Of a stretch of DNA of 64,000 nucleotides, positions 1-64,000 are shown piece after piece (positions within the stretch are counted from its first letter, which is position 1; each line of letters begins with the position of its first letter). The stretch is taken from the NCBI GenBank assembly GCA_965263035.1, contig OZ253580.1, positions 2,752,001 to 2,816,000 of the forward strand. The letters are read 5' to 3'. The notes under the pieces are model-generated. The model saw only the letters and a program-made list of their open reading frames with translations. It searched no databases and was not told where the DNA came from. This stretch comes from Acidobacteriota bacterium (lineage in GTDB: Bacteria; Acidobacteriota; UBA6911; RPQK01; JAJDTT01). Position numbers and translations under genes: made by a program.

Positions 1-98
1 GGTCCATCAAGTTGGGTCGAGACAACGGTGTCGTCGCCGTGGTCAAGGAAGGGCTGTCGGAGGGAGAGGAGGTCGCCAATGTGCCGGATGCCGGGTAA
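1..98 (+). CDS. 3' end of a probable efflux RND/MacA-type periplasmic adaptor (partial)
   Basis: Frame from nt 3 reads SIKLGRDNGVVAVVKEGLSEGEEVANVPDAG-TAA, a typical adaptor C-terminal GL..GE.V motif; runs off the window edge. Confidence 0.6.
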   Translation, partial: SIKLGRDNGVVAVVKEGLSEGEEVANVPDAG

Positions 99-279
99 GG
101 AATTCGATCCCTGCCGACAACAACGGGAAGCCAACAAGCCCCCTCCGCACCGCACGGACCCTACAGGATGGGGGTTCGCTACAAGATCCAACGTTCAGCG
201 ATTCTACCGACCTACTCGCGATGGCCCCCAAGCGGTGCCATATTATAGGGTAGCGCGAGCAAGAACGCGTATCGATTTC

Positions 280-2538
280 ATGAAATACCTGCCCGGCCTG
301 CTACTGCTTTCCTGCGCGATGGCTTCAGGAGAACCTCTCCATTGCGACTTCACGGACTACCGGCCCCTGGAGGGCCTGGAGGCCGAGAGCGTCGACGGAG
401 ACGTGGTCTTTGAATGGACAGGCTCCGAAGCGCCGGTGCAAGCCGGTGCCGGAACCTCAGCCGGGCAGCTCCGGGCAAGGTTCGGCCTGGAGGGCGCCCA
501 GCCGGTCATACGGCAAATGGCCGCACTGTCCAGGGCGGGGCATTGGGCACCGCTCGTGCAAGACGCCCGCCCACAGTTCCATGTAGCGGAGGGAAAGCGC
601 CGCATTTCCTACCAGCAGTTGCGGCCGATGCAGGACCTGGGCCGCGAGGCCACGCCTGAAGTCGTGGAGCAAGAGAAATGGAAGGTCTTCTGGGACGCGC
701 CGCTGAATCTGCCAGGTCTCGAAGGCGTGAACCCCGGGCTCCCCAGGGATCCCTCGGAGGTGACGCGCAGCGAGGTCCAATACAGCGTCAAAGGGTGCCG
801 GGTGCGCCGGGATGGTGTGCGGCTCGAGATTTCGTTTGACGGTTTGACGTTGGGCTCGTTCGAAGGGAGCCTTCGATTCACCGTTTACAAAGGATCCAAC
901 CTGGTTCGCCAAGAGGCCGTGGCGGCGACAACCAAGCCATCGGTCGCGTACGTCTATCGCGCCGGGCTGGGCGGGCTGAAGAGCGATGACTACCGGCGTA
1001 TGCGCTGGAGGGACATCGCCAGGGACTGGCAGCACTATCGCTTCGGTGGTGGAGTCAATGAGGGGCCCGTTCCGCTTCGCGCGCGCAACCGAGTCGTCCT
1101 GCTCGAGCGGGAGCGCGGTGCGCTCGCGATCTTCCCCCCCTCTCACAAGTTCTTCTTCGCGCGTGAGATCGAGATGAATCTCGGGTACGTCTGGTACCGG
1201 CAGGGAGAGGAGGGGCGCTTCGACGTCGGTGTGCGCCAGGCCGAGCGGGAAGAGATGTTCCGCCCGTGGGGCGCTTCCAAGGAAATCTGGGAAAAGCGAG
1301 TGCGTCAATCGCGCGCCTTCGCGGAAGGCAACTTCGCTCTCTACAACGCTCCGCCGGGAACGCTGCAGCGGATGGCCGTCTATTACTACCTGGGACCGCG
1401 GGACGCGGAGTCCACCCTGAAAGAAGTGCTGGCCTACACTCATGGCGACAAGTACAAGCCGCTGGATGGCCATCAAGTGGCGGTCAGCCATTTCCATACG
1501 CACTTCGCCGAGCAGCTGGTTGACCTCGGGTCCCTTGACGCGAGGCCTCCGTGGGTTTCGGCATTCAAGGGCCTGGGGATCAACATCGCGATGATGTCGG
1601 ATTTTCATGGCGACGGCCACCCGGAGGACGAAGGTGAAGTCCGGTTCAGGGAACTTGCCGAGTACTTCGAGGCTTGTCGGCGCCACTCGGACAAGGATTT
1701 CCTGCTGCTGCCCGGCGAGGAGCCGAACGTGCATTTTGGCGGGCACTACACGCTTGTGTTCCCGAGGCCGGTTTATTGGTCCAAGGTGCGCGGGTCCGAT
1801 CAAGCGTTCCAGGCAAGCCACCCAGAATACGGGACAGTTTACCGCGTGGGCTCGGCGGGCGAGATGCTCTCGATGCTCGAAACGGAGAAAGGCCTGCTTT
1901 GGCAGGCGCACCCGCGCACCAAGGGTTCGACGTTCTATCCCGATGTCGTGCGGGAGGCGCCCCACTTTCTCAGCGACCGCTATCTGGGGGGAGCCTTCCA
2001 ATCCCTTCCGGCGGACCTGTCGAAGCCGAGGATCTGCGAGGAACGGTGCTTCGGAACCCTCGACGACATGAACAATTGGGCGGGGCCAAAGTACATGATT
2101 GCGGAGGGCGATACGTACACGAAGTATCCCGAGGACGAGATCTATCCGCACTTGATCGTCAACTATGTGCGGTTGAGCGAGTTGCCCGCATTCGACGAGG
2201 GCTGGAGCCCTATCACCGAGGCAATGAGGCGGGGAGAGTTCTTCGTCTCGACAGGGGAGGTCTTGATCCCGTCCCACGAGGTTGAAGGATTCGAGGACCG
2301 CAAGACGTTTGTCGCCGAGGTCGAATGGACATTCCCGCTTGAGTTCGTAGAACTCGTGTGGGGCGACGGCAAAGCGACTGGCAGGCAGGTGCTGCCGACA
2401 ACTGACCTTGGTTCGTTCGGTCGCAATACATTCCGGATGGAATTCGATTCGCCGGGCAAGAAGTGGGTGCGGTTTGCTGCCTGGGATTCGGCCGGCAACG
2501 GGGCGTTCACCCAGCCCATCCACCTGTCGGGACGGTGA
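280..2538 (+). CDS. Secreted hypothetical protein with C-terminal PHP-like metallohydrolase motifs
   Basis: ATG 280 gives signal-like MKYLPGLLLLSCAMASG; motifs HFHTHF, MSDFHGD, GEEPN..GGHY, QAHP resemble PHP-fold metal ligands (inference). Confidence 0.6.
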   Translation: MKYLPGLLLLSCAMASGEPLHCDFTDYRPLEGLEAESVDGDVVFEWTGSEAPVQAGAGTSAGQLRARFGLEGAQPVIRQMAALSRAGHWAPLVQDARPQFHVAEGKRRISYQQLRPMQDLGREATPEVVEQEKWKVFWDAPLNLPGLEGVNPGLPRDPSEVTRSEVQYSVKGCRVRRDGVRLEISFDGLTLGSFEGSLRFTVYKGSNLVRQEAVAATTKPSVAYVYRAGLGGLKSDDYRRMRWRDIARDWQHYRFGGGVNEGPVPLRARNRVVLLERERGALAIFPPSHKFFFAREIEMNLGYVWYRQGEEGRFDVGVRQAEREEMFRPWGASKEIWEKRVRQSRAFAEGNFALYNAPPGTLQRMAVYYYLGPRDAESTLKEVLAYTHGDKYKPLDGHQVAVSHFHTHFAEQLVDLGSLDARPPWVSAFKGLGINIAMMSDFHGDGHPEDEGEVRFRELAEYFEACRRHSDKDFLLLPGEEPNVHFGGHYTLVFPRPVYWSKVRGSDQAFQASHPEYGTVYRVGSAGEMLSMLETEKGLLWQAHPRTKGSTFYPDVVREAPHFLSDRYLGGAFQSLPADLSKPRICEERCFGTLDDMNNWAGPKYMIAEGDTYTKYPEDEIYPHLIVNYVRLSELPAFDEGWSPITEAMRRGEFFVSTGEVLIPSHEVEGFEDRKTFVAEVEWTFPLEFVELVWGDGKATGRQVLPTTDLGSFGRNTFRMEFDSPGKKWVRFAAWDSAGNGAFTQPIHLSGR

Positions 2539-2556
2539 GGGCGCAAGCTGCTTTAC

Positions 2557-2714
2557 CAGCCCGTGGCAAAAGTCGTCACGGCATTCGACCGTCCCTGCAT
2601 CCCGGCGGACTGCGTTGCGATTCGGGCACATACTCCCGGTATGCACCCGAATCGCGCCTTGTCCGGCGGCCGCAGGAACGGTCTCGGTGCTCGCGGGACT
2701 TTCACCACGGGCTG
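2557..2714 (+). mobile_element. MITE-A copy 1 (158 bp)
   Basis: CAGCCCGTGGCAAAAGTC...GACTTTCACCACGGGCTG termini; flanks TTAC/GTAC; homologous to 9 other copies. Confidence 0.9.
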
Positions 2715-2758
2715 GTACGATGGGCATTCATGTCCGTTCCCGGGGCGCCGGAGGGCCG

Positions 2759-4063
2759 ATGAAGAAAGTCTACCTGGCACTGTCGCTGCTGGTCGTCGCG
2801 GCGGGCGTCGCTTCCCATTTCCGGGACCTGGGCAGACAGTGGTTGGCCACCCTGATGGAGCCGCGGGAAAACGAACCCGTACCCCTGATGCGGGTGACCC
2901 CCAGAAGCTATCGGATCCTGGTCCGAGCCGACGGCGAACTCACGGGACTGCAGATCACACCGGTTCATGCCCCCATGGTGAAGACCGGATCGCTGAAGGT
3001 GGCCTGGCTGGCCGATGAGGGCCAGATCGTCGAGAAAGGGGAAACGGTCGTCGTGTTCGACCAGACCGACGCGGTGTTGACCCTGAAGCAGAGCCACAAC
3101 ACCCTCGACACTCAGGATCACCTCATAGAGAAGCAGAAAATGGAGGCCCGGAGCCGGGCCGAGACGCTGAAGCGGGATCTCGAGAGCACGGAACTGGAAT
3201 TGGACTACACCCAGGACCAGATCCGGAAGGACGAACAGATCTTCTCCCGCTGGGAAATCCAGGAATCGATCGTGAGCGCCGTGTTGGCCCGATACAGAAA
3301 GGGCCATCTGAATCGTAAGGGAGAGGTGCAGCAGGATCTCTCCCAGGCCGGCATGCGCCTCCTCCAGGTCGACCGGAAAATGGCCGAGACGGAGATGAAG
3401 CTGGCCCGGGAGACCCTCTCCTCACTGGAGGCCAAGGCTCCGGTCGGCGGGGTCGTCCTCTACCAACGGAGTTGGACCGTTCTCGAAGTGGGCTCCGAGG
3501 TCTGGCCCGCACAGCCCTTGATGGAAATCGCCGATATGGACCGATTCCGGGGACGGTTGTTCGTCCCGGAGAACCAGATTCGGGGCGTGCAGATCGGCAA
3601 GAAGGTCCAGGTGCGACTCGATGCGTTTCCTGGGGAGAACTTCTCGGGAGAAATCGACAAGGTGGACAAGATCGCCCGCCAACGGCATCCGCGCGACCCC
3701 CGGAAATTCTTCCTCTGCGAAGCTCGTCTCGACGTCTTACCCGATTCCCTGGAAAAGCTGAACCCGGGCATGCGATTCTCCGCCGAGATCGAGTTGGGGG
3801 AAAAAAGCAACGCCGTCGTGATTCCCCGGAGCGCGGTCATCAAGAAGGATTCGGGTTTCGTGGTCTTCGTCAGGGAAGGCGACGAATACCTGGAGAAAAA
3901 AATCGAGATCGTGGACAGCGACTTCGGCTTCCACGTGGTCGAGGGCGTGGCTGCGGGGACCCGGATCTGCCTGCGCCACCCCCTGGAGGATCAGCGCCTC
4001 CACCTTCCCGACTTCAGCTCGCCCACGGCGGGCACGCAGCGGCGCCGTTTCGTCCCCTTCTGA
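2759..4063 (+). CDS. Efflux RND/MacA-family periplasmic adaptor subunit
   Basis: N-terminal anchor MKKVYLALSLLVV, lipoyl-like V.EGQ.V.KG motif, coiled coil, APVGGVV, PGM motifs; ATG 2759 after GGAGGG. Confidence 0.85.
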   Translation: MKKVYLALSLLVVAAGVASHFRDLGRQWLATLMEPRENEPVPLMRVTPRSYRILVRADGELTGLQITPVHAPMVKTGSLKVAWLADEGQIVEKGETVVVFDQTDAVLTLKQSHNTLDTQDHLIEKQKMEARSRAETLKRDLESTELELDYTQDQIRKDEQIFSRWEIQESIVSAVLARYRKGHLNRKGEVQQDLSQAGMRLLQVDRKMAETEMKLARETLSSLEAKAPVGGVVLYQRSWTVLEVGSEVWPAQPLMEIADMDRFRGRLFVPENQIRGVQIGKKVQVRLDAFPGENFSGEIDKVDKIARQRHPRDPRKFFLCEARLDVLPDSLEKLNPGMRFSAEIELGEKSNAVVIPRSAVIKKDSGFVVFVREGDEYLEKKIEIVDSDFGFHVVEGVAAGTRICLRHPLEDQRLHLPDFSSPTAGTQRRRFVPF

Positions 4064-4067
4064 GCGC

Positions 4068-5303
4068 ATGTTCTTCGCCGAGTCGGTCAAGATCGCCCTT
4101 TCCAACTTGGTGCTGCACAAGCTCCGCACGTCGCTGACCATGCTGGGCATGATCTTCGGGGTGGCCGCCGTCCTGTCGATGCTCTCCATCGGGGCCGGAG
4201 CCGGACGTGAAGCTCTGTCTCTGATCCGGAAGATGGGGCTGCGAAACATCCTGATCCGGGCCAAGGCATTCGAGGAAGAGGAACTCAGAATCATCCGTCA
4301 GGACTCTCCCGGCCTGACCCGCCACGATCTGGTGGCCCTGAAGCAGGTGCTTCCGGACGGAACCCGAATCAATGCCAAGAAGGAACACAAGACCTACCAG
4401 ATCGCTTCGGCGCTGGGGAGAGGGGATTCACGGCTCATCGGCGTGGACCCCGGATACCCTCTCGCCGCCAATCTGAAATTGGTGGAAGGCTCTTTCTTTC
4501 TGCCCACGGACGGCCTCCGGCACCATCAGGTCTGCGTCCTGGGAAAGACGGCGCGCCGCAAGCTCTTCGGTCTGAATCCGGCGCTGGGAGAACAGGTGAA
4601 GATCGATGCGCTCTGGTTCACCGTGGTGGGAGTCCTGGCCGATCAACTGCTGGAAAAGGATGAGTTCGAAGGCGTCAAGATCGAGAGCGTGAACAACGAC
4701 ATCTACGTCCCATTGGAGACCCTTCTGGCCAAATACGAACGGAAACCGGTGGAGAACGAGCTGGATGAGATCATCGTCGAGCTCCCCCAGGACCAGGACC
4801 TTTCCGAGCAGGCGGTCGTGATCTCCGGCATGATTGGAAGCACCCACCGGAACATCGACGACTTCTCCATCGTGGTGCCGGAGCGCCTGTTGGAACAGAG
4901 CCGCCGGACCCAGCGGATCTTCAACCTGGTCATGGGCGCCATCGCCTCAATCTCCCTTCTGGTCGGAGGAATCGGGATCATGAACATCATGCTGGCCTCG
5001 GTTCTGGAACGGACCAACGAAATCGGCCTGCGCCGGGCGGTCGGCGCTCGCCGCCGGGACATCAGCCGGCAGTTCCTGCTGGAAGCCCTGACCATCAGCC
5101 TGAGCGGCGCGGCCCTGGGCGTCCTGCTGGGCTCCTCAATCTCCAGCCTGGTCTCCACCTATGCCGGTTGGCCGACGACGATCACCGGCGTATCCGTCCT
5201 GCTGGCGGTCGGGGTCTCGGCAACCGTGGGACTGGTCTTCGGAATCTACCCTGCGCGAAAGGCTTCCCGCGTCTCTCCCATCGAAGCCCTTCGCTACGAG
5301 TAG
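4068..5303 (+). CDS. ABC transporter permease, MacB/FtsX family
   Basis: [15 protein letters not shown] and [28 protein letters not shown] signatures. Confidence 0.92.
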
Positions 5304-5328
5304 AGCTCCCATCCGCAAAGGCTCTGAA

Positions 5329-6147
5329 GTGGCAACGACAAACCGAGATCGAACTCCCAAGGTCCTGATTCGAGCCGTCGACCTTTGGAAGAGCTATCGG
5401 ATGGGGACGGAGACGATCCATGCTCTGAGACAACTCAGCTTCCAGGTCGAAAAAAATGAGTACGTGGCCATCATGGGTCCGTCCGGCTCCGGCAAGTCCA
5501 CTTTGATGAACGTCATCGGCTGTCTGGACACCCCAACCCGTGGACGGTACTTCCTTCACGAGAAACTGGTCAGCGAGATGGACGACGACGAGTTGGCCCA
5601 GGTCCGGAACCAGGAAATCGGCTTCGTCTTCCAGACCTTCAACCTGCTGGCGAGGGCTTCAGCCTACCAGAACATCGAACTGCCGCTCATCTACAGTCGA
5701 TTGCCGAGCGCACGGCGCCGTTCCAGAACCCGTGAGGTCCTGGCTCAGGTCGAACTGGAAGATCGGGCCAACCACCGACCCAACGAATTGTCCGGGGGCC
5801 AGCGTCAGCGGGTAGCGATCGGGCGGGCTCTCGTCAACCGTCCGTCGATCCTGTTGGCCGACGAGCCGACCGGCAACCTGGACTCACGCACGGGCCGGGA
5901 GATCTTGAACCTCTTCGATGCCCTGCACCGAAATGGCAACACCATCGTTCTGGTCACTCATGACCCCGGCATCGCCGACCGCGCCCATCGCGTGATCGAG
6001 TTGCTGGACGGCAAGATCACTCGGGACGAGAAGCTGCGCGGCCGGGACGGAGCGAGATCAGTCCGTGGTGAAAGTCCCGCGAGCACCGAGACCGGGGCTG
6101 CGCCCGCCGGACAAGGCGCTCTGAGGGAGCATACCGGGAGTATGTGA
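5329..6147 (+). CDS. ABC transporter ATP-binding protein (MacB/LolD-like), C-terminus extended by MITE-A
   Basis: Walker [30 protein letters not shown]; start GTG 5329 inferred; last about 28 aa encoded by the repeat. Confidence 0.9.
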
Positions 6148-6217
6148 CCGAGGAGCAACGCAGTCCGCGCACGATGCAGACCCGGTCGAATGCCGTGGCG
6201 ACTTTTACCACGGGCTG
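6059..6217 (-). mobile_element. MITE-A copy 2 (159 bp)
   Basis: Reverse orientation CAGTCCGTGGTGAAAGTC...GACTTTTACCACGGGCTG; flanks AGAT/ATAT. Confidence 0.9.
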
Positions 6218-6235
6218 ATATGAACCGGCTCCGGA

Positions 6236-7246
6236 TCAGAACATCCCGGTTCGCCACAGATCATGGATGTGGACGATACCCACCAGCCTTCCGTCGGCGT
6301 CCGGCACCAGCAGTGAGGTGATTTTCTTTCTCTCCATCAGGTGCAGCGCTTTGGTGGCCAGCTGATCGTCTCCGATGGTGACAGGATTCGGGGTCATGCA
6401 CTCGGCGGCTGTGCAGCCGAGGATCGATGCGCCTCGACTCTGAAGCATACGGCGCAAGTCACCGTCCGAAATGACTCCCACGAGCCTGTCGTCTTCCGCC
6501 ACGATCCCGGCGATGCCCAGTCCCTTGCGGCTGATCTCGTCGATCACCTCCTTCATGGAAGTGGACCATGTGGCCTTGGGGATCTCGTCCCCCCGGTGCA
6601 TGAGATCGGATACCAGAATCAACTGGTTGCCCAGTCCCCCGCCCGGATGGAGCCGCGCGAAGTCCCGGGGCCGCAGTCCCTTTCGCTCCGAGAGGGCGAC
6701 GGCCAGAGCATCCCCCAGGGCCAGGGCAGCGGTAGTGGACGCCGTCGGGGCCAGACCGAGAGCGCATGCCTCCCGATCCACACCCACGTTCAGGACCACG
6801 TCCGAGTACTGGGCGAGGGTGGACTCCGTTTCCCCGACCAATCCGATGATGGGGACCCCAAGCCGCTTGAGAGTGGGCAGCAGACGGACCAGTTCGTGGG
6901 TCTCGCCGCTGTTGGAGACGGCCAGGACCAGATCTCTATCGGCCAACATGCCCAGATCTCCGTGGATGGCGTCGGCGGGATGGACGAACAGGGCGGGAGT
7001 TCCGGTGCTGGAGAGGGTCGCGGCGATCTTCCGGCCGATGATCCCCGATTTCCCCATGCCGGTGAGGACCACGCGCCCGGTGCAGGAAATCAGCAACTCG
7101 ATGGCTTGGTCGAAGCGATGGTCGAGACGGGAAATGAGAGCCGCGACCGCCTCGGCCTCCGTCTCCAGGACTCTCCGGGCCGTCTCCCTGGACCGGCTGG
7201 TCCCGGCATTTCGACTCGGTACGGTCTCAGCTTGCACTACCGTCAT
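6236..7246 (-). CDS. kdsD: Arabinose-5-phosphate isomerase KpsF/GutQ family
   Basis: GMGKSG, STGTPA, HGDLG, HPGG SIS motifs plus a CBS pair; in kds operon. Confidence 0.93.
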
Positions 7247-8093
7247 TCCCAGGTCTCGAGAGCCCGCCGCTGCTTTCCTTGGTCAGTGCGTCGAGCCGGC
7301 GAAGGTGGGTCAACATATCCTTCAGGAGATCGATCTGCAACGCGTTGGCGCCGTCGCTCAGGGCCCGCTTGGGGTCTGGATGCACCTCCATGAAGAGCCC
7401 GTCGATCCCCACAGCCACGGCGGCGCGCGCCAAATAGGGGATGAAGGCACTCTCCCCCGAGCTGGACCCGCCGGCGCCGCCGGGAAGCTGGACGCTATGG
7501 GTGGCGTCGAAGACCACCGGCACGCCCAGGTCTCTCAGCAGCGGGAGGGACCGGAAGTCGACGACCAGATTATTGTAACCGAAGCTGGTCCCCCGCTCGG
7601 TGACGAGCAGGTCCTGATTGCCCGTGCTTCGGGCCTTCTCGACCACGTGAACCAGATCTTCGGGCGCCAGAAACTGTCCCTTCTTGATGTTGACCGGCCT
7701 CCCCGTGGCGGCCGCCGCGACGATCAGATCGGTTTGACGACAGAGGAAAGCAGGAATCTGCAGGAGGTCCAGAACCTCCGCGGCCGGGCCCACTTGGGCC
7801 ACTTCATGCACGTCGGACGTGACCGCAAGACCCAACTCACGGCGGATTCGTCCCAGGATCTCCAGCCCGCGGTCGAGTCCCGGGCCCCGGAAGGAGCGAA
7901 TGGAAGTCCGGTTGGCCTTGTCGTAGGAAGCCTTGAAGATGAAAGGGATGCCCAGAGTGGATGTGATTTCCCGGAGACGGCCGGCCAGGCCGAGGGCATG
8001 ATCTTCGCTCTCGATGACGCAGGGACCGGCGATGAGGAAGAAGGGTTGCCGGGCTCCGAGCCGCCATTTGCGGAAGTCCATCCGTCCGGACAC
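7227..8093 (-). CDS. kdsA: 3-deoxy-8-phosphooctulonate synthase
   Basis: [32 protein letters not shown] motifs; alternative start ATG 8081. Confidence 0.96.
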
Positions 8094-8207
8094 AGTGACT
8101 CCAGATCATAGCGCAAAGCGGGGAAAGAGAGGGGTCGCGCCAAACGTACGCACCGATGGTCAAGAACCAGGTTCGCGATATTGGCGCGCTCGACGGGAGA
8201 ACTCCGA

Positions 8208-9881
<1,674 letters not shown>

Positions 9882-9912
9882 CTAGGTTTCTGTGTCTCTG
9901 ACTTGGAATCAA

Positions 9913-10072
9913 CAGCCCGTGGCAAAAGTCGTGCACGGCATTCGACCGTCCCCGCATCGTGCGCGGACTGCGTTGCAACTCGGTCACATACTCCCGGTAT
10001 GCTCCCTCATCGCGCCTGGTCCGGTGGGCGCAGGAACGGTCTCGGTGCTCGCGGGACTTTCACCACGGACTG
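9913..10072 (+). mobile_element. MITE-A copy 3 (160 bp), inside the kdsB 3' end
   Basis: Same termini; flanks TCAA/TTAA; overlaps the last 29 codons and stop of kdsB. Confidence 0.9.
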
Positions 10073-10799
10073 TTAAAGAGCCATTTTCAAAGAAGGGTCT
10101 GACACGCTCCAGATCTTCTTCGGTATCGACACCAATGCTGTCCTCGTCCACCGTGGCGACCTGAATCGGAATGCGGTTCTCCAGAAACCGGAGCTGTTCC
10201 AGCTTCTCGATCTCCTCCAATGGAGAGGGGCGAAGCCGGGCCAGATTCAGGAGCAACCGTCGCCGGTAGCCATAAATGCCCAGATGCTTGAAGAAAGGGG
10301 CCTGTCCCTCCCGAGCGAAGGGGATCGGGGCCCGGGAGAAATACAGGGCCCGGCCCTCCGAGTCCGTGACCACCTTCACCACATGGGGATCCAAGGCAGC
10401 TTCCGGATCCGGGATGGGAACGCAAGCCGTGGCCACCTGAACCCCCGGATCTCCGTCGAAACAGGCACAGACCCGGTCGATGGTCGTGGGCGGGAGCGTC
10501 GGCTCGTCACACTGGAGATTGATGTAGACGTCCGCCTCGATCCCTTGGGCCACCTCCGCCACCCGCTCGGTGCCGCTACGATGCTTGTCCGAGGTCATGA
10601 CGGCGTTGCCGTCCCAGGAACGAACGGACCGAAAAATTCTCTCGTCGTCGGTGGCGACCAGGATCTGGTTCAGCCGAGTCGACTGCAGAGCGCGCAGATA
10701 GACCCATTGGACCAGGGTCTTTCCGCCGATTTCGAGGAGTGGTTTGCCCGGAAGGCGCTTGGAAGCATATCGGGCCGGAATGACCCCCACGAAGCGCAT
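9984..10799 (-). CDS. kdsB: 3-deoxy-manno-octulosonate cytidylyltransferase, repeat-derived C-terminus
   Basis: IPARYASKRLPGKPL, SGTER, ALYFSRAPIP, EKLEQLR, GVDT. Confidence 0.95.
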   Translation of the reverse strand: MRFVGVIPARYASKRLPGKPLLEIGGKTLVQWVYLRALQSTRLNQILVATDDERIFRSVRSWDGNAVMTSDKHRSGTERVAEVAQGIEADVYINLQCDEPTLPPTTIDRVCACFDGDPGVQVATACVPIPDPEAALDPHVVKVVTDSEGRALYFSRAPIPFAREGQAPFFKHLGIYGYRRRLLLNLARLRPSPLEEIEKLEQLRFLENRIPIQVATVDEDSIGVDTEEDLERVRPFFENGSLTVRGESPASTETVPAPTGPGAMREHTGSM

Positions 10800-10843
10800 A
10801 GGGCAAGGTATCCCAGCCGGCTTGCCCCAGGCAAGGAATCCAG

Positions 10844-11002
10844 CAGCCCGTGGTAAAAGTCGTCACGGCATTCGACCGTCCCCGCATCGTGCGCGGACTG
10901 CGTTGCAACTCGGTCACATACTCCCGGTATGCTCCCTCATCACGCTTGGTCCGGCGGGCGCAGGACCGGTCTCGGCGCTCGCGGGACTTTCACCACGGAC
11001 TG
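10844..11002 (+). mobile_element. MITE-A copy 4 (159 bp)
   Basis: Same termini; flanks CCAG/CTAG; abuts MITE-B. Confidence 0.9.
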
Positions 11003-11006
11003 CTAG

Positions 11007-11165
11007 GAGCCTGCGCGGCAGAGATTGATCTACTGCGAAAGCGGTAGAATCGGTCCATATTTCCTCGATTTCTCGGCGAATAGAACAACTATGCACCTCC
11101 AAATCGAGAAAATCCGGCCTCGATTCCCCACTTTCTCGCTACGATCATTTCTACCGCGCAGACTC
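11007..11165. mobile_element. MITE-B (159 bp), second miniature element family
   Basis: Imperfect TIR GAGCCTGCGCGGCAGA / TCTACCGCGCAGACTC, flanked by CTAG on both sides; AT-richer interior; same ends recur at 37637-37674. Confidence 0.75.
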
Positions 11166-11826
11166 CTAGTTCCCGATTGAAATCGCGCTTTCCGGTCCTT
11201 TCGAAGCGCTCGAAGATCTTGTCCACCCGCTCGGCAAATTCCAGAAGGCTGGCCTGCTGTCGCCGGAAGGGGACTCGATCCAAGGCCTGCTCCAGCTTCA
11301 CCAGATCCCGAGTGAAGGGTTGGTCCACCCGGAGCGGCGGCCGGATGGTGACCAGCATGGCATGGTCTTCGAGATCCATTCCCAAGCGCAGAAACTCGCG
11401 GATAGCCTCCTTGCTCCGCTCCGCCGAGTTGAGGTCCATGGTCTGCAGATCCAGGAGAAAGACGATAAATCCGCCGGGTGCGCGGACCCACTCCGGAAGG
11501 GAATCGGGAACCGCCGGAGTCTCGGCCGGTTCGCCGGCAAGCTCTCCGCGCTCCAATCGGAAGTACTGAATCTTCCGGGGCTTCCCGTCCGCCAGAACCT
11601 GGATTTCGTCCACCCTGAGATCGGCGACGAAACGGCCCTCCCTGTCCGTCGCCACCAGGTCCACCAGCACCAACTCCGACTCGGCGCGAAAACGGGGGGT
11701 CGCGTCCTGTTGTGGCGCGGCCTGCAGCATGGTCAGCGCGAACAGCTGCAGACTCACGACGATCCGTTGCCGCGAGCGGAGATTGTCCCTTTCTCGATAG
11801 ACCTTGTTCATAATGTCTGGAATCAC
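11089..11826 (-). pseudogene. Acidobacterial-type VWA-domain protein, probably truncated by MITE-B
   Basis: PRFRAESELVLVDLVATDREGRFVADL and IVFLLD motifs; the frame runs into MITE-B and stops there; no C-terminal half seen. Confidence 0.6.
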
Positions 11827-11919
11827 CCTGCCGGAACGTCTTGCCCGCGAGCGCTTCTCCGGCCAGGGTTGTCGACTGATCCGCCAGGGCCTTCCGAGGC
11901 TCAGCCCCTGGTTCAGGAG

Positions 11920-13020
11920 TCAGGAATTGACCAGCCTCAACTCCCCCGGCGCAACCCTGGCTTGGTGCTGGATGTGACGCCGCATTTCCTCAAAGTAGTG
12001 GGCCGCGATCTGACCGGCGAGAAAGGTCCAGATGCCGGCCACGGAAACGCGCAAGATGTGCTTATTCCCCGGGAACCGGCGCAGCAACCGGTCTCCCCCC
12101 TCCCGCACCAGGGCTCCGGTAGCCAGCAGCGGCAGTAGTTCCCTGGCGCGGCTCCGATTCAGCGGATAGCCGAAGGCTCTGGCGATCTTCAGGATCATGG
12201 CGGTCTGAATGGCGCTGAGGGGCAGCATGTCGCTGATGGGAATGGGAACGGCGGCCACCAAAGCGGCGGAGAAGGCCGCCTGGGTCACGATGGAATTGCA
12301 GATGGTTCGGCGGAACCCGGGCAGGCTTCGCGTCAGCGGGTAGAGGGCCTTGGGGAGGGCCGAGACGATCGATTTCAGGAGCCGCTCCAGTCTCTCCGGC
12401 TGGACCACGGAAGCCGGGAACACAGCGGTGCCCAGAACGCTTCTGGCCGAACGGACCATTCGGCTCGGCTGCTGGACCAGATCCATCTTGCTCAGGACCA
12501 CCAGCAGCGGCGTTCCGTAGTCCTTTAGCCGCTCCAAGAGGCGCCGAGTAGAGAGAGTGGCTTCGAAGCGGCCGTCCAGAACCAGGAGAATGAAATCAGC
12601 CTCCTGCAGATCCCGAGTCACGTCCGACGTCCTGTATCCGACGAACTCTTCCAGTCCCTGGATGCCGACGGAACGAAAAATGGGCCGGTCCACTTCGTCC
12701 TGATCCCGGGTAAGAGCCCGAATCAGTGCCGCCTTCCCCGATTGGGGCATCCCCACCACGCTGATCTGCAACTCCTCCTCCGACTGGATCTCCCGCCACT
12801 GTCCGCGAACCACCTCCAGAACCTTCTGCATGTTGTCCCCCTGGCGCGGGAGGGTGTCCATGACGGTCTTGAGGCGATACTTGATGTCATCCGGGAGGAG
12901 GAAAGCCAATTGGTCCAGGAAGTCGAGGACCGGTTCGGGAGCCCAGCCCCTGATGCTTCGGAAAATGTCGTCTGACGTCAGATAAGGTCCGGGAGCAGCC
13001 GCTGCCGAAGACTCAGCCAT
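11920..13020 (-). CDS. Degenerate GTPase domain plus DUF697/YcjF-like C-terminal domain
   Basis: VGMPQSGKA P-loop-like, LLVLDG, LSKMD (G4-like), AVPIPISD..L.AIQ DUF697-type motif. Confidence 0.65.
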   Translation of the reverse strand: MAESSAAAAPGPYLTSDDIFRSIRGWAPEPVLDFLDQLAFLLPDDIKYRLKTVMDTLPRQGDNMQKVLEVVRGQWREIQSEEELQISVVGMPQSGKAALIRALTRDQDEVDRPIFRSVGIQGLEEFVGYRTSDVTRDLQEADFILLVLDGRFEATLSTRRLLERLKDYGTPLLVVLSKMDLVQQPSRMVRSARSVLGTAVFPASVVQPERLERLLKSIVSALPKALYPLTRSLPGFRRTICNSIVTQAAFSAALVAAVPIPISDMLPLSAIQTAMILKIARAFGYPLNRSRARELLPLLATGALVREGGDRLLRRFPGNKHILRVSVAGIWTFLAGQIAAHYFEEMRRHIQHQARVAPGELRLVNS

Positions 13021-13038
13021 GAGTCAATTGTAGCTTCT

Positions 13039-13249
13039 GAAGAACAGAGGACAAAGAAAAGAGAAAAAGAGGAAAGAGTGAAGAAAGGCGCGTAGTTTAC
13101 GCGTAGCGGGCACCTCTACCGAAAACGATCTGGTTAAGGATTCTGGAGCCGGATTGGTTCGGAGGCTTGTTTCTTCCATGAATCCTCCGGAGCCCAGCCG
13201 GTGAGGGAGCTTTCCTCTTTCCTCTTTCCTCTTTCCTCTTTCCTCTCCC
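13039..13249 (-). repeat. Heptamer-tract-bounded element, family C copy 1
   Basis: Purine tract 13039-13087, about 120 bp core, (TTTCCTC)x5 at 13211-13245; core repeated inverted at 24978-25156. Confidence 0.8.
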
Positions 13250-13262
13250 AGGTGATCGGAGC

Positions 13263-15548
13263 TCACATCAGGTTCACCGGATCCACATCTATGGAGACCT
13301 TTTTCAGGTTGACCCCTTTCCGGGAGAGATCCTCCCGGCTTGAACGGACGATTCCCAGGGCTTCCGACCGGCGGACGGCCTTGATCAGAATCTGGAAACG
13401 GTATTCCCCCTTGATCCGTTCCAGTGGAGCCGGAGCCGGCCCCAGAATGCGGAGCCGCTGCTGTGCGGAGATTCGCTTCCGGTGCGCCAACAGCCTCCGG
13501 CCGACCCTGCTGGCCAGGTCCAGGGTCGATTTTCGGTCCCGGCCCTGAACCAACAGGCTGACCAGGGCCGAGAACGGTGGATATTGGAACCGGCGGCGGA
13601 ACTCGATTTCCTCCTGAAAGAACAGAAGGTAGTCCTGCCGGCGAGCCGCCTTGAGACTGTAATGGTTGGGGTAATAGGTCTGGATGACGACGCGGCCGGC
13701 CCGCTCCCCTCGTCCGGCCCGGCCCGCGACCTGAGTCAGGAGTTGGAAGGTCCGTTCGGCGGCCCGGAAGTCGGGCAACCTCAAGCCCTGGTCCGCGCTC
13801 AGGACGCCGACCAGCGTGACGCCGGGGAAATCGTGCCCCTTGGCGATCATCTGCGTGCCCACCAGAATATCGATCCGCCTCCGGCGAAAGTCCGACAGAA
13901 TCTGTTGCAGGCGTCCTTTGCGCCGAACCGTATCCCGGTCCAGGCGACCCACCCGGGCTTCGGGAAACAGACCCTGAATTGCCTCCTGCACCTTCTCCGT
14001 CCCTTCCCCCAGCAGGTGAATGTACCGTTTGCCGCACTCCCGGCAGCGGGTGGGGAGCGAACGGGTAAACCCGCAATAGTGGCAGAGAAGCCGATTCCGG
14101 TCCCGATGGTAGGTCAGGCTGATGCTGCAGTTCCGGCAGCTCTCGGTGTGCCCACAGCTCCGGCAGAGCAGAGCCGAGGAATAGCCCCGGCGATTGAGCA
14201 ACAGCAGCGCCTGGTCGTTGCAGTCGAGACTTTTCTGGAGCGAGCGCCTGAGTAGATCCGAGAGGATCAAAGCCTTGCCGGTTTTGCGGAACTCCAGACT
14301 CATGTCCACGACCTGGACCTGGGGCAGGGAGCGGTCCAGGACCCTGCGAGGCAGGACCTCCGCCCGCGGACGTCCCCGGTCCCGGGAACCGTGGTAGATC
14401 TCCAACTGCGGTGTGGCGCTACCCAGCACCACCAGAGCCTGCTCCAACTGCCCACGCTTCAGCGCCGTGTCCCGGGCGTGATACCTGGGCATCTCCCCCT
14501 GCTTGTAGGAAGAGTCGTGCTCCTCGTCGACGATGGCGATTCTGAGATCGGGTACGGGAGCGAAAACCGAAGACCGGGTGCCGATCACGACCCGAGCGTT
14601 TCCCTCCCGGATACGCAACCATTGGTCGAATCTCTCACCCTCCGAGAGGCCGCTGTGGAGAATGGCCACCTCCGAACCGAACCAGCCCCGGAACTGATTC
14701 GAGATCTGGGGGGTCAGTCCGATTTCGGGCACCAGCATCAAGGCACTTCCGCCGGATCGAACCACCTGGGAAATGGCGTTGAGATAGACCTCCGTCTTTC
14801 CGCTTCCCGTGATTCCATGGATGAGCATGCTGTGAAAGCCGCGGCTGGACAGCCGCCTTCGGATCTCTTCCAGGACCCTGCTCTGATCCGGATTCAACGA
14901 ATGACGCGTGACCGGTGGGAGTGGGTCCGAATCAGGCCACGGAGAGCGGTAGACGCGCTCCGGTTTCAGCACCAGGGCGCCCCGAGCCGCCAACGCCTTC
15001 AGCGTGCCGTGGCTGGAGCCGGCCTCCCGCACGAACCGGGACACCGGTACCGGGAGTCTCCGGGCGGCCAGCAGCGCCAGAAGCTCCCGTTGCCGCGGCG
15101 TCAGCTCGGGGACACGGGAGGGGTCGATGCTCCAAATCGACATCCTGGTCTTGACCGGCCACGCCCGGGAGACCGACGAGGAAGGCTTCGACAGCAGGCC
15201 TGGGGGAAGCATGCTCTGCAGGACCTCACCCAGGGGAGAGAAATAGTAGCGCGCCACCCATCGACCCAGACTCAGAAGCTGGGCGGAAAGGACGGGATCC
15301 TGATCCAGAACCCGCTCCAGTTCCTTCAACTCCAGGTCGGCAACCGGAGGCGACCCGGCAACCACGATGCCGACCAGCTTCCGGTGGCCGAAGGGGACCA
15401 GGACCCGGGTGCCGGCAACCGGCAGCGTCTCCATCCGATCGGGGACTCGGTAGGTGAACTCCTGGAAGAGAGGGAGAGGTACCGCAACCTGGACGTTCCG
15501 GTCTCGCTCAGGGTCTCGGCCGGACGGGATGGGGAGGTCAGCGGACAT
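13263..15548 (-). CDS. priA: Primosomal protein N'
   Basis: GITGSGKTEVY, LVPEIGLTPQ, DEEHD, CxxC zinc motifs, GTQMIAKGHDF, QVAGRAGR; start 15548 or 15563. Confidence 0.96.
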   Translation of the reverse strand: MSADLPIPSGRDPERDRNVQVAVPLPLFQEFTYRVPDRMETLPVAGTRVLVPFGHRKLVGIVVAGSPPVADLELKELERVLDQDPVLSAQLLSLGRWVARYYFSPLGEVLQSMLPPGLLSKPSSSVSRAWPVKTRMSIWSIDPSRVPELTPRQRELLALLAARRLPVPVSRFVREAGSSHGTLKALAARGALVLKPERVYRSPWPDSDPLPPVTRHSLNPDQSRVLEEIRRRLSSRGFHSMLIHGITGSGKTEVYLNAISQVVRSGGSALMLVPEIGLTPQISNQFRGWFGSEVAILHSGLSEGERFDQWLRIREGNARVVIGTRSSVFAPVPDLRIAIVDEEHDSSYKQGEMPRYHARDTALKRGQLEQALVVLGSATPQLEIYHGSRDRGRPRAEVLPRRVLDRSLPQVQVVDMSLEFRKTGKALILSDLLRRSLQKSLDCNDQALLLLNRRGYSSALLCRSCGHTESCRNCSISLTYHRDRNRLLCHYCGFTRSLPTRCRECGKRYIHLLGEGTEKVQEAIQGLFPEARVGRLDRDTVRRKGRLQQILSDFRRRRIDILVGTQMIAKGHDFPGVTLVGVLSADQGLRLPDFRAAERTFQLLTQVAGRAGRGERAGRVVIQTYYPNHYSLKAARRQDYLLFFQEEIEFRRRFQYPPFSALVSLLVQGRDRKSTLDLASRVGRRLLAHRKRISAQQRLRILGPAPAPLERIKGEYRFQILIKAVRRSEALGIVRSSREDLSRKGVNLKKVSIDVDPVNLM

Positions 15549-15632
15549 GAGAAACTCGGGCAAGTGCGAAAAGTCCAGGCCGGTACCGGCCTGGATCCAA
15601 CCAAGACCAATCCCGGGCGGGGATCGAGCAGA

Positions 15633-16292
15633 CTACCGGGGTCCCGGCGTGTAGTAGGAGCTTCCCAATTCGGTCAGCTTGGCCCGGATCGCCTTCATGT
15701 CCTCCCAGACCTGCCGTTTGGCGCTCGGGTTGCGAAGCAGGTAGGAAGGGTGAAACGTGGGAAGCAGAAGACTCCCCTTGTATGGGAAAAACTTGCCCCG
15801 GATTCGGGAAATGGCGGTCTGGGTCTGAAGCAGAGTCTGAGCCGCGTACCTGCCCAGGGCCACGACCAGGACCGGATTGATGGCTTGGATCTGCTGAAAC
15901 AGGAAACCCTCGCACGATTCGACCTCGTCCCTTTCGGGGTTCCGGTTTCCGGGAGGCCGGCACTTGAGGATATTGGCGATGTAGACCTGTTCCCGTTGCA
16001 GGCCGATGGACTCGATGATGCGGGTCAGGAGTTGACCGGCTCGGCCCACGAAGGGAACCCCCTGGGCATCTTCGTCGGCTCCCGGAGCCTCTCCCACGAA
16101 CATGAGGTCGGCTTCGGGGTTCCCGACTCCGAACACGATGTTGCGGCGTCCCCGGTGCAGTTTGCACCTTTTGCAGTCCCCGATCTCCTCACGGATTCCC
16201 TGCAGAGTCGGAAGCCGATTCACGTTCTTCAGGTTGAGATGGGTCACTCCCAGCTCGCCGAAATAGTTCAGTTGATCGACCAGTTCACGCAT
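15633..16292 (-). CDS. Uracil-DNA glycosylase, family 4
   Basis: CxxCxL, GEAPG, PFVGRAG, KCRPPGNR, HPSYLLR. Confidence 0.93.
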   Translation of the reverse strand: MRELVDQLNYFGELGVTHLNLKNVNRLPTLQGIREEIGDCKRCKLHRGRRNIVFGVGNPEADLMFVGEAPGADEDAQGVPFVGRAGQLLTRIIESIGLQREQVYIANILKCRPPGNRNPERDEVESCEGFLFQQIQAINPVLVVALGRYAAQTLLQTQTAISRIRGKFFPYKGSLLLPTFHPSYLLRNPSAKRQVWEDMKAIRAKLTELGSSYYTPGPR

Positions 16293-16371
16293 GCAGGACG
16301 AACCCTCCGGGAGGTCGTGGGTTCAGTCTACTACGAACTGGTGCCAAAACGGCATCCGGCGGACGGCGGCG

Positions 16372-17262
16372 TCAGATGACTCCGAACTGATCCAGGAGTC
16401 CTTCCCGGTTCCTCCACTCGGGCGCGACACTGACGTGCAGCTCGAGGGCTACCCTGGGAACGTCCAGGAAGCGCTGGATCTCCATGCGGGCCCGCGTCCC
16501 GATGGTCTTGATCATCCGGCCGGCCCGGCCCACGACGATCTTCTTCTGGCTCTCCTTCTCCACCACGATGGAGGCCCGGATCACCACCAGGCCGCTGGCC
16601 CGCCGTCCCTCATCGAACTCCTCCACCAGGACGGCGATGGAATAGGGAAGTTCCTGCCGGGTGCAATCCAACGCCTTCTCCCGGATGAACTCGCCGACCA
16701 GGGATCGCTCCGGTTGGTCCGTCAGGTAATCGGCCGGATACTCGAACTCCCGTTCGGGAAGGTTCTCGGCGATCCGGTCCAGCAGGACCGCCAGGTTGTC
16801 TCCCTTGCGAGCCGAGATGGGAATGATCTCCCGATAACCGTGCTGCCGGTGGTAGAAATCCATCATGGGAAGCAATCGCCCCTTGTTGATGACGTCTACC
16901 TTGTTGAGCAGCAGGATCGCAGGCTGCCGGATCCGACGAATCAGATCCAGGACGTATTTCTCGCCCTTGCCGAAACGCTCAGAGGCATCCACCATGTGGA
17001 GAACCAGGTCCACCGACCTCAGCGCCTCGTAGACTGCGCCCATCATTCTTTCGTTGAGCCGATAGCCGGGGCGATGGACTCCGGGAGTATCCACGAAGAT
17101 GATCTGGGAGCCCGGCCGGGTCAGGACGCCCAGAATCCGGCGTCTCGTGGTCTGAGGCTTTTCGCTGACGATGGAGACCTTGGATCGGATGAGGCGGTTC
17201 AGAAGGCTGGACTTCCCCGAGTTGGGGCGGCCGATCAGGGCGACGAATCCTACCTTGGCCAC
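16372..17262 (-). CDS. era: GTPase Era
   Basis: GFVALIGRPNSGKS, KPQTTR, DTPG, NKVD, QELPYS KH region; GTG 17262 after GGAGG. Confidence 0.95.
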   Translation of the reverse strand: MAKVGFVALIGRPNSGKSSLLNRLIRSKVSIVSEKPQTTRRRILGVLTRPGSQIIFVDTPGVHRPGYRLNERMMGAVYEALRSVDLVLHMVDASERFGKGEKYVLDLIRRIRQPAILLLNKVDVINKGRLLPMMDFYHRQHGYREIIPISARKGDNLAVLLDRIAENLPEREFEYPADYLTDQPERSLVGEFIREKALDCTRQELPYSIAVLVEEFDEGRRASGLVVIRASIVVEKESQKKIVVGRAGRMIKTIGTRARMEIQRFLDVPRVALELHVSVAPEWRNREGLLDQFGVI

Positions 17263-17272
17263 AACGCCTCCA

Positions 17273-17430
17273 CAGTCCGTGGTGAAAGTCCCGCGAGCAC
17301 CGAGACCGTTCCTGCGCCCGCCGGACCAGGCGCGATGAGGGAGCATACCGGGAGTATGCGACCGAGGCGCAACGCAGTCCGCCGGGATCCAGGGCCGGTC
17401 GAATGCCGTGACGACTCTTGCCGCGGGCTG
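17273..17430 (-). mobile_element. MITE-A copy 5 (158 bp), between coaBC and era
   Basis: Reverse orientation; flanks TCCA/TTCA, the latter containing the coaBC stop. Confidence 0.88.
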
Positions 17431-17431
17431 T

Positions 17432-18637
17432 TCACGCGACCTGAACCGGGCGGGAGACCAGCAGGTCCTGGATTCGATCCCACAGGAAGGCCGCCACCCG
17501 GGTCTTGCGAAGCAGGGGAGAATTCTCTTCCCCTCCCTCCGGATCCAGCAGCAGCACCTGATTGTAGTCCGACGCGAAGCCTCGATCGGGACGGGAGATG
17601 TCGTTGGCGACGACCAGGTCCAGCCGCTTCCGGCGCAGTTTTTCGAGGGCGTTTCGCCGGAGACTGCCGGACTCGGCGGCGAAGCCCACCAGGAACTGAC
17701 CGGCCCGTTTCTTCTCTCCCAACTCCTTGAGGATGTCCCGAACCGGTCGAAGCTGGAGCGCGCCGAGACTGCCCTCGTCTTTCTTGATCTTCTCCCGATA
17801 CCGGTGGACCGGAGCGAAGTCTCCCACCGCGGCGGCCATGATCACGATCTCCGACCGATCGAAGCGGCCCCCGACGGCGGTGGCCATCTCCTCGGCCGAA
17901 CGGACGGCAATCAGTTCCACTCCTGCCGGCGGGTTCAGATGGGTCGGCCCCGAGACCAAGGTGACGCGAGCGCCCCGATCATGGGCCTCCGCGGCGATGG
18001 CGTATCCCATCTTCCCCGAGGACCGGTTCGAGAGGAAACGGACCGGATCGATGTCTTCGACAGTGGGACCGGCAGTGACGAGCACCCGTTTGCCTTCCAG
18101 TCCCTTCCCTCGGCTGAGGATCCGAAGTGCCCGTTCGACAATGACCTCCGGCGCGGCCAGACGTCCCTCCCCCACTTCTCCACAGGCCAGGTAGCCCGCT
18201 TCCGGCTCCACGACGGAGACTCCGCGCCCGCGCAGAATCTCCAGATTGGTTTGCGTCGCGGGGTGGCGCCACATCTCGACGTTCATGGCGGGAGCCACGA
18301 CGGTGGGAGTGACGGTGGAAATGTAGAGAGTGCTCAGGAAGTCGTCCCCGATGCCGTGGGCGAACTTGGCCAGAGTGTTGGCCGTCGCCGGCGCCACCAG
18401 CAACAGTTCGCTGCTGCGAGCCAAGGCGATATGTTCGATGGCCGTCGAGGAATCCCGGAACAGGCTGTCCACGACACGGTTCCCCGAGAGCTTCTCCAGG
18501 GTCAACGGTCCCAGGAATCTCTTGGCATGCTCGGTCATCACCGGGAGCACCTCACAGCCTCCCTCCTGAAGCAATCTCAAGATAACGGCGGATTTATAGG
18601 CCGCGATGCAGCCGGTGACCCCCAGAACGATCCGCAT
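17432..18637 (-). CDS. coaBC: Phosphopantothenoylcysteine decarboxylase/ligase
   Basis: GVTGCIAAYK, APATAN, PAMN, DPVRFLSNRSSGKMG, GFAAE. Confidence 0.96.
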   Translation of the reverse strand: MRIVLGVTGCIAAYKSAVILRLLQEGGCEVLPVMTEHAKRFLGPLTLEKLSGNRVVDSLFRDSSTAIEHIALARSSELLLVAPATANTLAKFAHGIGDDFLSTLYISTVTPTVVAPAMNVEMWRHPATQTNLEILRGRGVSVVEPEAGYLACGEVGEGRLAAPEVIVERALRILSRGKGLEGKRVLVTAGPTVEDIDPVRFLSNRSSGKMGYAIAAEAHDRGARVTLVSGPTHLNPPAGVELIAVRSAEEMATAVGGRFDRSEIVIMAAAVGDFAPVHRYREKIKKDEGSLGALQLRPVRDILKELGEKKRAGQFLVGFAAESGSLRRNALEKLRRKRLDLVVANDISRPDRGFASDYNQVLLLDPEGGEENSPLLRKTRVAAFLWDRIQDLLVSRPVQVA

Positions 18638-18644
18638 GGGATAG

Positions 18645-18878
18645 TCAGTATTCTTCGCTGCCGTCGAATTCGGTCTCGACCGCGTCCTCGTCCGCTTCTT
18701 CCAGGATTTCCCAGGTGATGAGTCCCTGTTGCGCTTCCTGAATGGCGATGTGGGCCGGCTTCGGGGACTTCTCGTCGATCATGGGAGGATAGCCGTTCTG
18801 AAGTTGCTTGGCCCTCGCGGCCGCGACCAGAATAAATCGAAACTTGCTGTCGTACTCGTCAGGAATGTTTATGATCAT
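18645..18878 (-). CDS. rpoZ: RNA polymerase omega subunit
   Basis: SKFRFILVAAARAKQLQ, K...IA..E; between gmk and coaBC; ATGA overlap with gmk stop. Confidence 0.9.
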   Translation of the reverse strand: MIINIPDEYDSKFRFILVAAARAKQLQNGYPPMIDEKSPKPAHIAIQEAQQGLITWEILEEADEDAVETEFDGSEEY

Positions 18879-19501
18879 TGGGCCTCCTTGAATGTTCCTA
18901 TCACCTCTTGGATCCGCCTGGTGTTCCGAACCAAGCCGCCGGAATCGGATCCATGGAAACCGACCGCCGACTTCAACTCCAGCAAGGCGTCCTTGAGGGA
19001 ATCGTTTATTATAGCGTACCGGTACCGTTCGTAGGCGCAAACTTCTTCGGCCGCTCGCTCCATGCGCCTCCGGATGACCGCCAGGCGGTCCTGCCCCCTG
19101 TCGGTCAGGCGGCGCTCCAGTTCCTTCCGCGAAGGCGGCAGGATCAGGATCGTCAGCGCGTCCGGGACCTGCTTCATGATCTGACGAGCCCCTTGAACGT
19201 CGATGTCCAGCAACACGTCCTGTCCCGAACCGAGACATTCTCTGACCCACGCGCGGGCCGTGCCGTAATAGTGGCCGTGCACCCGAGCGTGCTCCAGGAA
19301 CCGATCGCGGGCCACCATGTCGAGAAACTCAGGTTCGGAGACGAAGAAATATTCGACGCCGTGACGCTCGCCTTGCCGGGGTTGCCGCGTGGTATGGCTG
19401 ACGGAGAAACGGATGCCTTCGACCTGCTCGACCAAGGCCCGGCCCAGGCTCGTCTTCCCGGCTCCCGAGGGGCCGCTCATAACGATCAATCTGCCTGCCA
19501 T
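18875..19501 (-). CDS. gmk: Guanylate kinase
   Basis: SGPSGAGKT, SHTTR.PR.GE, YYGT, DIDVQGA. Confidence 0.96.
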   Translation of the reverse strand: MAGRLIVMSGPSGAGKTSLGRALVEQVEGIRFSVSHTTRQPRQGERHGVEYFFVSEPEFLDMVARDRFLEHARVHGHYYGTARAWVRECLGSGQDVLLDIDVQGARQIMKQVPDALTILILPPSRKELERRLTDRGQDRLAVIRRRMERAAEEVCAYERYRYAIINDSLKDALLELKSAVGFHGSDSGGLVRNTRRIQEVIGTFKEAQ

Positions 19502-19560
19502 GCCGCGCGTATCCCCTCCGATATTCTCGACGATCGGCCGGGTCTCCGGACACCGGACCG

Positions 19561-20433
19561 CTATTCTATATTCTGTACTTGTTCCCGGATCTTCTCGATC
19601 TCGCCCTTCGCCTCCAGGGCCAAGTTCGAGACCTGGGGCAGAGCGCTCTTGGCCAGGATGGTCGTCACTTCCCGGTTCATTTCCTGACACAGGAAATCCA
19701 GATTCTTTCCCCGGGGTTCGGATCCCGGCGCCAGGAGTTGATCGGAGAAACGAACCAGATGGCTGCTCATGCGGGTGATCTCCTCGGAGATCTCCGCCCG
19801 GGCGGCGTAGTACGCGATCTCTTCGGCCAGGCGCCCCGGGTCCGGAGCAAAGGAGAGGTTCATCTCATCCAGCCGCTTCTTCAACTTGGCGCGAGCCTGC
19901 TCGAACACCTCCGGCGCGTGTCCTCCGATATCCTTCACCGTCCCTTCGAGGGTCTGGATCCTCGCCGTCAGGTCCTCGAACAATCGCGCTCCCTCGGCCC
20001 GGCGGGCGTCCACAACCTGATCCAGGGCCTCCCCGGCCACTGCCAGCAGATCATCGGAGAAGGGGCGGATCTCGTCCGCCGGCTGGTTGGCAACCAGCAT
20101 GCCGGACAGCCGCAAACAGGTCGCCGCGTCCAGCTCTCCGCCGACTCCCAGGGACCGGAGATGCTCCACGATCATCAGATAGTTCTTCACCAGTTCATCG
20201 TCGATCCGGTAGCGGCTCTGAGATTTCCAGGCGATCTCCAGGGTCAGGTCCACTCGTCCCCGGCTCAGCTTTTCCCGGACCAGCTGGCGCAATCGAGCTT
20301 CCAGGAACCTGGCTCCGTGCGGGAGTCTCAGCTTCAGGTCCAGGTATCGGCTGTTGAGGGTCCGGACTTCCACCGAGACGTCCATGGTCTCGAAGGCCGC
20401 CTCGGCTTGTCCAAAACCGGTCATGCTGTACAT
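19561..20433 (-). CDS. yicC: YicC/YloC family endoribonuclease
   Basis: MYSMTGFG, NSRYLD, LDFLCQEMNREVTT, EKIREQVQNIE; ATG 20433 after GGAGG. Confidence 0.93.
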   Translation of the reverse strand: MYSMTGFGQAEAAFETMDVSVEVRTLNSRYLDLKLRLPHGARFLEARLRQLVREKLSRGRVDLTLEIAWKSQSRYRIDDELVKNYLMIVEHLRSLGVGGELDAATCLRLSGMLVANQPADEIRPFSDDLLAVAGEALDQVVDARRAEGARLFEDLTARIQTLEGTVKDIGGHAPEVFEQARAKLKKRLDEMNLSFAPDPGRLAEEIAYYAARAEISEEITRMSSHLVRFSDQLLAPGSEPRGKNLDFLCQEMNREVTTILAKSALPQVSNLALEAKGEIEKIREQVQNIE

Positions 20434-20453
20434 GGATCCTCCGATGGTTTCAT

Positions 20454-20613
20454 CAGTCCGTGGTGAAAATCGCGCGAGCACCGAGACCGGTCCTGCGCCC
20501 GCCGGACCAGGCGCTTCGGAGGGAGCATACCGGGAGTATGTGAGCCGATAGCAACGCAGTCCGCGCACGATGCAGGGACGGTCGAATGCCGTGACGACTT
20601 TTGCCACGGGCTG
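20454..20613 (-). mobile_element. MITE-A copy 6 (160 bp), between msbA-like and yicC
   Basis: Perfect 4-bp direct repeat TCAT/TCAT, one copy containing the upstream gene's TGA. Confidence 0.92.
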
Positions 20614-22398
20614 TCATGCTTGCGGTTCCAACTGCAGCCGGTGCAGCCTGCGGTAAGAGGCGGAACGCTCCAACAGTGTATCGTGGTCTCCCACGTCCAC
20701 AATCCGCCCCTCCTCCATGAGTGCGATCCGATCCGCCAGGAGCACCGTCGACAAACGGTGAGCGATGACCAGGGCGGTCCTCTCCCGGAGGAGGTTCAGA
20801 AGTGCCTCCTGGACCAGCCGCTCCGACTCGGCGTCCAGGGCCGAGGTCGCCTCGTCCAGAATCAGGATCGAGGCATCCTTGACGAGCGCACGGGCAATGG
20901 CGACCCGCTGGCGCTGCCCCCCGGAGAGTCGAGCTCCCCGCTCGCCGATACGGGTTTCGTAGCCGGCGGGCAAGGTTTCGATAAAGTCATGGATGAATGC
21001 CATACGGGCCGCTCTTCTGACCTGGGCATCATCGCAGTCGGGGCGTCCGTACGCGATATTGTTTCGGATCGTGTCGTCGAACAGAAAGGTCTCCTGAGGG
21101 ACGAGGGCGATCTGCCGCCGCAGGGAACGGAGGGACGCCGTCCGGATGTCCGTACCGTCAATGGAGATCCGGCCCGAAGAAGGGTCATGGAAACGGGGAA
21201 GAAGGCTGGCCAGCGTACTCTTGCCGGCTCCGCTGGTCCCCACCAGTGCCAGGATCTCTCCGCGGGCCAGGTTCAGATTGATCTGACGGAGCACGGGAAC
21301 GTCGCCCTGCTCGTAGCGGAACGACACCTTCTCGAAGGCAATGGAGCGGGCGACCGGGTCGATTTCAATGGCCGCGGGGATGTCCGTCACGCCGACTCGA
21401 GAACCCAGCAAGTCGAAGATCCGGCTGGACGATGCGAACGCCTGTTGGAAGTGCAAGTGCATTCTGGAGAGCTTTCTGACCGGCTCATAGAGGCGAAACA
21501 GGGCCGCCAGGAAAACCACCAGGACCCCGATTCCCAGTCCTTCCTGAACCTGCCGGTTGGCGTAGAACAGGAAAGGCACGAAGGAAGCATACCCGAGGAA
21601 CTCGACCATGGGCGACGCCAGGGCCGAGAGCCGGGCCCCCTTGAGATTGGCGTCGACCAGATCTCCGATGGAACGGCGAAAGCGTTTCTTCTCGTAGTTC
21701 TCCATTCCGAACGCCTGGACGATCTTTTGACCAGCCAATGTCTCCTGCAACAATTGGGAAAGACGGGCCAGATTTTCCTGGCTCTCGTGGCTGACCCCCC
21801 GCATCTTCCGTCCCAGGCGTGCCGCCAATCCCAGCACCACCGGAGCCATGAGCAACGCCAGCAGGGACAACTGCCAATTGATGTAGAAGATCAGTCCCAG
21901 AAAGAACAACAAGAGGAAGACCTGACGCAGGAAATCAGTCAGGGACTTGCTGGCCGCTTCCAGCAATCGTTCCGTGTCGTTGAGCACCCGGGACATGAGC
22001 TGTCCGGTGGGTTGATCCGAGAAGAAGGCGGCGGACTGGTGAAGCAGGCGCCCGTAGAGGCGATTTCTCAAGAGAGCCACCACGTTCTGTCCACAGTAGC
22101 TCATGAGGTATTCGGCAAAATAGAGCAGGAACGCCTTGAGCAGGGACAACCCGACCAGGAGAAAGGCGATTCGGCGGAGGCTGCCCTCTCCCAGTCCCAT
22201 ATATTCCTGCAGAAAATCGAACTTGGTCTGGACCGCCCCAATCGTCTCTCCGGCGGGAGCCAACTGGTCGAAGATCGGCTTCAGGAGCACCGTGATGAAA
22301 CCGTCCAAGCCGCCGCTGACGAACAACAGCAGAAAGCCCAGCAGGAGCCAATGGGCCGTCGGCAGGATGTAGGGAATCAGCTTTCGCAGGTCCGACAC
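20614..22398 (-). CDS. msbA: MsbA-like ABC exporter (permease plus ATPase)
   Basis: TM domain then [33 protein letters not shown]; lipid A specificity is inferred. Confidence 0.75.
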   Translation of the reverse strand: MSDLRKLIPYILPTAHWLLLGFLLLFVSGGLDGFITVLLKPIFDQLAPAGETIGAVQTKFDFLQEYMGLGEGSLRRIAFLLVGLSLLKAFLLYFAEYLMSYCGQNVVALLRNRLYGRLLHQSAAFFSDQPTGQLMSRVLNDTERLLEAASKSLTDFLRQVFLLLFFLGLIFYINWQLSLLALLMAPVVLGLAARLGRKMRGVSHESQENLARLSQLLQETLAGQKIVQAFGMENYEKKRFRRSIGDLVDANLKGARLSALASPMVEFLGYASFVPFLFYANRQVQEGLGIGVLVVFLAALFRLYEPVRKLSRMHLHFQQAFASSSRIFDLLGSRVGVTDIPAAIEIDPVARSIAFEKVSFRYEQGDVPVLRQINLNLARGEILALVGTSGAGKSTLASLLPRFHDPSSGRISIDGTDIRTASLRSLRRQIALVPQETFLFDDTIRNNIAYGRPDCDDAQVRRAARMAFIHDFIETLPAGYETRIGERGARLSGGQRQRVAIARALVKDASILILDEATSALDAESERLVQEALLNLLRERTALVIAHRLSTVLLADRIALMEEGRIVDVGDHDTLLERSASYRRLHRLQLEPQA

Positions 22399-22416
22399 GC
22401 ATGAAGTCTAGCAAGC

Positions 22417-22614
22417 GGAGCGAGAAAAGCAGGAGAGAGAAAAGAGGAAAGAGTGAAGAGGACGTGTTTCTATCCTGACTTCGCCGGGGCCCGACGAGTA
22501 GGAGAGCTTCTTGCTCCCAAGTCCGACAGCTCGACCAAGAAGCAAATACCGGACCCGTAACCCCGCTGCCTCCTCTTTCTTTCTTTTCTCTCTCCTTTCT
22601 TCTCTTTCCTCTCC
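22417..22614. repeat. Heptamer-tract-bounded element, family C variant with a different core
   Basis: Shares AAAGAGGAAAGAGTGAAGA with 13066-13084; purine tract on the left, pyrimidine tract 22569-22614; unrelated interior. Confidence 0.55.
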
Positions 22615-22618
22615 GGCG

Positions 22619-23614
22619 TCACCACTTCCAGCCGGACTTCAGCTCGTCGTTGATGACCGCCCCTTCGGGCCAGTTGCCCTGGTTCAAGGTGATGATGCAC
22701 TGGGCGGCTTCCATTCCCATTGCGATCACCGAGGCCTCGTCGCATCCCGCCTGATGAGACGTGACCAGAACGTTTCCCATCCGCAGCAGGGGGTTGTCCG
22801 GATCCGGCGGCTCCTGCTCCAGGACGTCGAGTCCGGCAGCCCGAAGCCGGCCCGACCTCAAGGCCTCGAGCAAGTCCGTCTCCTTGACCAGTGGTCCACG
22901 GGCCGTGTTGATCAGAATGCTCCCCGGTTTCATCCGATCGAACGCCGCTCTTCCGAAGAAGTGCCGGGTCTGATCCGTCAGCGGACAGTGCAGGGTGATG
23001 AAATCCGAGCGCTCCAGAAGCTGCTCGAAGCTCAGCAATTCGATACCGTGTGCACCGACGAATTCCTGATCCGGAAAAATCTCGTGGGCGACCACCTTCA
23101 TTCCCAGCGGGATGGCCCGGACTGCGGTGCTGCGTCCGATCCGTCCCAGACCGACGATTCCCAAGGTTTTCCCCCTTACCGTGCCCAAGGGCTCCCGGGG
23201 CCATCTTCCGGCCGCGACTTGCCTGGAAGTGGGGATGATGGACCGGACGGTGGCCAGCAACAGGGTGATGGCGTGCTCGGCAACGGCCTCGTGATTGGCC
23301 GTGGGAGTCACCGTCACCGCCACTCCGCGGCGAGTGGCGGCCTCGACGTCCACCCGGTCGAAACCCACGCCGGCCCGGGCGATGACTCGGAGTTCCGGCA
23401 GCCCGTCCAGGACCGCAGGCGTGAAATATTCCCCGCCCGCGATGACGGCCTCCATTCCCTCCAGCTGACTGATGGCCTCCTGGTCACCGATCAGACCCAT
23501 GACCAACTCCGGGTTGGTGGGATAACGCACCTCGAAGCCGACCCGTTTCAGGAGGTCGGCATAGGGAGAGGGTCGATGCTGCATGCTGGTGGGCGTGATC
23601 ATCACTTTGGGCAT
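22619..23614 (-). CDS. D-2-hydroxyacid dehydrogenase (SerA-like)
   Basis: ARAGVGFD, GLGRIG, INTARG, GLDVLEQEP, TSHQAG. Confidence 0.88.
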   Translation of the reverse strand: MPKVMITPTSMQHRPSPYADLLKRVGFEVRYPTNPELVMGLIGDQEAISQLEGMEAVIAGGEYFTPAVLDGLPELRVIARAGVGFDRVDVEAATRRGVAVTVTPTANHEAVAEHAITLLLATVRSIIPTSRQVAAGRWPREPLGTVRGKTLGIVGLGRIGRSTAVRAIPLGMKVVAHEIFPDQEFVGAHGIELLSFEQLLERSDFITLHCPLTDQTRHFFGRAAFDRMKPGSILINTARGPLVKETDLLEALRSGRLRAAGLDVLEQEPPDPDNPLLRMGNVLVTSHQAGCDEASVIAMGMEAAQCIITLNQGNWPEGAVINDELKSGWKW

Positions 23615-23648
23615 GGTGTTTTCCTCGATGAATGGTCCGATTCAGGAT

Positions 23649-24899
23649 CTATTGAAAGCGTTCCGGTTCCAGGCGCGACAGGTCCTGGCTGACGCCCTCC
23701 TCGGCGGCCACTTCCGAGATCAGTTTTCCCGTGATGGGCCCCAGAGAGATGCCGATCGTGGCGTGGCCCGTCGCCAACAACAGGTTGTTCAGCTTCCGAG
23801 TCCGTCCGATGAAAGGAAGGCCGTCCGGGGTCAGCGGGCGCAGGCCTCTCCAGATCTCGTGGAGATCCAACTCTTCCAGACCGGTCAGATGGGCTCGGGC
23901 GGCCCGCAGGATGGCCCGGACCCGCGGCAGATTCACCGAAAGGTCCAGGCCGGCCAGTTCCAGGGTTCCACCGAAACGCAGCCTGTCCCCCATGGGAGTG
24001 GCGGCCACCTTGGCATCGGCCAGCATCAAAGGAACTCGCGGGGGGTTTGCGGGAGCCTTGACGGTCACGCTATATCCCTTGGCGGGCTGGACGGGGATGT
24101 CCAGCGCCACGGTTCGAGCGACCCGGGGAGACCAGGATCCGGCGGCAAGCACCACCTGTTCGGGCCGGAAATCCCCTCGGGTCGTCACCACCCGCGTGAC
24201 CCGAGTCCCGGAGGTCTTCATCTCCAGCACTTCGGTCCCGGTCCGCAAGACCGCGCCCGCGCGGCGGGCGCCTGCCGCCATCTGGTGGACGAATCGGTGC
24301 GGGATCAGATGAGCGTCGTCCGGAAAATGGATTCCGGCGATGATCGACGGACGCACATTCGGCTCCATCTCCCGGACTCGATGCGTGTCCAGCAGAGTGG
24401 ATTCGAGACCGAATTCTCTCAGGAGCCGAGCTTCTGCCAGGGCTTTGGCCAGAAGCGACTCGGATCGAAAGATCTGCAGCCAGCCCTGCTGCCGGAAACC
24501 GAACTCCAGTTCGCCTTGATCGGCCAGATCCCGATACAAATCCAAGCTGGCTTGCGAGAGATCCCGCAGAACGGGAACGCCCTTTCGCATGGGCTCCACC
24601 CTGGAAGCCTGTTGAAACCACCAGAGCCAGCGCACCAGGTCGAGATCGAAACGGGGCTTGATGTAGAAGGGGCTCACCGGGTCGAGCAACCATCGAAGGC
24701 CCTGGCTGAGCACTCCAGGCGCGGCCAGAGGGACCGAGTGGCTGGGGACGACCAGCCCCGAGTTCCCGTATGAACTCCCGGAACAGATCTCCCCTCTTTC
24801 GACCAGGGTGACGGCGCATCCCCGCTTTGCCAGATAGTAGGCGGAGCAGACGCCGATGACACCGCCGCCGATGACGAGAACATCGCTTTTCTCCGTCAT
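23649..24899 (-). CDS. FAD-dependent D-amino acid dehydrogenase (DadA-like)
   Basis: VIGGGVIG, SYGNSG, KGYS, WRGLRPLTPDGLP, TGH. Confidence 0.88.
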   Translation of the reverse strand: MTEKSDVLVIGGGVIGVCSAYYLAKRGCAVTLVERGEICSGSSYGNSGLVVPSHSVPLAAPGVLSQGLRWLLDPVSPFYIKPRFDLDLVRWLWWFQQASRVEPMRKGVPVLRDLSQASLDLYRDLADQGELEFGFRQQGWLQIFRSESLLAKALAEARLLREFGLESTLLDTHRVREMEPNVRPSIIAGIHFPDDAHLIPHRFVHQMAAGARRAGAVLRTGTEVLEMKTSGTRVTRVVTTRGDFRPEQVVLAAGSWSPRVARTVALDIPVQPAKGYSVTVKAPANPPRVPLMLADAKVAATPMGDRLRFGGTLELAGLDLSVNLPRVRAILRAARAHLTGLEELDLHEIWRGLRPLTPDGLPFIGRTRKLNNLLLATGHATIGISLGPITGKLISEVAAEEGVSQDLSRLEPERFQ

Positions 24900-24977
24900 C
24901 CTCTCTTCGTCCTCGATCTCGGAACCAACGCCCGCGCAAAGTACACCCGGGACGGTTGCGAGACAAGCCCCGTCGGT

Positions 24978-25156
24978 GAGGAAAGAGAAAAGAGGAAAGC
25001 TCCCGGCTGGGCTCCGGAAGATTCATGGAAGAAACAAGCCTTCGAACCAATCTGGCTCCAGAATCCTTAACCAGATCGTTTTCGGTAGAGGTGCCCGCTA
25101 CGCGTAAACTACGCGCCTTTCTTCACTCTTTGCTCTTTGCTCTTTGCTCTTTGCTC
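24978..25156 (+). repeat. Heptamer-tract-bounded element, family C copy 2
   Basis: Near-identical reverse complement of the 13075-13200 core; (TTTGCTC)x4 at 25129-25156. Confidence 0.8.
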
Positions 25157-25218
25157 GGTTTCTCAGAAGTCCCCCACCGGCCCCGGCCCGGCGCAATCCA
25201 ACCAGAAAAACGGGATGT

Positions 25219-25293
25219 CTGGGAGCAACAGCTTTCCAGCCGCCGGTTCCGCGTCGGCGATGAAGACGGGGACAAGAATGTCCTCGCTCCCAG
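25219..25293. repeat. REP-doublet-like inverted repeat
   Basis: CTGGGAGC...GCTCCCAG arms with internal GGACAAGAATGTCC palindrome; single copy in window. Confidence 0.4.
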
Positions 25294-25339
25294 GGTGCCC
25301 GTATTGTTTTTCTAGGAAGGAGGTTTTGATTCCCGTTCC

Positions 25340-26992
25340 TCAGTTTTTGATCCGCTGCAGCTTCTCGACGGCTCGCGGCAGCTCGTCGGTCTCGAAATGA
25401 GGCCAGGGGTGAGGCTCACCGTTGCCGTCCACTGCTTCGACCCCCGACCCGGGCCCCAGGACCTCCCCCACCGGGGTTGCCCGGATTCCCCGGTCTCCAA
25501 GTGCTTCCTGCAACCGCTCGCGGGAATCGGCCCGGCAGACGATGAGGAGGCTGCCGGAGCCGATGAGTCCCAGGGGATCGATGCCCAGCAGCCGGCAGAT
25601 CCGCGCCGTCTCGGGAAAGACGGGAACCTGGTGGATCCGGATTCGAATGCGGTGCCGCCCGGCATGGGTCAATTCCTCCAGGGCCGTGGAGACTCCCCCT
25701 TCGGTCACATCGTGGAGAGCCGAAACTCCTCCCGACTCCAGCACCGTCTCGGCCTCCTCCAGGACGCTGATCCCGGGCGAGAAGAGGAACTGCCCGCAAC
25801 GGGAGATTTCATCCGCCGGGACGCCCAGACTTTCCAGGGCCTGGGGGAACTCGCGGGCCAGGATGGCCGTCCCCTCCACCGCCAATGCCTTGGTCAGGAG
25901 GATCTGGTCTCCGCGCCGGATCCGCTTCTTGTCCAAGAGCCGGCTCCGCTTGGCTGTCCCCACCATCTGCCCCACTACGACCGTTTTGTTGACCGAGTCC
26001 GTGATCTCGGTGTGACCCCCGCAAAGGGTCACTTCCAGCCGGTCGCACCAGCACTGGAGACTCGCCATGAGCTGCGCGACCTGTTCGGCGGTGGTTCCCA
26101 GAGGAAACAGGAGGGTGGTCAGCAGCCAGCGCGGCGTGCCCCCGGACGTGGCCACGTCGTTGGCGTTGACCACCAGCGCGTAGTACCCCATCTCGTCGGT
26201 GGCGAAGGTGATGGGATCCGACTTCAGAATCAGGACCTCCTCCCCCCGCTCGAGCGCCACCGCGGCCGTATCCTCTCCAATCCCAGGACCGATGAGAAGC
26301 GAGGGGTCGGCCGGCTCCCTCTCGTCCAGGAACCGGGCCAGCATGCGGTTCGGAAGTTTCCCCGCCGCCAGGGGCAGCCTGTCGCGCACCAACGCTCCCA
26401 CTTGCGCCAGAGTCTCGACCACGTAGTCCGGAGTGAGAGTGTCGGGTGGTTCCATCCGGCTGTTGGTGAGAAAGACCGTGGGCGAGCCGGCTCGAAGGCC
26501 CGCGTCGATGTCGAAATGGAAATCTCCCACCACCAAGGTCTCGCCCTCACTGACTCCCATGGTACTGGCGGCGAGCCGGATCCCTGAGGGATGCGGTTTG
26601 GGCAAGACGTCGTCGTCCCTGGAGATGATGACGTCGAAATCGGAGGGGCCGATGGAGGGAAAGTTCTCCAGGGCACGGACCACCGCGGCACGGCTGTTGC
26701 GACTGACGACGGCCAGCGGTAGACCCTTTTCCTGCAGCTCCCGAATCAGTTCCTCGGCTCCGTCGTTGGGGCGGGATCGGGCTGCGCCCTCCATCTCGAA
26801 GCGGTGGAGGACACGCAAGCATCGCCGGCGCCGGTCCGGAGGTAGTCCCTGGATATATTCCAATATGGGGGCCCCGGCCGGACTGGACAGTTCCTCCCGC
26901 AGCCGTTGGAAGTCGAGAGAACCAGGACGGGTGAGCGTGCCGTCGAAATCGAAGAGAATCGCCCGAATGGTCCGAATCGGCGTTGCCTTCAC
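25340..26992 (-). CDS. HAD-family phosphatase fused to PurM/AIR-synthase-like domain
   Basis: FDFDGTL, SRN, KPHP, GDFHFD (HAD) followed by GEDTA, DPIT, NANDVA, GGHTE, HDVTEGG (PurM-like); GTGA overlap with amidase stop. Confidence 0.85.
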   Translation of the reverse strand: MKATPIRTIRAILFDFDGTLTRPGSLDFQRLREELSSPAGAPILEYIQGLPPDRRRRCLRVLHRFEMEGAARSRPNDGAEELIRELQEKGLPLAVVSRNSRAAVVRALENFPSIGPSDFDVIISRDDDVLPKPHPSGIRLAASTMGVSEGETLVVGDFHFDIDAGLRAGSPTVFLTNSRMEPPDTLTPDYVVETLAQVGALVRDRLPLAAGKLPNRMLARFLDEREPADPSLLIGPGIGEDTAAVALERGEEVLILKSDPITFATDEMGYYALVVNANDVATSGGTPRWLLTTLLFPLGTTAEQVAQLMASLQCWCDRLEVTLCGGHTEITDSVNKTVVVGQMVGTAKRSRLLDKKRIRRGDQILLTKALAVEGTAILAREFPQALESLGVPADEISRCGQFLFSPGISVLEEAETVLESGGVSALHDVTEGGVSTALEELTHAGRHRIRIRIHQVPVFPETARICRLLGIDPLGLIGSGSLLIVCRADSRERLQEALGDRGIRATPVGEVLGPGSGVEAVDGNGEPHPWPHFETDELPRAVEKLQRIKN

Positions 26993-28257
26993 TCGCCTTC
27001 TCTGCGTCGGGACGCCGTCTGCCAATCGAGTCTCAGAGGATGTCTCCGGGAAAATTCGAAGACGGATTCCATTTCTCTTCCGATGGCCAACAGGTCCGCC
27101 TCCCGATTCGGGGGCGCCACCAACTGGAGGCCCAGGGGAAGTCCCGACTGAGAGAGGCAATAGGGCAGAGTCAGCGTGGGCAGTCCCGTATAGGTCCAGA
27201 TCAGGCTGAAGCGAGGATCTCCGGGGGCCCCGATTCCAGCCGGCGCCCCTCCCGGAGCCGATGGACACAAAAGCACATGGAAATCAGCAAAAAGGCGTTC
27301 GGTCTCCTCCCGGACGCGCTCCCGGTGGCGCTGGATCCGCTCCAATTCCGACGTTTCGATCCTCCCGCCTCTCTGAATCAGGGCGCTCAGCTTGGGAGGA
27401 TAGGACTCTCCAAAGTCCCGGAAGAGGCTGCGGTGCACCACCGAGGCTTCAGCTGTCACCAGCGTCCAGTGGTTGTCGAAGGCTTCCTCGCAGCAGGAAG
27501 GCAGTTCGGCGGAAGACGGCTGGAAGCTCTCCGATTCCAGCCGCCGTCCAGCCTGCTCCAAGGCCGCGAGCATCTCCGGGTCGGCGGCCTCCACCCGCAG
27601 ATCGGGCAGCAGACCGACCCGAACCGGTGACGCCGGCGGCGCCGGCGACTCGCCCGTCAGAGCCTGGTACGCCACCAGGGCATCGGAAACATCAGCCGTA
27701 AAAAATCCGAGGGTGTCGAAGCTGGGAGAGAAGGGGAAGACTCCTTCGATGGGAATCCGGCCATAGGACGGCTTCAAACCCACGACCCCGCAATAGCTGG
27801 CAGGCCGGTTGACGGAGGCGACCGTCTGACTTCCCAATCCCAAGCGGATCATCCCGCAGGCGACGGCTGCTGCCGAGCCGCTGCTGGAGCCGCCCGGAGT
27901 GTGATCGGGGTTCCAGGGGTTTCGGGTGGGTCCGGGATCGAAGAAGGCGAAGGTGGTGGTCACCGTCTTGCTGAGGACGAAGGCGCCGCGGGCTCGGAGG
28001 GCCTCGACCACGGCGGCGTCTCGGGAGGCGGGGCGCCAGGGAATGAAATCGGCGTTGGAGCGCGTCGCCATGCCCTCCACGTCCACGATGTCCTTCACTC
28101 CCAGGGACCATCCCGCCAACGGGCCCGATCCGGCCTCGGAGAAGCGTCTTCGGGCGGCCGCCTCCTTCCAGTCCACCAGGGCCTGCACTCGCGGCTCCCA
28201 CACCCGAACCGCCTCCAACCGGGATTCAAACTCCTTCGGATCGCTTCCCAGAGTCAT
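26989..28257 (-). CDS. Amidase signature family protein
   Basis: VKD, TPGGSSSGSAAAVA, GSQT.AS..RPASYCG. Confidence 0.9.
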   Translation of the reverse strand: MTLGSDPKEFESRLEAVRVWEPRVQALVDWKEAAARRRFSEAGSGPLAGWSLGVKDIVDVEGMATRSNADFIPWRPASRDAAVVEALRARGAFVLSKTVTTTFAFFDPGPTRNPWNPDHTPGGSSSGSAAAVACGMIRLGLGSQTVASVNRPASYCGVVGLKPSYGRIPIEGVFPFSPSFDTLGFFTADVSDALVAYQALTGESPAPPASPVRVGLLPDLRVEAADPEMLAALEQAGRRLESESFQPSSAELPSCCEEAFDNHWTLVTAEASVVHRSLFRDFGESYPPKLSALIQRGGRIETSELERIQRHRERVREETERLFADFHVLLCPSAPGGAPAGIGAPGDPRFSLIWTYTGLPTLTLPYCLSQSGLPLGLQLVAPPNREADLLAIGREMESVFEFSRRHPLRLDWQTASRRREGE

Positions 28258-28328
28258 GACACTCACTCCAGTCGAATTTGTTGTCGAAATCCGCGCATCA
28301 GTATGCCCGGGAGTCCCCACCTGCGCTA

Positions 28329-29330
28329 CTACTCTCTTTTCTCGTGAGAGGCGGGCGACTCCCCTCCGGACCGAATCGTTTCCACCAGCCAAGAGTCCAG
28401 CATCAGTTGGCCCACATGATAGAGCACACAGGGAATGGGCACGAGGCCGAAGCCGGGCAGGAACTCGGTCGAAACGTACAGGGCCGCCGGCAGTGTCTTC
28501 TGGGAACCGCAGAAGAGCAGAGCTGTCCGGTCTTCCCGATTCCAGCCCAGGATCCCTCCCAGGCTCCAGCAGAGTGCCGCGGCGGCGCCATGAACCGCGA
28601 CGGTGATCAGGCCGACCGCGGCCAACTCCCAACTGGACATTTCCCCTCGTCCCGCTTCCACGTCGGTGACCCCGGAGACGACGGCGCCGGACACGGCCAA
28701 CAGGATCAGGAGACGGGAGGCGTTGGACAGAGTCCTGGCGTATCGATGCACGATTCGAACCACGGGGCCGGCCAGACGCAGACCCTGACCCAGTGCCAAT
28801 GGCGCCAGCACCACCAGTGCGAATCCCCCCATCATCTCTTCCAGGCTCAGTGTCATGAAGGTCCCGATGGTGAGAAACAGGATCAGCGGGGTGAGGAGAA
28901 ACCCCAGGCCGTTACTGGTCACCACCATCACCAGAGCCAGGGCGGCGTTGCCCCGGGCCATGCGGGTCCAGATGATGCTGGAGGCCAAGGTGGTGGGCAT
29001 GGCGCTGATCACCAGGACCCCCAGGGCCAGGCTCCGGTTGGTCTCCAGCAGGAGTCGCGAGGCACCGAAACCAAGGACCGCCACGACCGCATAGCCGATG
29101 AGCACCCCGGAGAGGACCCGGCCCGGTACGCGCAAGGAGTTGAGGATCCTGCGTCCGTCCAGAGTCAGACCGTTGATCAGCATGACTGCGGCCACGTTCC
29201 GGCCCGGATCGACGAACGTATGGAGCGGACGGAGGGCCTCGGGCCAATAGATGGGGGCGGCGACGGCGAACGCCAGCGCCAGCAGAAACCAATGTCTGGT
29301 CAGGAAGGGTGAGGCGGTCCAGCTACCCAC
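28329..29330 (-). CDS. Bile acid:sodium symporter family transporter
   Basis: Hydrophobic; PTTLASS..WT..ARGN, CGSQKTLP, YH..QL motifs; start inferred. Confidence 0.85.
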   Translation of the reverse strand: MGSWTASPFLTRHWFLLALAFAVAAPIYWPEALRPLHTFVDPGRNVAAVMLINGLTLDGRRILNSLRVPGRVLSGVLIGYAVVAVLGFGASRLLLETNRSLALGVLVISAMPTTLASSIIWTRMARGNAALALVMVVTSNGLGFLLTPLILFLTIGTFMTLSLEEMMGGFALVVLAPLALGQGLRLAGPVVRIVHRYARTLSNASRLLILLAVSGAVVSGVTDVEAGRGEMSSWELAAVGLITVAVHGAAAALCWSLGGILGWNREDRTALLFCGSQKTLPAALYVSTEFLPGFGLVPIPCVLYHVGQLMLDSWLVETIRSGGESPASHEKRE

Positions 29331-30447
29331 CCAGATAGAGTTCCGTCGGATGGGAATTGAGCTGCTGGGGACCGCTTTCCGTGAGCCAGTAGGTGTTCTC
29401 GATCCGGAGGCCGCCCTGCAGCTCCGGGTTGTAGAAACCGGGCTCGATGGAGATGACGTCGCCGAGTCGAAGGATGTGATGGCTGTCCGGGACCAGGCGT
29501 GGGTTCTCGTGCCCCCCCATCCCGACGCCGTGACCCAGATGGTGCCAGAAGGTGCCGGCGGAAAGCGGGTCCCGCTCCAGGAACGCGCGAATCGTCGCAT
29601 ACGCCTCGCGCGCGGGGCGGCCCGGCTCCAGCAAGCTCTCGGCCAGTTCGAGCGCCGCCGTGACGATCTCCCAACCCCGCCGCTGCGGGGCCGAGGGGGG
29701 ACCGACGGTGAGGCTTCTGCAGAGGTCCGCTCCATATCCCCAGCACTCGGGAAAGAGATCGTAGGGACTGAGATCCCCCGCCTCCAACCTCCGGTCGATG
29801 GGTGGACCGCCACTGCTCGTGCTTCGCGGTCCCGTGGCAAAATCGCCGCCGACCCGGATGGGCTCCCCGGCGTTTTCGATCATGGCGGAAACGATCTCGA
29901 TGTAGACCTCCAGTTCCGAGCGGCCCGGCGACAGAACTTCCCGCGCTCTGACGTAGCCCGCCTCGGCCACCCCGGCGACTCGTTTCAGGACTTCGACCTC
30001 GTCCGGGTCCCTCCGGCGTCTCAGATCGTCCAGCTCCGGAGAGATGTCCCGCACCCGCGAAGCCTGGAAGAGGTCCCCCAACAGTTCCAACACCAACCCG
30101 TTCGACGCCTCCTTGTCGGTCCCGATGGAGGGGGCCGATCGGCCTTTGAGCCTGGGCGCCAGAGCTTCCACGGCTTCCATCCAGGGCCGGTCCAGGACCC
30201 GCTTGGGCGAATAGCTCTCGAAGGGCACCACCTCGGCTCGGGCCGGGGCCTGCTGGGAGTCGGTGGCCAGCATAGGAGTCCCCTGAGGTTCGATCCAGAG
30301 GAGGACCGGATGACCGGGATCGACCACCACGGACTGGAAATGACGGACGTTTCTCGAGTCGGTGAGAAGAAGCGCATCCCATTTCCGCTCCTCCATCAAC
30401 CGCCGGACACGTCCCAAGCGCCCTATGCAGCCTGCTGTCGTCAACAT
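29323..30447 (-). CDS. M24 family Xaa-Pro peptidase-like protein
   Basis: D..GYGAD.CRS, HHLGHGVG, SIEPG, RIEN metal ligands; start inferred. Confidence 0.85.
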   Translation of the reverse strand: MLTTAGCIGRLGRVRRLMEERKWDALLLTDSRNVRHFQSVVVDPGHPVLLWIEPQGTPMLATDSQQAPARAEVVPFESYSPKRVLDRPWMEAVEALAPRLKGRSAPSIGTDKEASNGLVLELLGDLFQASRVRDISPELDDLRRRRDPDEVEVLKRVAGVAEAGYVRAREVLSPGRSELEVYIEIVSAMIENAGEPIRVGGDFATGPRSTSSGGPPIDRRLEAGDLSPYDLFPECWGYGADLCRSLTVGPPSAPQRRGWEIVTAALELAESLLEPGRPAREAYATIRAFLERDPLSAGTFWHHLGHGVGMGGHENPRLVPDSHHILRLGDVISIEPGFYNPELQGGLRIENTYWLTESGPQQLNSHPTELYLGG

Positions 30448-30659
30448 GGTTTCAGGCACCTTATTGTATCGGAGCCAGGTCCAAAAGTCGCCGTAGCAGC
30501 CGGCCTGTAGCCCGGCTCTCACTTCCCTCCATTCGACCCGTTCGCCTCCACCGCCGAATGGGACCCGCCGACCACGAAGTCTACTCTACGCCTTCACGTC
30601 TCTGACTCCTTTTCCCAACTGGAGTTCTGCCCTGGGCTGCTATAGACTTGGTTGCCGTC

Positions 30660-31796
30660 ATGCCGGAGAGAATGGTTGCGGTTCGCAAGGTGCGGCCCGG
30701 GAAAGGCTTCGATGTCGTGGAGGTTCCTCTCCCGGAACTGGACCGGGACCAGGTCCTGGTCGGAGTCGAGGCGGCCAGCATCTGCGGGACGGATCTCCAC
30801 ATCTGGAATTGGGACGACTGGAGCGCCCAACGAATCCGTCCCCCATTGACCCTGGGCCATGAATTCTCGGGAACCGTCGTGGACGTGGGAAAGGCGGTGA
30901 GCCGGGTGCGGGTGGGAGACTACGTCTCCGCGGAGAGCCACATCACCTGCGGAATGTGTTTCCAGTGCCGGACCGGCCAAGCCCACATGTGCCCTTCGAC
31001 CCGAATCCTCGGCATCGCCATGGACGGGGCGTTTGCGGAATACGTGGCGGTTCCGGAGAAGGTGATCTGGCAGAACGACCGATCCAAAATGTCTCCGGAG
31101 GTCGCCAGCCTGCAGGAACCCTTCGGCAACGCCGTCTTCGCCACCAATGCCCATGACTTGTCGGGCCAGAGCGTCGCCATTCTCGGGTGCGGCGCCATCG
31201 GCCTGTTTTCCGTCGGCATTGCCCGGGCCTCGGGTGCGGCCCGTATCTTGGCCGTCGACCTGAACGACTATCGCCTGGGCCTGGCCCGGAAAATGGGAGC
31301 TCACCATGTCCTGAACGCCGCCGAGGCCGGTGGCTCGTTGGAGACCGCCGATTGGCTGGTCCGGAACAACGACGGCCTGGGCGTCGACATCGTCCTGGAG
31401 ATGAGCGGGGCTCCGTCGGCCATCGACGCCGCCTTCCGCGGCGTTCGGAACGGCGGCCGGGTCACCTTGTTCGGGATCCCCTCGAATCCGGTGCAGATCG
31501 ACGTCGCCGAACAGATGATTTTCAAGAACCTGACGGTTCTGGCCCTCCACGGCCGCCGTATCTTCGATACCTGGTACCGGACCCGATGGCTGCTGGAAAG
31601 TGGGGTCGTGGACCTCAGGCCGCTCATCACGCGGCAGTTGGGACTGGAGGACATCCACCAGGCCATGGAATTGCTGGCCGGCGGGGAAGCCTGCAAGATC
31701 ATCCTGCGTCCCGGCGCGGATTATTCCCACTTCTCCCGCGCCTCGGTCCCGGAGACGTCCGAAACCACCGCCGCGAGAGGTGCGATTCATCGGTAG
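30660..31796 (+). CDS. tdh: L-threonine 3-dehydrogenase
   Basis: [39 protein letters not shown]; adjacent to kbl. Confidence 0.92.
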
Positions 31797-31819
31797 CTTC
31801 CCCTTCAGATGGAGAACCC

Positions 31820-33012
<1,193 letters not shown>

Positions 33013-33013
<1 letters not shown>

Positions 33014-33768
33014 TGGCTCTCGAACTGGAGGGAAGGGTCGCGCTGATCACGGGCGCCGCCCAGGGAATGGGCAGGGCCGTGGCGGAGAGAATGGCCACCG
33101 CCGGCGCTCGCCTGGTGCTCAACGACCGGAATCGGCAAACCCTTCGTGCTACCGTCACAGCCTTGGAGGGAAAGGCTGTCGAGTTGGAGGCCGTGGCCGG
33201 CGACGTTTCTTCCGGCGGCGACGTCTCCCGCTTGGTGGAGCAGGCCCTGAAACGCTTCGGCGCTATCCACGTCCTGGTCAACAATGCCGGCGTCCTGAGG
33301 CCGACGCCGGTCATCGAGATCGAAGAGGAGGAATGGGACTGGGTGGTGAACGTCAACCTCAAGGGCACCTACCTCTGCTCGCGGGCGGTGCTGCCCCCCA
33401 TGCGCCGGGAAGGATGGGGACGGATCGTCAACTTCTCCTCTACGGCGGGCAAGAACGTCAGCACCCTTGGCGGCGCCCATTACACGGCCGCCAAAGCCGG
33501 CGTACTGGGGTTCACCCGGCACCTGGCCAAGGAAGAAGCTCCGTACGGGATTACGGTCAACGCGGTCTGTCCCGGACTCATCGACACCGAGATGGTGCGA
33601 AACACCATCGACTCGGAGCGGATACGATCCTACGCCCGGAGCTTCCCCGTCTCCCGCCTCGGGAAGCCCAGCGAGGTTGCCGAGCTGGTGGTCTTCCTGG
33701 CCTCCGATCGAGCGGCCTACATCACCGGAGCTTCACTGGACATCAACGGGGGAGACCTGATGATCTGA
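33013..33768 (+). CDS. SDR family oxidoreductase
   Basis: TGAAQGMG, NNAG, Y.AAK, NGG. Confidence 0.9.
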
Positions 33769-33784
33769 TTTCGGGAGACTTGAA

Positions 33785-34780
33785 ATGAAGATGACCTGGG
33801 AGCTCAGAGACTACGATCTGGAATTCTTTAATCGGGAACTGGATTCGTTCGTCCCCGACACGATCTTCGACGCCCATGCCCACCTGTACGAGTTGGGCCA
33901 CTGGAAAGTCCGGACGGCCCTGGCCGCCGGTCCCGACAAAGCGACCCTGGAGGTGTTTCAGGAGCAGATCCAGTGGATCACGCCCGGCCGGGAGACCCAC
34001 GGACTCTTCTTCGGAGGCGGCCTGTACGAGGGCACCTACCGGGCATCCAACGAATTCCTGGCCCGGGAGGCCGCCAAGGATCCCAAGTCCCGAGGCCAGC
34101 TGATCGTCTCCCCCCGGCAGGATCCGGAGGAAGTGCGGCAAGAAGTGCGCCGCCTCTCCATGGTGGGGCTCAAGGTCTATCATCTCTTCGTCGAGAACCG
34201 CCCCTCGTCCCACGACTCGGAGATCGAGGAGTTCCTGACCGAGGAACATGTGCGCATCGCCCATGAGGAAGGGCTCAGCGTCACGTTGCACATGGTCAAA
34301 CCCCGGGCTCTCGCGGACCCGGGCAACCAAGCCAGAATCCGATATTATTGTGAAAGCTACCCCAACCTGCGGTTGATCCTGGCCCATGCCGGCCGGAGCT
34401 TCAATCCGCACCACACGATCGAGGGGATCCACTCCCTGGAGGGGATTCCCAACGTGTGGTTCGACACCTCGGCCGTCACCGAGGCCGGCGCTTTCGAGGC
34501 CATCGTGGACACCTTCGGCCACGAACGGCTGCTCTGGGGATCCGATTATCCCATCAGTCATTTTCGAGGCCGCTGCGTCGGAATCGGAGACCAGTTCCTG
34601 TGGCTCTATGAGGACTCCGTCGACTGGAAACGGATCTCTCACGTCGAGATTCGACCTTGCCTGGTCGGCATGGAGTCCTTGCGGGCTGTGAAGCTGGCTG
34701 CCACCCGGCTCCGGCTCACCGATTCCCAGGTGGAGGACGTTTTCTGCAACAACGGGCTGAAGCTGTTCGACCTGGATTAA
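33785..34780 (+). CDS. Amidohydrolase-2 family protein
   Basis: DAHAH, ILAHAG, WFDTS, WGSDYP. Confidence 0.8.
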   Translation: MKMTWELRDYDLEFFNRELDSFVPDTIFDAHAHLYELGHWKVRTALAAGPDKATLEVFQEQIQWITPGRETHGLFFGGGLYEGTYRASNEFLAREAAKDPKSRGQLIVSPRQDPEEVRQEVRRLSMVGLKVYHLFVENRPSSHDSEIEEFLTEEHVRIAHEEGLSVTLHMVKPRALADPGNQARIRYYCESYPNLRLILAHAGRSFNPHHTIEGIHSLEGIPNVWFDTSAVTEAGAFEAIVDTFGHERLLWGSDYPISHFRGRCVGIGDQFLWLYEDSVDWKRISHVEIRPCLVGMESLRAVKLAATRLRLTDSQVEDVFCNNGLKLFDLD

Positions 34781-34815
34781 GGAACGATCCCGCGCAGCCC
34801 ACCGGCGGGTCTGAA

Positions 34816-34975
34816 CAGCCCGTGGCAAAAGTCGTCACGGCATTCGACCGGGTCCGCATCGTGCGCGGACTGCGTTGCTCCTCGGTCACATACTCCCGGT
34901 ATGCTCCCTCAGGGTGCCTTGTCCGGCGGGCGCAGCCCCGGTTTCGGTGCTGCGTGGGACTTTCGCCACGGACTG
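34816..34975 (+). mobile_element. MITE-A copy 7 (160 bp)
   Basis: Same termini; flanks TGAA/TTAA. Confidence 0.88.
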
Positions 34976-34986
34976 TTAAGGAGGGC

Positions 34987-35265
34987 ATGACCGACCGGGA
35001 GATCTTGGAGAGACTGGAGGAACTGCTGGCCCGTCTCGACATCGATCTGGTTCGCGAGCAGGGAGAGTTCTCGGGTGGCCTGTGTCGAATTGGAGAAGAG
35101 AATCGATTCATTCTGAACCAGGCGCTGCCTCTGTCGCAGCAAATCGGAATCCTCTGCCGCGACCTCTCGGCCGTGGACCTTTCCCAGGTCTACGTTCTGC
35201 CCGTCCTGCGGGAGATGATCCGTGCCGCCGCTCGGGAAGGTCCCCCTCTTGACCGTCCCCTATAG
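34987..35265 (+). CDS. Small hypothetical protein
   Basis: AAGGAGG RBS, MTDREILERLEELL..GGLCRI..VYVLPVLRE. Confidence 0.7.
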   Translation: MTDREILERLEELLARLDIDLVREQGEFSGGLCRIGEENRFILNQALPLSQQIGILCRDLSAVDLSQVYVLPVLREMIRAAAREGPPLDRPL

Positions 35266-35295
35266 TGATTACGGGCGCCGCGCCGAAAGGAGATC

Positions 35296-36054
35296 ATGGT
35301 GAAAATGCGACCGAACAAGGTAAAGGAGAAGCTGGCCGCCGGCGAAACCGCGTATGTGATCGGAGGGCTGGGAAGCGCCGAGGAGATCGATCAATTTGGG
35401 ACCACCGGTTTCGACGGGGTCTGGCTGGAGGCCGAGCACGGCTCGGTGGACTTCGCGGACATACCCGACCTCACCCGAGCCTGTGACATCTGGGGGATGA
35501 CCTCGATCCTGCGGGTCAACCAGAACGTCCAGTCCATTATCTACCGGGGGCTGGACCGGGGCGTCCAGGGAATCGTCGTTCCCCATGTCAACACCCGGGA
35601 CGAGGCCGAAAACGTGGTCCAGGGCGGGAAGTTCGCACCTATCGGGCAGAGAGGACTGTTCACCTGCCGTCAAGGCTACGGGGTCCCCGATTATTTCGAC
35701 GTCGCCAACGATCACACCCTGCTCATGGTCCTGATCGAGGATATCGTGGCGGTCCGGAATCTGGACGAGATCCTGGAGGTGGACCATATCGACGTCTTCT
35801 TCGTGGCGCCCAGTGACTTGGCGGCTTCCATGGGTCTGATCGGGCAGCTCGGTCATCCCAAGGTGCAGGAAACCATCGATTACGCCTTGGCGCGGATCCA
35901 GCAACGGGGACGTGTGGCGGGCACCTTGGCCATGAACGACACCGTCGCCCGCTACGCCGCCGGCGGCGTTCGTCTGTTTCTGACCGTGGCTGCGCCCTGG
36001 ATCGAGGCCGGCGCCAAGGAGTTCAGGCGGCGCGGCACGATTCCATCAGCCTGA
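35296..36054 (+). CDS. HpcH/HpaI aldolase family protein
   Basis: LEAEHG, LDRG..GIVVPHV, P.GQRG, LIE, F.APSDLAASMG. Confidence 0.88.
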   Translation: MVKMRPNKVKEKLAAGETAYVIGGLGSAEEIDQFGTTGFDGVWLEAEHGSVDFADIPDLTRACDIWGMTSILRVNQNVQSIIYRGLDRGVQGIVVPHVNTRDEAENVVQGGKFAPIGQRGLFTCRQGYGVPDYFDVANDHTLLMVLIEDIVAVRNLDEILEVDHIDVFFVAPSDLAASMGLIGQLGHPKVQETIDYALARIQQRGRVAGTLAMNDTVARYAAGGVRLFLTVAAPWIEAGAKEFRRRGTIPSA

Positions 36055-36118
36055 GCCTGAGGTCGTCCTCAAGGCAAAGTCGTCCGGTGGCACCGGCTCC
36101 AATCGTTTATCATGGAAA

Positions 36119-36408
36119 GGCCGTGCTAGGCGGGGCGTTAGCGGTACCCTGATTCCCTGACAGCCAGGGAGGACTCGCAATCCGCTGCAGCGAGGCTGAA
36201 GACTCCGCTGAGGGTCGCCACCGGGGAACCACTCCGGACCGCCGGAAGGTGTCGAACGTGGGGTCCTCCACAACGGGCGCCCGTGAATCTGGTCAGGTCC
36301 GGAAGGAAGCAGCCATAAGCGGGAATGCACGTGTGTCGGAGGGGTGCTCGACGGGAGCCGGCCGCCGGTCCGGAACTCCGCGGAAGACTCGAAGCGGAGT
36401 GCACGGCC
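36119..36408 (+). ncRNA. ffs: Signal recognition particle RNA, long (Alu-containing) bacterial type
   Basis: Helix-8 motif TCAGGTCCGGAAGGAAGCAGC; terminal helix GGCCGTGC/GCACGGCC; Alu loop-loop complement AGCGG(36140)/CCGCT(36182) as in Bacillus scRNA. Confidence 0.92.
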
Positions 36409-36414
36409 AGGCTA

Positions 36415-37633
36415 GTACCCCATAACATGTAATTGGTCGTATACTATAGTAGGAGGCTGGAGAACTCGGAAGGAGGGGTTCTCATGGCACCACGCTATCG
36501 TGTCACGCTCACTGTGGAAGAGCGCGCGGAATTGAAGGCATTGACCCGGGCCGCGACCAAGACCACCGGCAAGCGGTTCCTGTACGCACGGGCTCTATTG
36601 TTGTGCGACCGCGGGTCGGAGGGGCCGGGATGGACCGTGGCCCGGGTGGCCGAGGCGCTGGGCGTCTCAGTCCGCACGGTCGAGCGCTTGAAACGGCGGT
36701 TTGTGGAGCAGGGTCTGGAGTTCGCCTTGGAGCGCAAGCGGCGGGTGCGGCCGCCGCGGGAAGTCATCTTCGACGGCGTGTTCGAGGCTCGCTTGGTCGC
36801 CTTGGCCTGTTCCCAGGCCCCGCCGGGGCGGAAGCGCTGGACCCTGCGCCTGCTGGCGGAGAAAGTAGTGGAACTGGGCTGGGTCGAGCGGGTGTCGGTG
36901 ATGACGGTGCAGCGGACGCTAAAAAAAACCAACTGCAGCCTCATCGGAAGAAGTATTGGCGGATCCCGCCCCGGGGCAGCGCCGCATTCGTAGCCTGCAT
37001 GGAGGACGTTTTGGAAGTCTATGCCCGTGCCTACCATCCCGGTCGGCCGGTGGTCTGCATGGATGAGACCAACAAGCAGTTGATCGGCGAAGTGCGGGAG
37101 CCGTTGCCCGTGGAGCCGGCCCAGCCGGAGCGGGTCGAGCACGAGTACGTGCGCAACGGGGTCGCGCAGATCTTCCTGGAGGTGGAGCCGCTGACCGGCC
37201 GCAGCCATGTGGAGGCGGGCGAGCGGCGTACGCGCCAGGATTGGGCCCGCTGGATCGAGGGCATGCTGGAGAGGCGATATCCGGAGGCCGAGCGGGTGGT
37301 CCTGGTCATGGACAACCTGAACACGCACGGAATCGAATCGCTGTACGCGACCTACGAGCCCCGACACGCTCGCCAACTGGCGGAACGACTCGAAATCCAT
37401 TACACGCCGAAGCACGGGAGTTGGCTCAACATTGCGGAAATCGAACTGAGTACGCTGTGCGGGCAATGCCTCGACCGCCGCATTCCAAGCTTGGCCCAGA
37501 TGCAACGCGAGATCGAGGCTTGGGTCGGCGATCGGAATCAACGGCAAACCGAGATCAACTGGCAATTCACGACGGAGGATGCACGGGTCAAGCTGAAGAG
37601 CCTATATCCGCAACTTTAAGTGTTAATAGGTAC
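36415..37633 (+). mobile_element. IS630-family insertion sequence
   Basis: TA duplication (36413-14, 37634-35), imperfect TIR GTACC..TAACA, transposase inside. Confidence 0.9.
36484..37619 (+). CDS. IS630 transposase expressed via -1 frameshift (orfA 36484-36993, orfB to 37619)
   Basis: HTH and RWTLRLLA in orfA; CMDE, MDNLNTH, TPKHGSWLNIAEIE in orfB; A8 run at 36921-36928. Confidence 0.9.
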
Positions 37634-37636
37634 TAG

Positions 37637-37674
37637 GAGCCAGCGCCGCAGAAATTGATCTACCGCGCAGACTC
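37637..37674. mobile_element. MITE-B internally deleted copy (38 bp)
   Basis: CTAG-GAGCCAGCGCCGCAGAAATTGATCTACCGCGCAGACTC-CTAG; matches both ends of 11007-11165. Confidence 0.75.
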
Positions 37675-38577
37675 CTAGTCGAGAATGAATTTCGAGACTC
37701 GCCAGTTCTGAATCTCGGCTACGTAGAGTTCCCCCTTCTTGCCCAGCGTCAGGTGGTGGGCGAAGGCGAACCGGCCGGGGGCCCTTCCCTCCTCGCCGAA
37801 GGAGCCGAGGACATTCCCCTCCAGGTCCAGCTTCAGCACCCGATTGTTGTAGCCGTCGCACATGTAGAGCAGTCCGTCCGACCCCATATACAACCCCCAG
37901 GGAGAGCCCAGATGAGTCCACTCGGCGAGGAAACGCCCCTCGGAATCGAAGATCTGGAGCCGATGATTTTCGCGGTCCCCCACGTAGACCTGACCTTGGC
38001 CGTCCACCGCCAAGCTGTGGGGGGCGTTGAACTCTCCCGGACCTTTTCCCTTCTTGCCCCACGCCGTCACGTACTCCCCGCGCGCCGTGAACTTGACGAT
38101 ACGTGAGTTGCCGTAGCCGTCGGATACATAAACCTTCCCCGACGGTCCGAAGGCCACATGGGTGGGCATATTGAATTGAGTCTCACTCTCCCCCGGAGTG
38201 CCCGTCTGTCCCAAGACCATGAGGACCCTTCCCATGGAGTTGAACTTGACCACAACATGAGACCCGATGTCCGTCACCCAGATATTGTCGTCTGCGTCCA
38301 CGGCCAGACCGTGAGAGTCGTTGAGGAGCCCCCGTCCCCACGTCCGCAGGTACTTGCCGCTGGAGTCGAAGCAGAGGACAGGATCGGGGCCCCGGTTGAA
38401 AACGTAGACGTTGTTGGCGGAATCCACGCCAACCCCCGTCGTGATGCCGAAATTCACTCCTTGCGGGAGCTGAGGCCAATCGGCGACGTACCGGAGCGCC
38501 AACTTGGGAAAATCGGCTCCCAGCACCTGAAGCGGAGCCACCACGGACACCAGCAGCGCGATTCGCAAAGAAATCAT
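37675..38577 (-). CDS. Secreted NHL-repeat protein (peptidyl-alpha-hydroxyglycine amidating lyase-like)
   Basis: Signal peptide; repeated F..P..VA.D..G.VYV.D..N.RI..F; SDGYGNSR. Confidence 0.85.
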   Translation of the reverse strand: MISLRIALLVSVVAPLQVLGADFPKLALRYVADWPQLPQGVNFGITTGVGVDSANNVYVFNRGPDPVLCFDSSGKYLRTWGRGLLNDSHGLAVDADDNIWVTDIGSHVVVKFNSMGRVLMVLGQTGTPGESETQFNMPTHVAFGPSGKVYVSDGYGNSRIVKFTARGEYVTAWGKKGKGPGEFNAPHSLAVDGQGQVYVGDRENHRLQIFDSEGRFLAEWTHLGSPWGLYMGSDGLLYMCDGYNNRVLKLDLEGNVLGSFGEEGRAPGRFAFAHHLTLGKKGELYVAEIQNWRVSKFILD

Positions 38578-38620
38578 GATCTTTCCTCGATGTCTTGGAT
38601 CAGGAGGGATTGATTAGAGT

Positions 38621-40852
38621 ATGCTATCACAGTCACTAGCGGGTCCTTCCATGACTGTTTCTGATTCCGGAACCCTGTCCAGAGTCCTTCACGGCTGGGC
38701 TCGGATGTGCCCCGAAGAACCGGTGGTGGCCGGGTCCATGGGAACCTGGCGGATACGCTACCGGGTGGGGAAATACGGCATCGACGACGGAGGAAGAATC
38801 CGTGTCGTCAGGCGTTTCGTGAGTGACTGGGGCCCGCCTCAGACCGACCGGCCCGACCAGGCCGATTTTCTGACCGTCTCCACTTCGGGCAGCGCGCGGG
38901 TCTCGGTCGCTTGCGATCCGCAAGCCCACGTTCGGCCCTGGCAGAAGTCCATGACCGTCTCCGTGAATGACGGGTACCTCCGGGAGGGGGACACGGTCAC
39001 ACTGGTCCTGGGAGATACCTCGTCAGGTGGGCCGGGTTCCCGGGCGCAGACCTTCTGCGAGCCCCGGTTCGAATTCAAGGTCCTGGTGGACTGCTTCGGC
39101 ACGGGCTCATTCGTGGAGCTGGAACCGGTTGGAAGCGTCCCCATAGTGGGTGGTCCGGGTGCCGAGATCCAGTTGATCGTTCCCACCGACGTGGTCCTGG
39201 GAATCCCCTTTCGAGTGTCGGTACGGGTCTTGGACCAATGGGGTAACCCGGCGGATCGCTACCAGGGGGCGCTGGAAACCGGCGACAGTGCAAAACTCTT
39301 CTACGGTCTGCCTTCCCGTCTGACTCTTGAACGCTCCGATCGGGGAATCCTCTGTCTGGACGGCGTCCTGGCTCGGGAGCCGGGGATCTATCGGGTTGAG
39401 GCGGTGGACCCGAAACGCGGCCTGAAGGCCGTCAGCAATCCGCTGCTGGTGAAGCCGCACCAGCCCCGGCGAAGGCGGTTCTGGGGAGATCTCCACGGCC
39501 AGAGCGAGGAGACGGTAGGGACCCTGACGGTGGACGAATACTTCGCGTTCGCCCGCAACAAGGCCTTGGTGGACTTCGCGGGCCATCAGGGAAACTGTTT
39601 CCAGATCACGCCGGAGGTCTGGGACCGAATCCGGGAAACGGTCAGCGCCTACCATGAGCCGGGCCGGTTCGTCGCCTTTCTCGGTTACGAGTGGTCGGGA
39701 CTGACCGCGGGCGGCGGGGACAGGAACGTCTATTTTCGAGGAGACGACGGGCCCTTGTATCGCGCCAGCCGCTGCCTGATCTTGCCGGCCGGCCGGGATG
39801 AAGACCCCGAGTGCTATCCCGTGACGGAACTCTACCAGCGTCTTCGAGGCCGGGACGACGCCCTCATGATTCCCCATGTGGGCGGCCGTTGGGCGGACCT
39901 CGACTTCTTCGATCCCGAGCTGGAGCCGCTGGTGGAGATCTACTCCTCTTGGGGTGAATTCGAATGGCTTCTGGAAGACGCGTTCCGTCGAGGCCACAGG
40001 GTCGGCATCAGTTGCGGAAGCGACGATCACAAGGGCCGGCCCGGCGCCAGCTATCCCGGGGCCGGAACCTTTGGGGTTCGGGGTGGCCTGCTTTGCCTCT
40101 GGGCCTCGGAATTGAACCGCGAGAGTCTCTGGGAAGCCCTTCAGGGGCGCCGCTGCTACGGCACGACCGGGGCCCGCATTGCGCTGGAATTCGAAACCAG
40201 CACCGGGGTTCCCATGGGCGGAGAGGAACGAACACAAGGACCTCCCCGGTTCCGGGTACACGTCGAAGGCACCGGCGACGTCGAGCGCGTTGAGCTGCGA
40301 CGAGGAACCGAGTGCGTGGACGCTCTTCCTCGAGGCGCCGAGATTCCATGTGCGCCCGATACCGTCCGTATCGCCTGGTCGGGTGCGAGAAACCGCGGTC
40401 GGGACCGCGCCGCTCGCTGGGACGGCGTCGTCGAGGCCAAGGGAACCCGAATCGTCGAGGCCACCGGCTACGCCTTCGACTCTCCGGCAGAAGGGATCCG
40501 CGAGATCGGACCAAACCGGGTCTCATGGGAATCGGCAACCAGCGGCGATGCCGACGGCATTCTGTTGAAACTGGATCCCGCCGATGCCGGCGTGCTCCGT
40601 TTCCGGACCGAACGGGTCCAATTCGACGTTGGCCTGGAGAAGTTGCTGGACGCCCCCGTTACCTATTCGGCCGGAGGACTGGACCTGAAGGTTCAGGTCC
40701 AGCGCGAGCCCCTGGGGCTGGGCCGAAGCGTCGAGGCCGAGTTGACGGACCCGGCCGCACCCGCAGGTCCGACACCCTATTTCGTCGTGGTGCTCCAGAA
40801 GGACGGCGCCAAAGCCTGGGCCTCCCCCATCTGGGTCTCGCCGGCTCCGTAA
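38621..40852 (+). CDS. DUF3604-like PHP-fold protein
   Basis: WGDLHGQSEETVGT, GYEWSG..GGDRNV, HVGGR, SDDHKGRPG, AWASPIW; start 38621 or 38651. Confidence 0.75.
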   Translation: MLSQSLAGPSMTVSDSGTLSRVLHGWARMCPEEPVVAGSMGTWRIRYRVGKYGIDDGGRIRVVRRFVSDWGPPQTDRPDQADFLTVSTSGSARVSVACDPQAHVRPWQKSMTVSVNDGYLREGDTVTLVLGDTSSGGPGSRAQTFCEPRFEFKVLVDCFGTGSFVELEPVGSVPIVGGPGAEIQLIVPTDVVLGIPFRVSVRVLDQWGNPADRYQGALETGDSAKLFYGLPSRLTLERSDRGILCLDGVLAREPGIYRVEAVDPKRGLKAVSNPLLVKPHQPRRRRFWGDLHGQSEETVGTLTVDEYFAFARNKALVDFAGHQGNCFQITPEVWDRIRETVSAYHEPGRFVAFLGYEWSGLTAGGGDRNVYFRGDDGPLYRASRCLILPAGRDEDPECYPVTELYQRLRGRDDALMIPHVGGRWADLDFFDPELEPLVEIYSSWGEFEWLLEDAFRRGHRVGISCGSDDHKGRPGASYPGAGTFGVRGGLLCLWASELNRESLWEALQGRRCYGTTGARIALEFETSTGVPMGGEERTQGPPRFRVHVEGTGDVERVELRRGTECVDALPRGAEIPCAPDTVRIAWSGARNRGRDRAARWDGVVEAKGTRIVEATGYAFDSPAEGIREIGPNRVSWESATSGDADGILLKLDPADAGVLRFRTERVQFDVGLEKLLDAPVTYSAGGLDLKVQVQREPLGLGRSVEAELTDPAAPAGPTPYFVVVLQKDGAKAWASPIWVSPAP

Positions 40853-40994
40853 TTTCCTTGGTGTCGTTCGCGTGGGCTCCGGACATCACCGGAGGAAGGC
40901 TCGGCTCTCACTGCTTGCTCCCGGTTCCCATATTCCCTCCGTCACTTCCATCGAGGAATCAGGAAGCGTCACCACAGTTGCATAGACTAGCCGC

Positions 40995-41612
40995 ATGATC
41001 ACTTCCGTTCGCAACGCGCCATCGACCCTGGATTCCCCGCCACCCGTCCGCGGCTACCGGCAGTGTCGCTCCAGAACTCGCCGTCTGGCTCTGTCCGTCA
41101 GCGCCGGGTGGGTCGCGCTGCTGTTGGTCTGCTCTCCGGGAAGCCGGCTGGACGCCGCTACCGACCTCACTCTGTTCGGCGCCTGGGCTCCGGGCGGGAC
41201 TCTGGCGTCCACGAAGCTGAAGGACTTCGCCGGGTTCGGCGCCACCTTCGAGAAGTACTTCGCCATCGTAGGATTCGAGAACACGTTCACCTACTACACC
41301 CGGCCGGTGGACATCACTGGGAGCGGAGATGACGGATTGGCCCTCACCAGCGGCCTGACTCTGAACATCCCCTTCTACGGAAAGTTCGGCTATGTCGCTG
41401 CCGGGGCCGGATTCTTCCGCAAACAGAGTTCCCTTTCTCTGGACCAGGGGACCCGGTTCCTGAGCAACATCGGGGGCGGTGTCAAGCTGCGCAAGCTCGC
41501 GGGCGCACTGGGGCTTCGACTCGATTACAGGCGCTGCAGAATCTCCAATATCAGAGGGCAGGCCTACGGATTCAACCAGATCTCCGGTGGCCTCATGGTG
41601 AGCTTCGACTGA
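40995..41612 (+). CDS. Probable outer-membrane beta-barrel protein
   Basis: Signal-like region, alternating beta strands (N.GGGVK, LRLDYR), C-terminal SF; start uncertain. Confidence 0.6.
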   Translation: MITSVRNAPSTLDSPPPVRGYRQCRSRTRRLALSVSAGWVALLLVCSPGSRLDAATDLTLFGAWAPGGTLASTKLKDFAGFGATFEKYFAIVGFENTFTYYTRPVDITGSGDDGLALTSGLTLNIPFYGKFGYVAAGAGFFRKQSSLSLDQGTRFLSNIGGGVKLRKLAGALGLRLDYRRCRISNIRGQAYGFNQISGGLMVSFD

Positions 41613-41932
41613 TGGCGAATCAGGACCTGCCCGAATTCCTCCAGAGGGTCGTCGAGCGCTATCCTCAGGTGTGGGACGATTACGGCCGTCTCAGCCGGAC
41701 GGTCGGCGGGCTGGAAGGCCTCGACTTCCGTTCTCAACGCCTGGTCAAGTTGGGAATCGCCATCGGCGCCGGCCGAAGGGGAGCCGTTCACTCCCACGCC
41801 CGCAAGTGCCGGAAGGCAGGCCTGTCCAACGCCGAGATCTACCATGCCGCACTCCTCGCCATCACCACCGTAGGCTGGTCCGGCGCCATCGCCGCACTCT
41901 CCTGGATCAACGACGAACTCGGCGAACTCTGA
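41612..41932 (+). CDS. Carboxymuconolactone decarboxylase family protein
   Basis: LD....LVKLGIAIG, GAVHSHARK, TTVG. Confidence 0.85.
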   Translation: MANQDLPEFLQRVVERYPQVWDDYGRLSRTVGGLEGLDFRSQRLVKLGIAIGAGRRGAVHSHARKCRKAGLSNAEIYHAALLAITTVGWSGAIAALSWINDELGEL

Positions 41933-42046
41933 CCTTCGTGAGTCCACAGAAGTTTCGGTGGGGCTGTGAGGATTCAGGCGAGGAGACAGATTGAGGGGCG
42001 GATCCCTGTTTCCATTTTCCGGAAATCAGCAGCTACACGGTACGAG

Positions 42047-42706
42047 CTAGTGAACCGTTTCGGCAAGCCGGCCCTCCAATTCGGGCCGCATCTCCGTCAT
42101 TCGTTTTTCGATGGCCTCGCGAATCCTATAGCTGGCCGCCGCCATGGCGTCCAGAAGACGATCCAGATTGGTGCACTGTTCCAATTCCCGGGTGTCTCCC
42201 TGATTGAGCGTCTCCAGAATCTGTGACACCACCGCCATTAAACGAGCCAATAGAAGACCTAGCTGCGGTTCCAGGGCATCAGGGTCGACTCCACGCTGGT
42301 CCAGCCTGCGGAGCCAGCGCAAATTCCCGTCCAGGATCCAGAGAGCCTGGAAACGATACCGGCCGGCGGTTCGGTCCCGGCCCGGATCGTATTCCTTTTT
42401 GACTTGATGCCAGAGAGACAACACCAATCGTTCCAATTCCTGCAGGTTCCGGCCCGGTCTGGCCCGGCGACCCTCCAACACCCGGCGCACCACCGCGTCG
42501 GGGCTGGACCCACCGCGATAGAGTTCGTCCTTGACATAGGCTTCGACCTCAGGACCTCTCAGGGCCAAGCCCATTGACAGAAGCGCCGTATCCAGCAGGC
42601 TGTAGGAATCGGTTTGAGACGAGCCTACGCTTCGGGTTTCGGAAGTCGGAACATGATCAGTCGCCATACTTTTCGTCAACTCCGGCCTCGCCTCTCCTAC
42701 GGTCAA
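42047..42706 (-). CDS. Hypothetical protein
   Basis: 219-aa ORF filling the gap, helical composition; no family recognised. Confidence 0.55.
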   Translation of the reverse strand: MTVGEARPELTKSMATDHVPTSETRSVGSSQTDSYSLLDTALLSMGLALRGPEVEAYVKDELYRGGSSPDAVVRRVLEGRRARPGRNLQELERLVLSLWHQVKKEYDPGRDRTAGRYRFQALWILDGNLRWLRRLDQRGVDPDALEPQLGLLLARLMAVVSQILETLNQGDTRELEQCTNLDRLLDAMAAASYRIREAIEKRMTEMRPELEGRLAETVH

Positions 42707-42784
42707 TCATACGCCCGGACGGTGACGACTCCGGGAAGGCTCCTCTTCCCTCCCTCGTTCTCTTCACGGTAGACTTCGCGCTGG

Positions 42785-43195
42785 ATGAGCGACGAGACCG
42801 CAACCGAGACGCCGGTACTGGACAAGGATCAGTTGGAGCGGCAGAAAAGGGTGGCCGAAGCTCTGGGGGTGCCGGTCTGCAGGCGCCATATCTTTCTCTG
42901 CTGTGACCAGGCCAAGCCCAAGTGTGCTGACCGTCAACGGACCTTGGAGGCTTGGCAATACCTGAAGCGGCGTCTCAAGGAGTTGGGACTCTCGGAGCAG
43001 GGGGGCATCTGCCGCACCAAAGCCGACTGCCTCAGGATCTGCATGGACGGTCCCATGGCCGTGGTCTACCCGGAGGGCGCCTGGTACCGGCGTTGCGACC
43101 CTCCCATTTTGGAACGAATCATTCGGGAACACCTGGTCGGTGGGCGCCTGGTCCGAGAGCATCTCATCATCGAGCATGCCCTGGACCCCGGCTGA
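42785..43195 (+). CDS. Thioredoxin-like [2Fe-2S] ferredoxin
   Basis: [27 protein letters not shown]. Confidence 0.9.
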
Positions 43196-43220
43196 GGCGC
43201 AGAGGAACGGAGTAGAAAGC

Positions 43221-43919
43221 ATGCATCGAGAAGCAGGCCTAGCAGCCCGTGGCAAAAGTCGTCACCGCATCCGGCCGTCCCTGCATCCCGGCGGACTGCG
43301 TTGCGACTCGGTCACATACTCCCGGTATGCTCCCTCATCGCGCCTGGTCCGACGGGCGCAGGACCGGTCTCGGTGCTCGCGGGACTTTCACCACGGACTG
43401 CCACGAAGGACGCCAATGGCGGCGGGCGCTCTGCTTCTCTTTTGGGGCGGCCTGTTGGGCCAGGGGGCCGACTCGTCGACTCCTCACGCAGTAGCGCGGG
43501 ACACGTTGCGAGGACTGACCGGCGTTCACGTGGTGGTGGAGGAACTCCGGCCCGAGGCAGTGAAGGACGGTCTGTCCAAGGATGCCATTGAGGAGAGAGT
43601 GGTCCAGCGGCTCTGGGATGCCGGCATCCAGGTCTTGATGAAGGACCAGTGGACCATCGCCGCGGGTGCGCCTTACCTCTATCTGAACGTCAACGCCGTG
43701 AAGAGCAGTGACCTGTACGTCTACGCCGTGGACCTGCAACTGAATCAGACGGTGAAACTGGAGCGTCTCCCATCCGTCGCCGTGGCTGCCACCACCTGGG
43801 CCACCGGGTGTCGTGTCGGTGCGGTTTCGGCCGACTCGGTCGGGGTTCTGGCCCAAGTGGCCGCCCAGTCCGTGGATCGATTCATCGAGGACTACCGGGC
43901 CGCCAACTCGGCAAAGTGA
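43221..43919 (+). CDS. Hypothetical exported protein, with MITE-A in frame near the N-terminus
   Basis: ATG 43221 reads through the element into MAAGALLLFWGG...LRGL.GV.VVVE..PYLYLNV; alternative start 43416. Confidence 0.6.
   Translation: MHREAGLAARGKSRHRIRPSLHPGGLRCDSVTYSRYAPSSRLVRRAQDRSRCSRDFHHGLPRRTPMAAGALLLFWGGLLGQGADSSTPHAVARDTLRGLTGVHVVVEELRPEAVKDGLSKDAIEERVVQRLWDAGIQVLMKDQWTIAAGAPYLYLNVNAVKSSDLYVYAVDLQLNQTVKLERLPSVAVAATTWATGCRVGAVSADSVGVLAQVAAQSVDRFIEDYRAANSAK
43243..43400 (+). mobile_element. MITE-A copy 8 (158 bp)
   Basis: Same termini; flanks CTAG/CCAC. Confidence 0.88.
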
Positions 43920-43948
43920 CCCCGACGTAACGAGTCTTGCCAGACTGC

Positions 43949-45403
43949 CTACTTTTCGGCGCCGGCCTGTTTCAGCGCCCGGACAGCGGCGACATGGCCC
44001 CGTTGCGCGGCTATCATCATGGCAGTCTGTCCATTCTCGGCCCGCGCGTGCAGCTTGGCGCCGGCCGCCGCCAACGCCTCCACCGTAGCCGGATCATCCT
44101 TGCTGGCGGCGACCATGAGTGCCGTCATCCGACGTTCGGCCCGCTTGTTGACGTCGGCGCCCGCATCCAGAAGTACCTGAACCAGTTCGGCGTACTTCCC
44201 GGCCGCCGCCCACATCAGGGGCGTCTGCCCACTGTTGTCTTTCTCATTCACCTTGGCGCGGCGGGCGATCAGAGCCCTGACCAGGGACGTGCGGCCCGCC
44301 ACGCAGGCCCACATGAGAGGCGTGAGTCCATGCTTGTCCTTGAAATTGACCTCGATGTCCGGTTGGTTGAGCAGGGACAATCCAAGAGGCGTGAAGCCTT
44401 TCTCAATTGCCAGGAGCAAGGCTCGATCCTTCTTCTTGCTCCGGGCGTTGACGTCGGCGCCGGCCGCCAGCAAAGCCTGGGCCGCGACGATGAAGCCCCT
44501 GCGGGCGGACTCCAGAAGGGGGGTATTCTGGTTTCGGTCCGGCACGTTGGGGTCGGCGCCAGCCGCCAACAAGGATTGGACCGAAACCACATCCCCCATT
44601 TCCACCGCCAATAGAAGGGGAGTCCTTCCCCCTTTGTCTTCCTTCCTGAAATCGGCACCTGACTGAATCAGAGTGTGAAGAGTGGCGCCCTCTCCGCTGG
44701 CCGCCGCAATCATCAGCGGAGTCCGTCCTGCGCCGTCCAGAGCGTTGGCGTCGCTGCCGGCCATCAAGAGCACTTGCACCATGGCCGTATCCCCGCGGGA
44801 AGACGCGAGATGAAGAGCGGTCTCCTTCCGGCCGTTGCGGACCTTGACGTCGGCACCTGCTGCCAGCAGAGCTCGCACCGTAGATGCATCGCCGGTCTCG
44901 GCCGCGCCCAGCAAGGGCGTCGTCCGCCGAGGGCCACCGTCGTTCACGTCGGCGCCCGCTGCCAGCAAGGCCTGGACAGTAGATGAGGCCCCACCTTCCG
45001 CGGCCAATTGGAGTGGCCGCTGCTGCTGCCGATCTTCGACCGTCGTGGTCGCCCCCTTGGCTAGAAGCGCCTGGGTGATCGTGGCATCTCCCCGTTCCGC
45101 CGCCACCAACAGCGGGGTCCTGCCACTGCCATCAGGAAGATTCGGATCGGCGCCCCGGAGCAGCAAGGTCCAGATAGCGTTCAGGTCACCTCGGTCCACT
45201 GCTACCAGAAGCAGAGACCGGCCTTGCTCGCCGGGGGAATTGACGTCGGCGACAGCCCCGATTAGTCTCTCGAATGATTCGACGTCGCCGTTCTCGATCG
45301 CCTTGACCAAGGTCTGCCGGTCAGATTCGCGGGGGCTGGCGGCGATGGCGGAGGGGAACGAGAGGAGAGCGATCCAGAAGACCCGCGTGATCATCTTCCA
45401 CAT
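43949..45403 (-). CDS. Secreted ankyrin-repeat protein
   Basis: Signal peptide then about 13 G.TPL..AA..G....V..LL..GADVN repeats. Confidence 0.93.
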   Translation of the reverse strand: MWKMITRVFWIALLSFPSAIAASPRESDRQTLVKAIENGDVESFERLIGAVADVNSPGEQGRSLLLVAVDRGDLNAIWTLLLRGADPNLPDGSGRTPLLVAAERGDATITQALLAKGATTTVEDRQQQRPLQLAAEGGASSTVQALLAAGADVNDGGPRRTTPLLGAAETGDASTVRALLAAGADVKVRNGRKETALHLASSRGDTAMVQVLLMAGSDANALDGAGRTPLMIAAASGEGATLHTLIQSGADFRKEDKGGRTPLLLAVEMGDVVSVQSLLAAGADPNVPDRNQNTPLLESARRGFIVAAQALLAAGADVNARSKKKDRALLLAIEKGFTPLGLSLLNQPDIEVNFKDKHGLTPLMWACVAGRTSLVRALIARRAKVNEKDNSGQTPLMWAAAGKYAELVQVLLDAGADVNKRAERRMTALMVAASKDDPATVEALAAAGAKLHARAENGQTAMMIAAQRGHVAAVRALKQAGAEK

Positions 45404-45583
45404 CTTATCCCGGGATCGCGGCCGCCGGTTCCTGGGGCAGCGGCCTCGCGATCACAGGTTCAAGAATAGCATAGTGTTCGCCCGCGGCCGGGGGAGGACC
45501 GGACAACGGCCGGAACTCCGTCTCGGCCTTGGCTTGAGCCGATCGGGAATTCTTTTGCAAAACACCGTGCCGGGAGAATCGGG

Positions 45584-47141
45584 ATGAAGAGAAGAGATTT
45601 CGTCAAAACTTCCTTGAGTCTGTCCGCCGCCGGCCTGGGTATGGTTGCGGCAACGCCCGGCCAGAGGTTCGAGCCGGCCAGTCGGCCACGGCCCGGAATC
45701 CTGGAACTGGAGGGACGAAAGCAACTCTTTCTGGACGATTGGCTGATCGAGGAGGCGAACCGGATCTCCCGCTTCATGTACCGCCCCCGGAAATATCCGG
45801 GAAATCCCGTTCTGCAGCGGGATCGGCCCTGGGAAATGGGGGATATAGCAGGATATTTCCGCGGAGTTCAAATCTTTGGCCAAAACGTCTTCTATGACGA
45901 TCAGGAACGGATCTTCAAGATGTGGTATCTGCCGTGGGGTTTCCGGGATGGAAGCCGCCTCTGGTGCTATGCCGTCTCTCAAGACGGCTACACCTGGGAG
46001 AAACCTGAACTGGGCAGCTACGACTTCCAGGGATCCAAGCAGAACAACATCATGGCCAATTTTGGGGATCCCAATTATTTCAACGTCATCAAGGACCCCC
46101 ATGATCCCGATCCCCAGCGGCGCTACAAGGCCTTGGGCGAACAGGAGGGTCCCATTCCCAACCACACCGGAGGCGTCGCCGTGGCCTTTTCTCCCGACGG
46201 CCTGCACTGGAATCCCTGGCCCGGGAACCCGGTGATCCGCCACGGACCCAACCTGGGCGACGCTCCCACCATGATGGGCTGGGACCCGATTCGGAAAAAA
46301 CATGTTCTGTATCCCCGGCCCGGCCACCCATTGGCCATGGAGATCCACGGCAACGGCGTCCACCGTCATATCCGCACCATCGGCTATTCCGAGAGTGACG
46401 ATTTCATCCACTGGACTCCCACCCGCATCATGCTGGCGCCGGACCGGCACGACCGGGTCGATTATCAATACATGTGTTTTACCGCCGGTGTGACCGCAGG
46501 CATCTACGTGGGTCTTCTCTGGATGCACGAGACCCACGAGCAGGTGTGGGACATCTTCCTGATGACCAGCCGCGACGGGTTCCATTGGAGCTGGGTGGAT
46601 CGGGCCGTCCCCTTTCTGGGCCGGGGTGAGATCGGGAGCTACGACGCCGGCTACATGTCCCCTTCCGGGCCCATTTTTCACGACGGGAAGATCTGGATCT
46701 ATTACGGCGCCTACAGCGGAGCCCACAGCTACCGTCCGAACAAGCTGGGCTCCGAGAACACCATATCGGTGGCCCTGGCGACGCTACCTGAAGATCGGTG
46801 GCTGGGTCTGCTGGCCGGACCTTTCCAAGGAACGATCCTGACCCGGCCCTTCACCTTTACCGGCTCGAAACTGATGCTGGACATCGATGCGTCGCTGGCC
46901 ATGGAACCTCCCAAGAGCTATCGCAATTTCGACGAATGCGAGGTCCGGGGGGGCGCTGGTGGATCCGTCGGGCGGGAGCATCGAAGGCTTTTCCCTGGAA
47001 CAGTCCATTCCGTTGCTGGAGACCGGCCGTCAAGAGCTGCGGTGGCGCGACAGCCAAGTATCCCGGTTGGAGGGGAAGCCGGTGCGATTGCGGCTGGCCA
47101 TGCGGTCGGCGGCCCTCTACTCTCTCCAGTTCGTCTCATGA
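45584..47141 (+). pseudogene. Tat-exported glycoside-hydrolase-like beta-propeller protein, frameshifted at a G7 run
   Basis: KRRDFVK Tat motif; SxDG..W Asp-box-like repeats; the typical C-terminus (IEGFS..RLR.AMR.A.LYSLQF) is in the +1 frame after 46947-46953. Confidence 0.65.
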
Positions 47142-47216
47142 CGACCGGTCGTAGTAGACTGGGCCCGAGAATCGAACCTGAGGCCGCGTCATATTCTTGA
47201 GGCGGCCCCAACAGGC

Positions 47217-48233
47217 GTGAGGTCGGGCTTGCGGACATCCAGATTCCTCATTACCGGCGGGGCCGGCTTCATCGGCTCCCATGTGGCGGACGTTCTGATC
47301 GCCCGGGGAGACCGGGTCGTCGCCGTGGACAACCTGTCCACGGGACGCCTCTCCAACATCCGGCACCTGCTGGGCCACCCGCGATTCCAGTTCGTTCAGG
47401 CCAGCATCACGGATGAGATCGTGATGGATCGTCTCGCCTCCACCTCCGACGTCATACTCCATTTCGCGGCGGCCGTGGGCGTCCGGCTCATCGTGCAGGA
47501 TCCGGTCCATACCATCGAGACCAACATCATGGGCACCGAGGCCATTCTCAAGGCCGCTCTCCGCTACCGCTGCCGGGTTCTGCTGGCGAGTACTTCCGAG
47601 GTCTACGGCAAGGGGGTGAAGATCCCGTTCAGCGAGGAAGACGATCTGCTGCTGGGGGGAACCCACAAGAGCCGTTGGGCCTACGGCGCCAGCAAGATGA
47701 TCGACGAGTTTCTGGGCTTGGCCTACCAGCGTCAATACGACCTCGACGTCGCCGTCTTCAGGCTCTTCAATACCGTCGGACCGCGGCAACGGGGACGCTA
47801 CGGCATGGTGGTGCCCCGTTTCATCAGGCAGGCTCTTGCCGGAGAGCCCATCACGGTCTACGGGGACGGCTCGCAGACCAGATGCTTCTGCGATGTCAGA
47901 GATGCCGCCGAGGCTCTCATCCTCTTGACCTCGAGTCCCGACTCAACCGGAAGCGTGTTCAATATCGGCAACGATCAGGAGGTTTCCATCAACCAGCTCG
48001 CTCGGCGGGTCAAGGTCTTGACGGAATCCTCTTCACCCATCGTCCACATTTCCTACTCCGATGCCTACGGGAAGGGCTTCGAGGACATGCAGCGCCGTGT
48101 GCCCGATCTTTCCAGAATCCAGGCTCTGGTGGGCTGGAGATCGACCCGGACTCTGGACCAGATCCTGATAGCAGTAAGAGACCATGAGCAGCCCCTTCTG
48201 GACCGCCGCAAAGTCGAACCCGCACCCTCCTGA
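47217..48233 (+). CDS. NAD-dependent nucleotide-sugar epimerase/dehydratase
   Basis: TGGAGFIGSH, STSEVYG, Y..SK, RLFNTVGPRQ. Confidence 0.9.
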   Translation: MRSGLRTSRFLITGGAGFIGSHVADVLIARGDRVVAVDNLSTGRLSNIRHLLGHPRFQFVQASITDEIVMDRLASTSDVILHFAAAVGVRLIVQDPVHTIETNIMGTEAILKAALRYRCRVLLASTSEVYGKGVKIPFSEEDDLLLGGTHKSRWAYGASKMIDEFLGLAYQRQYDLDVAVFRLFNTVGPRQRGRYGMVVPRFIRQALAGEPITVYGDGSQTRCFCDVRDAAEALILLTSSPDSTGSVFNIGNDQEVSINQLARRVKVLTESSSPIVHISYSDAYGKGFEDMQRRVPDLSRIQALVGWRSTRTLDQILIAVRDHEQPLLDRRKVEPAPS

Positions 48234-49350
48234 CAGCCGCTCGCGAGAACCGGTGCCATTGCTGGATCTGAAACAGCAGACCCGCCTGCTGGAACCACGG
48301 ATCACGGCCGCCATTCGCGAAGTCCTGAATTCGGGCGCGTTTATCCTGGGACCGGCCGTCCTGCGGTTGGAGGAAAGGATGGCGCGTTATTGCGAGCGGC
48401 GTTTCGCCGTCGCGGTGGCCTCAGGGACCGACGCCCTGCGGCTGGCCCTGTCGGCTCTCGGCATTGGCCCCGGTGACGAGGTGATCACGACCCCCTTCAG
48501 TTTCGTAGCGACGGCCAGCACCATACTCCGGTGCGGCGCGACCCCGGTGTTTACCGACATAGATCCCGAGAGTTTCAACCTGGATCCGGACCGGATTGAA
48601 TCCGCCATCACCTCCAGAACCCGGGCGATCCTTCCTGTTCACCTCTATGGGCAACCGGCGGAAATGGGTCCGATTCGGGACTTGGCGGCGGCTCGGGGCC
48701 TGAGGGTCATCGAGGACTGCGCACAGGCGGTGGGAGCCCGGTACAGCGGGGCCGCGGTTGGCTCCCTGGGCGATGCCGGTTGTCTCAGTTTCTTTCCCAC
48801 CAAGAATCTGGGGGCTTTCGGCGACAGTGGGATGATCGTCACCGACAACCCCGAGGTCGTCGAGCGACTGACCCTGCTTCGGAATCAGGGAAACCACCGC
48901 CAGCACCGAGCCGACGTTCTTGGGTTCAACAGTCGAATGGACACCCTTCAGGCGGCCATCCTCGAGGTCAAGCTGGCTTCCCTGGAAAAGTGGAATTCCC
49001 AACGGCGAGCCATCGCCCGCCGTTATGACCGATGGCTCGAAGCAGCTCCCGTCACGACTCCGCCGGAATCCCGCCGCGGCCGCCACGTCTACAACGTCTA
49101 TACGCTGCGGGCGCCTCGCCGTGACCAACTTGCCAAGCAATTGGCCAGCCGGGGAATTGGAAACGCCGTCTACTATCCGGTCCCGCTACATCTCCAGAGA
49201 GCCTTCTCCAGCCTGGGGTACACTCCAGACAGCCTGCCGGCGTCCGAGGCAGCAAGCCGCGAGGTCATCTCACTGCCCGTCTTTCCCGAGCTGACGCGAG
49301 AACAGCAGAGGCGCGTCTGCGAAGCCCTATACGAATTCTACCGGGACTGA
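48184..49350 (+). CDS. DegT/DnrJ/EryC1/StrS aminotransferase
   Basis: SGTDAL, PVHLYGQ, EDCAQA, SFFPTKNLG, NSRMD; start may be GTG 48253. Confidence 0.92.
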   Translation: MSSPFWTAAKSNPHPPDSRSREPVPLLDLKQQTRLLEPRITAAIREVLNSGAFILGPAVLRLEERMARYCERRFAVAVASGTDALRLALSALGIGPGDEVITTPFSFVATASTILRCGATPVFTDIDPESFNLDPDRIESAITSRTRAILPVHLYGQPAEMGPIRDLAAARGLRVIEDCAQAVGARYSGAAVGSLGDAGCLSFFPTKNLGAFGDSGMIVTDNPEVVERLTLLRNQGNHRQHRADVLGFNSRMDTLQAAILEVKLASLEKWNSQRRAIARRYDRWLEAAPVTTPPESRRGRHVYNVYTLRAPRRDQLAKQLASRGIGNAVYYPVPLHLQRAFSSLGYTPDSLPASEAASREVISLPVFPELTREQQRRVCEALYEFYRD

Positions 49351-49414
49351 ATTGCCTGTCCCGTGCGGGAAGTCGGCCTTGTGTTCGATCGAGCCTCTAC
49401 CGAGGCGGCCATAT

Positions 49415-49574
49415 CAGCCCGTGGCAAAAGTCGTCACGGCATTCGACCGGCCCTGCATCGTGCGCGGACTGCGTTGCGACTCGGTCACATACTCCCGGTA
49501 GGCTCCCTCCGTAGCGCCTGGTCCGGCGGATGCAGGAACGGTCTCGGTGCTCGCGGGACTTTCACCACGGACTG
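49415..49574 (+). mobile_element. MITE-A copy 9 (160 bp)
   Basis: Perfect ATAT/ATAT duplication; 12 nt beyond the tRNA 3' end. Confidence 0.92.
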
Positions 49575-49586
49575 ATATAGGAAGAG

Positions 49587-49672
49587 TGCCCGGAGTGGGA
49601 CTCGAACCCACACGGAGGTGAACCTCCTCAGGATTTTAAGTCCTGTGCGTCTGCCAATTACGCCATCCGGGC
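49587..49672 (-). tRNA. tRNA-Leu (anticodon TAA), CCA not encoded
   Basis: GCCCGGA acceptor, TGGCGTAATTGGCAGACGC D arm, GGACTTAAAATCC anticodon arm, long variable arm, GGTTCGAGTCC T arm. Confidence 0.95.
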
Positions 49673-49734
49673 CCACTGTTCATTCCCGCGGAAACGTGGA
49701 TGCAAAAGCCTCCGAAAGTCAACTGCCACTCGAT

Positions 49735-49882
49735 CAGTCGCCTAAGGCAAGAGGCATCGTGGCATTTGACCGGCGCTGCATCCACGATCTCCGTGCTGGT
49801 CCGAACTTCCGTCCCGGACAACTCGACTCATGTAGATTCTACCATCCCGGTCTCGACTCCTCAGTCCCGACCTGACGGGCTG
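49735..49882 (+). mobile_element. Degenerate MITE-A relic
   Basis: GGCAAGAG..GGCATTTGACCGGCGCTGCATCC matches the left arm, CGGTCTCG...ACGGGCTG matches the right arm; centre diverged. Confidence 0.55.
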
Positions 49883-49969
49883 GTGCCGTCCTTCGCGTTG
49901 GCCCCGGGGAACTCTCCCTGTCCGGGCGCAATGCCGGGGCCTTAACCCAGACTGCTATAATCGGATGCC

Positions 49970-51412
49970 ATGAGTTGCGTCCGGGTCCGATTCGCCCCCA
50001 GCCCGACCGGATTCCTTCACCTCGGTGGGGCTCGGACCGCCCTCTTCAACTGGCTCCTCGCCAGAAAAGAGCAGGGAACCTTCATTTTGCGGATCGAGGA
50101 TACGGACGCCCGGCGATCCAGTCAGGAGATGGCTCGCGAAATCATGGAGAGTCTGCGCTGGCTGGGTCTGGCCTGGGATCAGGGTCCTTACTATCAATCG
50201 GAACGTCTGGATCTGTACCGTGAAACGGTCGGAAGAGCCTTCCATGGCGACCATGCCTACGCCTGCTTCTGCCCCCCGGAAGCAATTCAGGCTCATTCGC
50301 TCGAGGCCCGTTCGGCAGGCCGGATCTGGAGGGACCATGGATGCCGGAATCGTTCCTCCCACCGAGCCAAGTCGCGGATCGCGGCGGGAGAATCCCACAC
50401 CCTCCGCTTCCGGGTTCCGGGGCGCCGCCGGATCATCTTCCAGGATCAAGTCTACGGAAAGGTATCGCTCACCACCGAGAACGTCGAGGACTTCACGCTC
50501 CTCCGATCCGACGGAAGCCCCACTTACCACCTCAGCGTGGTGACCGACGATTGGGAGATGGGTATCTCCCACGTGATCCGGGGAGCGGACCATCTATCCA
50601 ATACTCCGAAACAGATCCTGCTGCATGAAGCTCTCGGCAACCAGGCGCCCGTCTATGCCCACCTGCCTCTGATTCTGGGTCCTGACAAGAAACGGCTGAG
50701 CAAGAGAACCGGGGCCGAGTCGGTACTCGAGTATCGGAACCATGGATTCCTTCCCGTGGCGCTTCGCAACTATCTGGCGCTCCTCGGATGGTCTCCGGGC
50801 GACGACCGCGAACTCTTCTCCAACGGTGAGTTGGTGAAGAGCTTTGGTCTGGATCGGGTCAACAAAGCCAATGCTGTCTTCGATCGGCGGAAGTTGGACT
50901 GGATGAACTCCCGCTATCTGGCCAGCTCGAGCAGCCACGATCTGGTCCGGCACCTGCAACCTTTCCTCGAACGCTCCGGATTCCGGCAGGGTCGGGGGAA
51001 TGACGACCAACTGCTCCCGGTCATCACCCTGCTCAAGAGCCGATTGAACCGGCTCTCGGACTTTCCCGAGATGGCGACTCCTTTCCTGGCCGACCATTTT
51101 GATTATGAATCCAAGGCAGTGAAACGCCACTTTTCCCCGGCGGACCCGGAGGAACGTTCTCGACTCCGAAAATGGCTGGAAACCCTGGCCAACGAATATG
51201 ACCAACTTGAGGAGTTCAACCTGGAAAACGTGGAGACGGTGCTCCGGGGAACGGCCAAGGAATCCGGCTTCAAGATCGGAGTCTTCTTTGGGGCCGTGCG
51301 CGTGGCTTTGACGGGACGGACCGCGGCTCCTGGAATCTTCGACGTGATCGTCACACTGGGCCGGAAAAGAGTCGTCGAGCGCCTCAACAGGTGTCTGAAA
51401 CTCCTCCCATGA
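49970..51412 (+). CDS. gltX: Glutamate--tRNA ligase
   Basis: RFAPSPTGFLHLGG, LRIEDTD, HVIRGADH, RLSKR. Confidence 0.96.
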   Translation: MSCVRVRFAPSPTGFLHLGGARTALFNWLLARKEQGTFILRIEDTDARRSSQEMAREIMESLRWLGLAWDQGPYYQSERLDLYRETVGRAFHGDHAYACFCPPEAIQAHSLEARSAGRIWRDHGCRNRSSHRAKSRIAAGESHTLRFRVPGRRRIIFQDQVYGKVSLTTENVEDFTLLRSDGSPTYHLSVVTDDWEMGISHVIRGADHLSNTPKQILLHEALGNQAPVYAHLPLILGPDKKRLSKRTGAESVLEYRNHGFLPVALRNYLALLGWSPGDDRELFSNGELVKSFGLDRVNKANAVFDRRKLDWMNSRYLASSSSHDLVRHLQPFLERSGFRQGRGNDDQLLPVITLLKSRLNRLSDFPEMATPFLADHFDYESKAVKRHFSPADPEERSRLRKWLETLANEYDQLEEFNLENVETVLRGTAKESGFKIGVFFGAVRVALTGRTAAPGIFDVIVTLGRKRVVERLNRCLKLLP

Positions 51413-52200
51413 GGCCCGTCGTCCTCTCTGTCATCATCCCCGCATACAACGAGGAAAATCGGCTGGGAGCCAGCCTCAGGAGGATCATCACCTGCCTGGA
51501 GGGCCGAAGCAGTCCCTTCGAACTGGTGGTCGTAGACGATGGTTCGTCCGATGGTACCGTCCGCACGGCCATTTCGGCGGTGCGGGCCCGAGGGCGGGAA
51601 GAATGTCTCCGGGTCCTGGAGAACGGGACCAACCGGGGCAAAGGCTACAGTGTGCGGCGCGGCATGCTCACCGCCCGCGGGACACACGCTCTCCTCACCG
51701 ACGCCGATCTGAGCACTCCCATCGAGGAGATCGCCAAGCTGGAGCGGGAAATGGCTCGGGGAGGACACCAGATTGCGTTTGGATCGAGAGGCTTGAAGGA
51801 CTCTCAGACCCAGAAGCGTCAGAGCATCTTCCGAGAGACGGCCGGGAAGATCTTCAACCTGGCCATGAGACTCGTGACCGGATTGCCATACCGGGACACG
51901 CAGTGCGGATTCAAGCTGTTCGAACTGGAATCATGCCGGGTCCTTTTCCGGAAACAGCGGCTGAAGAGCTATGCCTTCGACGTGGAAATCCTTTATCTTG
52001 CCCGCAAGGCCGAACTGGCGGCTCGAGAGGTCGGGGTCATCTGGCGTCACCACTCCGACAGCAAGATCCATCTCCTCAGAGACGGCGTCGGACTCTTGCA
52101 AGGTCTGATCTCCATCCGTTGGAACGATCTGCTCGGCCGCTACGATGAGGATGAACGAAACAGAAACTTACGACCGACAACCGAGGGGAACGACTCATGA
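51409..52200 (+). CDS. Family 2 glycosyltransferase (dolichyl/polyprenyl-phosphate glucosyltransferase-like)
   Basis: [37 protein letters not shown]. Confidence 0.9.
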
Positions 52201-52931
52201 CCAGACTGGGTGTGAATGTGGACCACGTGGCCACGGTTCGGCAGGCTCGCCGGGCCCCCGAGCCGGATCCGGTGACCGCAGCGCTGCTGGCCGAGCTGGC
52301 AGGCGCCGACGGCATCACCGTACACTTGCGCGGAGACCGGCGCCATATTCGAGAGCGGGACGTGCGGCTGCTGCGGAAGGTCGTCACCACCCGGCTCAAC
52401 CTGGAAATGGCCGTCACCGAAGAGATGATGGAAATCGCGACCCGGCTCCGTCCCAATACCGCCAGCCTGGTGCCGGAAACCGATGAAGAGGTCACTACCG
52501 AAGGAGGATTGGATGTCACGGCGCGGGCCGAATCGATCCGCTCCGCGATCCGTACCCTGGAAACAGCAGGGTTGGAGGTCTCCCTGTTCATCGATCCCGA
52601 TCTGGAGCAGTTGGACGCCGCTTCCCGGATTGGCGCGCGCGTGGTGGAACTCAACACGGCGGCCTATGCCGACGCCGTACCCAAGGGTTTGTCGGAACAC
52701 GAACCGGAATTCGGGCGGGAGCTGGACAAGATCGTGGAAGCCACGGAATTTGCCGCCTCCCGGGGCATTCGGGTCTTGGCGGGTCACGGACTAACCTATC
52801 GGAACGTGCGACCCGTATCGCGAATCCCTCAAATCGAAGAGCTCAACATCGGACACAACATCGTGGCTCGAGCCACTCTGGTGGGCATGGAGCGCGCCGT
52901 CAGAGAGATGTTGCGCGCCATGAACGAATGA
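52197..52931 (+). CDS. pdxJ: Pyridoxine 5'-phosphate synthase
   Basis: [41 protein letters not shown]. Confidence 0.96.
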
Positions 52932-53830
52932 ATTGCGAGACTCGTCTTCCATCCCCGGGAAACACCCCGCCTGGAACTCTCCATGTTTTGGCCACGCCAT
53001 TGGGACACTTGGGGGATCTGAGCCCACGGGCGCGCGAAGTTCTCACTTCCGTCGAACTAGTCGCTTGTGAGGACACTCGACATTCCGGAAAGCTGCTCAC
53101 CAGCTTCGCCATCCGCACTCGCACCATCAGCTACCATGAACACAATGAAACGGCTCAGGCCCAGACCCTCTTGAACCGGCTCCGCCAGGGTCAGAACATT
53201 GCCTTGATCAGCAATGCCGGGACGCCCCTGGTCTCGGACCCCGGTTATCGCCTGGTGCGCCTTTGCCGGAAACACATGATTCCCGTCTCTCCGATCCCCG
53301 GTCCCTCGGCGGCCATCGCCGCGCTGTCGGTTTCCGGACTTCCCACCGATCGGTTTCTGTTTGCCGGATTCCTTCCCAGGCGGTCCGGACCCATGCGCCG
53401 CGAGCTGGAGGCGCTGAAGGACTTGAAGGCAACGTTGATTCTCTATGTGGCGCCGCACAGACTGGCCTCAACCCTGGAGATGGCCCGGGAAGTCCTGGGT
53501 GATCGTCAGACCTGCCTGGCCAAGGAGATGACCAAGATCCACGAATCGTTCTACCTGGGAGCCCTGAGCCAGATAGGCTCCCTGGCCGGCAGCCAGCCGA
53601 AAGGGGAGTACACACTGGTCATCGAAGGGGCCGCATCTCAGTCTCCGAGGGTTTCGAACCTGGATCCGGAAGCCTACGTGGAAGGACTGATTCAGGTTCG
53701 AGATCTGACTCGTTCCCAGGCCGTGCGAGCCGCCGCGCGCGCCTTGGGGCTCCCTCGCCGCGAGGTCTACCGCCGCTGCCTCGAAGGTGGAGAGCTGCCC
53801 GACCGCCGTGAAGGATCCGGTGGAATCTGA
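52928..53830 (+). CDS. rsmI: 16S rRNA (cytidine1402-2'-O)-methyltransferase
   Basis: [36 protein letters not shown]. Confidence 0.93.
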
Positions 53831-53878
53831 GGAAATATTCAGAAAATCTGCATTACGATCGGGATATTCTCACATTAC

Positions 53879-53916
53879 TTGATCATCTTCCGTTATTTGT
53901 TGTATAAATATGAATT
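53879..53916 (+). promoter_or_regulatory. Putative sigma70 promoter overlapped by an ARG-box-like site
   Basis: TTGATC-18bp-TATAAA; TTGTATAAATATGAAT (53900-53915) resembles ArgR consensus wTGnATAwwwATnCAw; AT-rich island before arg genes. Confidence 0.5.
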
Positions 53917-53946
53917 CTTGTCCCTCAACGGGATTGGTGACAGAGC

Positions 53947-55032
53947 ATGAACGACTTGGAGCACGCGACGAGTCTTGCGACTCCGGCTACTACCAGTGTT
54001 GACGCCATCTCCTCGGTGGTCTCTCGTCTCCAGCTTCCTGTGAACTTCCGGCTGGGACATCCGGACCAGATTGACTACGGCCAGATCGTGGCGGCTCGCG
54101 TCCGGAGCGTAAACCTCTCCTATCCGGTGTTGGAGACCACAGGGGGCCGGGGTATCCGCCTCCGGGAGGGCATGAAAATAGTCGGTGCTCTTGGTGCCCG
54201 ACGAGCTCTCCACGGGTTCTCCGGACGCTTGCCGGCGCGACTCGGCCCAGGAGCGGTCTTCCACCTTCTGAACAAAGGGGGTGTGATGGGCGAGTGTACC
54301 GCCTTTCATCGTGCCTTGGGTTGGCCGGCAGAGCTCGAGTATCTCGGAACCGTTCACCATGGGGGCAGGTTTCTGGGTCTCCGGGACGGCGCCCTTCCCT
54401 CGCTTTCCCATTCCCTTCCCAGGATTCCCGTGATCCTGGTGCTGGGGACCTGCATGAACTCCGGAAAAACCGCCGTCTGCAAGCAGATTCTCCGCCTCTT
54501 CTCCCAAAAGGGCTTCAACGTCAACGCGGGCAAGGTGGCCGGTGTGGCAGCGTGCGCCGACCTGGAGGCAATGCGGAAGAGCGGGGCCGGCCGGGTCCTG
54601 AGTTTTAATGACCTGGGCCTTCCCTCCAGCGCCCATTTGTCCGATCTCTCCACCGTCGCCCGGTCGCTGGTGCACCACTTGTCCTCCCCGCGTCCGGACT
54701 TCACCCTGCTGGAGGCGGGCGACGGAATTCTGGGCGGCTATCATGTTGATTCTCTGCTCCATGACGATCATTTGCTGGAACGAGTCGTGAGCGTGGTCCT
54801 GTGCGCCAACGACCTGATGGGAGTCTGGGGATCCCTGGAGTGGTTGCGCCAACAAGGCCACGAACCTCAGGAGCTGTCGCTGCTGGTGTCGGGCCCGGCC
54901 ACCGACAGCGCTGAGGGAATTCGCTACATCGAGCGGCATTTCCGGGTTCCTGCGGCCAACGCCTTCGAGAGCTCCGGAAAGCTGTGCACCTTCATCCTGA
55001 AACGGTTGATACCATGGTCAAGATCGGCATAG
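53947..55032 (+). CDS. DUF1611/DgcN-like P-loop protein heading the arg operon
   Basis: VGALG.RRA..G N-domain, LGTCMNSGKT P-loop, AGKVAGVA, LLEAGDG; overlaps the argC start by 19 nt. Confidence 0.65.
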   Translation: MNDLEHATSLATPATTSVDAISSVVSRLQLPVNFRLGHPDQIDYGQIVAARVRSVNLSYPVLETTGGRGIRLREGMKIVGALGARRALHGFSGRLPARLGPGAVFHLLNKGGVMGECTAFHRALGWPAELEYLGTVHHGGRFLGLRDGALPSLSHSLPRIPVILVLGTCMNSGKTAVCKQILRLFSQKGFNVNAGKVAGVAACADLEAMRKSGAGRVLSFNDLGLPSSAHLSDLSTVARSLVHHLSSPRPDFTLLEAGDGILGGYHVDSLLHDDHLLERVVSVVLCANDLMGVWGSLEWLRQQGHEPQELSLLVSGPATDSAEGIRYIERHFRVPAANAFESSGKLCTFILKRLIPWSRSA

Positions 55033-56024
55033 CGGGCGGGTCGGGATACAGCGGCGGGGAACTGATCCGCAACCTGGCCAAACATCCCCAAGCGCAGTTG
55101 ACCTGGATCTCCTCCCGGCAATTCTCCGGTCAACCTGTGGCATCCCTCTATCCCAACTTGCGGGGATTCGTGGATTGTCATTTCGACAGTCTGGATTCTC
55201 TTGCGGACACCGACTTGGATGTCCTTTTCCTGGCCTTGCCCCATGGCCATGCCATGAAGATCCTGCCGCGGCTTCCTCGGGACCTGATCGTCATCGACCT
55301 GAGCGGAGATTTTCGCATTTCCGATGCCGCCAGCTTCGAGCAGCACTACGGATTTGTCCAAGAGGCCCCACAACTTCAGTCCACCTTCGTCTATGGCCTT
55401 CCCGAGATCCATCGGGACCGGATACGCCAGAGCTCCAGGGTCGCCAATCCGGGGTGCTTTGCCACCGCTACCATTCTTGCCCTCCACCCTCTGTACCAGG
55501 AGGGGTGGGTCAAGGGGCCCGTTTTCGTAGACACCAAAACCGGATCCTCCGGGGCTGGTCGGGTGCCCGGCCACAAAACCCATCATCCCCGGCGGAGCAA
55601 CAGCTTCTTTCCCTACAAGCCGTTTCGCCACCAGCACGTGGCCGAAATCTCACAGATCCTGGACACCGCCGCCCACCCGCTGGTTTTCCAGACCTACTCC
55701 ACACCCTTGGTCCGGGGCATTTTTGCCAGCCACTACATGGAGTTGGACCGGCCGCTGCGGGCCGACGAAGTCCGGGATCTCTACTCCAGCTATTACGGAA
55801 ACGAATTCTTCATTCGTTGGGTCGGCGAAGACCCGGACATCAACTTCGTCCGCAATGGGAACTTCGTGGATCTGGGCGCGGCCCACGACGACCATTTCCT
55901 CATTGTCTGGTCGACGCTGGACAATCTACAGAAGGGCGCTGCCGGCCAGGCCATTCAGAATATGAACCTGATCTGCGGCCTCCCGGAAACCATGGGACTC
56001 GATTTCCCTCCGTCACATCCGTGA
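55014..56024 (+). CDS. argC: N-acetyl-gamma-glutamyl-phosphate reductase
   Basis: GGSGYSG.EL, LALPHG, DLSGDFR, ANPGCFAT, DNL.KGAAGQA.QNMN. Confidence 0.93.
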   Translation: MVKIGIAGGSGYSGGELIRNLAKHPQAQLTWISSRQFSGQPVASLYPNLRGFVDCHFDSLDSLADTDLDVLFLALPHGHAMKILPRLPRDLIVIDLSGDFRISDAASFEQHYGFVQEAPQLQSTFVYGLPEIHRDRIRQSSRVANPGCFATATILALHPLYQEGWVKGPVFVDTKTGSSGAGRVPGHKTHHPRRSNSFFPYKPFRHQHVAEISQILDTAAHPLVFQTYSTPLVRGIFASHYMELDRPLRADEVRDLYSSYYGNEFFIRWVGEDPDINFVRNGNFVDLGAAHDDHFLIVWSTLDNLQKGAAGQAIQNMNLICGLPETMGLDFPPSHP

Positions 56025-56050
56025 CGGACTCGACTCGGCAGGGAGAAAAA

Positions 56051-57220
56051 ATGAGAGAACTTGCCAACACCGTCATGGAAACGGAGGACCGGTACCAGCT
56101 CAAGACCTACGCGAAGCTGCCGTTGGTGCTGGATCGGGGCCGCGGTTGCTACGTCTATGACCAGGACGGAAACGAATACCTGGATCTGTACGGCGGCCAC
56201 GCCGTGGTCTCGACCGGCCACTGCCACCCCCGGGTCGTGGAAGCCATTCGCACTCAGGTCGAGGAGATTCTCTTCTATTCCAACGTGGTCTACAGCTCGG
56301 TCCGCGCTCGGGCGGTCAAGAAGCTGATGGAATTTGCGGGACCACCCTACTGGCAGGCGTTCTTGGCCAATTCGGGCAGCGAGGCCAACGAGAGCGCCAT
56401 CAAGGTGGCCCGTGCCCTGACCGGCAGGCCCACAGTTCTGTCCCTCTCAAATTCCTTTCACGGACGTACTTACGGAAGTCTGTCCAGCACCGGTGTCTCC
56501 CATTACGCCGAGTATCTGAACACTCCCGTCCCCGGTCATCGTATTCTGGATCTCCAGGAAATCGCCGTTTCCGTCGATTCGGAAACGGCCGCCGTCCTGC
56601 TGGAGCCGATCCAGAGCATGGGTGGAGTGAAGGAGGTTCCGGAAAAGACTCTCCGTCAGATCCACGACGCCTGCCGCAGTCACGGGTCGTTCCTCATTTT
56701 CGACGAGGTCCAGACCGGAGTCGGCCGCACCGGCAGCTTCCTCTACGCCGGCACCGGAGGAATCTACCCCGAGATGGTCACCCTGGCCAAAGGGATCGCA
56801 TCGGGAGTTCCCGCCAGTGCGCTTCTGGTGACCCGCGAAGTGGCGGAACGGGTGCGGTCGGGGGACTTGGGCGCCACCTTCGGAGGGGCCCCCATTTCCT
56901 GTGCCGCCATGGAAGCCACGCTTCAGGTTCTGGAAGAGGAGAACCTGATCCAGAATGCGGCACGGATCGGAAGCTACCTGCAGCATGAGCTGGAGGCCCT
57001 GCCCTGGGTTGAGGAGGTCCGGGGAAGGGGGCTCTTGCTGGGCATCAAGATCAAGGGAGGAACGGCCAAGGATCTGGGGCGTTTCCTGCGGGCAAGCAGA
57101 ATCCTGACCGGTACCTCCAGCAATCCGTCCGTGCTTCGCCTGATGCCGCCGCTGGTCCTTGGACGAAATGAGGCCGATGCCTTCCTGGAGGTGATCCGCG
57201 ACTATGAACCTGGTCATTAA
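56051..57220 (+). CDS. argD: Acetylornithine aminotransferase
   Basis: YLDLYGGHAV, NSGSEANE, FHGRT, DEVQTG.GRTG, LAKG; context. Confidence 0.88.
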   Translation: MRELANTVMETEDRYQLKTYAKLPLVLDRGRGCYVYDQDGNEYLDLYGGHAVVSTGHCHPRVVEAIRTQVEEILFYSNVVYSSVRARAVKKLMEFAGPPYWQAFLANSGSEANESAIKVARALTGRPTVLSLSNSFHGRTYGSLSSTGVSHYAEYLNTPVPGHRILDLQEIAVSVDSETAAVLLEPIQSMGGVKEVPEKTLRQIHDACRSHGSFLIFDEVQTGVGRTGSFLYAGTGGIYPEMVTLAKGIASGVPASALLVTREVAERVRSGDLGATFGGAPISCAAMEATLQVLEEENLIQNAARIGSYLQHELEALPWVEEVRGRGLLLGIKIKGGTAKDLGRFLRASRILTGTSSNPSVLRLMPPLVLGRNEADAFLEVIRDYEPGH

Positions 57221-58022
57221 GCTGAGCGGAAAGGTCCTGGAACAGGAGAGCCTCCGCCGTTCTCTCTGTAATCAGATCACGGCCCTGATTCGCGCTCCCC
57301 ATCGGATTATTCTGATCCACGGAGGCGGAAAGCAACTTTCCGGCCTCTGCGAACGGTTGGGAATTCCGGTGGTGCAGCACGAGGGACGCCGGGTCACCGA
57401 CGAGCCTACGTTGAACGCTGCGAAGATGGTCTTCTCGGCCGCCAACCGGGACTTGGTGGCGACGTTGAATTCCTGCGGCGCAAGAGCCATCGGCTTTGCC
57501 AGCTTCGATGCCGGACTGGTTCGCTGCCGCCGGCGGGGACCGGTCCCCGTGCGGACCGCCGGATGCAACGGCGTCTCCGAGAAACAATTGGTGGATTTCG
57601 GTCTGGTCGGAGAGATCGAGAGCGTCGATCCTCGTCTGATTCAGGACCTCTGGGCTGCGAATCTGCTTCCGGTGGTGAGTTGCCTGTGCGCTACCGATGA
57701 CGGCCGAATTCTCAATATCAACGCCGACACTCTCGCCGCCAGACTCGCCACCGCGTTGCGGGCCGACTGCCTGGTGTCGGTGACCGACGTGGACGGTCTC
57801 TATCTGGACGACTTTCGCGAAACGGTGCCCCGGCTGACCGCGGATGAGGTCCGCGTGCACTTGCGGTCCGGTGTCATCAGCGACGGGATGGTCCCCAAGA
57901 TTCAGACCGCCTTGAAGGCATTGGAGCAACAGATTCCCATGGTCCAGATCGTGGGCGGATTGGCGCCCAACGGTCTGATCAGGGGCATCGAGGGTCTGGC
58001 GGGCACCCGCATCGTCCCCTGA
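57204..58022 (+). CDS. argB: Acetylglutamate kinase
   Basis: VIKLSG, IHGGG, GRRVTD, NINAD, TDVDG, GMVPK. Confidence 0.9.
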   Translation: MNLVIKLSGKVLEQESLRRSLCNQITALIRAPHRIILIHGGGKQLSGLCERLGIPVVQHEGRRVTDEPTLNAAKMVFSAANRDLVATLNSCGARAIGFASFDAGLVRCRRRGPVPVRTAGCNGVSEKQLVDFGLVGEIESVDPRLIQDLWAANLLPVVSCLCATDDGRILNINADTLAARLATALRADCLVSVTDVDGLYLDDFRETVPRLTADEVRVHLRSGVISDGMVPKIQTALKALEQQIPMVQIVGGLAPNGLIRGIEGLAGTRIVP

Positions 58023-58049
58023 CCGCCCTTCGAGCTGGAACGGGATATG

Positions 58050-59549
58050 TCAGGCGTCCAGCGCCAGAACGGGTTTCGACAAACCCAGCTCCTGCTCCAG
58101 CACATGCGCGACCCGCAGTAACAGACCTTCCCCGAAGTGGGGCCCCAGCAGCTGCAGTCCGATCGGCACGCCCTCAGGTGTGTAGGCGCAAGTGGTGGCC
58201 ACTCCGGGAATGCCCGCCAGATTGGCAGTGACCGTGTACACGTCCGACAAGTACATCTCCAAGGGATCAGCGGTCATGTCGCCCTGCCGAAACGGCAGTG
58301 ATGGAGCGGTGGGACCCATCAGAACGTCCGCCCGCTCGAAAGCTCTGCAGTAATCCTCCTTGACCAGGGTCCGAACCTTGCTGGCCTTGAGGTAATACGC
58401 ATCGTAGTAGCCGGCACTCAAGACATAGGTCCCGATCATGATCCGCCGCTTGACCTCGTCTCCGAATCCTTCGCTGCGGCTGTTTCGATAGGTTTCCTCC
58501 AGGGCCCCGATCCTGCTGCTCCGGTGGCCATATCGCATTCCGTCGTAGCGAGCCAGATTCGAACTCGCCTCGGCCAGAGCAATGATGTAGTAGGTGGCTA
58601 TCGCGAACTCCGTATGGGGCAGATCGACCTCCACGACCTGACACCCAACAGCCTCCAGCTTGGCTGCCGCGCGCCGGACCGCAGCTTCGATCCGCCGGTC
58701 CAGACCGGACGAGAACCACTCCGCCGGAAGACCGATCCTCAAGCCTCGGACGTCCCCTTCGAGTGCTGCAACATAATCTTCCACCGGCCGCCTTGCGGAG
58801 GTCGAGTCCATTGGATCGTAGCCGGACACGACCTGCAGAATCATGGCCGCGTCACGTGCAGTGTGGGCCAGCGGTCCAATCTGGTCCAGCGAGGAGGCAA
58901 ACGCCACCAGTCCGTAACGGGAAACCCTCCCGTAGGTCGGTTTCAATCCCACGACTCCACAGAAGGCGGCGGGCAGGCGAATCGAGCCGCCGGTGTCACT
59001 CCCCAGGGCACCCGGAGCCTCCATTGCGGCCACCGCCGCGGCCGATCCGCCGCTGGACCCGCCGGGAACTCTGTTCAGGTCCCAGGGATTGCGGGTGGGG
59101 AAGAATCCCGAGTTCTCGGTGGTGGAACCCATGGCGAACTCGTCCAGATTGGTCTTTCCCAGAATCAGCCCTCCGTCAGCCCGGAGACGGGCGACCGATG
59201 TGGCTTCGTAGGGGGGAACGTAATGCTCCAGAATCCGGGACCCGCAGGTCGTCCGCATTCCCCGGGTAACAATATTATCCTTCACGGCCAAGGGAATTCC
59301 GGTCAACAGGCCGAGCTCCCTTTTCCCCGAGGCCAGAGTCTGATCCAGAGCCCGGGCCTCGTCCAGCAGAGTATCCGCACCAACGCTGATGAAGGCCTGG
59401 ACCTTGGGATCTCGCGACCGAATCCGCCGCAGGTAGGCTTCGGCGATTTCTACCGATGAGATCTGCCGATTCTTGATCGCCCGGTGCAGTTGGGCAATGG
59501 ACAGATCGCAGATTTCACACGCCGATCCGGGTGACTCGTGTTCCATCAC
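58050..59549 (-). CDS. gatA: Asp/Glu-tRNA amidotransferase subunit A
   Basis: GKTNLDEFAMG, PGGSSGGS, SDTGGSIR, SSNLARYDG, YLSDVYT. Confidence 0.96.
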   Translation of the reverse strand: MMEHESPGSACEICDLSIAQLHRAIKNRQISSVEIAEAYLRRIRSRDPKVQAFISVGADTLLDEARALDQTLASGKRELGLLTGIPLAVKDNIVTRGMRTTCGSRILEHYVPPYEATSVARLRADGGLILGKTNLDEFAMGSTTENSGFFPTRNPWDLNRVPGGSSGGSAAAVAAMEAPGALGSDTGGSIRLPAAFCGVVGLKPTYGRVSRYGLVAFASSLDQIGPLAHTARDAAMILQVVSGYDPMDSTSARRPVEDYVAALEGDVRGLRIGLPAEWFSSGLDRRIEAAVRRAAAKLEAVGCQVVEVDLPHTEFAIATYYIIALAEASSNLARYDGMRYGHRSSRIGALEETYRNSRSEGFGDEVKRRIMIGTYVLSAGYYDAYYLKASKVRTLVKEDYCRAFERADVLMGPTAPSLPFRQGDMTADPLEMYLSDVYTVTANLAGIPGVATTCAYTPEGVPIGLQLLGPHFGEGLLLRVAHVLEQELGLSKPVLALDA

Positions 59550-59842
59550 TCGATGACCCTGGGCACTCGGAAGTACCCCTTTTGAGCCTTGGGCGATCCC
59601 TCCAGGACGGCTTCCGGTGCCAGCGAGGGCCGGGTTCGGTCGGGACGTACGGCACCCTCGCCCGGGATCTCCGCCAGGCCATGGTAGGTCGGCGCCACCC
59701 CTTTCGTGTCCACCTGCTGGAGCTGCTCAAAATAATCCAGAATTCGCTGGAACTGGGCGACGAACCGCTGCAGTTCATCGGGAGAGAATTCCAGATGGGC
59801 CAACTCGGCGATTCTTCGGACCTCTTTGGGAGTGATGCTCAT
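59546..59842 (-). CDS. gatC: Asp/Glu-tRNA amidotransferase subunit C
   Basis: I...EV..IA.LA.L, VDT.GV.PT, YFRVPRVIE; upstream of gatA. Confidence 0.93.
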   Translation of the reverse strand: MSITPKEVRRIAELAHLEFSPDELQRFVAQFQRILDYFEQLQQVDTKGVAPTYHGLAEIPGEGAVRPDRTRPSLAPEAVLEGSPKAQKGYFRVPRVIE

Positions 59843-60795
59843 TGGACTTTCCTCTCGAGAACCGAATCCGACTTCATTCCATATTTGCGGGCCATCCGGA
59901 CATCGCACCCGACTCGCCGTCTCAAAGCCGCAAGGTTGGAGAATCGCCTCTCCGCACGCAGCCTGTACCAGAAATCGAGCGTCATGAACTCTCCGTACAG
60001 GTCGCAGTCCGCATCCAGCAAGTAGGTCTCCACCAACGGCTTGTCCGCGGGTTCGCCCAATGTGGGGCGGTAGCCTATATTGGTGGCGCCGACAAAAACA
60101 GCGCCGTTGACCGTCGCTCGGGTGACGTACACCCCAGTTGCCGGTATGAGCTCGCTGGCCGGCTGAAGATTCGCCGTGGGGTATCCCAGGTCCGCGCCTC
60201 TGCCCGATCCCCTCACCACCGTACCCAGAATCTGGTAGGGCCGGTCCAGGAGGCGCCGGCAGAGCGCCACCCTCCCTTGGCCCAACAGCTTGCGGACGAC
60301 CGTACTGCTGACACGTTGTCCCCGAAAACGGACCGAATCGATGGAATAGACATCAAACCCGAACTTCCGCCCCAGGGATTCCAGGGTCATGAAATCGCCT
60401 GCTCTCCCGTACCCGAAGCGAAAGTTGCTACCCACGTGGATCTCTTTCATGCCATGGGATCCCAGGACATCCCGGACGAAACGTTCGGGACTGAATCGGG
60501 AGACCTGACGGCTGAAGGGGAAACGAACCAGGATGTCCAGATCCATCTCCCTGAGGAGACGATGCTTCTGCACCGGCAACTGCAAAAGGGAAGGCGCGTC
60601 CGCGGGCGAAATGATTTTCTGAGGATGAGGGGAGAAGGTGAGGAGAATCCCGGTCCCGTTCATTTCTCGAGCCCGCTCCACCACCCGTTTGACGATCGCC
60701 TGGTGTCCCAGATGCAGGCCGTCAAAAACGCCGATCGTGGCCACCGGATACGGTAACCCGGGAGGGAGCTTCTTCAGGTCGTCAATGATCTGCAT
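59839..60795 (-). CDS. ribF: Bifunctional riboflavin kinase/FAD synthetase
   Basis: G.FDG.HLGH, SST..R, G.PTAN, NIG.RPT, ET. Confidence 0.95.
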   Translation of the reverse strand: MQIIDDLKKLPPGLPYPVATIGVFDGLHLGHQAIVKRVVERAREMNGTGILLTFSPHPQKIISPADAPSLLQLPVQKHRLLREMDLDILVRFPFSRQVSRFSPERFVRDVLGSHGMKEIHVGSNFRFGYGRAGDFMTLESLGRKFGFDVYSIDSVRFRGQRVSSTVVRKLLGQGRVALCRRLLDRPYQILGTVVRGSGRGADLGYPTANLQPASELIPATGVYVTRATVNGAVFVGATNIGYRPTLGEPADKPLVETYLLDADCDLYGEFMTLDFWYRLRAERRFSNLAALRRRVGCDVRMARKYGMKSDSVLERKVQ

Positions 60796-60834
60796 GTTCC
60801 TTCACGATGCGGGAGGTCGCGCCGGCGACTCGAG

Positions 60835-61590
60835 TCATACCTCCAGGACAAGACCGTCATGGGCCAGACTGACTGACTCCGGCAGGTAGGCATTTCCCTC
60901 GTCGTGGTCCACTTCGTGGCAGATGTGGACCAGATAGGTTCGCTCGGGCCCAATGCGAGCCGCCGCCTCGACCGCTTCCGACAGGCTGAAGTGCGTTGGA
61001 TGACTCTGATAACGAAGGCCGTCCAGCACCAGGCACTCCACCCCTCGGAGACGCTCGAAGCTGACCTCCGGAATATAGCTCACATCGGTCAGGTAGGCGA
61101 GACGCCCGATTCGGAAACCCAGCACCGGCATCCGGCCATGCATGAGGTCGATGGGCTCGATTTCCAGATCACCCACTCGGAACCTGCCGGCAACCGGAAT
61201 CAGCTGGACGCTGGGAACGCCGGGATAACCCTTGCCGTCGAACAGGTGACGAAAGGTCACCGCGATCTCTTTGAGTGTGGCTTCACTTCCATAGGCGGGT
61301 ACCGTCCGCTCCGACCACATGTTGAACGGGTAAACGTCGTCGAGTCCGAGAATGTGGTCCACGTGAGAATGGGTATAGAGGAGAGCGTCGAGGTGACGAA
61401 CTCCGCACCGAAGCATCTGAACACGGAAGTCGACGGAAGTATCGATGACCAGTGTCACCGTGCCCTGGATCAGAAGCGAACTGCGCAGCCGATGGTTTTT
61501 CGGATCGTCCGACAAGCAAACCTTGCAATCACATCCAATGACGGGAATGCCGCGGGAGGTCCCGGTTCCAAGAAACGTCACCCGCATCAC
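60835..61590 (-). CDS. MBL-fold hydrolase (PhnP-like)
   Basis: LGTGTS.GIP.IGC.C..C, THSHVDHILGLDD, YLTD, HDG. Confidence 0.9.
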   Translation of the reverse strand: MMRVTFLGTGTSRGIPVIGCDCKVCLSDDPKNHRLRSSLLIQGTVTLVIDTSVDFRVQMLRCGVRHLDALLYTHSHVDHILGLDDVYPFNMWSERTVPAYGSEATLKEIAVTFRHLFDGKGYPGVPSVQLIPVAGRFRVGDLEIEPIDLMHGRMPVLGFRIGRLAYLTDVSYIPEVSFERLRGVECLVLDGLRYQSHPTHFSLSEAVEAAARIGPERTYLVHICHEVDHDEGNAYLPESVSLAHDGLVLEV

Positions 61591-62018
61591 AGCTTGATCG
61601 AGTTGGACTGCCTCATGACACCCATCTGCATCTCGTAGATCAGGCTGTCCAACAGCCTCGCCTCCTCCTCTGAAAGATTCCCTAGAGTCTTGTCCCTCAG
61701 CACCGACAGGATTTCAATCATCTGTCTGGCGCCCGAAAGGTTCTCCTGTTTCTTGCCGGTTACCGGGTCAGGAATGGCGCCCAGATGAACCATGCCAGTG
61801 GTGGCCAGAGACAGGACGAATCCGGAAAAATCCATCCCTGCTTCACCGGAAGCTTCGCCTGCTCCGGAAGCCCGCGGCACCCTCGCGTCCGTCCCGGCCG
61901 TGCGTTTCTCCACATCCTTCGATGCCTTCTCCGGCCGGGCCGCTCGCAACTCTCCATCCTCGGCGAAGATCCTTCGATCGCGAACCTTGAATCCTCCCTG
62001 GCCTGACTCTCCCGTCAT
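61587..62018 (-). CDS. DUF1844 domain protein
   Basis: FKV.DRR.F, F..FVLSL...G..HLG, A...I.IL..L..KT.GNL..EE. Confidence 0.85.
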   Translation of the reverse strand: MTGESGQGGFKVRDRRIFAEDGELRAARPEKASKDVEKRTAGTDARVPRASGAGEASGEAGMDFSGFVLSLATTGMVHLGAIPDPVTGKKQENLSGARQMIEILSVLRDKTLGNLSEEEARLLDSLIYEMQMGVMRQSNSIKL

Positions 62019-62033
62019 GAATTCGCCCCCTCT
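61936..62033. repeat. 98-bp direct repeat, copy 1 (5' end of DUF1844 gene)
   Basis: Matches 63130-63227 with about 9 substitutions (counted by eye). Confidence 0.9.
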
Positions 62034-62082
62034 TCTTCCGTCACTTCGGCATCGCCCATGTTTCCCGTGCGGCGAACAGCGG

Positions 62083-63117
62083 TCAAGGCTGGAGTATGAC
62101 CTTTGTCAACCCAGGCTCGCGCGCGTACAGCCGGTCGAACATTTCCTGTCCGCGCTCCAGCGGTACCGAGGCGCTCAGTACCGGTCGCACCCGGATGGCT
62201 CCGCGCCGCATCAAGTCCAGGCAGGCAGGGTAGTCGTTGGAAGACGCGCACGAGCCGAGCACGTCGATTTCGCGGGTCACGACGCTCTGCAATCCGAAGC
62301 TGACGGTCGGCGCGATATTGCCGATGAGGACGACCCTCCCTCCCTTGCGTACGCTGTCCATCGACATCGCTACGGTGACGTCGACCCCCACGGCCTCCAT
62401 GACCAGATCCGCCCCCAGCCCGCCGGTTATCTCCCTGACGACCGCCGGTACGTCCGTCCCGTCGCCGGACTGAATGGTCTCGTCCGCTCCGAGTTCCTTC
62501 GCCAGTCGCAGGCGGTCGGCCGCCAGGTCGACCACGAAAATCCGGCCGCAGCCCGCGCTGCGCAGCGCCTGGGTCGTCAGCAGACCGATCATCCCCGCTC
62601 CCACAACCAGTGCCTTGTCCCCGAGCGACGGCTTGGCGCGCGCGACGGCATGCACGGCGACCGAGACAGGTTCCACCATGGCAGCCTCGTCGAAGCTGAC
62701 ACCGTCAGGCACCCGGAACACGATGTGGTTCGGCACGGCCACGTATTCGGCAAATGCCCCGTGGCGCCGATAGTCATCGCAGGAGACGCCGAGCACGCGC
62801 CGGTCCTCGCAGAGGTTGGGACGGCCTTCTCGGCAGAATACGCAGTTCCGGCAGCAGATCATCGAGTCAAAGGTGACCCGTTCGCCGGGGTCGAAGCCGC
62901 GTACTGCGCTTCCCACCTTTGCGACTACGCCCGACGCCTCGTGGCCCATGATCACCGGCGGGATCCGGCGCCCGGAGCTTCCGTCGTAGCCGTGCACGTC
63001 GCTTCCGCAGATCCCGCACGAGCGTACCCGGATCAGCACCTCGTTGGGAGCGGCATCGGGGCTCGGGACTTCCATCAGGTCCAGCTTCTTGTATTCGTTC
63101 AGGACGAGCGCTTTCAT
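62083..63117 (-). CDS. Zn-dependent alcohol dehydrogenase (galactitol-1-phosphate/iditol dehydrogenase-like)
   Basis: CGICGSD, GHE, C..C..C, GAGMIG. Confidence 0.88.
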   Translation of the reverse strand: MKALVLNEYKKLDLMEVPSPDAAPNEVLIRVRSCGICGSDVHGYDGSSGRRIPPVIMGHEASGVVAKVGSAVRGFDPGERVTFDSMICCRNCVFCREGRPNLCEDRRVLGVSCDDYRRHGAFAEYVAVPNHIVFRVPDGVSFDEAAMVEPVSVAVHAVARAKPSLGDKALVVGAGMIGLLTTQALRSAGCGRIFVVDLAADRLRLAKELGADETIQSGDGTDVPAVVREITGGLGADLVMEAVGVDVTVAMSMDSVRKGGRVVLIGNIAPTVSFGLQSVVTREIDVLGSCASSNDYPACLDLMRRGAIRVRPVLSASVPLERGQEMFDRLYAREPGLTKVILQP

Positions 63118-63212
63118 TGTTTCTTCGTGCGGGCCGCTCGCAACTCCCCATCCTCGGAGAAGATCCTCCGATCATGAACCTTGAGTCCTCCCTGGCCTGA
63201 TTCTCCCGTCAC
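63114..63212 (-). pseudogene. 32-codon duplicated 5' fragment of the DUF1844 gene
   Basis: GTG..TGESGQGGLKVHDRRIFSEDGELRAARTKKQ-TGA; its TGA overlaps the dehydrogenase ATG. Confidence 0.7.
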
Positions 63213-63227
63213 GAATTCGCTCCCTCT
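63130..63227. repeat. 98-bp direct repeat, copy 2
   Basis: Matches 61936-62033. Confidence 0.9.
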
Positions 63228-63235
63228 ACGGCTGA

Positions 63236-63395
63236 CAGCCCGTGGCAAAAGTCGTCACGGCATTCGACCGTCCCTGGATCGTGCGCGGACTGCGTTGCTA
63301 TCGGCTCACATACTCCCAGTATGCTCCCTCCGTTGCGCCTGGTCCGGCGGGCGCAGGAACGGTCTCGGTGCTCGCGGGACTTTCACCACGGACTG
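63236..63395 (+). mobile_element. MITE-A copy 10 (160 bp), inside the mazG 3' end
   Basis: Same termini; flanks CTGA/TTGA. Confidence 0.9.
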
Positions 63396-64000
63396 TTGAG
63401 CTCGAAGCTGTGCCGACAGATCCGAGCACCTGTTTCTGGCTCTGCCATTGCCGCTCCAATTCCTCCGGCTCCACCTCTGCCAACGACCTCCCCTGTCGAG
63501 TGAAATGCTCTTCCAGGGTCCGGTAGCGATCCGAAAATTTGCGGTTGGCCCGATTCAGGGAAGTCTCCGGGTCGACTTGGAGGAAACGAGCCACGTTGAT
63601 GGCGGCAAAGAGAAAATCCCCGACTTCTTCCCGAATGTCCGTCTCGTTTCCCTTGCGCACGGCGTCCACCAACTCCTGGAATTCCTCCATGACCTTGTCG
63701 CCCACAGCCCCCAGACTTGGCCAATCGAAACCGACTCGAGCGGCTTTGGCCGACATCTGATAGGTAGCGTAAATAGCAGGCAACCGATCCGGCAAGGTCT
63801 CCAACAGAGACTTCCGTTCCTCAAACTGGCCACGGTCCGCCTTCTCCTCGGCCTTGATTCGTTCCCATTCCCTCAGCAGCTCGCCGCTCGTGTCGAAACG
63901 AGCCTGTCCGAAGACGTGGGGATGCCGGCGGACCATTTTTTCGTGGATGGTCCTGCAGACGTCGCCGATATCGAACTCGCCTCTCTCTCTGGCGATCCGA
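63298..64000 (-). CDS. mazG: Nucleoside triphosphate pyrophosphohydrolase (5' partial), repeat-derived C-terminus
   Basis: K.VRRHPHVF, WE.IK, GFDW, EE.GD.LF, AN.KF. Confidence 0.92.
   Translation of the reverse strand, partial: RIARERGEFDIGDVCRTIHEKMVRRHPHVFGQARFDTSGELLREWERIKAEEKADRGQFEERKSLLETLPDRLPAIYATYQMSAKAARVGFDWPSLGAVGDKVMEEFQELVDAVRKGNETDIREEVGDFLFAAINVARFLQVDPETSLNRANRKFSDRYRTLEEHFTRQGRSLAEVEPEELERQWQSQKQVLGSVGTASSSTVRGESPASTETVPAPAGPGATEGAYWEYVSR

Follow-up and report, generated by a model that had tools for sequence, protein, structure and literature searches.

What could keep the interior of a short transposable element folding on one strand? The interiors of MITEs are usually seen as decayed filler between transposase-binding ends. 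In a 64,000-nucleotide stretch of an Acidobacteriota genome (the window), a sequence-only reading described ten copies of an element, MITE-A, and proposed that its interior is under selection for a fold displayed by a single strand. All ten copies were located at the starts it had claimed (lengths, 158 to 160 bp), with flanking 4-mers that are perfect duplications in two copies, carry one mismatch in seven, and carry two in one, again as claimed. Genome-wide, we found 153 full-length copies, typically 159 bp long (158 to 161 bp in 147 of them), and they are much denser in the window (10 in 64 kb) than in the genome on average (198 BLAST loci in 6.2 Mb). With 18-bp terminal inverted repeats, a short length, and no transposase gene or other gene inside, MITE-A has the makeup of a MITE. 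The 4-bp flanking duplications are perfect in 74 of the 153 copies and have one mismatch in 51; when duplication lengths of 1 to 9 were compared, 4 alone was commonly duplicated.

Its identity as a MITE is upheld by its ends, its 4-bp target, and empty sites in congeners, where a single 4-bp target stands at the orthologous site for 7 of the 10 window copies. Copy 1 (positions 2557 to 2714, folding strand minus), in which canonical pairs replace the tandem G-A steps, occupies a site that is empty in congeners G001, G002, and G005 and that holds a 97-nt remnant lacking the central core in G007. Copy 2 (6059 to 6217, plus strand), our reference for the sub-parts of the element, has an empty site in G006 and G007. 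The site is empty in all five congeners for copy 3 (9913 to 10072, minus) and in four of five for copy 5 (17273 to 17430, plus). Between these two lies copy 4 (10844 to 11002, minus), which abuts a second MITE family at 11007 to 11165. Copy 6 (20454 to 20613, plus), an inner-segment variant with a perfect duplication, corresponds to an empty site in G001 and G005 and to a 5-nt scar flanked by the duplicated targets in G002, G006, and G007. Copy 7 (34816 to 34975, minus) is an old insertion that G002 and G007 have too. For copy 8 (43243 to 43400, minus), G006 and G007 are empty and G002 retains a 56-nt remnant. Copy 9 (49415 to 49574, minus), which has a perfect duplication and adjoins a tRNA gene (49587 to 49672), is matched by an empty site in G006 and by a 29-nt remnant of fused ends in G002 and G007. 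Copy 10 (63236 to 63395, minus) is another inner-segment variant, and its orthologous site is not cleanly resolved.

A search for a cognate insertion sequence outside the window, as the earlier reading had advised, uncovered an IS1182-like transposase with matching ends. MITE-A targets YTAR, which is duplicated as 4 bp, and its ends read CAG...CTG. In the family consensus, the right terminus (18 bp; 6200 to 6217 in copy 2, plus strand) matches the left end of the IS1182-like element exactly, and the left terminal repeat (18 bp; 6059 to 6076, plus strand) differs from the IS end in three places, all of which become G-U pairs on the folding strand. The same genome holds deleted IS1182-like elements with MITE-A ends (three of 754 bp and one of 1,072 bp) and no intact transposase of this family. 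Intact elements of ~1.47 kb, with MITE-A-type ends and open frames of 447 to 467 aa, occur in six of eight congeners, and 12 of the 16 examined have a perfect 4-bp duplication. The deleted copies encode DUF772 and DDE_Tnp_1_6, the latter just below its cutoff on the fragment. This domain pair, in a transposase of ~450 aa, agrees with the IS1182 family, as do the terminal repeats and the 4-bp target. The best NCBIfam family is NF033551 (E = 1.9e-52), with 178.8 bits against a curated cutoff of 270, and the closest plasmid homologs (48 to 51% identity) are labeled "transposase" or "IS5 family".

Given the shared IS1182-like ends and target and the empty sites, MITE-A is a MITE with an identified mobilizer. 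An IS1182-like DDE transposase, acting in trans, would recognize its 16- to 18-bp ends, and, judging from the ends, target, and empty sites, it very probably mobilizes MITE-A, with insertion at YTAR and a 4-bp duplication. Viewed purely as an IS1182-type MITE, MITE-A is ordinary. Its interior shows no similarity to that of the IS1182-like element, and no ERIC core was found inside the 16 congener elements or the two deleted elements tested. Elements in G016 that resembled IS ends are really longer, double-core MITEs.

The strand beginning CAGTCC, said to be the better folding one, is so in all ten window copies. Across the genome it folds better in 152 of 153 copies with RNA parameters (mean, -89.4 versus -76.9 kcal/mol) and in 150 of 153 with DNA parameters (-42.0 versus -37.7). 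The folding z score of copy 2 is -9.4 on this strand and -5.2 on the opposite one, so the opposite strand of this copy also folds far beyond chance. The consensus has eight wobble pairs, every one of them G-U on the folding strand and none A-C. The compensatory changes claimed in copies 1, 2, 5, and 7 are present in the alignment, and 28 copies carry one or the other side of the outer-stem swap, 23 of them with both arms paired. When all 153 copies were given to RNAalifold with default penalties, the rod was recovered on neither strand (-23.7 versus -23.5); with RIBOSUM scoring of a random 30 of the 153, it was recovered (-120 versus -101), as it was from averaged pair probabilities (59 versus 48 pairs).

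Within this genome, a share of the compensation described by the earlier reading (G-U to Watson-Crick) resembles recurrent arm-to-arm correction in DNA, not selection on RNA. Outer G-U sites become Watson-Crick from either arm, with 4 to 25 carriers per site against a baseline of 1.0 to 3.6 and with 7 to 19 changes on the tree; such repeated change from both sides fits hairpin formation in DNA. Among MITE-A flanks, no such correction was found past the target duplication. Of the flanks with two mismatches, 3 of 22 are perfect inverted complements against 3.5% expected, a difference too weak for use. Mosaics that join left and right inner arms of different subfamilies occur often (14 and 5 of 145 parsed copies), and about a third of the copies (53 of 153) have spread despite an inner segment that differs and pairs poorly.

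Far stronger support for selection on a one-strand fold comes from other lineages than from the ten copies. By its sequence, the center of MITE-A is an ERIC core, and MITE-A is an IS1182-type MITE that carries it. The core consists of two short conserved modules, given here for copy 2 on the plus strand. Module 1, a bulge plus a 3-bp helix, is formed by AAGGCG (6113 to 6118) and CAACGC (6156 to 6161). Module 2 (6127 to 6148) is the apical hairpin GAGCWTA-loop-TAWGYGAC, which has tandem G-A, G-U, and a short stem and in which loop length is free. ERIC (also IRU or RU-1) of Enterobacteriaceae and Vibrionaceae has the same apical hairpin, AAGGCG/CAACGC module, and folding strand; the central hairpin and flanking module that mark an ERIC core are both found in MITE-A. 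A model built without ERIC rows still weakly matches ERIC-type loci (E = 0.005 to 0.7).

Transposons with many different ends, from about eight phyla, enclose the core, and its modules stay nearly invariant while stems and ends are replaced. At least 119 genome loci match the core pattern. Among the matches listed, AGGCR, which lies outside the pattern, stands upstream of 103 of 116 scorable loci, compared with 8 of 113 control windows, and the exact core 3' half, also outside that pattern, is present in 76 of 116 distinct metagenome matches. The 5' half of module 1, AAGGCG, is the most invariant part across phyla. In 91 dereplicated cores, the folding strand is better in every one, G-U outnumbers A-C (126 versus 36), and G-A outnumbers C-U (204 versus 11). 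Covarying stems are indicated by anchored pairs, which at most of the variable positions exceed shuffles that ignore relatedness of the cores (83 of 91 cores); covariation was judged from these counts and shuffles and from tree change counts, neither being a formal covariation test. The spacer between modules is 8 to 9 or 17 to 22 nt, with none of 76 at 10 to 16, and the two lengths differ by a mean of 10.9 nt per strand, one helical turn. By a crude rule, the long-spacer class is mostly ERIC relatives (30 of 74 are non-ERIC-like). Six of 22 loci have one core on each strand. Within the phylum its distribution is patchy (the exact pattern occurs in 7 of 301 genomes), and a covariance model detected the core in 32 of 76 genomes of the order; it was not found inside the autonomous IS elements tested.

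Does MITE-A, then, match an already described MITE, as the earlier reading had allowed it might? Its core does, being that of ERIC; the whole element does not. ERIC is ~127 bp long with TA termini (as described in sections of PMC2229807) and MITE-A is 159 bp, with IS1182-like ends, a 4-bp YTAR duplication, a spacer one helical turn shorter, and a host outside the Gammaproteobacteria. According to those sections, ERIC had yielded no motif beyond the terminal repeats, and PMC10969869 regards ERIC as a repeat of Enterobacteriaceae and Vibrionaceae. The papers searched yielded no description of a core common to several phyla; the supplements of PMC11602168, with 1.4 million MITEs, may well list the family. 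No Rfam family falls on MITE-A at gathering score or at E ≤ 5 (five loci), and none in Rfam 15 reaches its gathering threshold on core elements. V_AS5 (RF02818) and Ysr49 (RF02766) weakly match ERIC-type and Endozoicomonas core loci (27 to 36 bits, far under gathering scores of 95 to 96 bits) and do not match MITE-A; such matches suggest that both families probably overlap such elements. BLASTN of MITE-A against plasmids gave a single chance match.

Other short repeats were compared by description. As excerpted from PMC3184786, bcr1 of the Bacillus cereus group is likewise ~155 bp, flanked by direct repeats, and marked by compensatory changes that keep the fold; it is also transcribed and structurally decayed in many copies, and it differs in forming a cruciform rather than a rod and in its 5-bp repeats. 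The same source describes Correia/NEMIS, RUP, and Nezha MITEs as short elements with terminal repeats and stable hairpins, and the IS matching Nezha is in another species, as for MITE-A; a shared cross-phylum core is not part of these descriptions. Hairpin ribozyme, kink-turn, bulge-helix-bulge, attC, sigma-70 or single-strand promoter, and CRP site were each dropped, as the required residues or geometry are absent. The apical stem resembles the RNase III consensus, which would presumably place the cut at the loop, a misfit. In the part of PMC1540722 on E. coli-type substrates, proximal and distal boxes are accompanied by an 11-bp helix from cut site to loop. RNase III might still cut in the outer rod.

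Our best explanation, to which we give an even chance, is that the core serves as a docking site on a single strand and is selected because it helps the element itself to spread. The interior of MITE-A is an ERIC-type rod not derived from the IS, whose modules, as the covariation and the G-U and G-A bias show, are displayed only when one particular strand folds. The two spacer lengths, one turn apart, suggest that both modules are held on the same helix face, an arrangement to be expected if a widely conserved host protein docks there or if a tertiary contact is fixed. Selection would act in lineages still copying and not on settled copies, in which case the core most likely raises the rate of donor-copy mobilization. 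Such an effect in cis on the donor makes transiently single-stranded DNA, at a replication fork or as a displaced strand, somewhat more probable as the folded form than nascent RNA. A fork model might show a leading/lagging-strand bias, and MITE-A orientation shows none (73 of 153 copies), which counts against it. The richness in G-U and tandem G-A, the larger energy gap with RNA parameters, and the 10.9-nt step fit RNA at least as well. Also weighing against the docking-site explanation are the spread of copies with poorly paired inner segments, the transposase score under its curated cutoff, the lack of an intact transposase in the same genome, the ERIC-dominated long-spacer class, and the dispensability of the core. 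The core is dispensable for spread because the 754-bp elements (three copies, 98.7% identical, which have moved), two 97-bp copies, and the neighboring MITE family without a core-model match (167 near-full copies, as abundant as MITE-A) all lack it.

Less likely, and the strongest rival, is a host-relevant RNA, in which a cotranscribed core sets mRNA processing or stability and insertions survive by that effect or as a harmless, compact rod. Such effects on processing or stability are reported for ERIC, involving RNase E, and for Correia elements, involving RNase III. Orientation-dependent effects of ERIC on upstream transcripts are reviewed in parts of PMC2229807 and PMC10969869. One core copy lies inside an RNase P gene with the folding strand transcribed, and in two phage contigs the sense strand carries the core immediately ahead of the ribosome-binding site of an open reading frame that looks structural. 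The folding strand of MITE-A is more often antisense (57 versus 34, p = 0.02; 5 of 5 intragenic copies), a mild excess that suggests some effect on mRNA, if a harmful one. Nevertheless, a host function for the RNA that the sequence-only reading had entertained is not supported at these loci. There is no preference for the sense strand, either here or in 27 codirectional loci from metagenomes and viruses (12 sense, 15 antisense), and at shared sites the interior has been deleted in congeners. Settled copies decay evenly over core and non-core, with no purifying selection on the core: private mutations number 1.08 per core column versus 1.0 to 1.28 elsewhere (p = 0.67), and nonconsensus letters of all kinds come to 2.2 per column in one module and 5.0 in the other, versus 2.5 elsewhere. 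Harmlessness alone, moreover, does not require invariant letters. Expression data were assembled contigs from four runs, which give neither strand nor ends nor level; the summed depth of the element, set against that of its flanks, is similar in RNA runs and in a run of unrecorded type, which is no sign of an abundant free RNA and equally no evidence against one. At copy 3, a contig of RNA run X4 skips 164 bases; this contig is from a diverged strain, and we read the skip as an empty allele, not as RNA excision.

It is improbable that the core has no function at all and that all these MITEs go back to a single old hairpin whose ends were swapped, with hairpin-templated correction mimicking covariation. 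Arm-to-arm correction is visible in MITE-A, homology between differently ended elements of the order extends to interior sequence outside the core, and core-less families amplify well. However, correction would remove G-U pairs, G-A pairs, and bulges, yet exactly these are retained, the modules are almost invariant across about eight phyla, and drift explains neither the two spacer lengths nor the presence of one core per strand.

Very improbable is an RNA intermediate, whereby a host enzyme recognizing the core reverse-transcribes a read-through transcript and the transposase cuts the element from cDNA and inserts it. Donor-side selection on an RNA-like fold, mosaic copies, and arm-to-arm changes would all be accounted for, but the folding strand is not favored as sense, and none of 39 proteins flanking non-ERIC cores (of 40 listed; Pfam, E ≤ 1e-8; 11 without any match) is a reverse transcriptase, nuclease, or transposase. 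The linked enzyme gene that marks REP/RAYT-type repeats is likewise not seen among these flanking proteins. We know of no precedent for an RNA intermediate of DDE elements. Most improbable of all are double-stranded DNA sites where an architectural protein would bend the short element and so bring its ends into synapsis, as with the IHF site that Correia elements contain (according to sections of PMC2229807): the one-turn step fits B-DNA too and many short-spacer-class elements are 159 to 162 bp whatever their ends, but covarying stems, free loop length, and G-U over A-C bias are meaningless in a duplex.

Extending the docking-site explanation beyond MITE-A, we tentatively propose, at somewhat less than even chances, that throughout bacteria the ERIC core acts in cis as a "mobility enhancer": a single-strand site that, once folded, is read on one helical face by a conserved host factor, captured and shuffled between the ends of nonautonomous elements of several unrelated transposase families, and doubled in some so that either strand displays it. 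If this is true, the core is a kind of functional part not previously recognized in bacterial transposons, and ERIC acquires a mechanism. The module outlives its ends across about eight phyla, keeping strand and helical phase and sometimes occurring once per strand, yet settled copies freely lose it. This combination points to an unrecognized host-factor step in MITE spread, which is directly testable because congeners carry the cognate intact transposase. At one core locus (L173), a 22-mer over the 3' half of the hairpin is printed together with "ERIC2" in 122 papers. An ERIC-PCR primer sits on the core, which may bear on its working outside enterobacteria.

MITE-A, whose ten copies in the window were recovered at the starts given by the sequence-only reading (each 158 to 160 bp, with the pattern of matches and mismatches between flanking 4-mers that it described), is a MITE with a mobilizer of a known kind. 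In the single-contig genome holding the window (G000; 6.2 Mb, 62% GC), BLAST finds 198 loci, of which 153 are full length (a pair of ends spaced 150 to 175 bp), with a mean identity of 90%. The 4-bp target duplication, of consensus YTAR, is perfect in 74 of the 153 and has one mismatch in 51. A search for insertion sequences with similar ends, proposed by the earlier reading, found IS1182-like elements that are deleted in G000 and ~1.47 kb long in congeners. MITE-A ends bound three 754-bp elements and one 1072-bp element in G000, which carry DUF772/DDE transposase pieces, as well as ~1.47-kb elements with open frames of 447 to 467 amino acids in 6 of 8 congeners; 12 of 16 such congener elements examined have perfect 4-bp duplications. 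The best NCBIfam match of the transposase is the IS1182 family, at a score under the family cut-off. An IS1182-like enzyme would mobilize MITE-A in trans.

Empty sites, which that reading had proposed to look for, are present: 7 of the 10 window copies are matched by an empty site with a single target in one or more of five congeners, and other congener sites hold remnants of 5, 29, 56, or 97 nt flanked by duplicated targets. Head-to-tail tandem copies with one target site between them occur at G000:C1:4517022-4517345 and in congener G007 (C2, about 483865-484186). All eight congeners carry the family, while BLAST matches were obtained in only 2 of 32 other relatives; near matches come from records named Vicinamibacterales. 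Because whole-element homologues with the same end type and 69 to 82% identity (L083 [Ca. Palauibacter], L045, L060 [Vicinamibacterales], and L306) occur in another phylum and in other orders, sequence comparison suggests horizontal transfer.

Judged from sequence, the MITE-A interior is the ERIC core, that is, an apical hairpin and a flanking AAGGCG/CAACGC module. A relative in another family shares its center with MITE-A and has different ends, and a 22-mer over the 3′ half of the core hairpin is the published ERIC2 primer. A pattern combining the apical hairpin and the downstream hexamer, with degenerate positions set partly after the known ERIC sequence, matched at least 119 loci in GTDB genomes, 80 of them with titles. 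Among the matches listed, the titled loci come from Enterobacterales and other Pseudomonadota, Acidobacteriota, Bacteroidota, Bacillota, sulfate reducers, Campylobacterota, Myxococcota, and Gemmatimonadota (three phyla looked up). AGGCR, left outside the pattern, lies upstream at 103 of 116 scorable loci among the matches listed versus 8 of 113 control windows. In the converse scan, of metagenomes, 76 of the 116 distinct matches carry the 3′ hexamer without change. Core-bearing elements have widely differing ends. Within the phylum the core is patchy, with the exact pattern in 7 of 301 genomes (reversed-pattern control, 0); a covariance model located it in 32 of 76 genomes of the order. With the model, the AAGGCG/CAACGC module is seen to be nearly invariant and the apical hairpin variable. 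The core was absent from the autonomous insertion sequences checked (16 congener elements) and from two deleted G000 elements, and no partner gene was found among 39 proteins flanking non-ERIC cores. In two phage contigs the core lies on the sense strand (L186, 1487-1538; L197, 1474-1551), between ORFs that look structural by eye and directly 5′ of a ribosome-binding site.

The strand-specific fold that had been proposed extends to the whole family: the CAGTCC strand has the better fold in 152 of the 153 copies with RNA parameters and in 150 with DNA parameters, and all eight consensus wobbles on it are G-U. After dereplication at 75% identity, 91 cores remain, and the equivalent strand folds better in every one, with in-register mismatches of G-U (126) versus A-C (36) and G-A (204) versus C-U (11). 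Variable stem positions in 83 cores pair more often than in shuffles, with relatives counted as independent. Default RNAalifold on all 153 copies failed on each strand, and a further run recovered the rod; the inner segment is poorly paired in a third of copies, and the inner arms are mosaic. The compensatory changes named in the window copies are present in the alignment, and part of them is probably explained by arm-to-arm reversion. Outer G-U pairs become Watson-Crick from either arm, several times above the baseline rate and repeatedly on the tree, including by changes that depart from the insertion sequence end, which suggests that the hairpin forms in DNA. True two-sided pair swaps also exist (3 to 5 changes on the tree).

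The spacer between the core modules measures 8 to 9 or 17 to 22 nt, with lengths of 10 to 16 nt in 0 of 76 and 0 of 103. Between the two classes the mean spacer shifts by 10.9 nt per strand, which is one helical turn. Many members of the long class are ERIC relatives and so may not represent independent events. Two diverged cores, one per strand, were observed at 6 of 22 examined loci, from five genomes and three families, in elements of about 270 to 285 bp or parts of such. Double-core MITEs of this kind (L354, L389 [G016], L391 [G032], L392 [G337], L406 [G327], L407 [G326], and L393 [G022]) have at least three different end types. A tiny hairpin joins the two cores; in several elements its loop reads as a GAA triloop on one strand and as UUCG-type on the opposite one.

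In G000, variants confined to one or two copies are spread evenly over core, ends, and paired and unpaired columns (P = 0.67), the core modules are kept no better than the remainder, and the interior has been deleted at shared sites in congeners. Where the flanking genes are co-directional, the folding strand is antisense in 57 cases and sense in 34 (P = 0.02; our own gene calls), and at 27 co-directional loci outside G000 it is sense in 12 and antisense in 15; there is no bias directly behind stop codons (38 versus 36), nor does orientation favor either replication strand (73 of 153). Given the even decay, the interior deletions, and the lack of sense-strand preference, no host-level constraint is seen on settled copies; spreading lineages retain the core.

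Core-less elements with IS1182-like ends have moved. MITE-A versions of 97 bp, which lost the core via deletion between short direct repeats in both arms, lie at G000:C1:858052-858148 and 2719181-2719277 and, in G007, at the position corresponding to copy 1 (window 2557-2714); one G000 copy may have moved without the core, since both carry the same rare variant. A second MITE family (~160 bp, CTAG-like flanks), which at window 11007-11165 abuts MITE-A copy 4 (10844-11002), lacks a core-model match and has 167 near-full copies in G000. Its rod is strand asymmetric too (−86.9 versus −63.2 kcal/mol), and it has inserted into MITE-A copies at G000 3161708, 3245123, and 3755278. Because core-less elements moved and this core-less neighbor is so abundant, the core is at most an enhancer.

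We propose that a host factor would read both core modules on a single helical face and that the core would raise the activity of the donor copy. The folded core may act as RNA, a reading favored by its G-U/G-A richness, by an RNase E effect reported for ERIC (PMC2229807), and by core placements in an apparent RNase P gene and phage contigs. We slightly favor single-stranded DNA, since any benefit has to be exerted in cis and the strand that folds is not the one that is transcribed.

Folded, covarying MITE interiors have been described before, in bcr1, Correia, and ERIC (PMC3184786, PMC2229807, PMC10969869, PMC11602168); MITE-A works alike and is likewise a MITE, but by length and ends it is not an ERIC. 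In the open literature searched, no account of a core common to several phyla was found. The present analysis adds the mobilizer, a test for neutral decay, the spacing of one helical turn, and the elements with one core on each strand.

One MITE-A copy (G000:C1:2701034-2701192) lies within an apparent RNase P RNA gene, called from motifs, with its folding strand on the gene's strand. In the window, a tRNA (49587-49672) lies 12 bp from MITE-A copy 9 (49415-49574), a large SRP RNA occupies 36121-36406, and an ankyrin-repeat gene spans 43949-45403. Related strains of 9300-11500 occur in runs labeled sponge metagenome. A 136-bp dispersed repeat (13066-13201 and 25003-25138) has 23 near-full copies in G000, with purine-rich simple repeats at its flanks. 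A 107-bp direct repeat (89%; 61927-62033 and 63121-63227), found nowhere else in G000, brackets a zinc-dependent dehydrogenase gene.

Follow-up and report, generated by a model that had tools for sequence, protein, structure and literature searches.

The gene X operon and its upstream region

The window (the whole 64-kb stretch of DNA analyzed here) contains a compact arginine unit, X-argC-argD-argB, that follows rsmI. The first gene of the unit, which we call X (53947..55032, plus strand), encodes a 361-aa protein predicted to be an N-acyl-L-glutamate synthase, equivalent to ArgA. On the same strand follow argC (55014..56024; TIGR01850, 356.4 bits against a cut-off of 233.6), argD, encoding an acyl-ornithine aminotransferase (56048..57220; Pfam Aminotran_3, 316.7 bits), and argB, encoding the N-acylglutamate kinase (57204..58022; TIGR00761, 189.8 bits against a cut-off of 151.3). 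The best NCBIfam matches of argD are acetylornithine transaminase models, every one under its cut-off. The ATG of argC at 55014 gives a 19 nt overlap with X, and argB overlaps argD by 17 nt. Upstream, rsmI ends at 53830; downstream, gatA (58050-59549) is convergent with argB. The unit carries no argA, argJ or lysW/lysX. A sequence-only reading had described X as the first frame of an argC/argD/argB unit lacking these genes, preceded by an ARG-box-like site, and this description proved accurate at each point.

The 116-nt stretch between rsmI and X contains two ARG-box-like palindromes, TGAGGAAATATTCA (palindrome A, 53828..53841) and TGTATAAATATGAA (palindrome B, 53901..53914), the latter with the start codon of X 33 nt further on. 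Palindrome A is the sole site in the 64-kb window with two or fewer mismatches to TGAATWWWWATTCA. At three or fewer mismatches there are five sites, three of which lie in the gap before X, where they represent two distinct places, one of the sites overlapping. Upstream of X in 12 close relatives are palindromes related to palindrome B, such as TGTATAATTATGCA, TGTATAATTATACA and TGCATAATTATGCA. Palindrome B is also the top single match to TGYATAWWTATRCA in the 6.2-Mb genome, a consensus that was itself partly built from palindrome B. ArgR is encoded in the same genome, and it probably regulates X, argC, argD and argB as one transcription unit by way of the two palindromes.

Domains of the X protein and their distant relatives

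The X protein matches no Pfam (E <= 0.01) or NCBIfam model, and in particular no GNAT acetyltransferase or ArgJ domain. It consists of two domains. The first is an all-beta domain at residues 13-150 (53983..54396, plus strand), modeled by AF2 at pLDDT 89-91. In a Foldseek search against solved structures, those of DUF1611 included, its best E was 0.55, where a missing match is no proof of a different fold; with VIA-align against 48,161 chains, its best Z was 3.1 and none reached 5. In an alignment of 30 sequences, S23, Y59, E63, G83, R85, A87, G90, G93, P96, N109, G111, G112 and G115 are invariant in this domain. The second is a SIMIBI-type P-loop domain at residues 157-361 (54415..55029, plus strand), recognized as DUF1611_C-like by hhalign. 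Its Walker A loop, GTCMNSGKT, occupies residues 167-175 (54445..54471, plus strand), with G167, T168, M170, G173, K174 and T175 invariant among the 30 sequences. The downstream LLEAGDG spans residues 254-260, and its EAGDG portion (256-260; 54712..54726, plus strand; E256, G258, D259 and G260 invariant) is aligned by hhalign with the EGQG of DUF1611. Both motifs had been picked out by the sequence-only reading. A further motif, LCAND, has its Cys286 replaced by Ala in the proteobacterial members and in the P0147 cluster; therefore, Cys286 is not a universal catalytic residue.

The same reading had placed X by motif in the DUF1611/DgcN family, which stood for one domain and not for the whole protein. 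Profile comparison shows a remote homology between the C-terminal P-loop domain and DUF1611_C of the DgcN family. By hhalign, the alignment of 30 X sequences matched an alignment of 20 DUF1611 proteins at 89.1% (E 2.2e-6). The match covers 173 columns and X residues 159-358, within the C-terminal domains only; the control against BioD, a shallow alignment of 17 sequences from few genera, gave 3.3% (E 0.013). PF07755 itself (DUF1611, gathering score 25 bits) failed to list X even at E <= 10, where only AAA_26 and MobB appeared (E 0.16), so by model score X is not a Pfam DUF1611 member. Some distant members of the X family have sub-threshold PF07755 matches confined to the P-loop (E 3e-4 to 1e-2), and one distant paralog rises above the cut-off there (31.5 bits). 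The signature motifs of the sampled DUF1611 members, GTD[CS]xxGK[RM] in 20 of 20 and EGQG in 18 of 20, are likewise absent from X, which has GTCMNSGKT and EAGDG in their place.

The fold places the domain in wider company. With VIA, the DUF1611 structures 2g0t and 2obn and DgcN (7xrj) have Z of 15.5, 15.1 and 14.6; in both Foldseek and VIA, DTBS, CTP synthase and HypB come level with these structures as neighbors. The proposed Foldseek comparison with DgcN put 7xrj in third place (E 8.5e-6, rmsd 5.6 A). Dethiobiotin synthetase, the amidoligase domain of CTP synthase, HypB and FtsY, all SIMIBI P-loop NTPases, fold like the C-terminal domain (Z 14-15) and carry a GTxxxxGKT-type Walker A, GTGTEIGKT in the BioD of the same genome, but lack any equivalent of the N-terminal domain. 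An identification of X as a dethiobiotin synthetase itself was rejected on the low hhalign and AAA_26 results, the fold class alone (Z 15.2) being shared.

DgcN, a D-glutamate N-acetyltransferase, works by its name on the amino group of glutamate. The DUF1611 proteins and X have in common GTxxxxGK, E-G-x-G and C-terminal 'P-A-x-(N/D)' segments. They differ in the residue after GK, which is R (18/20) or M (2/20) in DUF1611 and T in X, and in the N-terminal beta domain of X, which is unrelated as far as matches show. X would also use L-glutamate in biosynthesis, whereas DgcN uses D-glutamate in catabolism.

If X supplies N-acyl-L-glutamate, its acyl donor may be a CoA thioester or ATP plus a free acid. 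We consider the acyl-CoA-dependent form the likeliest mechanism and give it a little under an even chance. By this mechanism, X would replace ArgA or bifunctional ArgJ, both missing from its own genome. The P-loop domain would hold the nucleotide part of acyl-CoA, as in DgcN, and the family-specific beta domain, which has the invariant Arg85 and loops rich in glycine, would bind L-glutamate, so that the acyl group could be transferred to the alpha-amino group. The analysis shows the order of the genes, their distribution, the remote homology and the fold, whereas we infer the reaction, the donor and this division of work between the domains; since the N-terminal domain is without a known relative, the role given to it is a guess.

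The Walker A loop looks more suited to Mg-NTP use than to a chemistry copied from DgcN. In P-loop NTPases, the Ser or Thr after GK binds Mg2+. The pattern GTxxxxGK[ST] occurs in 194 of 215 X-family proteins (T in 193, S in 1), Lys174 and Thr175 are invariant among the 30 aligned sequences, and the 20 DUF1611 proteins all have GKR or GKM. Together with E256 at the end of a Walker-B-like strand, and with the ATP-using DTBS and CTP synthase being tied with DUF1611 structures (Z 15.2 vs. 15.5), this speaks for an ATP-dependent ligase that would activate free succinate or acetate as an acyl-phosphate and couple it to the amino group of L-glutamate, without a CoA thioester; P-loop enzymes of the DTBS, CobQ and CTP-synthase type activate oxygen atoms likewise. 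We nevertheless hold the ligase to be unlikely while keeping it in serious consideration, because the X profile is much nearer DUF1611 than BioD, and the sole characterized DUF1611 enzyme is named an N-acetyltransferase in the title of PDB 7xrj and under EC 2.3.1.312 (PMC11747546).

HypB, UreG and MobB among the structural and weak HMM neighbors raise another thought, that X is not an enzyme at all. It might be an NTPase that regulates or assembles the arginine enzymes, as a partner of ArgB or ArgC or as a metal-insertion factor for the deacylase, and a fusion to ArgB described below would be compatible with a regulatory partner as well. We consider this improbable. The many invariant polar residues across both domains resemble a site for substrate. 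The fixed operon position and the exclusion with ArgJ and ArgA suggest a missing enzyme more than a helper, and step 1 would again be left without an enzyme.

Operon linkage and distribution of gene X

The observed gene order supports an intimate connection to arginine synthesis. In 75 of 80 related loci, argC lies directly after X on the same strand, the kind of linkage that the sequence-only reading had proposed to look for, and 79 of the 80 have at least one arg gene. The genes usually run argR-argG-X-argC-argD-argF'-argB. Represented among the loci are Acidobacteriota, Sumerlaeota, Chloroflexia, Planctomycetota, MAGs labeled 'Clostridia', Oligoflexales and Proteobacteria. On the four contigs of the P0147 cluster, X is fused to an ArgB-like kinase, and in four loci an M20 deacylase of the ArgE/DapE type lies within the operon, which leaves X as the sole gene for step 1 there. 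X resembles ArgA (the GNAT-type NAGS) and bifunctional ArgJ in its proposed product and operon position, although it is related to neither in sequence or fold. The ArgJ gene is typically found between argC and argB.

The distribution was surveyed in 301 Acidobacteriota genomes, each at least 90% complete. An X orthologue is found in 82 of these, a count that includes two fragmentary matches and follows an 82/9 split chosen after viewing bimodal scores (>300 bits vs. 129-168 bits). ArgJ is found in 89 of the 301 genomes and classical ArgA (TIGR01890 above its cut-off) in five, and neither occurs in any of the 82 carriers of X, the pattern that profiling against argA and argJ was expected to give; the kinship of genomes within a phylum means that these counts overstate independence. 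One carrier does contain a stand-alone hit to the ArgA model's GNAT half, at 163 bits. Families f9, f28 and f32 are mixed for X and ArgJ, so the switch between the two happened more than once. ArgJ was also not found in four X carriers of other phyla. In 129 of the 301 genomes, the X orthologue, ArgJ and classical ArgA are all missing; other unrecognized routes must therefore exist, and the logic of filling a gap is weak by itself.

The genome that contains the window is a single 6.2-Mb contig, 97% complete, in which all the later arginine steps were found: argB, argC and argD here and argR-argG-argH-argF elsewhere. Searches of it found no ArgJ, no LysW and no classical ArgA, the ArgA model matching only argB. 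For the short NAGS forms, NF005921 gave no match and NF005840 gave 22 bits against a cut-off of 154. The absence of argA, argJ and lysW noted for the unit extends to the genome.

From the operon linkage in several phyla, the exclusion of ArgJ and ArgA, the X-ArgB fusion and the operons with every other step, we regard X as a likely supplier of N-acyl-L-glutamate for step 1 of ornithine and arginine synthesis, whatever the donor. This comparative evidence supports the earlier suggestion that step 1 is supplied by an enzyme that is neither GNAT nor ArgJ. One point against it is that step 5 is often without a candidate in X carriers, and X could fill that step instead, either by deacylating acyl-ornithine or acyl-citrulline or by handing the acyl group back to glutamate as a transacylase. 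The exclusion is, after all, with ArgJ, the enzyme that performs deacylation or transacylation; an ArgE-like protein at E <= 1e-55 is present in only 18 of the 82 carriers, leaving 64 without; and families f3, f4 and f6 of the same order contain X and no ArgJ, ArgF' or such ArgE-like protein. We think such a late-step role very improbable, since X and an M20 deacylase stand together in the four operons mentioned, and two M20 proteins encoded in the own genome match acetylornithine deacetylase best among the NCBIfam models (244 and 241 bits, short of the cut-off of 298). In that genome, step 1 would remain without a candidate, and the P-loop fold gives no hint of a hydrolase.

A published prediction and the acyl group

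The sequence-only reading had offered X as a new candidate synthase. The idea is not new, having been printed in 2026 as a prediction for a relative: GapMind 2026 (PMC13759103; bioRxiv Appendix 2) predicts Steroidobacter ACG33_RS14135 to be an N-succinylglutamate synthase, arguing for N-succinyl-glutamate over N-acetyl-glutamate as the product and listing the role in its table as a prediction. Plasmids were deposited, one with the ACG33_RS14135 gene and another with E. coli argA. Like X, that protein is hypothetical, about 355 aa long, nearly always in arg operons, and never co-occurs with ArgA. It too is a weak Foldseek match to DgcN 7XRJ, with the same rmsd of 5.6 A (E 1.4e-7 in the paper). 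We compared ACG33_RS14135 (A0A127FCT3) with X by eye, from a hand translation of the insert on the pALF12 plasmid map, which is labeled 'Steroidobacter UniProt A0A127FTC3 [sic] codon optimized'. In the translation, about 357 aa long, GTCMEAGKT, ELGDG and LCAND occur with other X-family motifs, all in the order seen in X.

The two are not equivalent in context. The clade of the window is about 40% identical to the proteobacterial branch (as represented by locus L085), and its order rsmI-X-argC-argD-argB differs from argG-X-argC-argD-argF'-argB. X in this clade is also accompanied by a canonical ornithine carbamoyltransferase and not by ArgF'. This matters for the acyl group. In 50 ArgF' proteins adjoining X, residue 92 is T in 35, A in 5, S in 4, V, P and Q in 2 each, and E in none; an ArgF' without Glu at this position next to most X relatives points to a succinyl group. 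The genome of the window encodes an ornithine carbamoyltransferase of the canonical kind (TIGR00658, 332 bits; cut-off 281) and no ArgF', as do 18 of the 82 X carriers, so the succinyl argument of GapMind 2026 does not carry over to it. With its canonical carbamoyltransferase and ArgE-like deacylases, this clade may use either an acetyl or a succinyl group.

These considerations can be combined into a bolder proposal, which we hold as doubtful: that X is a CoA-free, ATP-dependent ligase with a substrate-binding beta domain whose fold has no counterpart yet among solved structures, and that the clade of the window is a second, possibly acetyl-specific subtype. If the ligase reading were true, X would use its canonical Walker A, a feature lost in its DUF1611 relatives. 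Next to the succinyl-type clade of the published prediction, the clade in which X stands with a canonical ornithine carbamoyltransferase and no ArgF' would then form a functional subtype of its own.

The arginine unit and its relatives

X, a 361-aa protein predicted to be an N-acyl-L-glutamate synthase acting at step 1 of arginine synthesis, is encoded at window positions 53947-55032 on the plus strand, with the motifs GTCMNSGKT at residues 167-175 and LLEAGDG at residues 254-260. The argC gene (55014-56024; TIGR01850, 356 bits against a cut-off of 234) overlaps it by 19 nt. Then come argD (56048-57220), an Aminotran_3 protein 23 nt beyond argC, and argB (57204-58022; TIGR00761, 190 bits, cut-off 151), which overlaps argD by 17 nt. 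The start of X lies 116 nt after the end of rsmI, and gatA is convergent with the unit on the downstream side. The sequence-only reading had described the X frame, its motifs, its 19-nt overlap with argC, the presence of argD and argB, and an ARG-box-like site. Since the checks of frame, motifs, arg genes and palindromes all agreed, that observation is confirmed in every detail.

Two predicted ArgR-operator-type palindromes lie in the rsmI-X gap, at 53828 and 53901. Five sites in the whole window match TGAATWWWWATTCA with up to three mismatches, and three of the five are inside this gap. Palindromes resembling TGTATAATTATGCA occur at the same position in close relatives of the window's locus. 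We scanned the source genome, a single contig of 6.2 Mb that is 97% complete, with a derived consensus partly built from these very sites (those before X and in the argR-argG region); of its 16 matches, the single best is the site before X, and one other lies in the argR-argG region. ArgR is encoded in this genome. Between 53700 and 58200 a scan picked up no promoter-like site, and no more terminator-like sites than in shuffles.

The linkage of X homologues to arg operons, which the sequence-only reading had proposed as a check, is sustained among the best 80 loci. The argC gene directly follows X in 75, and at least one arg gene is present in 79; two of the five loci lacking the X-argC adjacency reach a contig edge. 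The commonest order is argR-argG-X-argC-argD-argF-argB, whereas the window's close relatives (loci L015-L026) have rsmI-X-argC-argD-argB instead. No widely recurring additional gene was found in the X-arg clusters. In four loci an M20 deacylase of the ArgE/DapE type sits between argB and argH, so that every step is covered there if X performs step 1. In four Acidobacteriota arg operons, the argC-argD interval holds a short ORF (about 125 aa) that carries a tRNA_bind domain (L047:8089-8457, L049:8132-8509, L050:8179-8553 and L089:8162-8530).

In one protein cluster, X (40% identity) is naturally fused to an amino-acid kinase resembling ArgB. Its member P0147, of 626 aa and found on four metagenomic contigs, bears the source name "acetylglutamate kinase". 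It has the same kinase-plus-synthase architecture as classical ArgA, but the synthase part is different. A search for fused forms of at least 633 aa found none, which is weak evidence. Long open frames around X in three genomes (G133, G256 and G001) gave the appearance of further fusions, and are really separate genes in GC-rich genomes.

Occurrence of X and of other first enzymes

In the source genome, neither ArgJ nor LysW was found, and the classical ArgA model matched only argB. As for the short NAGS models, NF005921 had no match and NF005840 scored 22 bits (cut-off 154). A second cluster, argR-argG-argH-argF, is located outside the window on the minus strand (G000:C1:903223-907330, locus L014), about 1.9 Mb from X. 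Its argF codes for a canonical ornithine carbamoyltransferase (OTC; 332 bits, cut-off 281). A radical-SAM CofH/MqnC-like gene directly precedes this cluster, and an ARG-box-like site at 907096 falls within the argR reading frame, upstream of argG. For two M20 proteins the top-scoring NCBIfam family is acetylornithine deacetylase, at 244 and 241 bits, under the cut-off of 298. Because the alternative first enzymes were not found and the later steps have candidates, step 1 is the sole step of the pathway in this genome with no candidate besides X.

The family is large. Among 8000 candidates scored, 560 proteins are related to X at E <= 1e-3, all of them unnamed or "hypothetical"; an exhaustive search yields 1078 clusters at 50% identity. 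Relatives are encoded by at least 589 species genomes, and the groups with X include Acidobacteriota, Sumerlaeota, Planctomycetota, Chloroflexia and Proteobacteria.

The anti-correlation with argA and argJ, also put forward by the sequence-only reading as a check, was examined in 301 Acidobacteriota genomes, each at least 90% complete, with G048, G023 and G145, which carry an unpublished flag, inside the counts. X matches at E <= 1e-20 appear in 91, with bimodal scores. After the bimodality was seen, these were split into 82 orthologue-level carriers, including two fragmentary matches (G245 and G287), and nine genomes with only a paralogue of 129-168 bits. ArgJ occurs in 89 of the 301 genomes and classical ArgA over its cut-off in five, and neither occurs in any of the 82 orthologue carriers, as the check anticipated. 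An X match and ArgJ occur together in three genomes only, all of the paralogue class. In one X carrier, G246, the GNAT half of the ArgA model is matched on its own. Genomes of the X type and the ArgJ type are mixed within three genome families (f9, f28 and f32). ArgJ was likewise not found in four X carriers from other phyla. Out of 141 Chloroflexota genomes sampled, X is present in a single one, that of the query, which is too few carriers to show exclusion in a second phylum.

In 129 of the 301 genomes, none of the three (X orthologue, ArgJ or classical ArgA) was found. Therefore, other unrecognised solutions exist, which counts against the exclusion argument; at least one more unrecognised first enzyme of arginine synthesis, or else auxotrophy, is common in Acidobacteriota.

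The distant paralogues (30-36% identity to X, 129-168 bits) were excluded from the orthologue counts. None of their seven loci (L136-L142, in G037, G228, G002, G089, G038, G136 and G271) is arg-linked. Around them lie an ABC exporter, peptidases of the M28 (PA plus TFR_dimer) or M20 type, an ATP-grasp protein of the YheCD type and an FMN reductase. One paralogue passes the cut-off for DUF1611 (PF07755), on the P-loop only. This clade may act on another amino acid or peptide, by acylation or ligation.

Domains of X and their relation to DUF1611

The sequence-only reading had assigned X, by motif only, to the DUF1611/DgcN family. The homology of the P-loop domain stood, and the membership did not. 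No Pfam or NCBIfam model matches X, the only hints being AAA_26 and MobB (E 0.16) on the P-loop. Searching PDB sequences gave no match for the protein by itself, and with a profile only MobB at E 1.4. An alignment of 30 sequences has 51 invariant columns across both halves of X, and the AlphaFold model built from it has a pLDDT of 91. In the model, an N-terminal domain that is all beta spans roughly residues 13-150, and residues 157-361 form an alpha/beta P-loop domain. The modelled P-loop domain resembles SIMIBI NTPases, with FtsY, dethiobiotin synthetase and DgcN 7xrj (rank 3, E 8.5e-6) among its Foldseek matches. VIA-align places the DUF1611 structure 2g0t on top with a Z of 15.5, and no more than 1 Z unit separates 2g0t, 2obn and 7xrj from CTP synthase, DTBS and HypB; structure alone cannot single out DUF1611 as the nearest.

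Unlike structure, profile comparison does single out DUF1611 as a relative. Against 20 DUF1611 proteins from Acidobacteriota genomes, hhalign aligned 173 columns, all in the C-terminal domains, with 89.1% and E 2.2e-6, versus 3.3% for a control with 17 BioD proteins, itself a shallow alignment. The N-terminal domain modelled alone (pLDDT 89) reached a best Foldseek E of 0.55 and a best VIA-align Z of 3.1 over 48,161 chains. Since the profile homology is in the P-loop domain only and the N-terminal domain has no match, X lies outside DUF1611: it is a sister family in which only the P-loop domain is seen to be shared.

The motifs differ as well. The Walker A of DUF1611 reads GTD[CS]xxGK[RM], whereas that of X is GTCMNSGKT, and the second motif is EGQG in DUF1611 versus EAGDG in X. 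Thr or Ser follows GK in 194 of 215 X-family proteins and in none of 20 DUF1611 proteins. DgcN is a D-glutamate N-acetyltransferase according to the PDB title of 7xrj and passages in PMC11747546 (EC 2.3.1.312), PMC12363236 and PMC10845958. The canonical Walker A of X raises the alternative that X may use ATP and a free acid in place of a CoA thioester.

The acyl group and the published prediction

ArgF', the carbamoyltransferase of acylated ornithine, is over its cut-off in 70 of the 301 genomes and in 64 of the 82 X orthologue carriers; ArgE-like proteins at E <= 1e-55 are in 38 and 18, respectively. All seven X-adjacent carbamoyltransferases tested pass the N-acetylornithine carbamoyltransferase model (306-452 bits, cut-off 288). 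Position 92, located with the help of the PDB entries for E92 mutants, is T in 35, A in 5, S in 4, and V, P and Q in 2 each of 50 X-adjacent ArgF' proteins, and Glu in none. The lack of Glu92 agrees with the published argument for succinylated intermediates; according to the GapMind 2026 text, Thr, the majority residue here, is outside the set of residues mutated.

The remaining 18 X carriers lack ArgF', among them every one of the seven genomes in family f1, and also families f3, f4 and f6. The window's group differs from the ArgF'-linked relatives in that the source genome has canonical OTC. X itself also varies between the OTC-coupled and ArgF'-coupled clades, one example being NKGGV-GECTAFHR versus N[MIL]GGV. 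Families f3, f4 and f6 (e.g., G032, G048 and G108) are of the same order and close to the source genome; they carry X, and no ArgJ, ArgF' or ArgE-like protein (E <= 1e-55) was found in them. Six genomes (G171, G277, G293, G052, G104 and G174) have ArgF' over the cut-off and no X match at E <= 1e-20, and some of their congeners carry X; this may reflect an assembly gap, a first-look miss of the search or a third kind of first enzyme.

In a literature search for prior claims, GapMind 2026 (PMC13759103 and bioRxiv Appendix 2) alone bears on the family. It predicts an N-succinylglutamate synthase role for Steroidobacter ACG33_RS14135 (A0A127FCT3). The grounds it gives are that the protein is always in arg operons and never with ArgA, that Foldseek links it weakly to DgcN 7XRJ, and that the adjacent ArgF' is without Glu at position 92. 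These are the same as the grounds found here for X. Its table lists the prediction as having no experimental support. Among the deposited plasmid maps are those of the ACG33_RS14135 gene and E. coli argA, and the ACG33_RS14135 insert, translated by eye, has the X-family motifs in order. In the map of pALF12 (Supplementary file 3) the insert is labelled A0A127FTC3, versus A0A127FCT3 in the text and table, probably a transposition.

The feature is real, and its predicted step-1 function is well supported by context; the function of the family is already in print as a prediction, so the idea is not new. What is added beyond GapMind 2026 is the exclusion of ArgJ, the division into two domains, of which the N-terminal one has an unmatched fold, the ArgB fusion, the ATP-dependent alternative suggested by the canonical Walker A, and an OTC-coupled subtype of X that may lend itself more readily to tests in E. 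coli. Many arginine-making bacteria have no recognisable first-step enzyme, a role for which the X family is a strong candidate. If confirmed, it would establish a third route to N-acylglutamate that is neither GNAT nor ArgJ, and predictions of arginine auxotrophy from genomes would change for these mostly uncultured groups.
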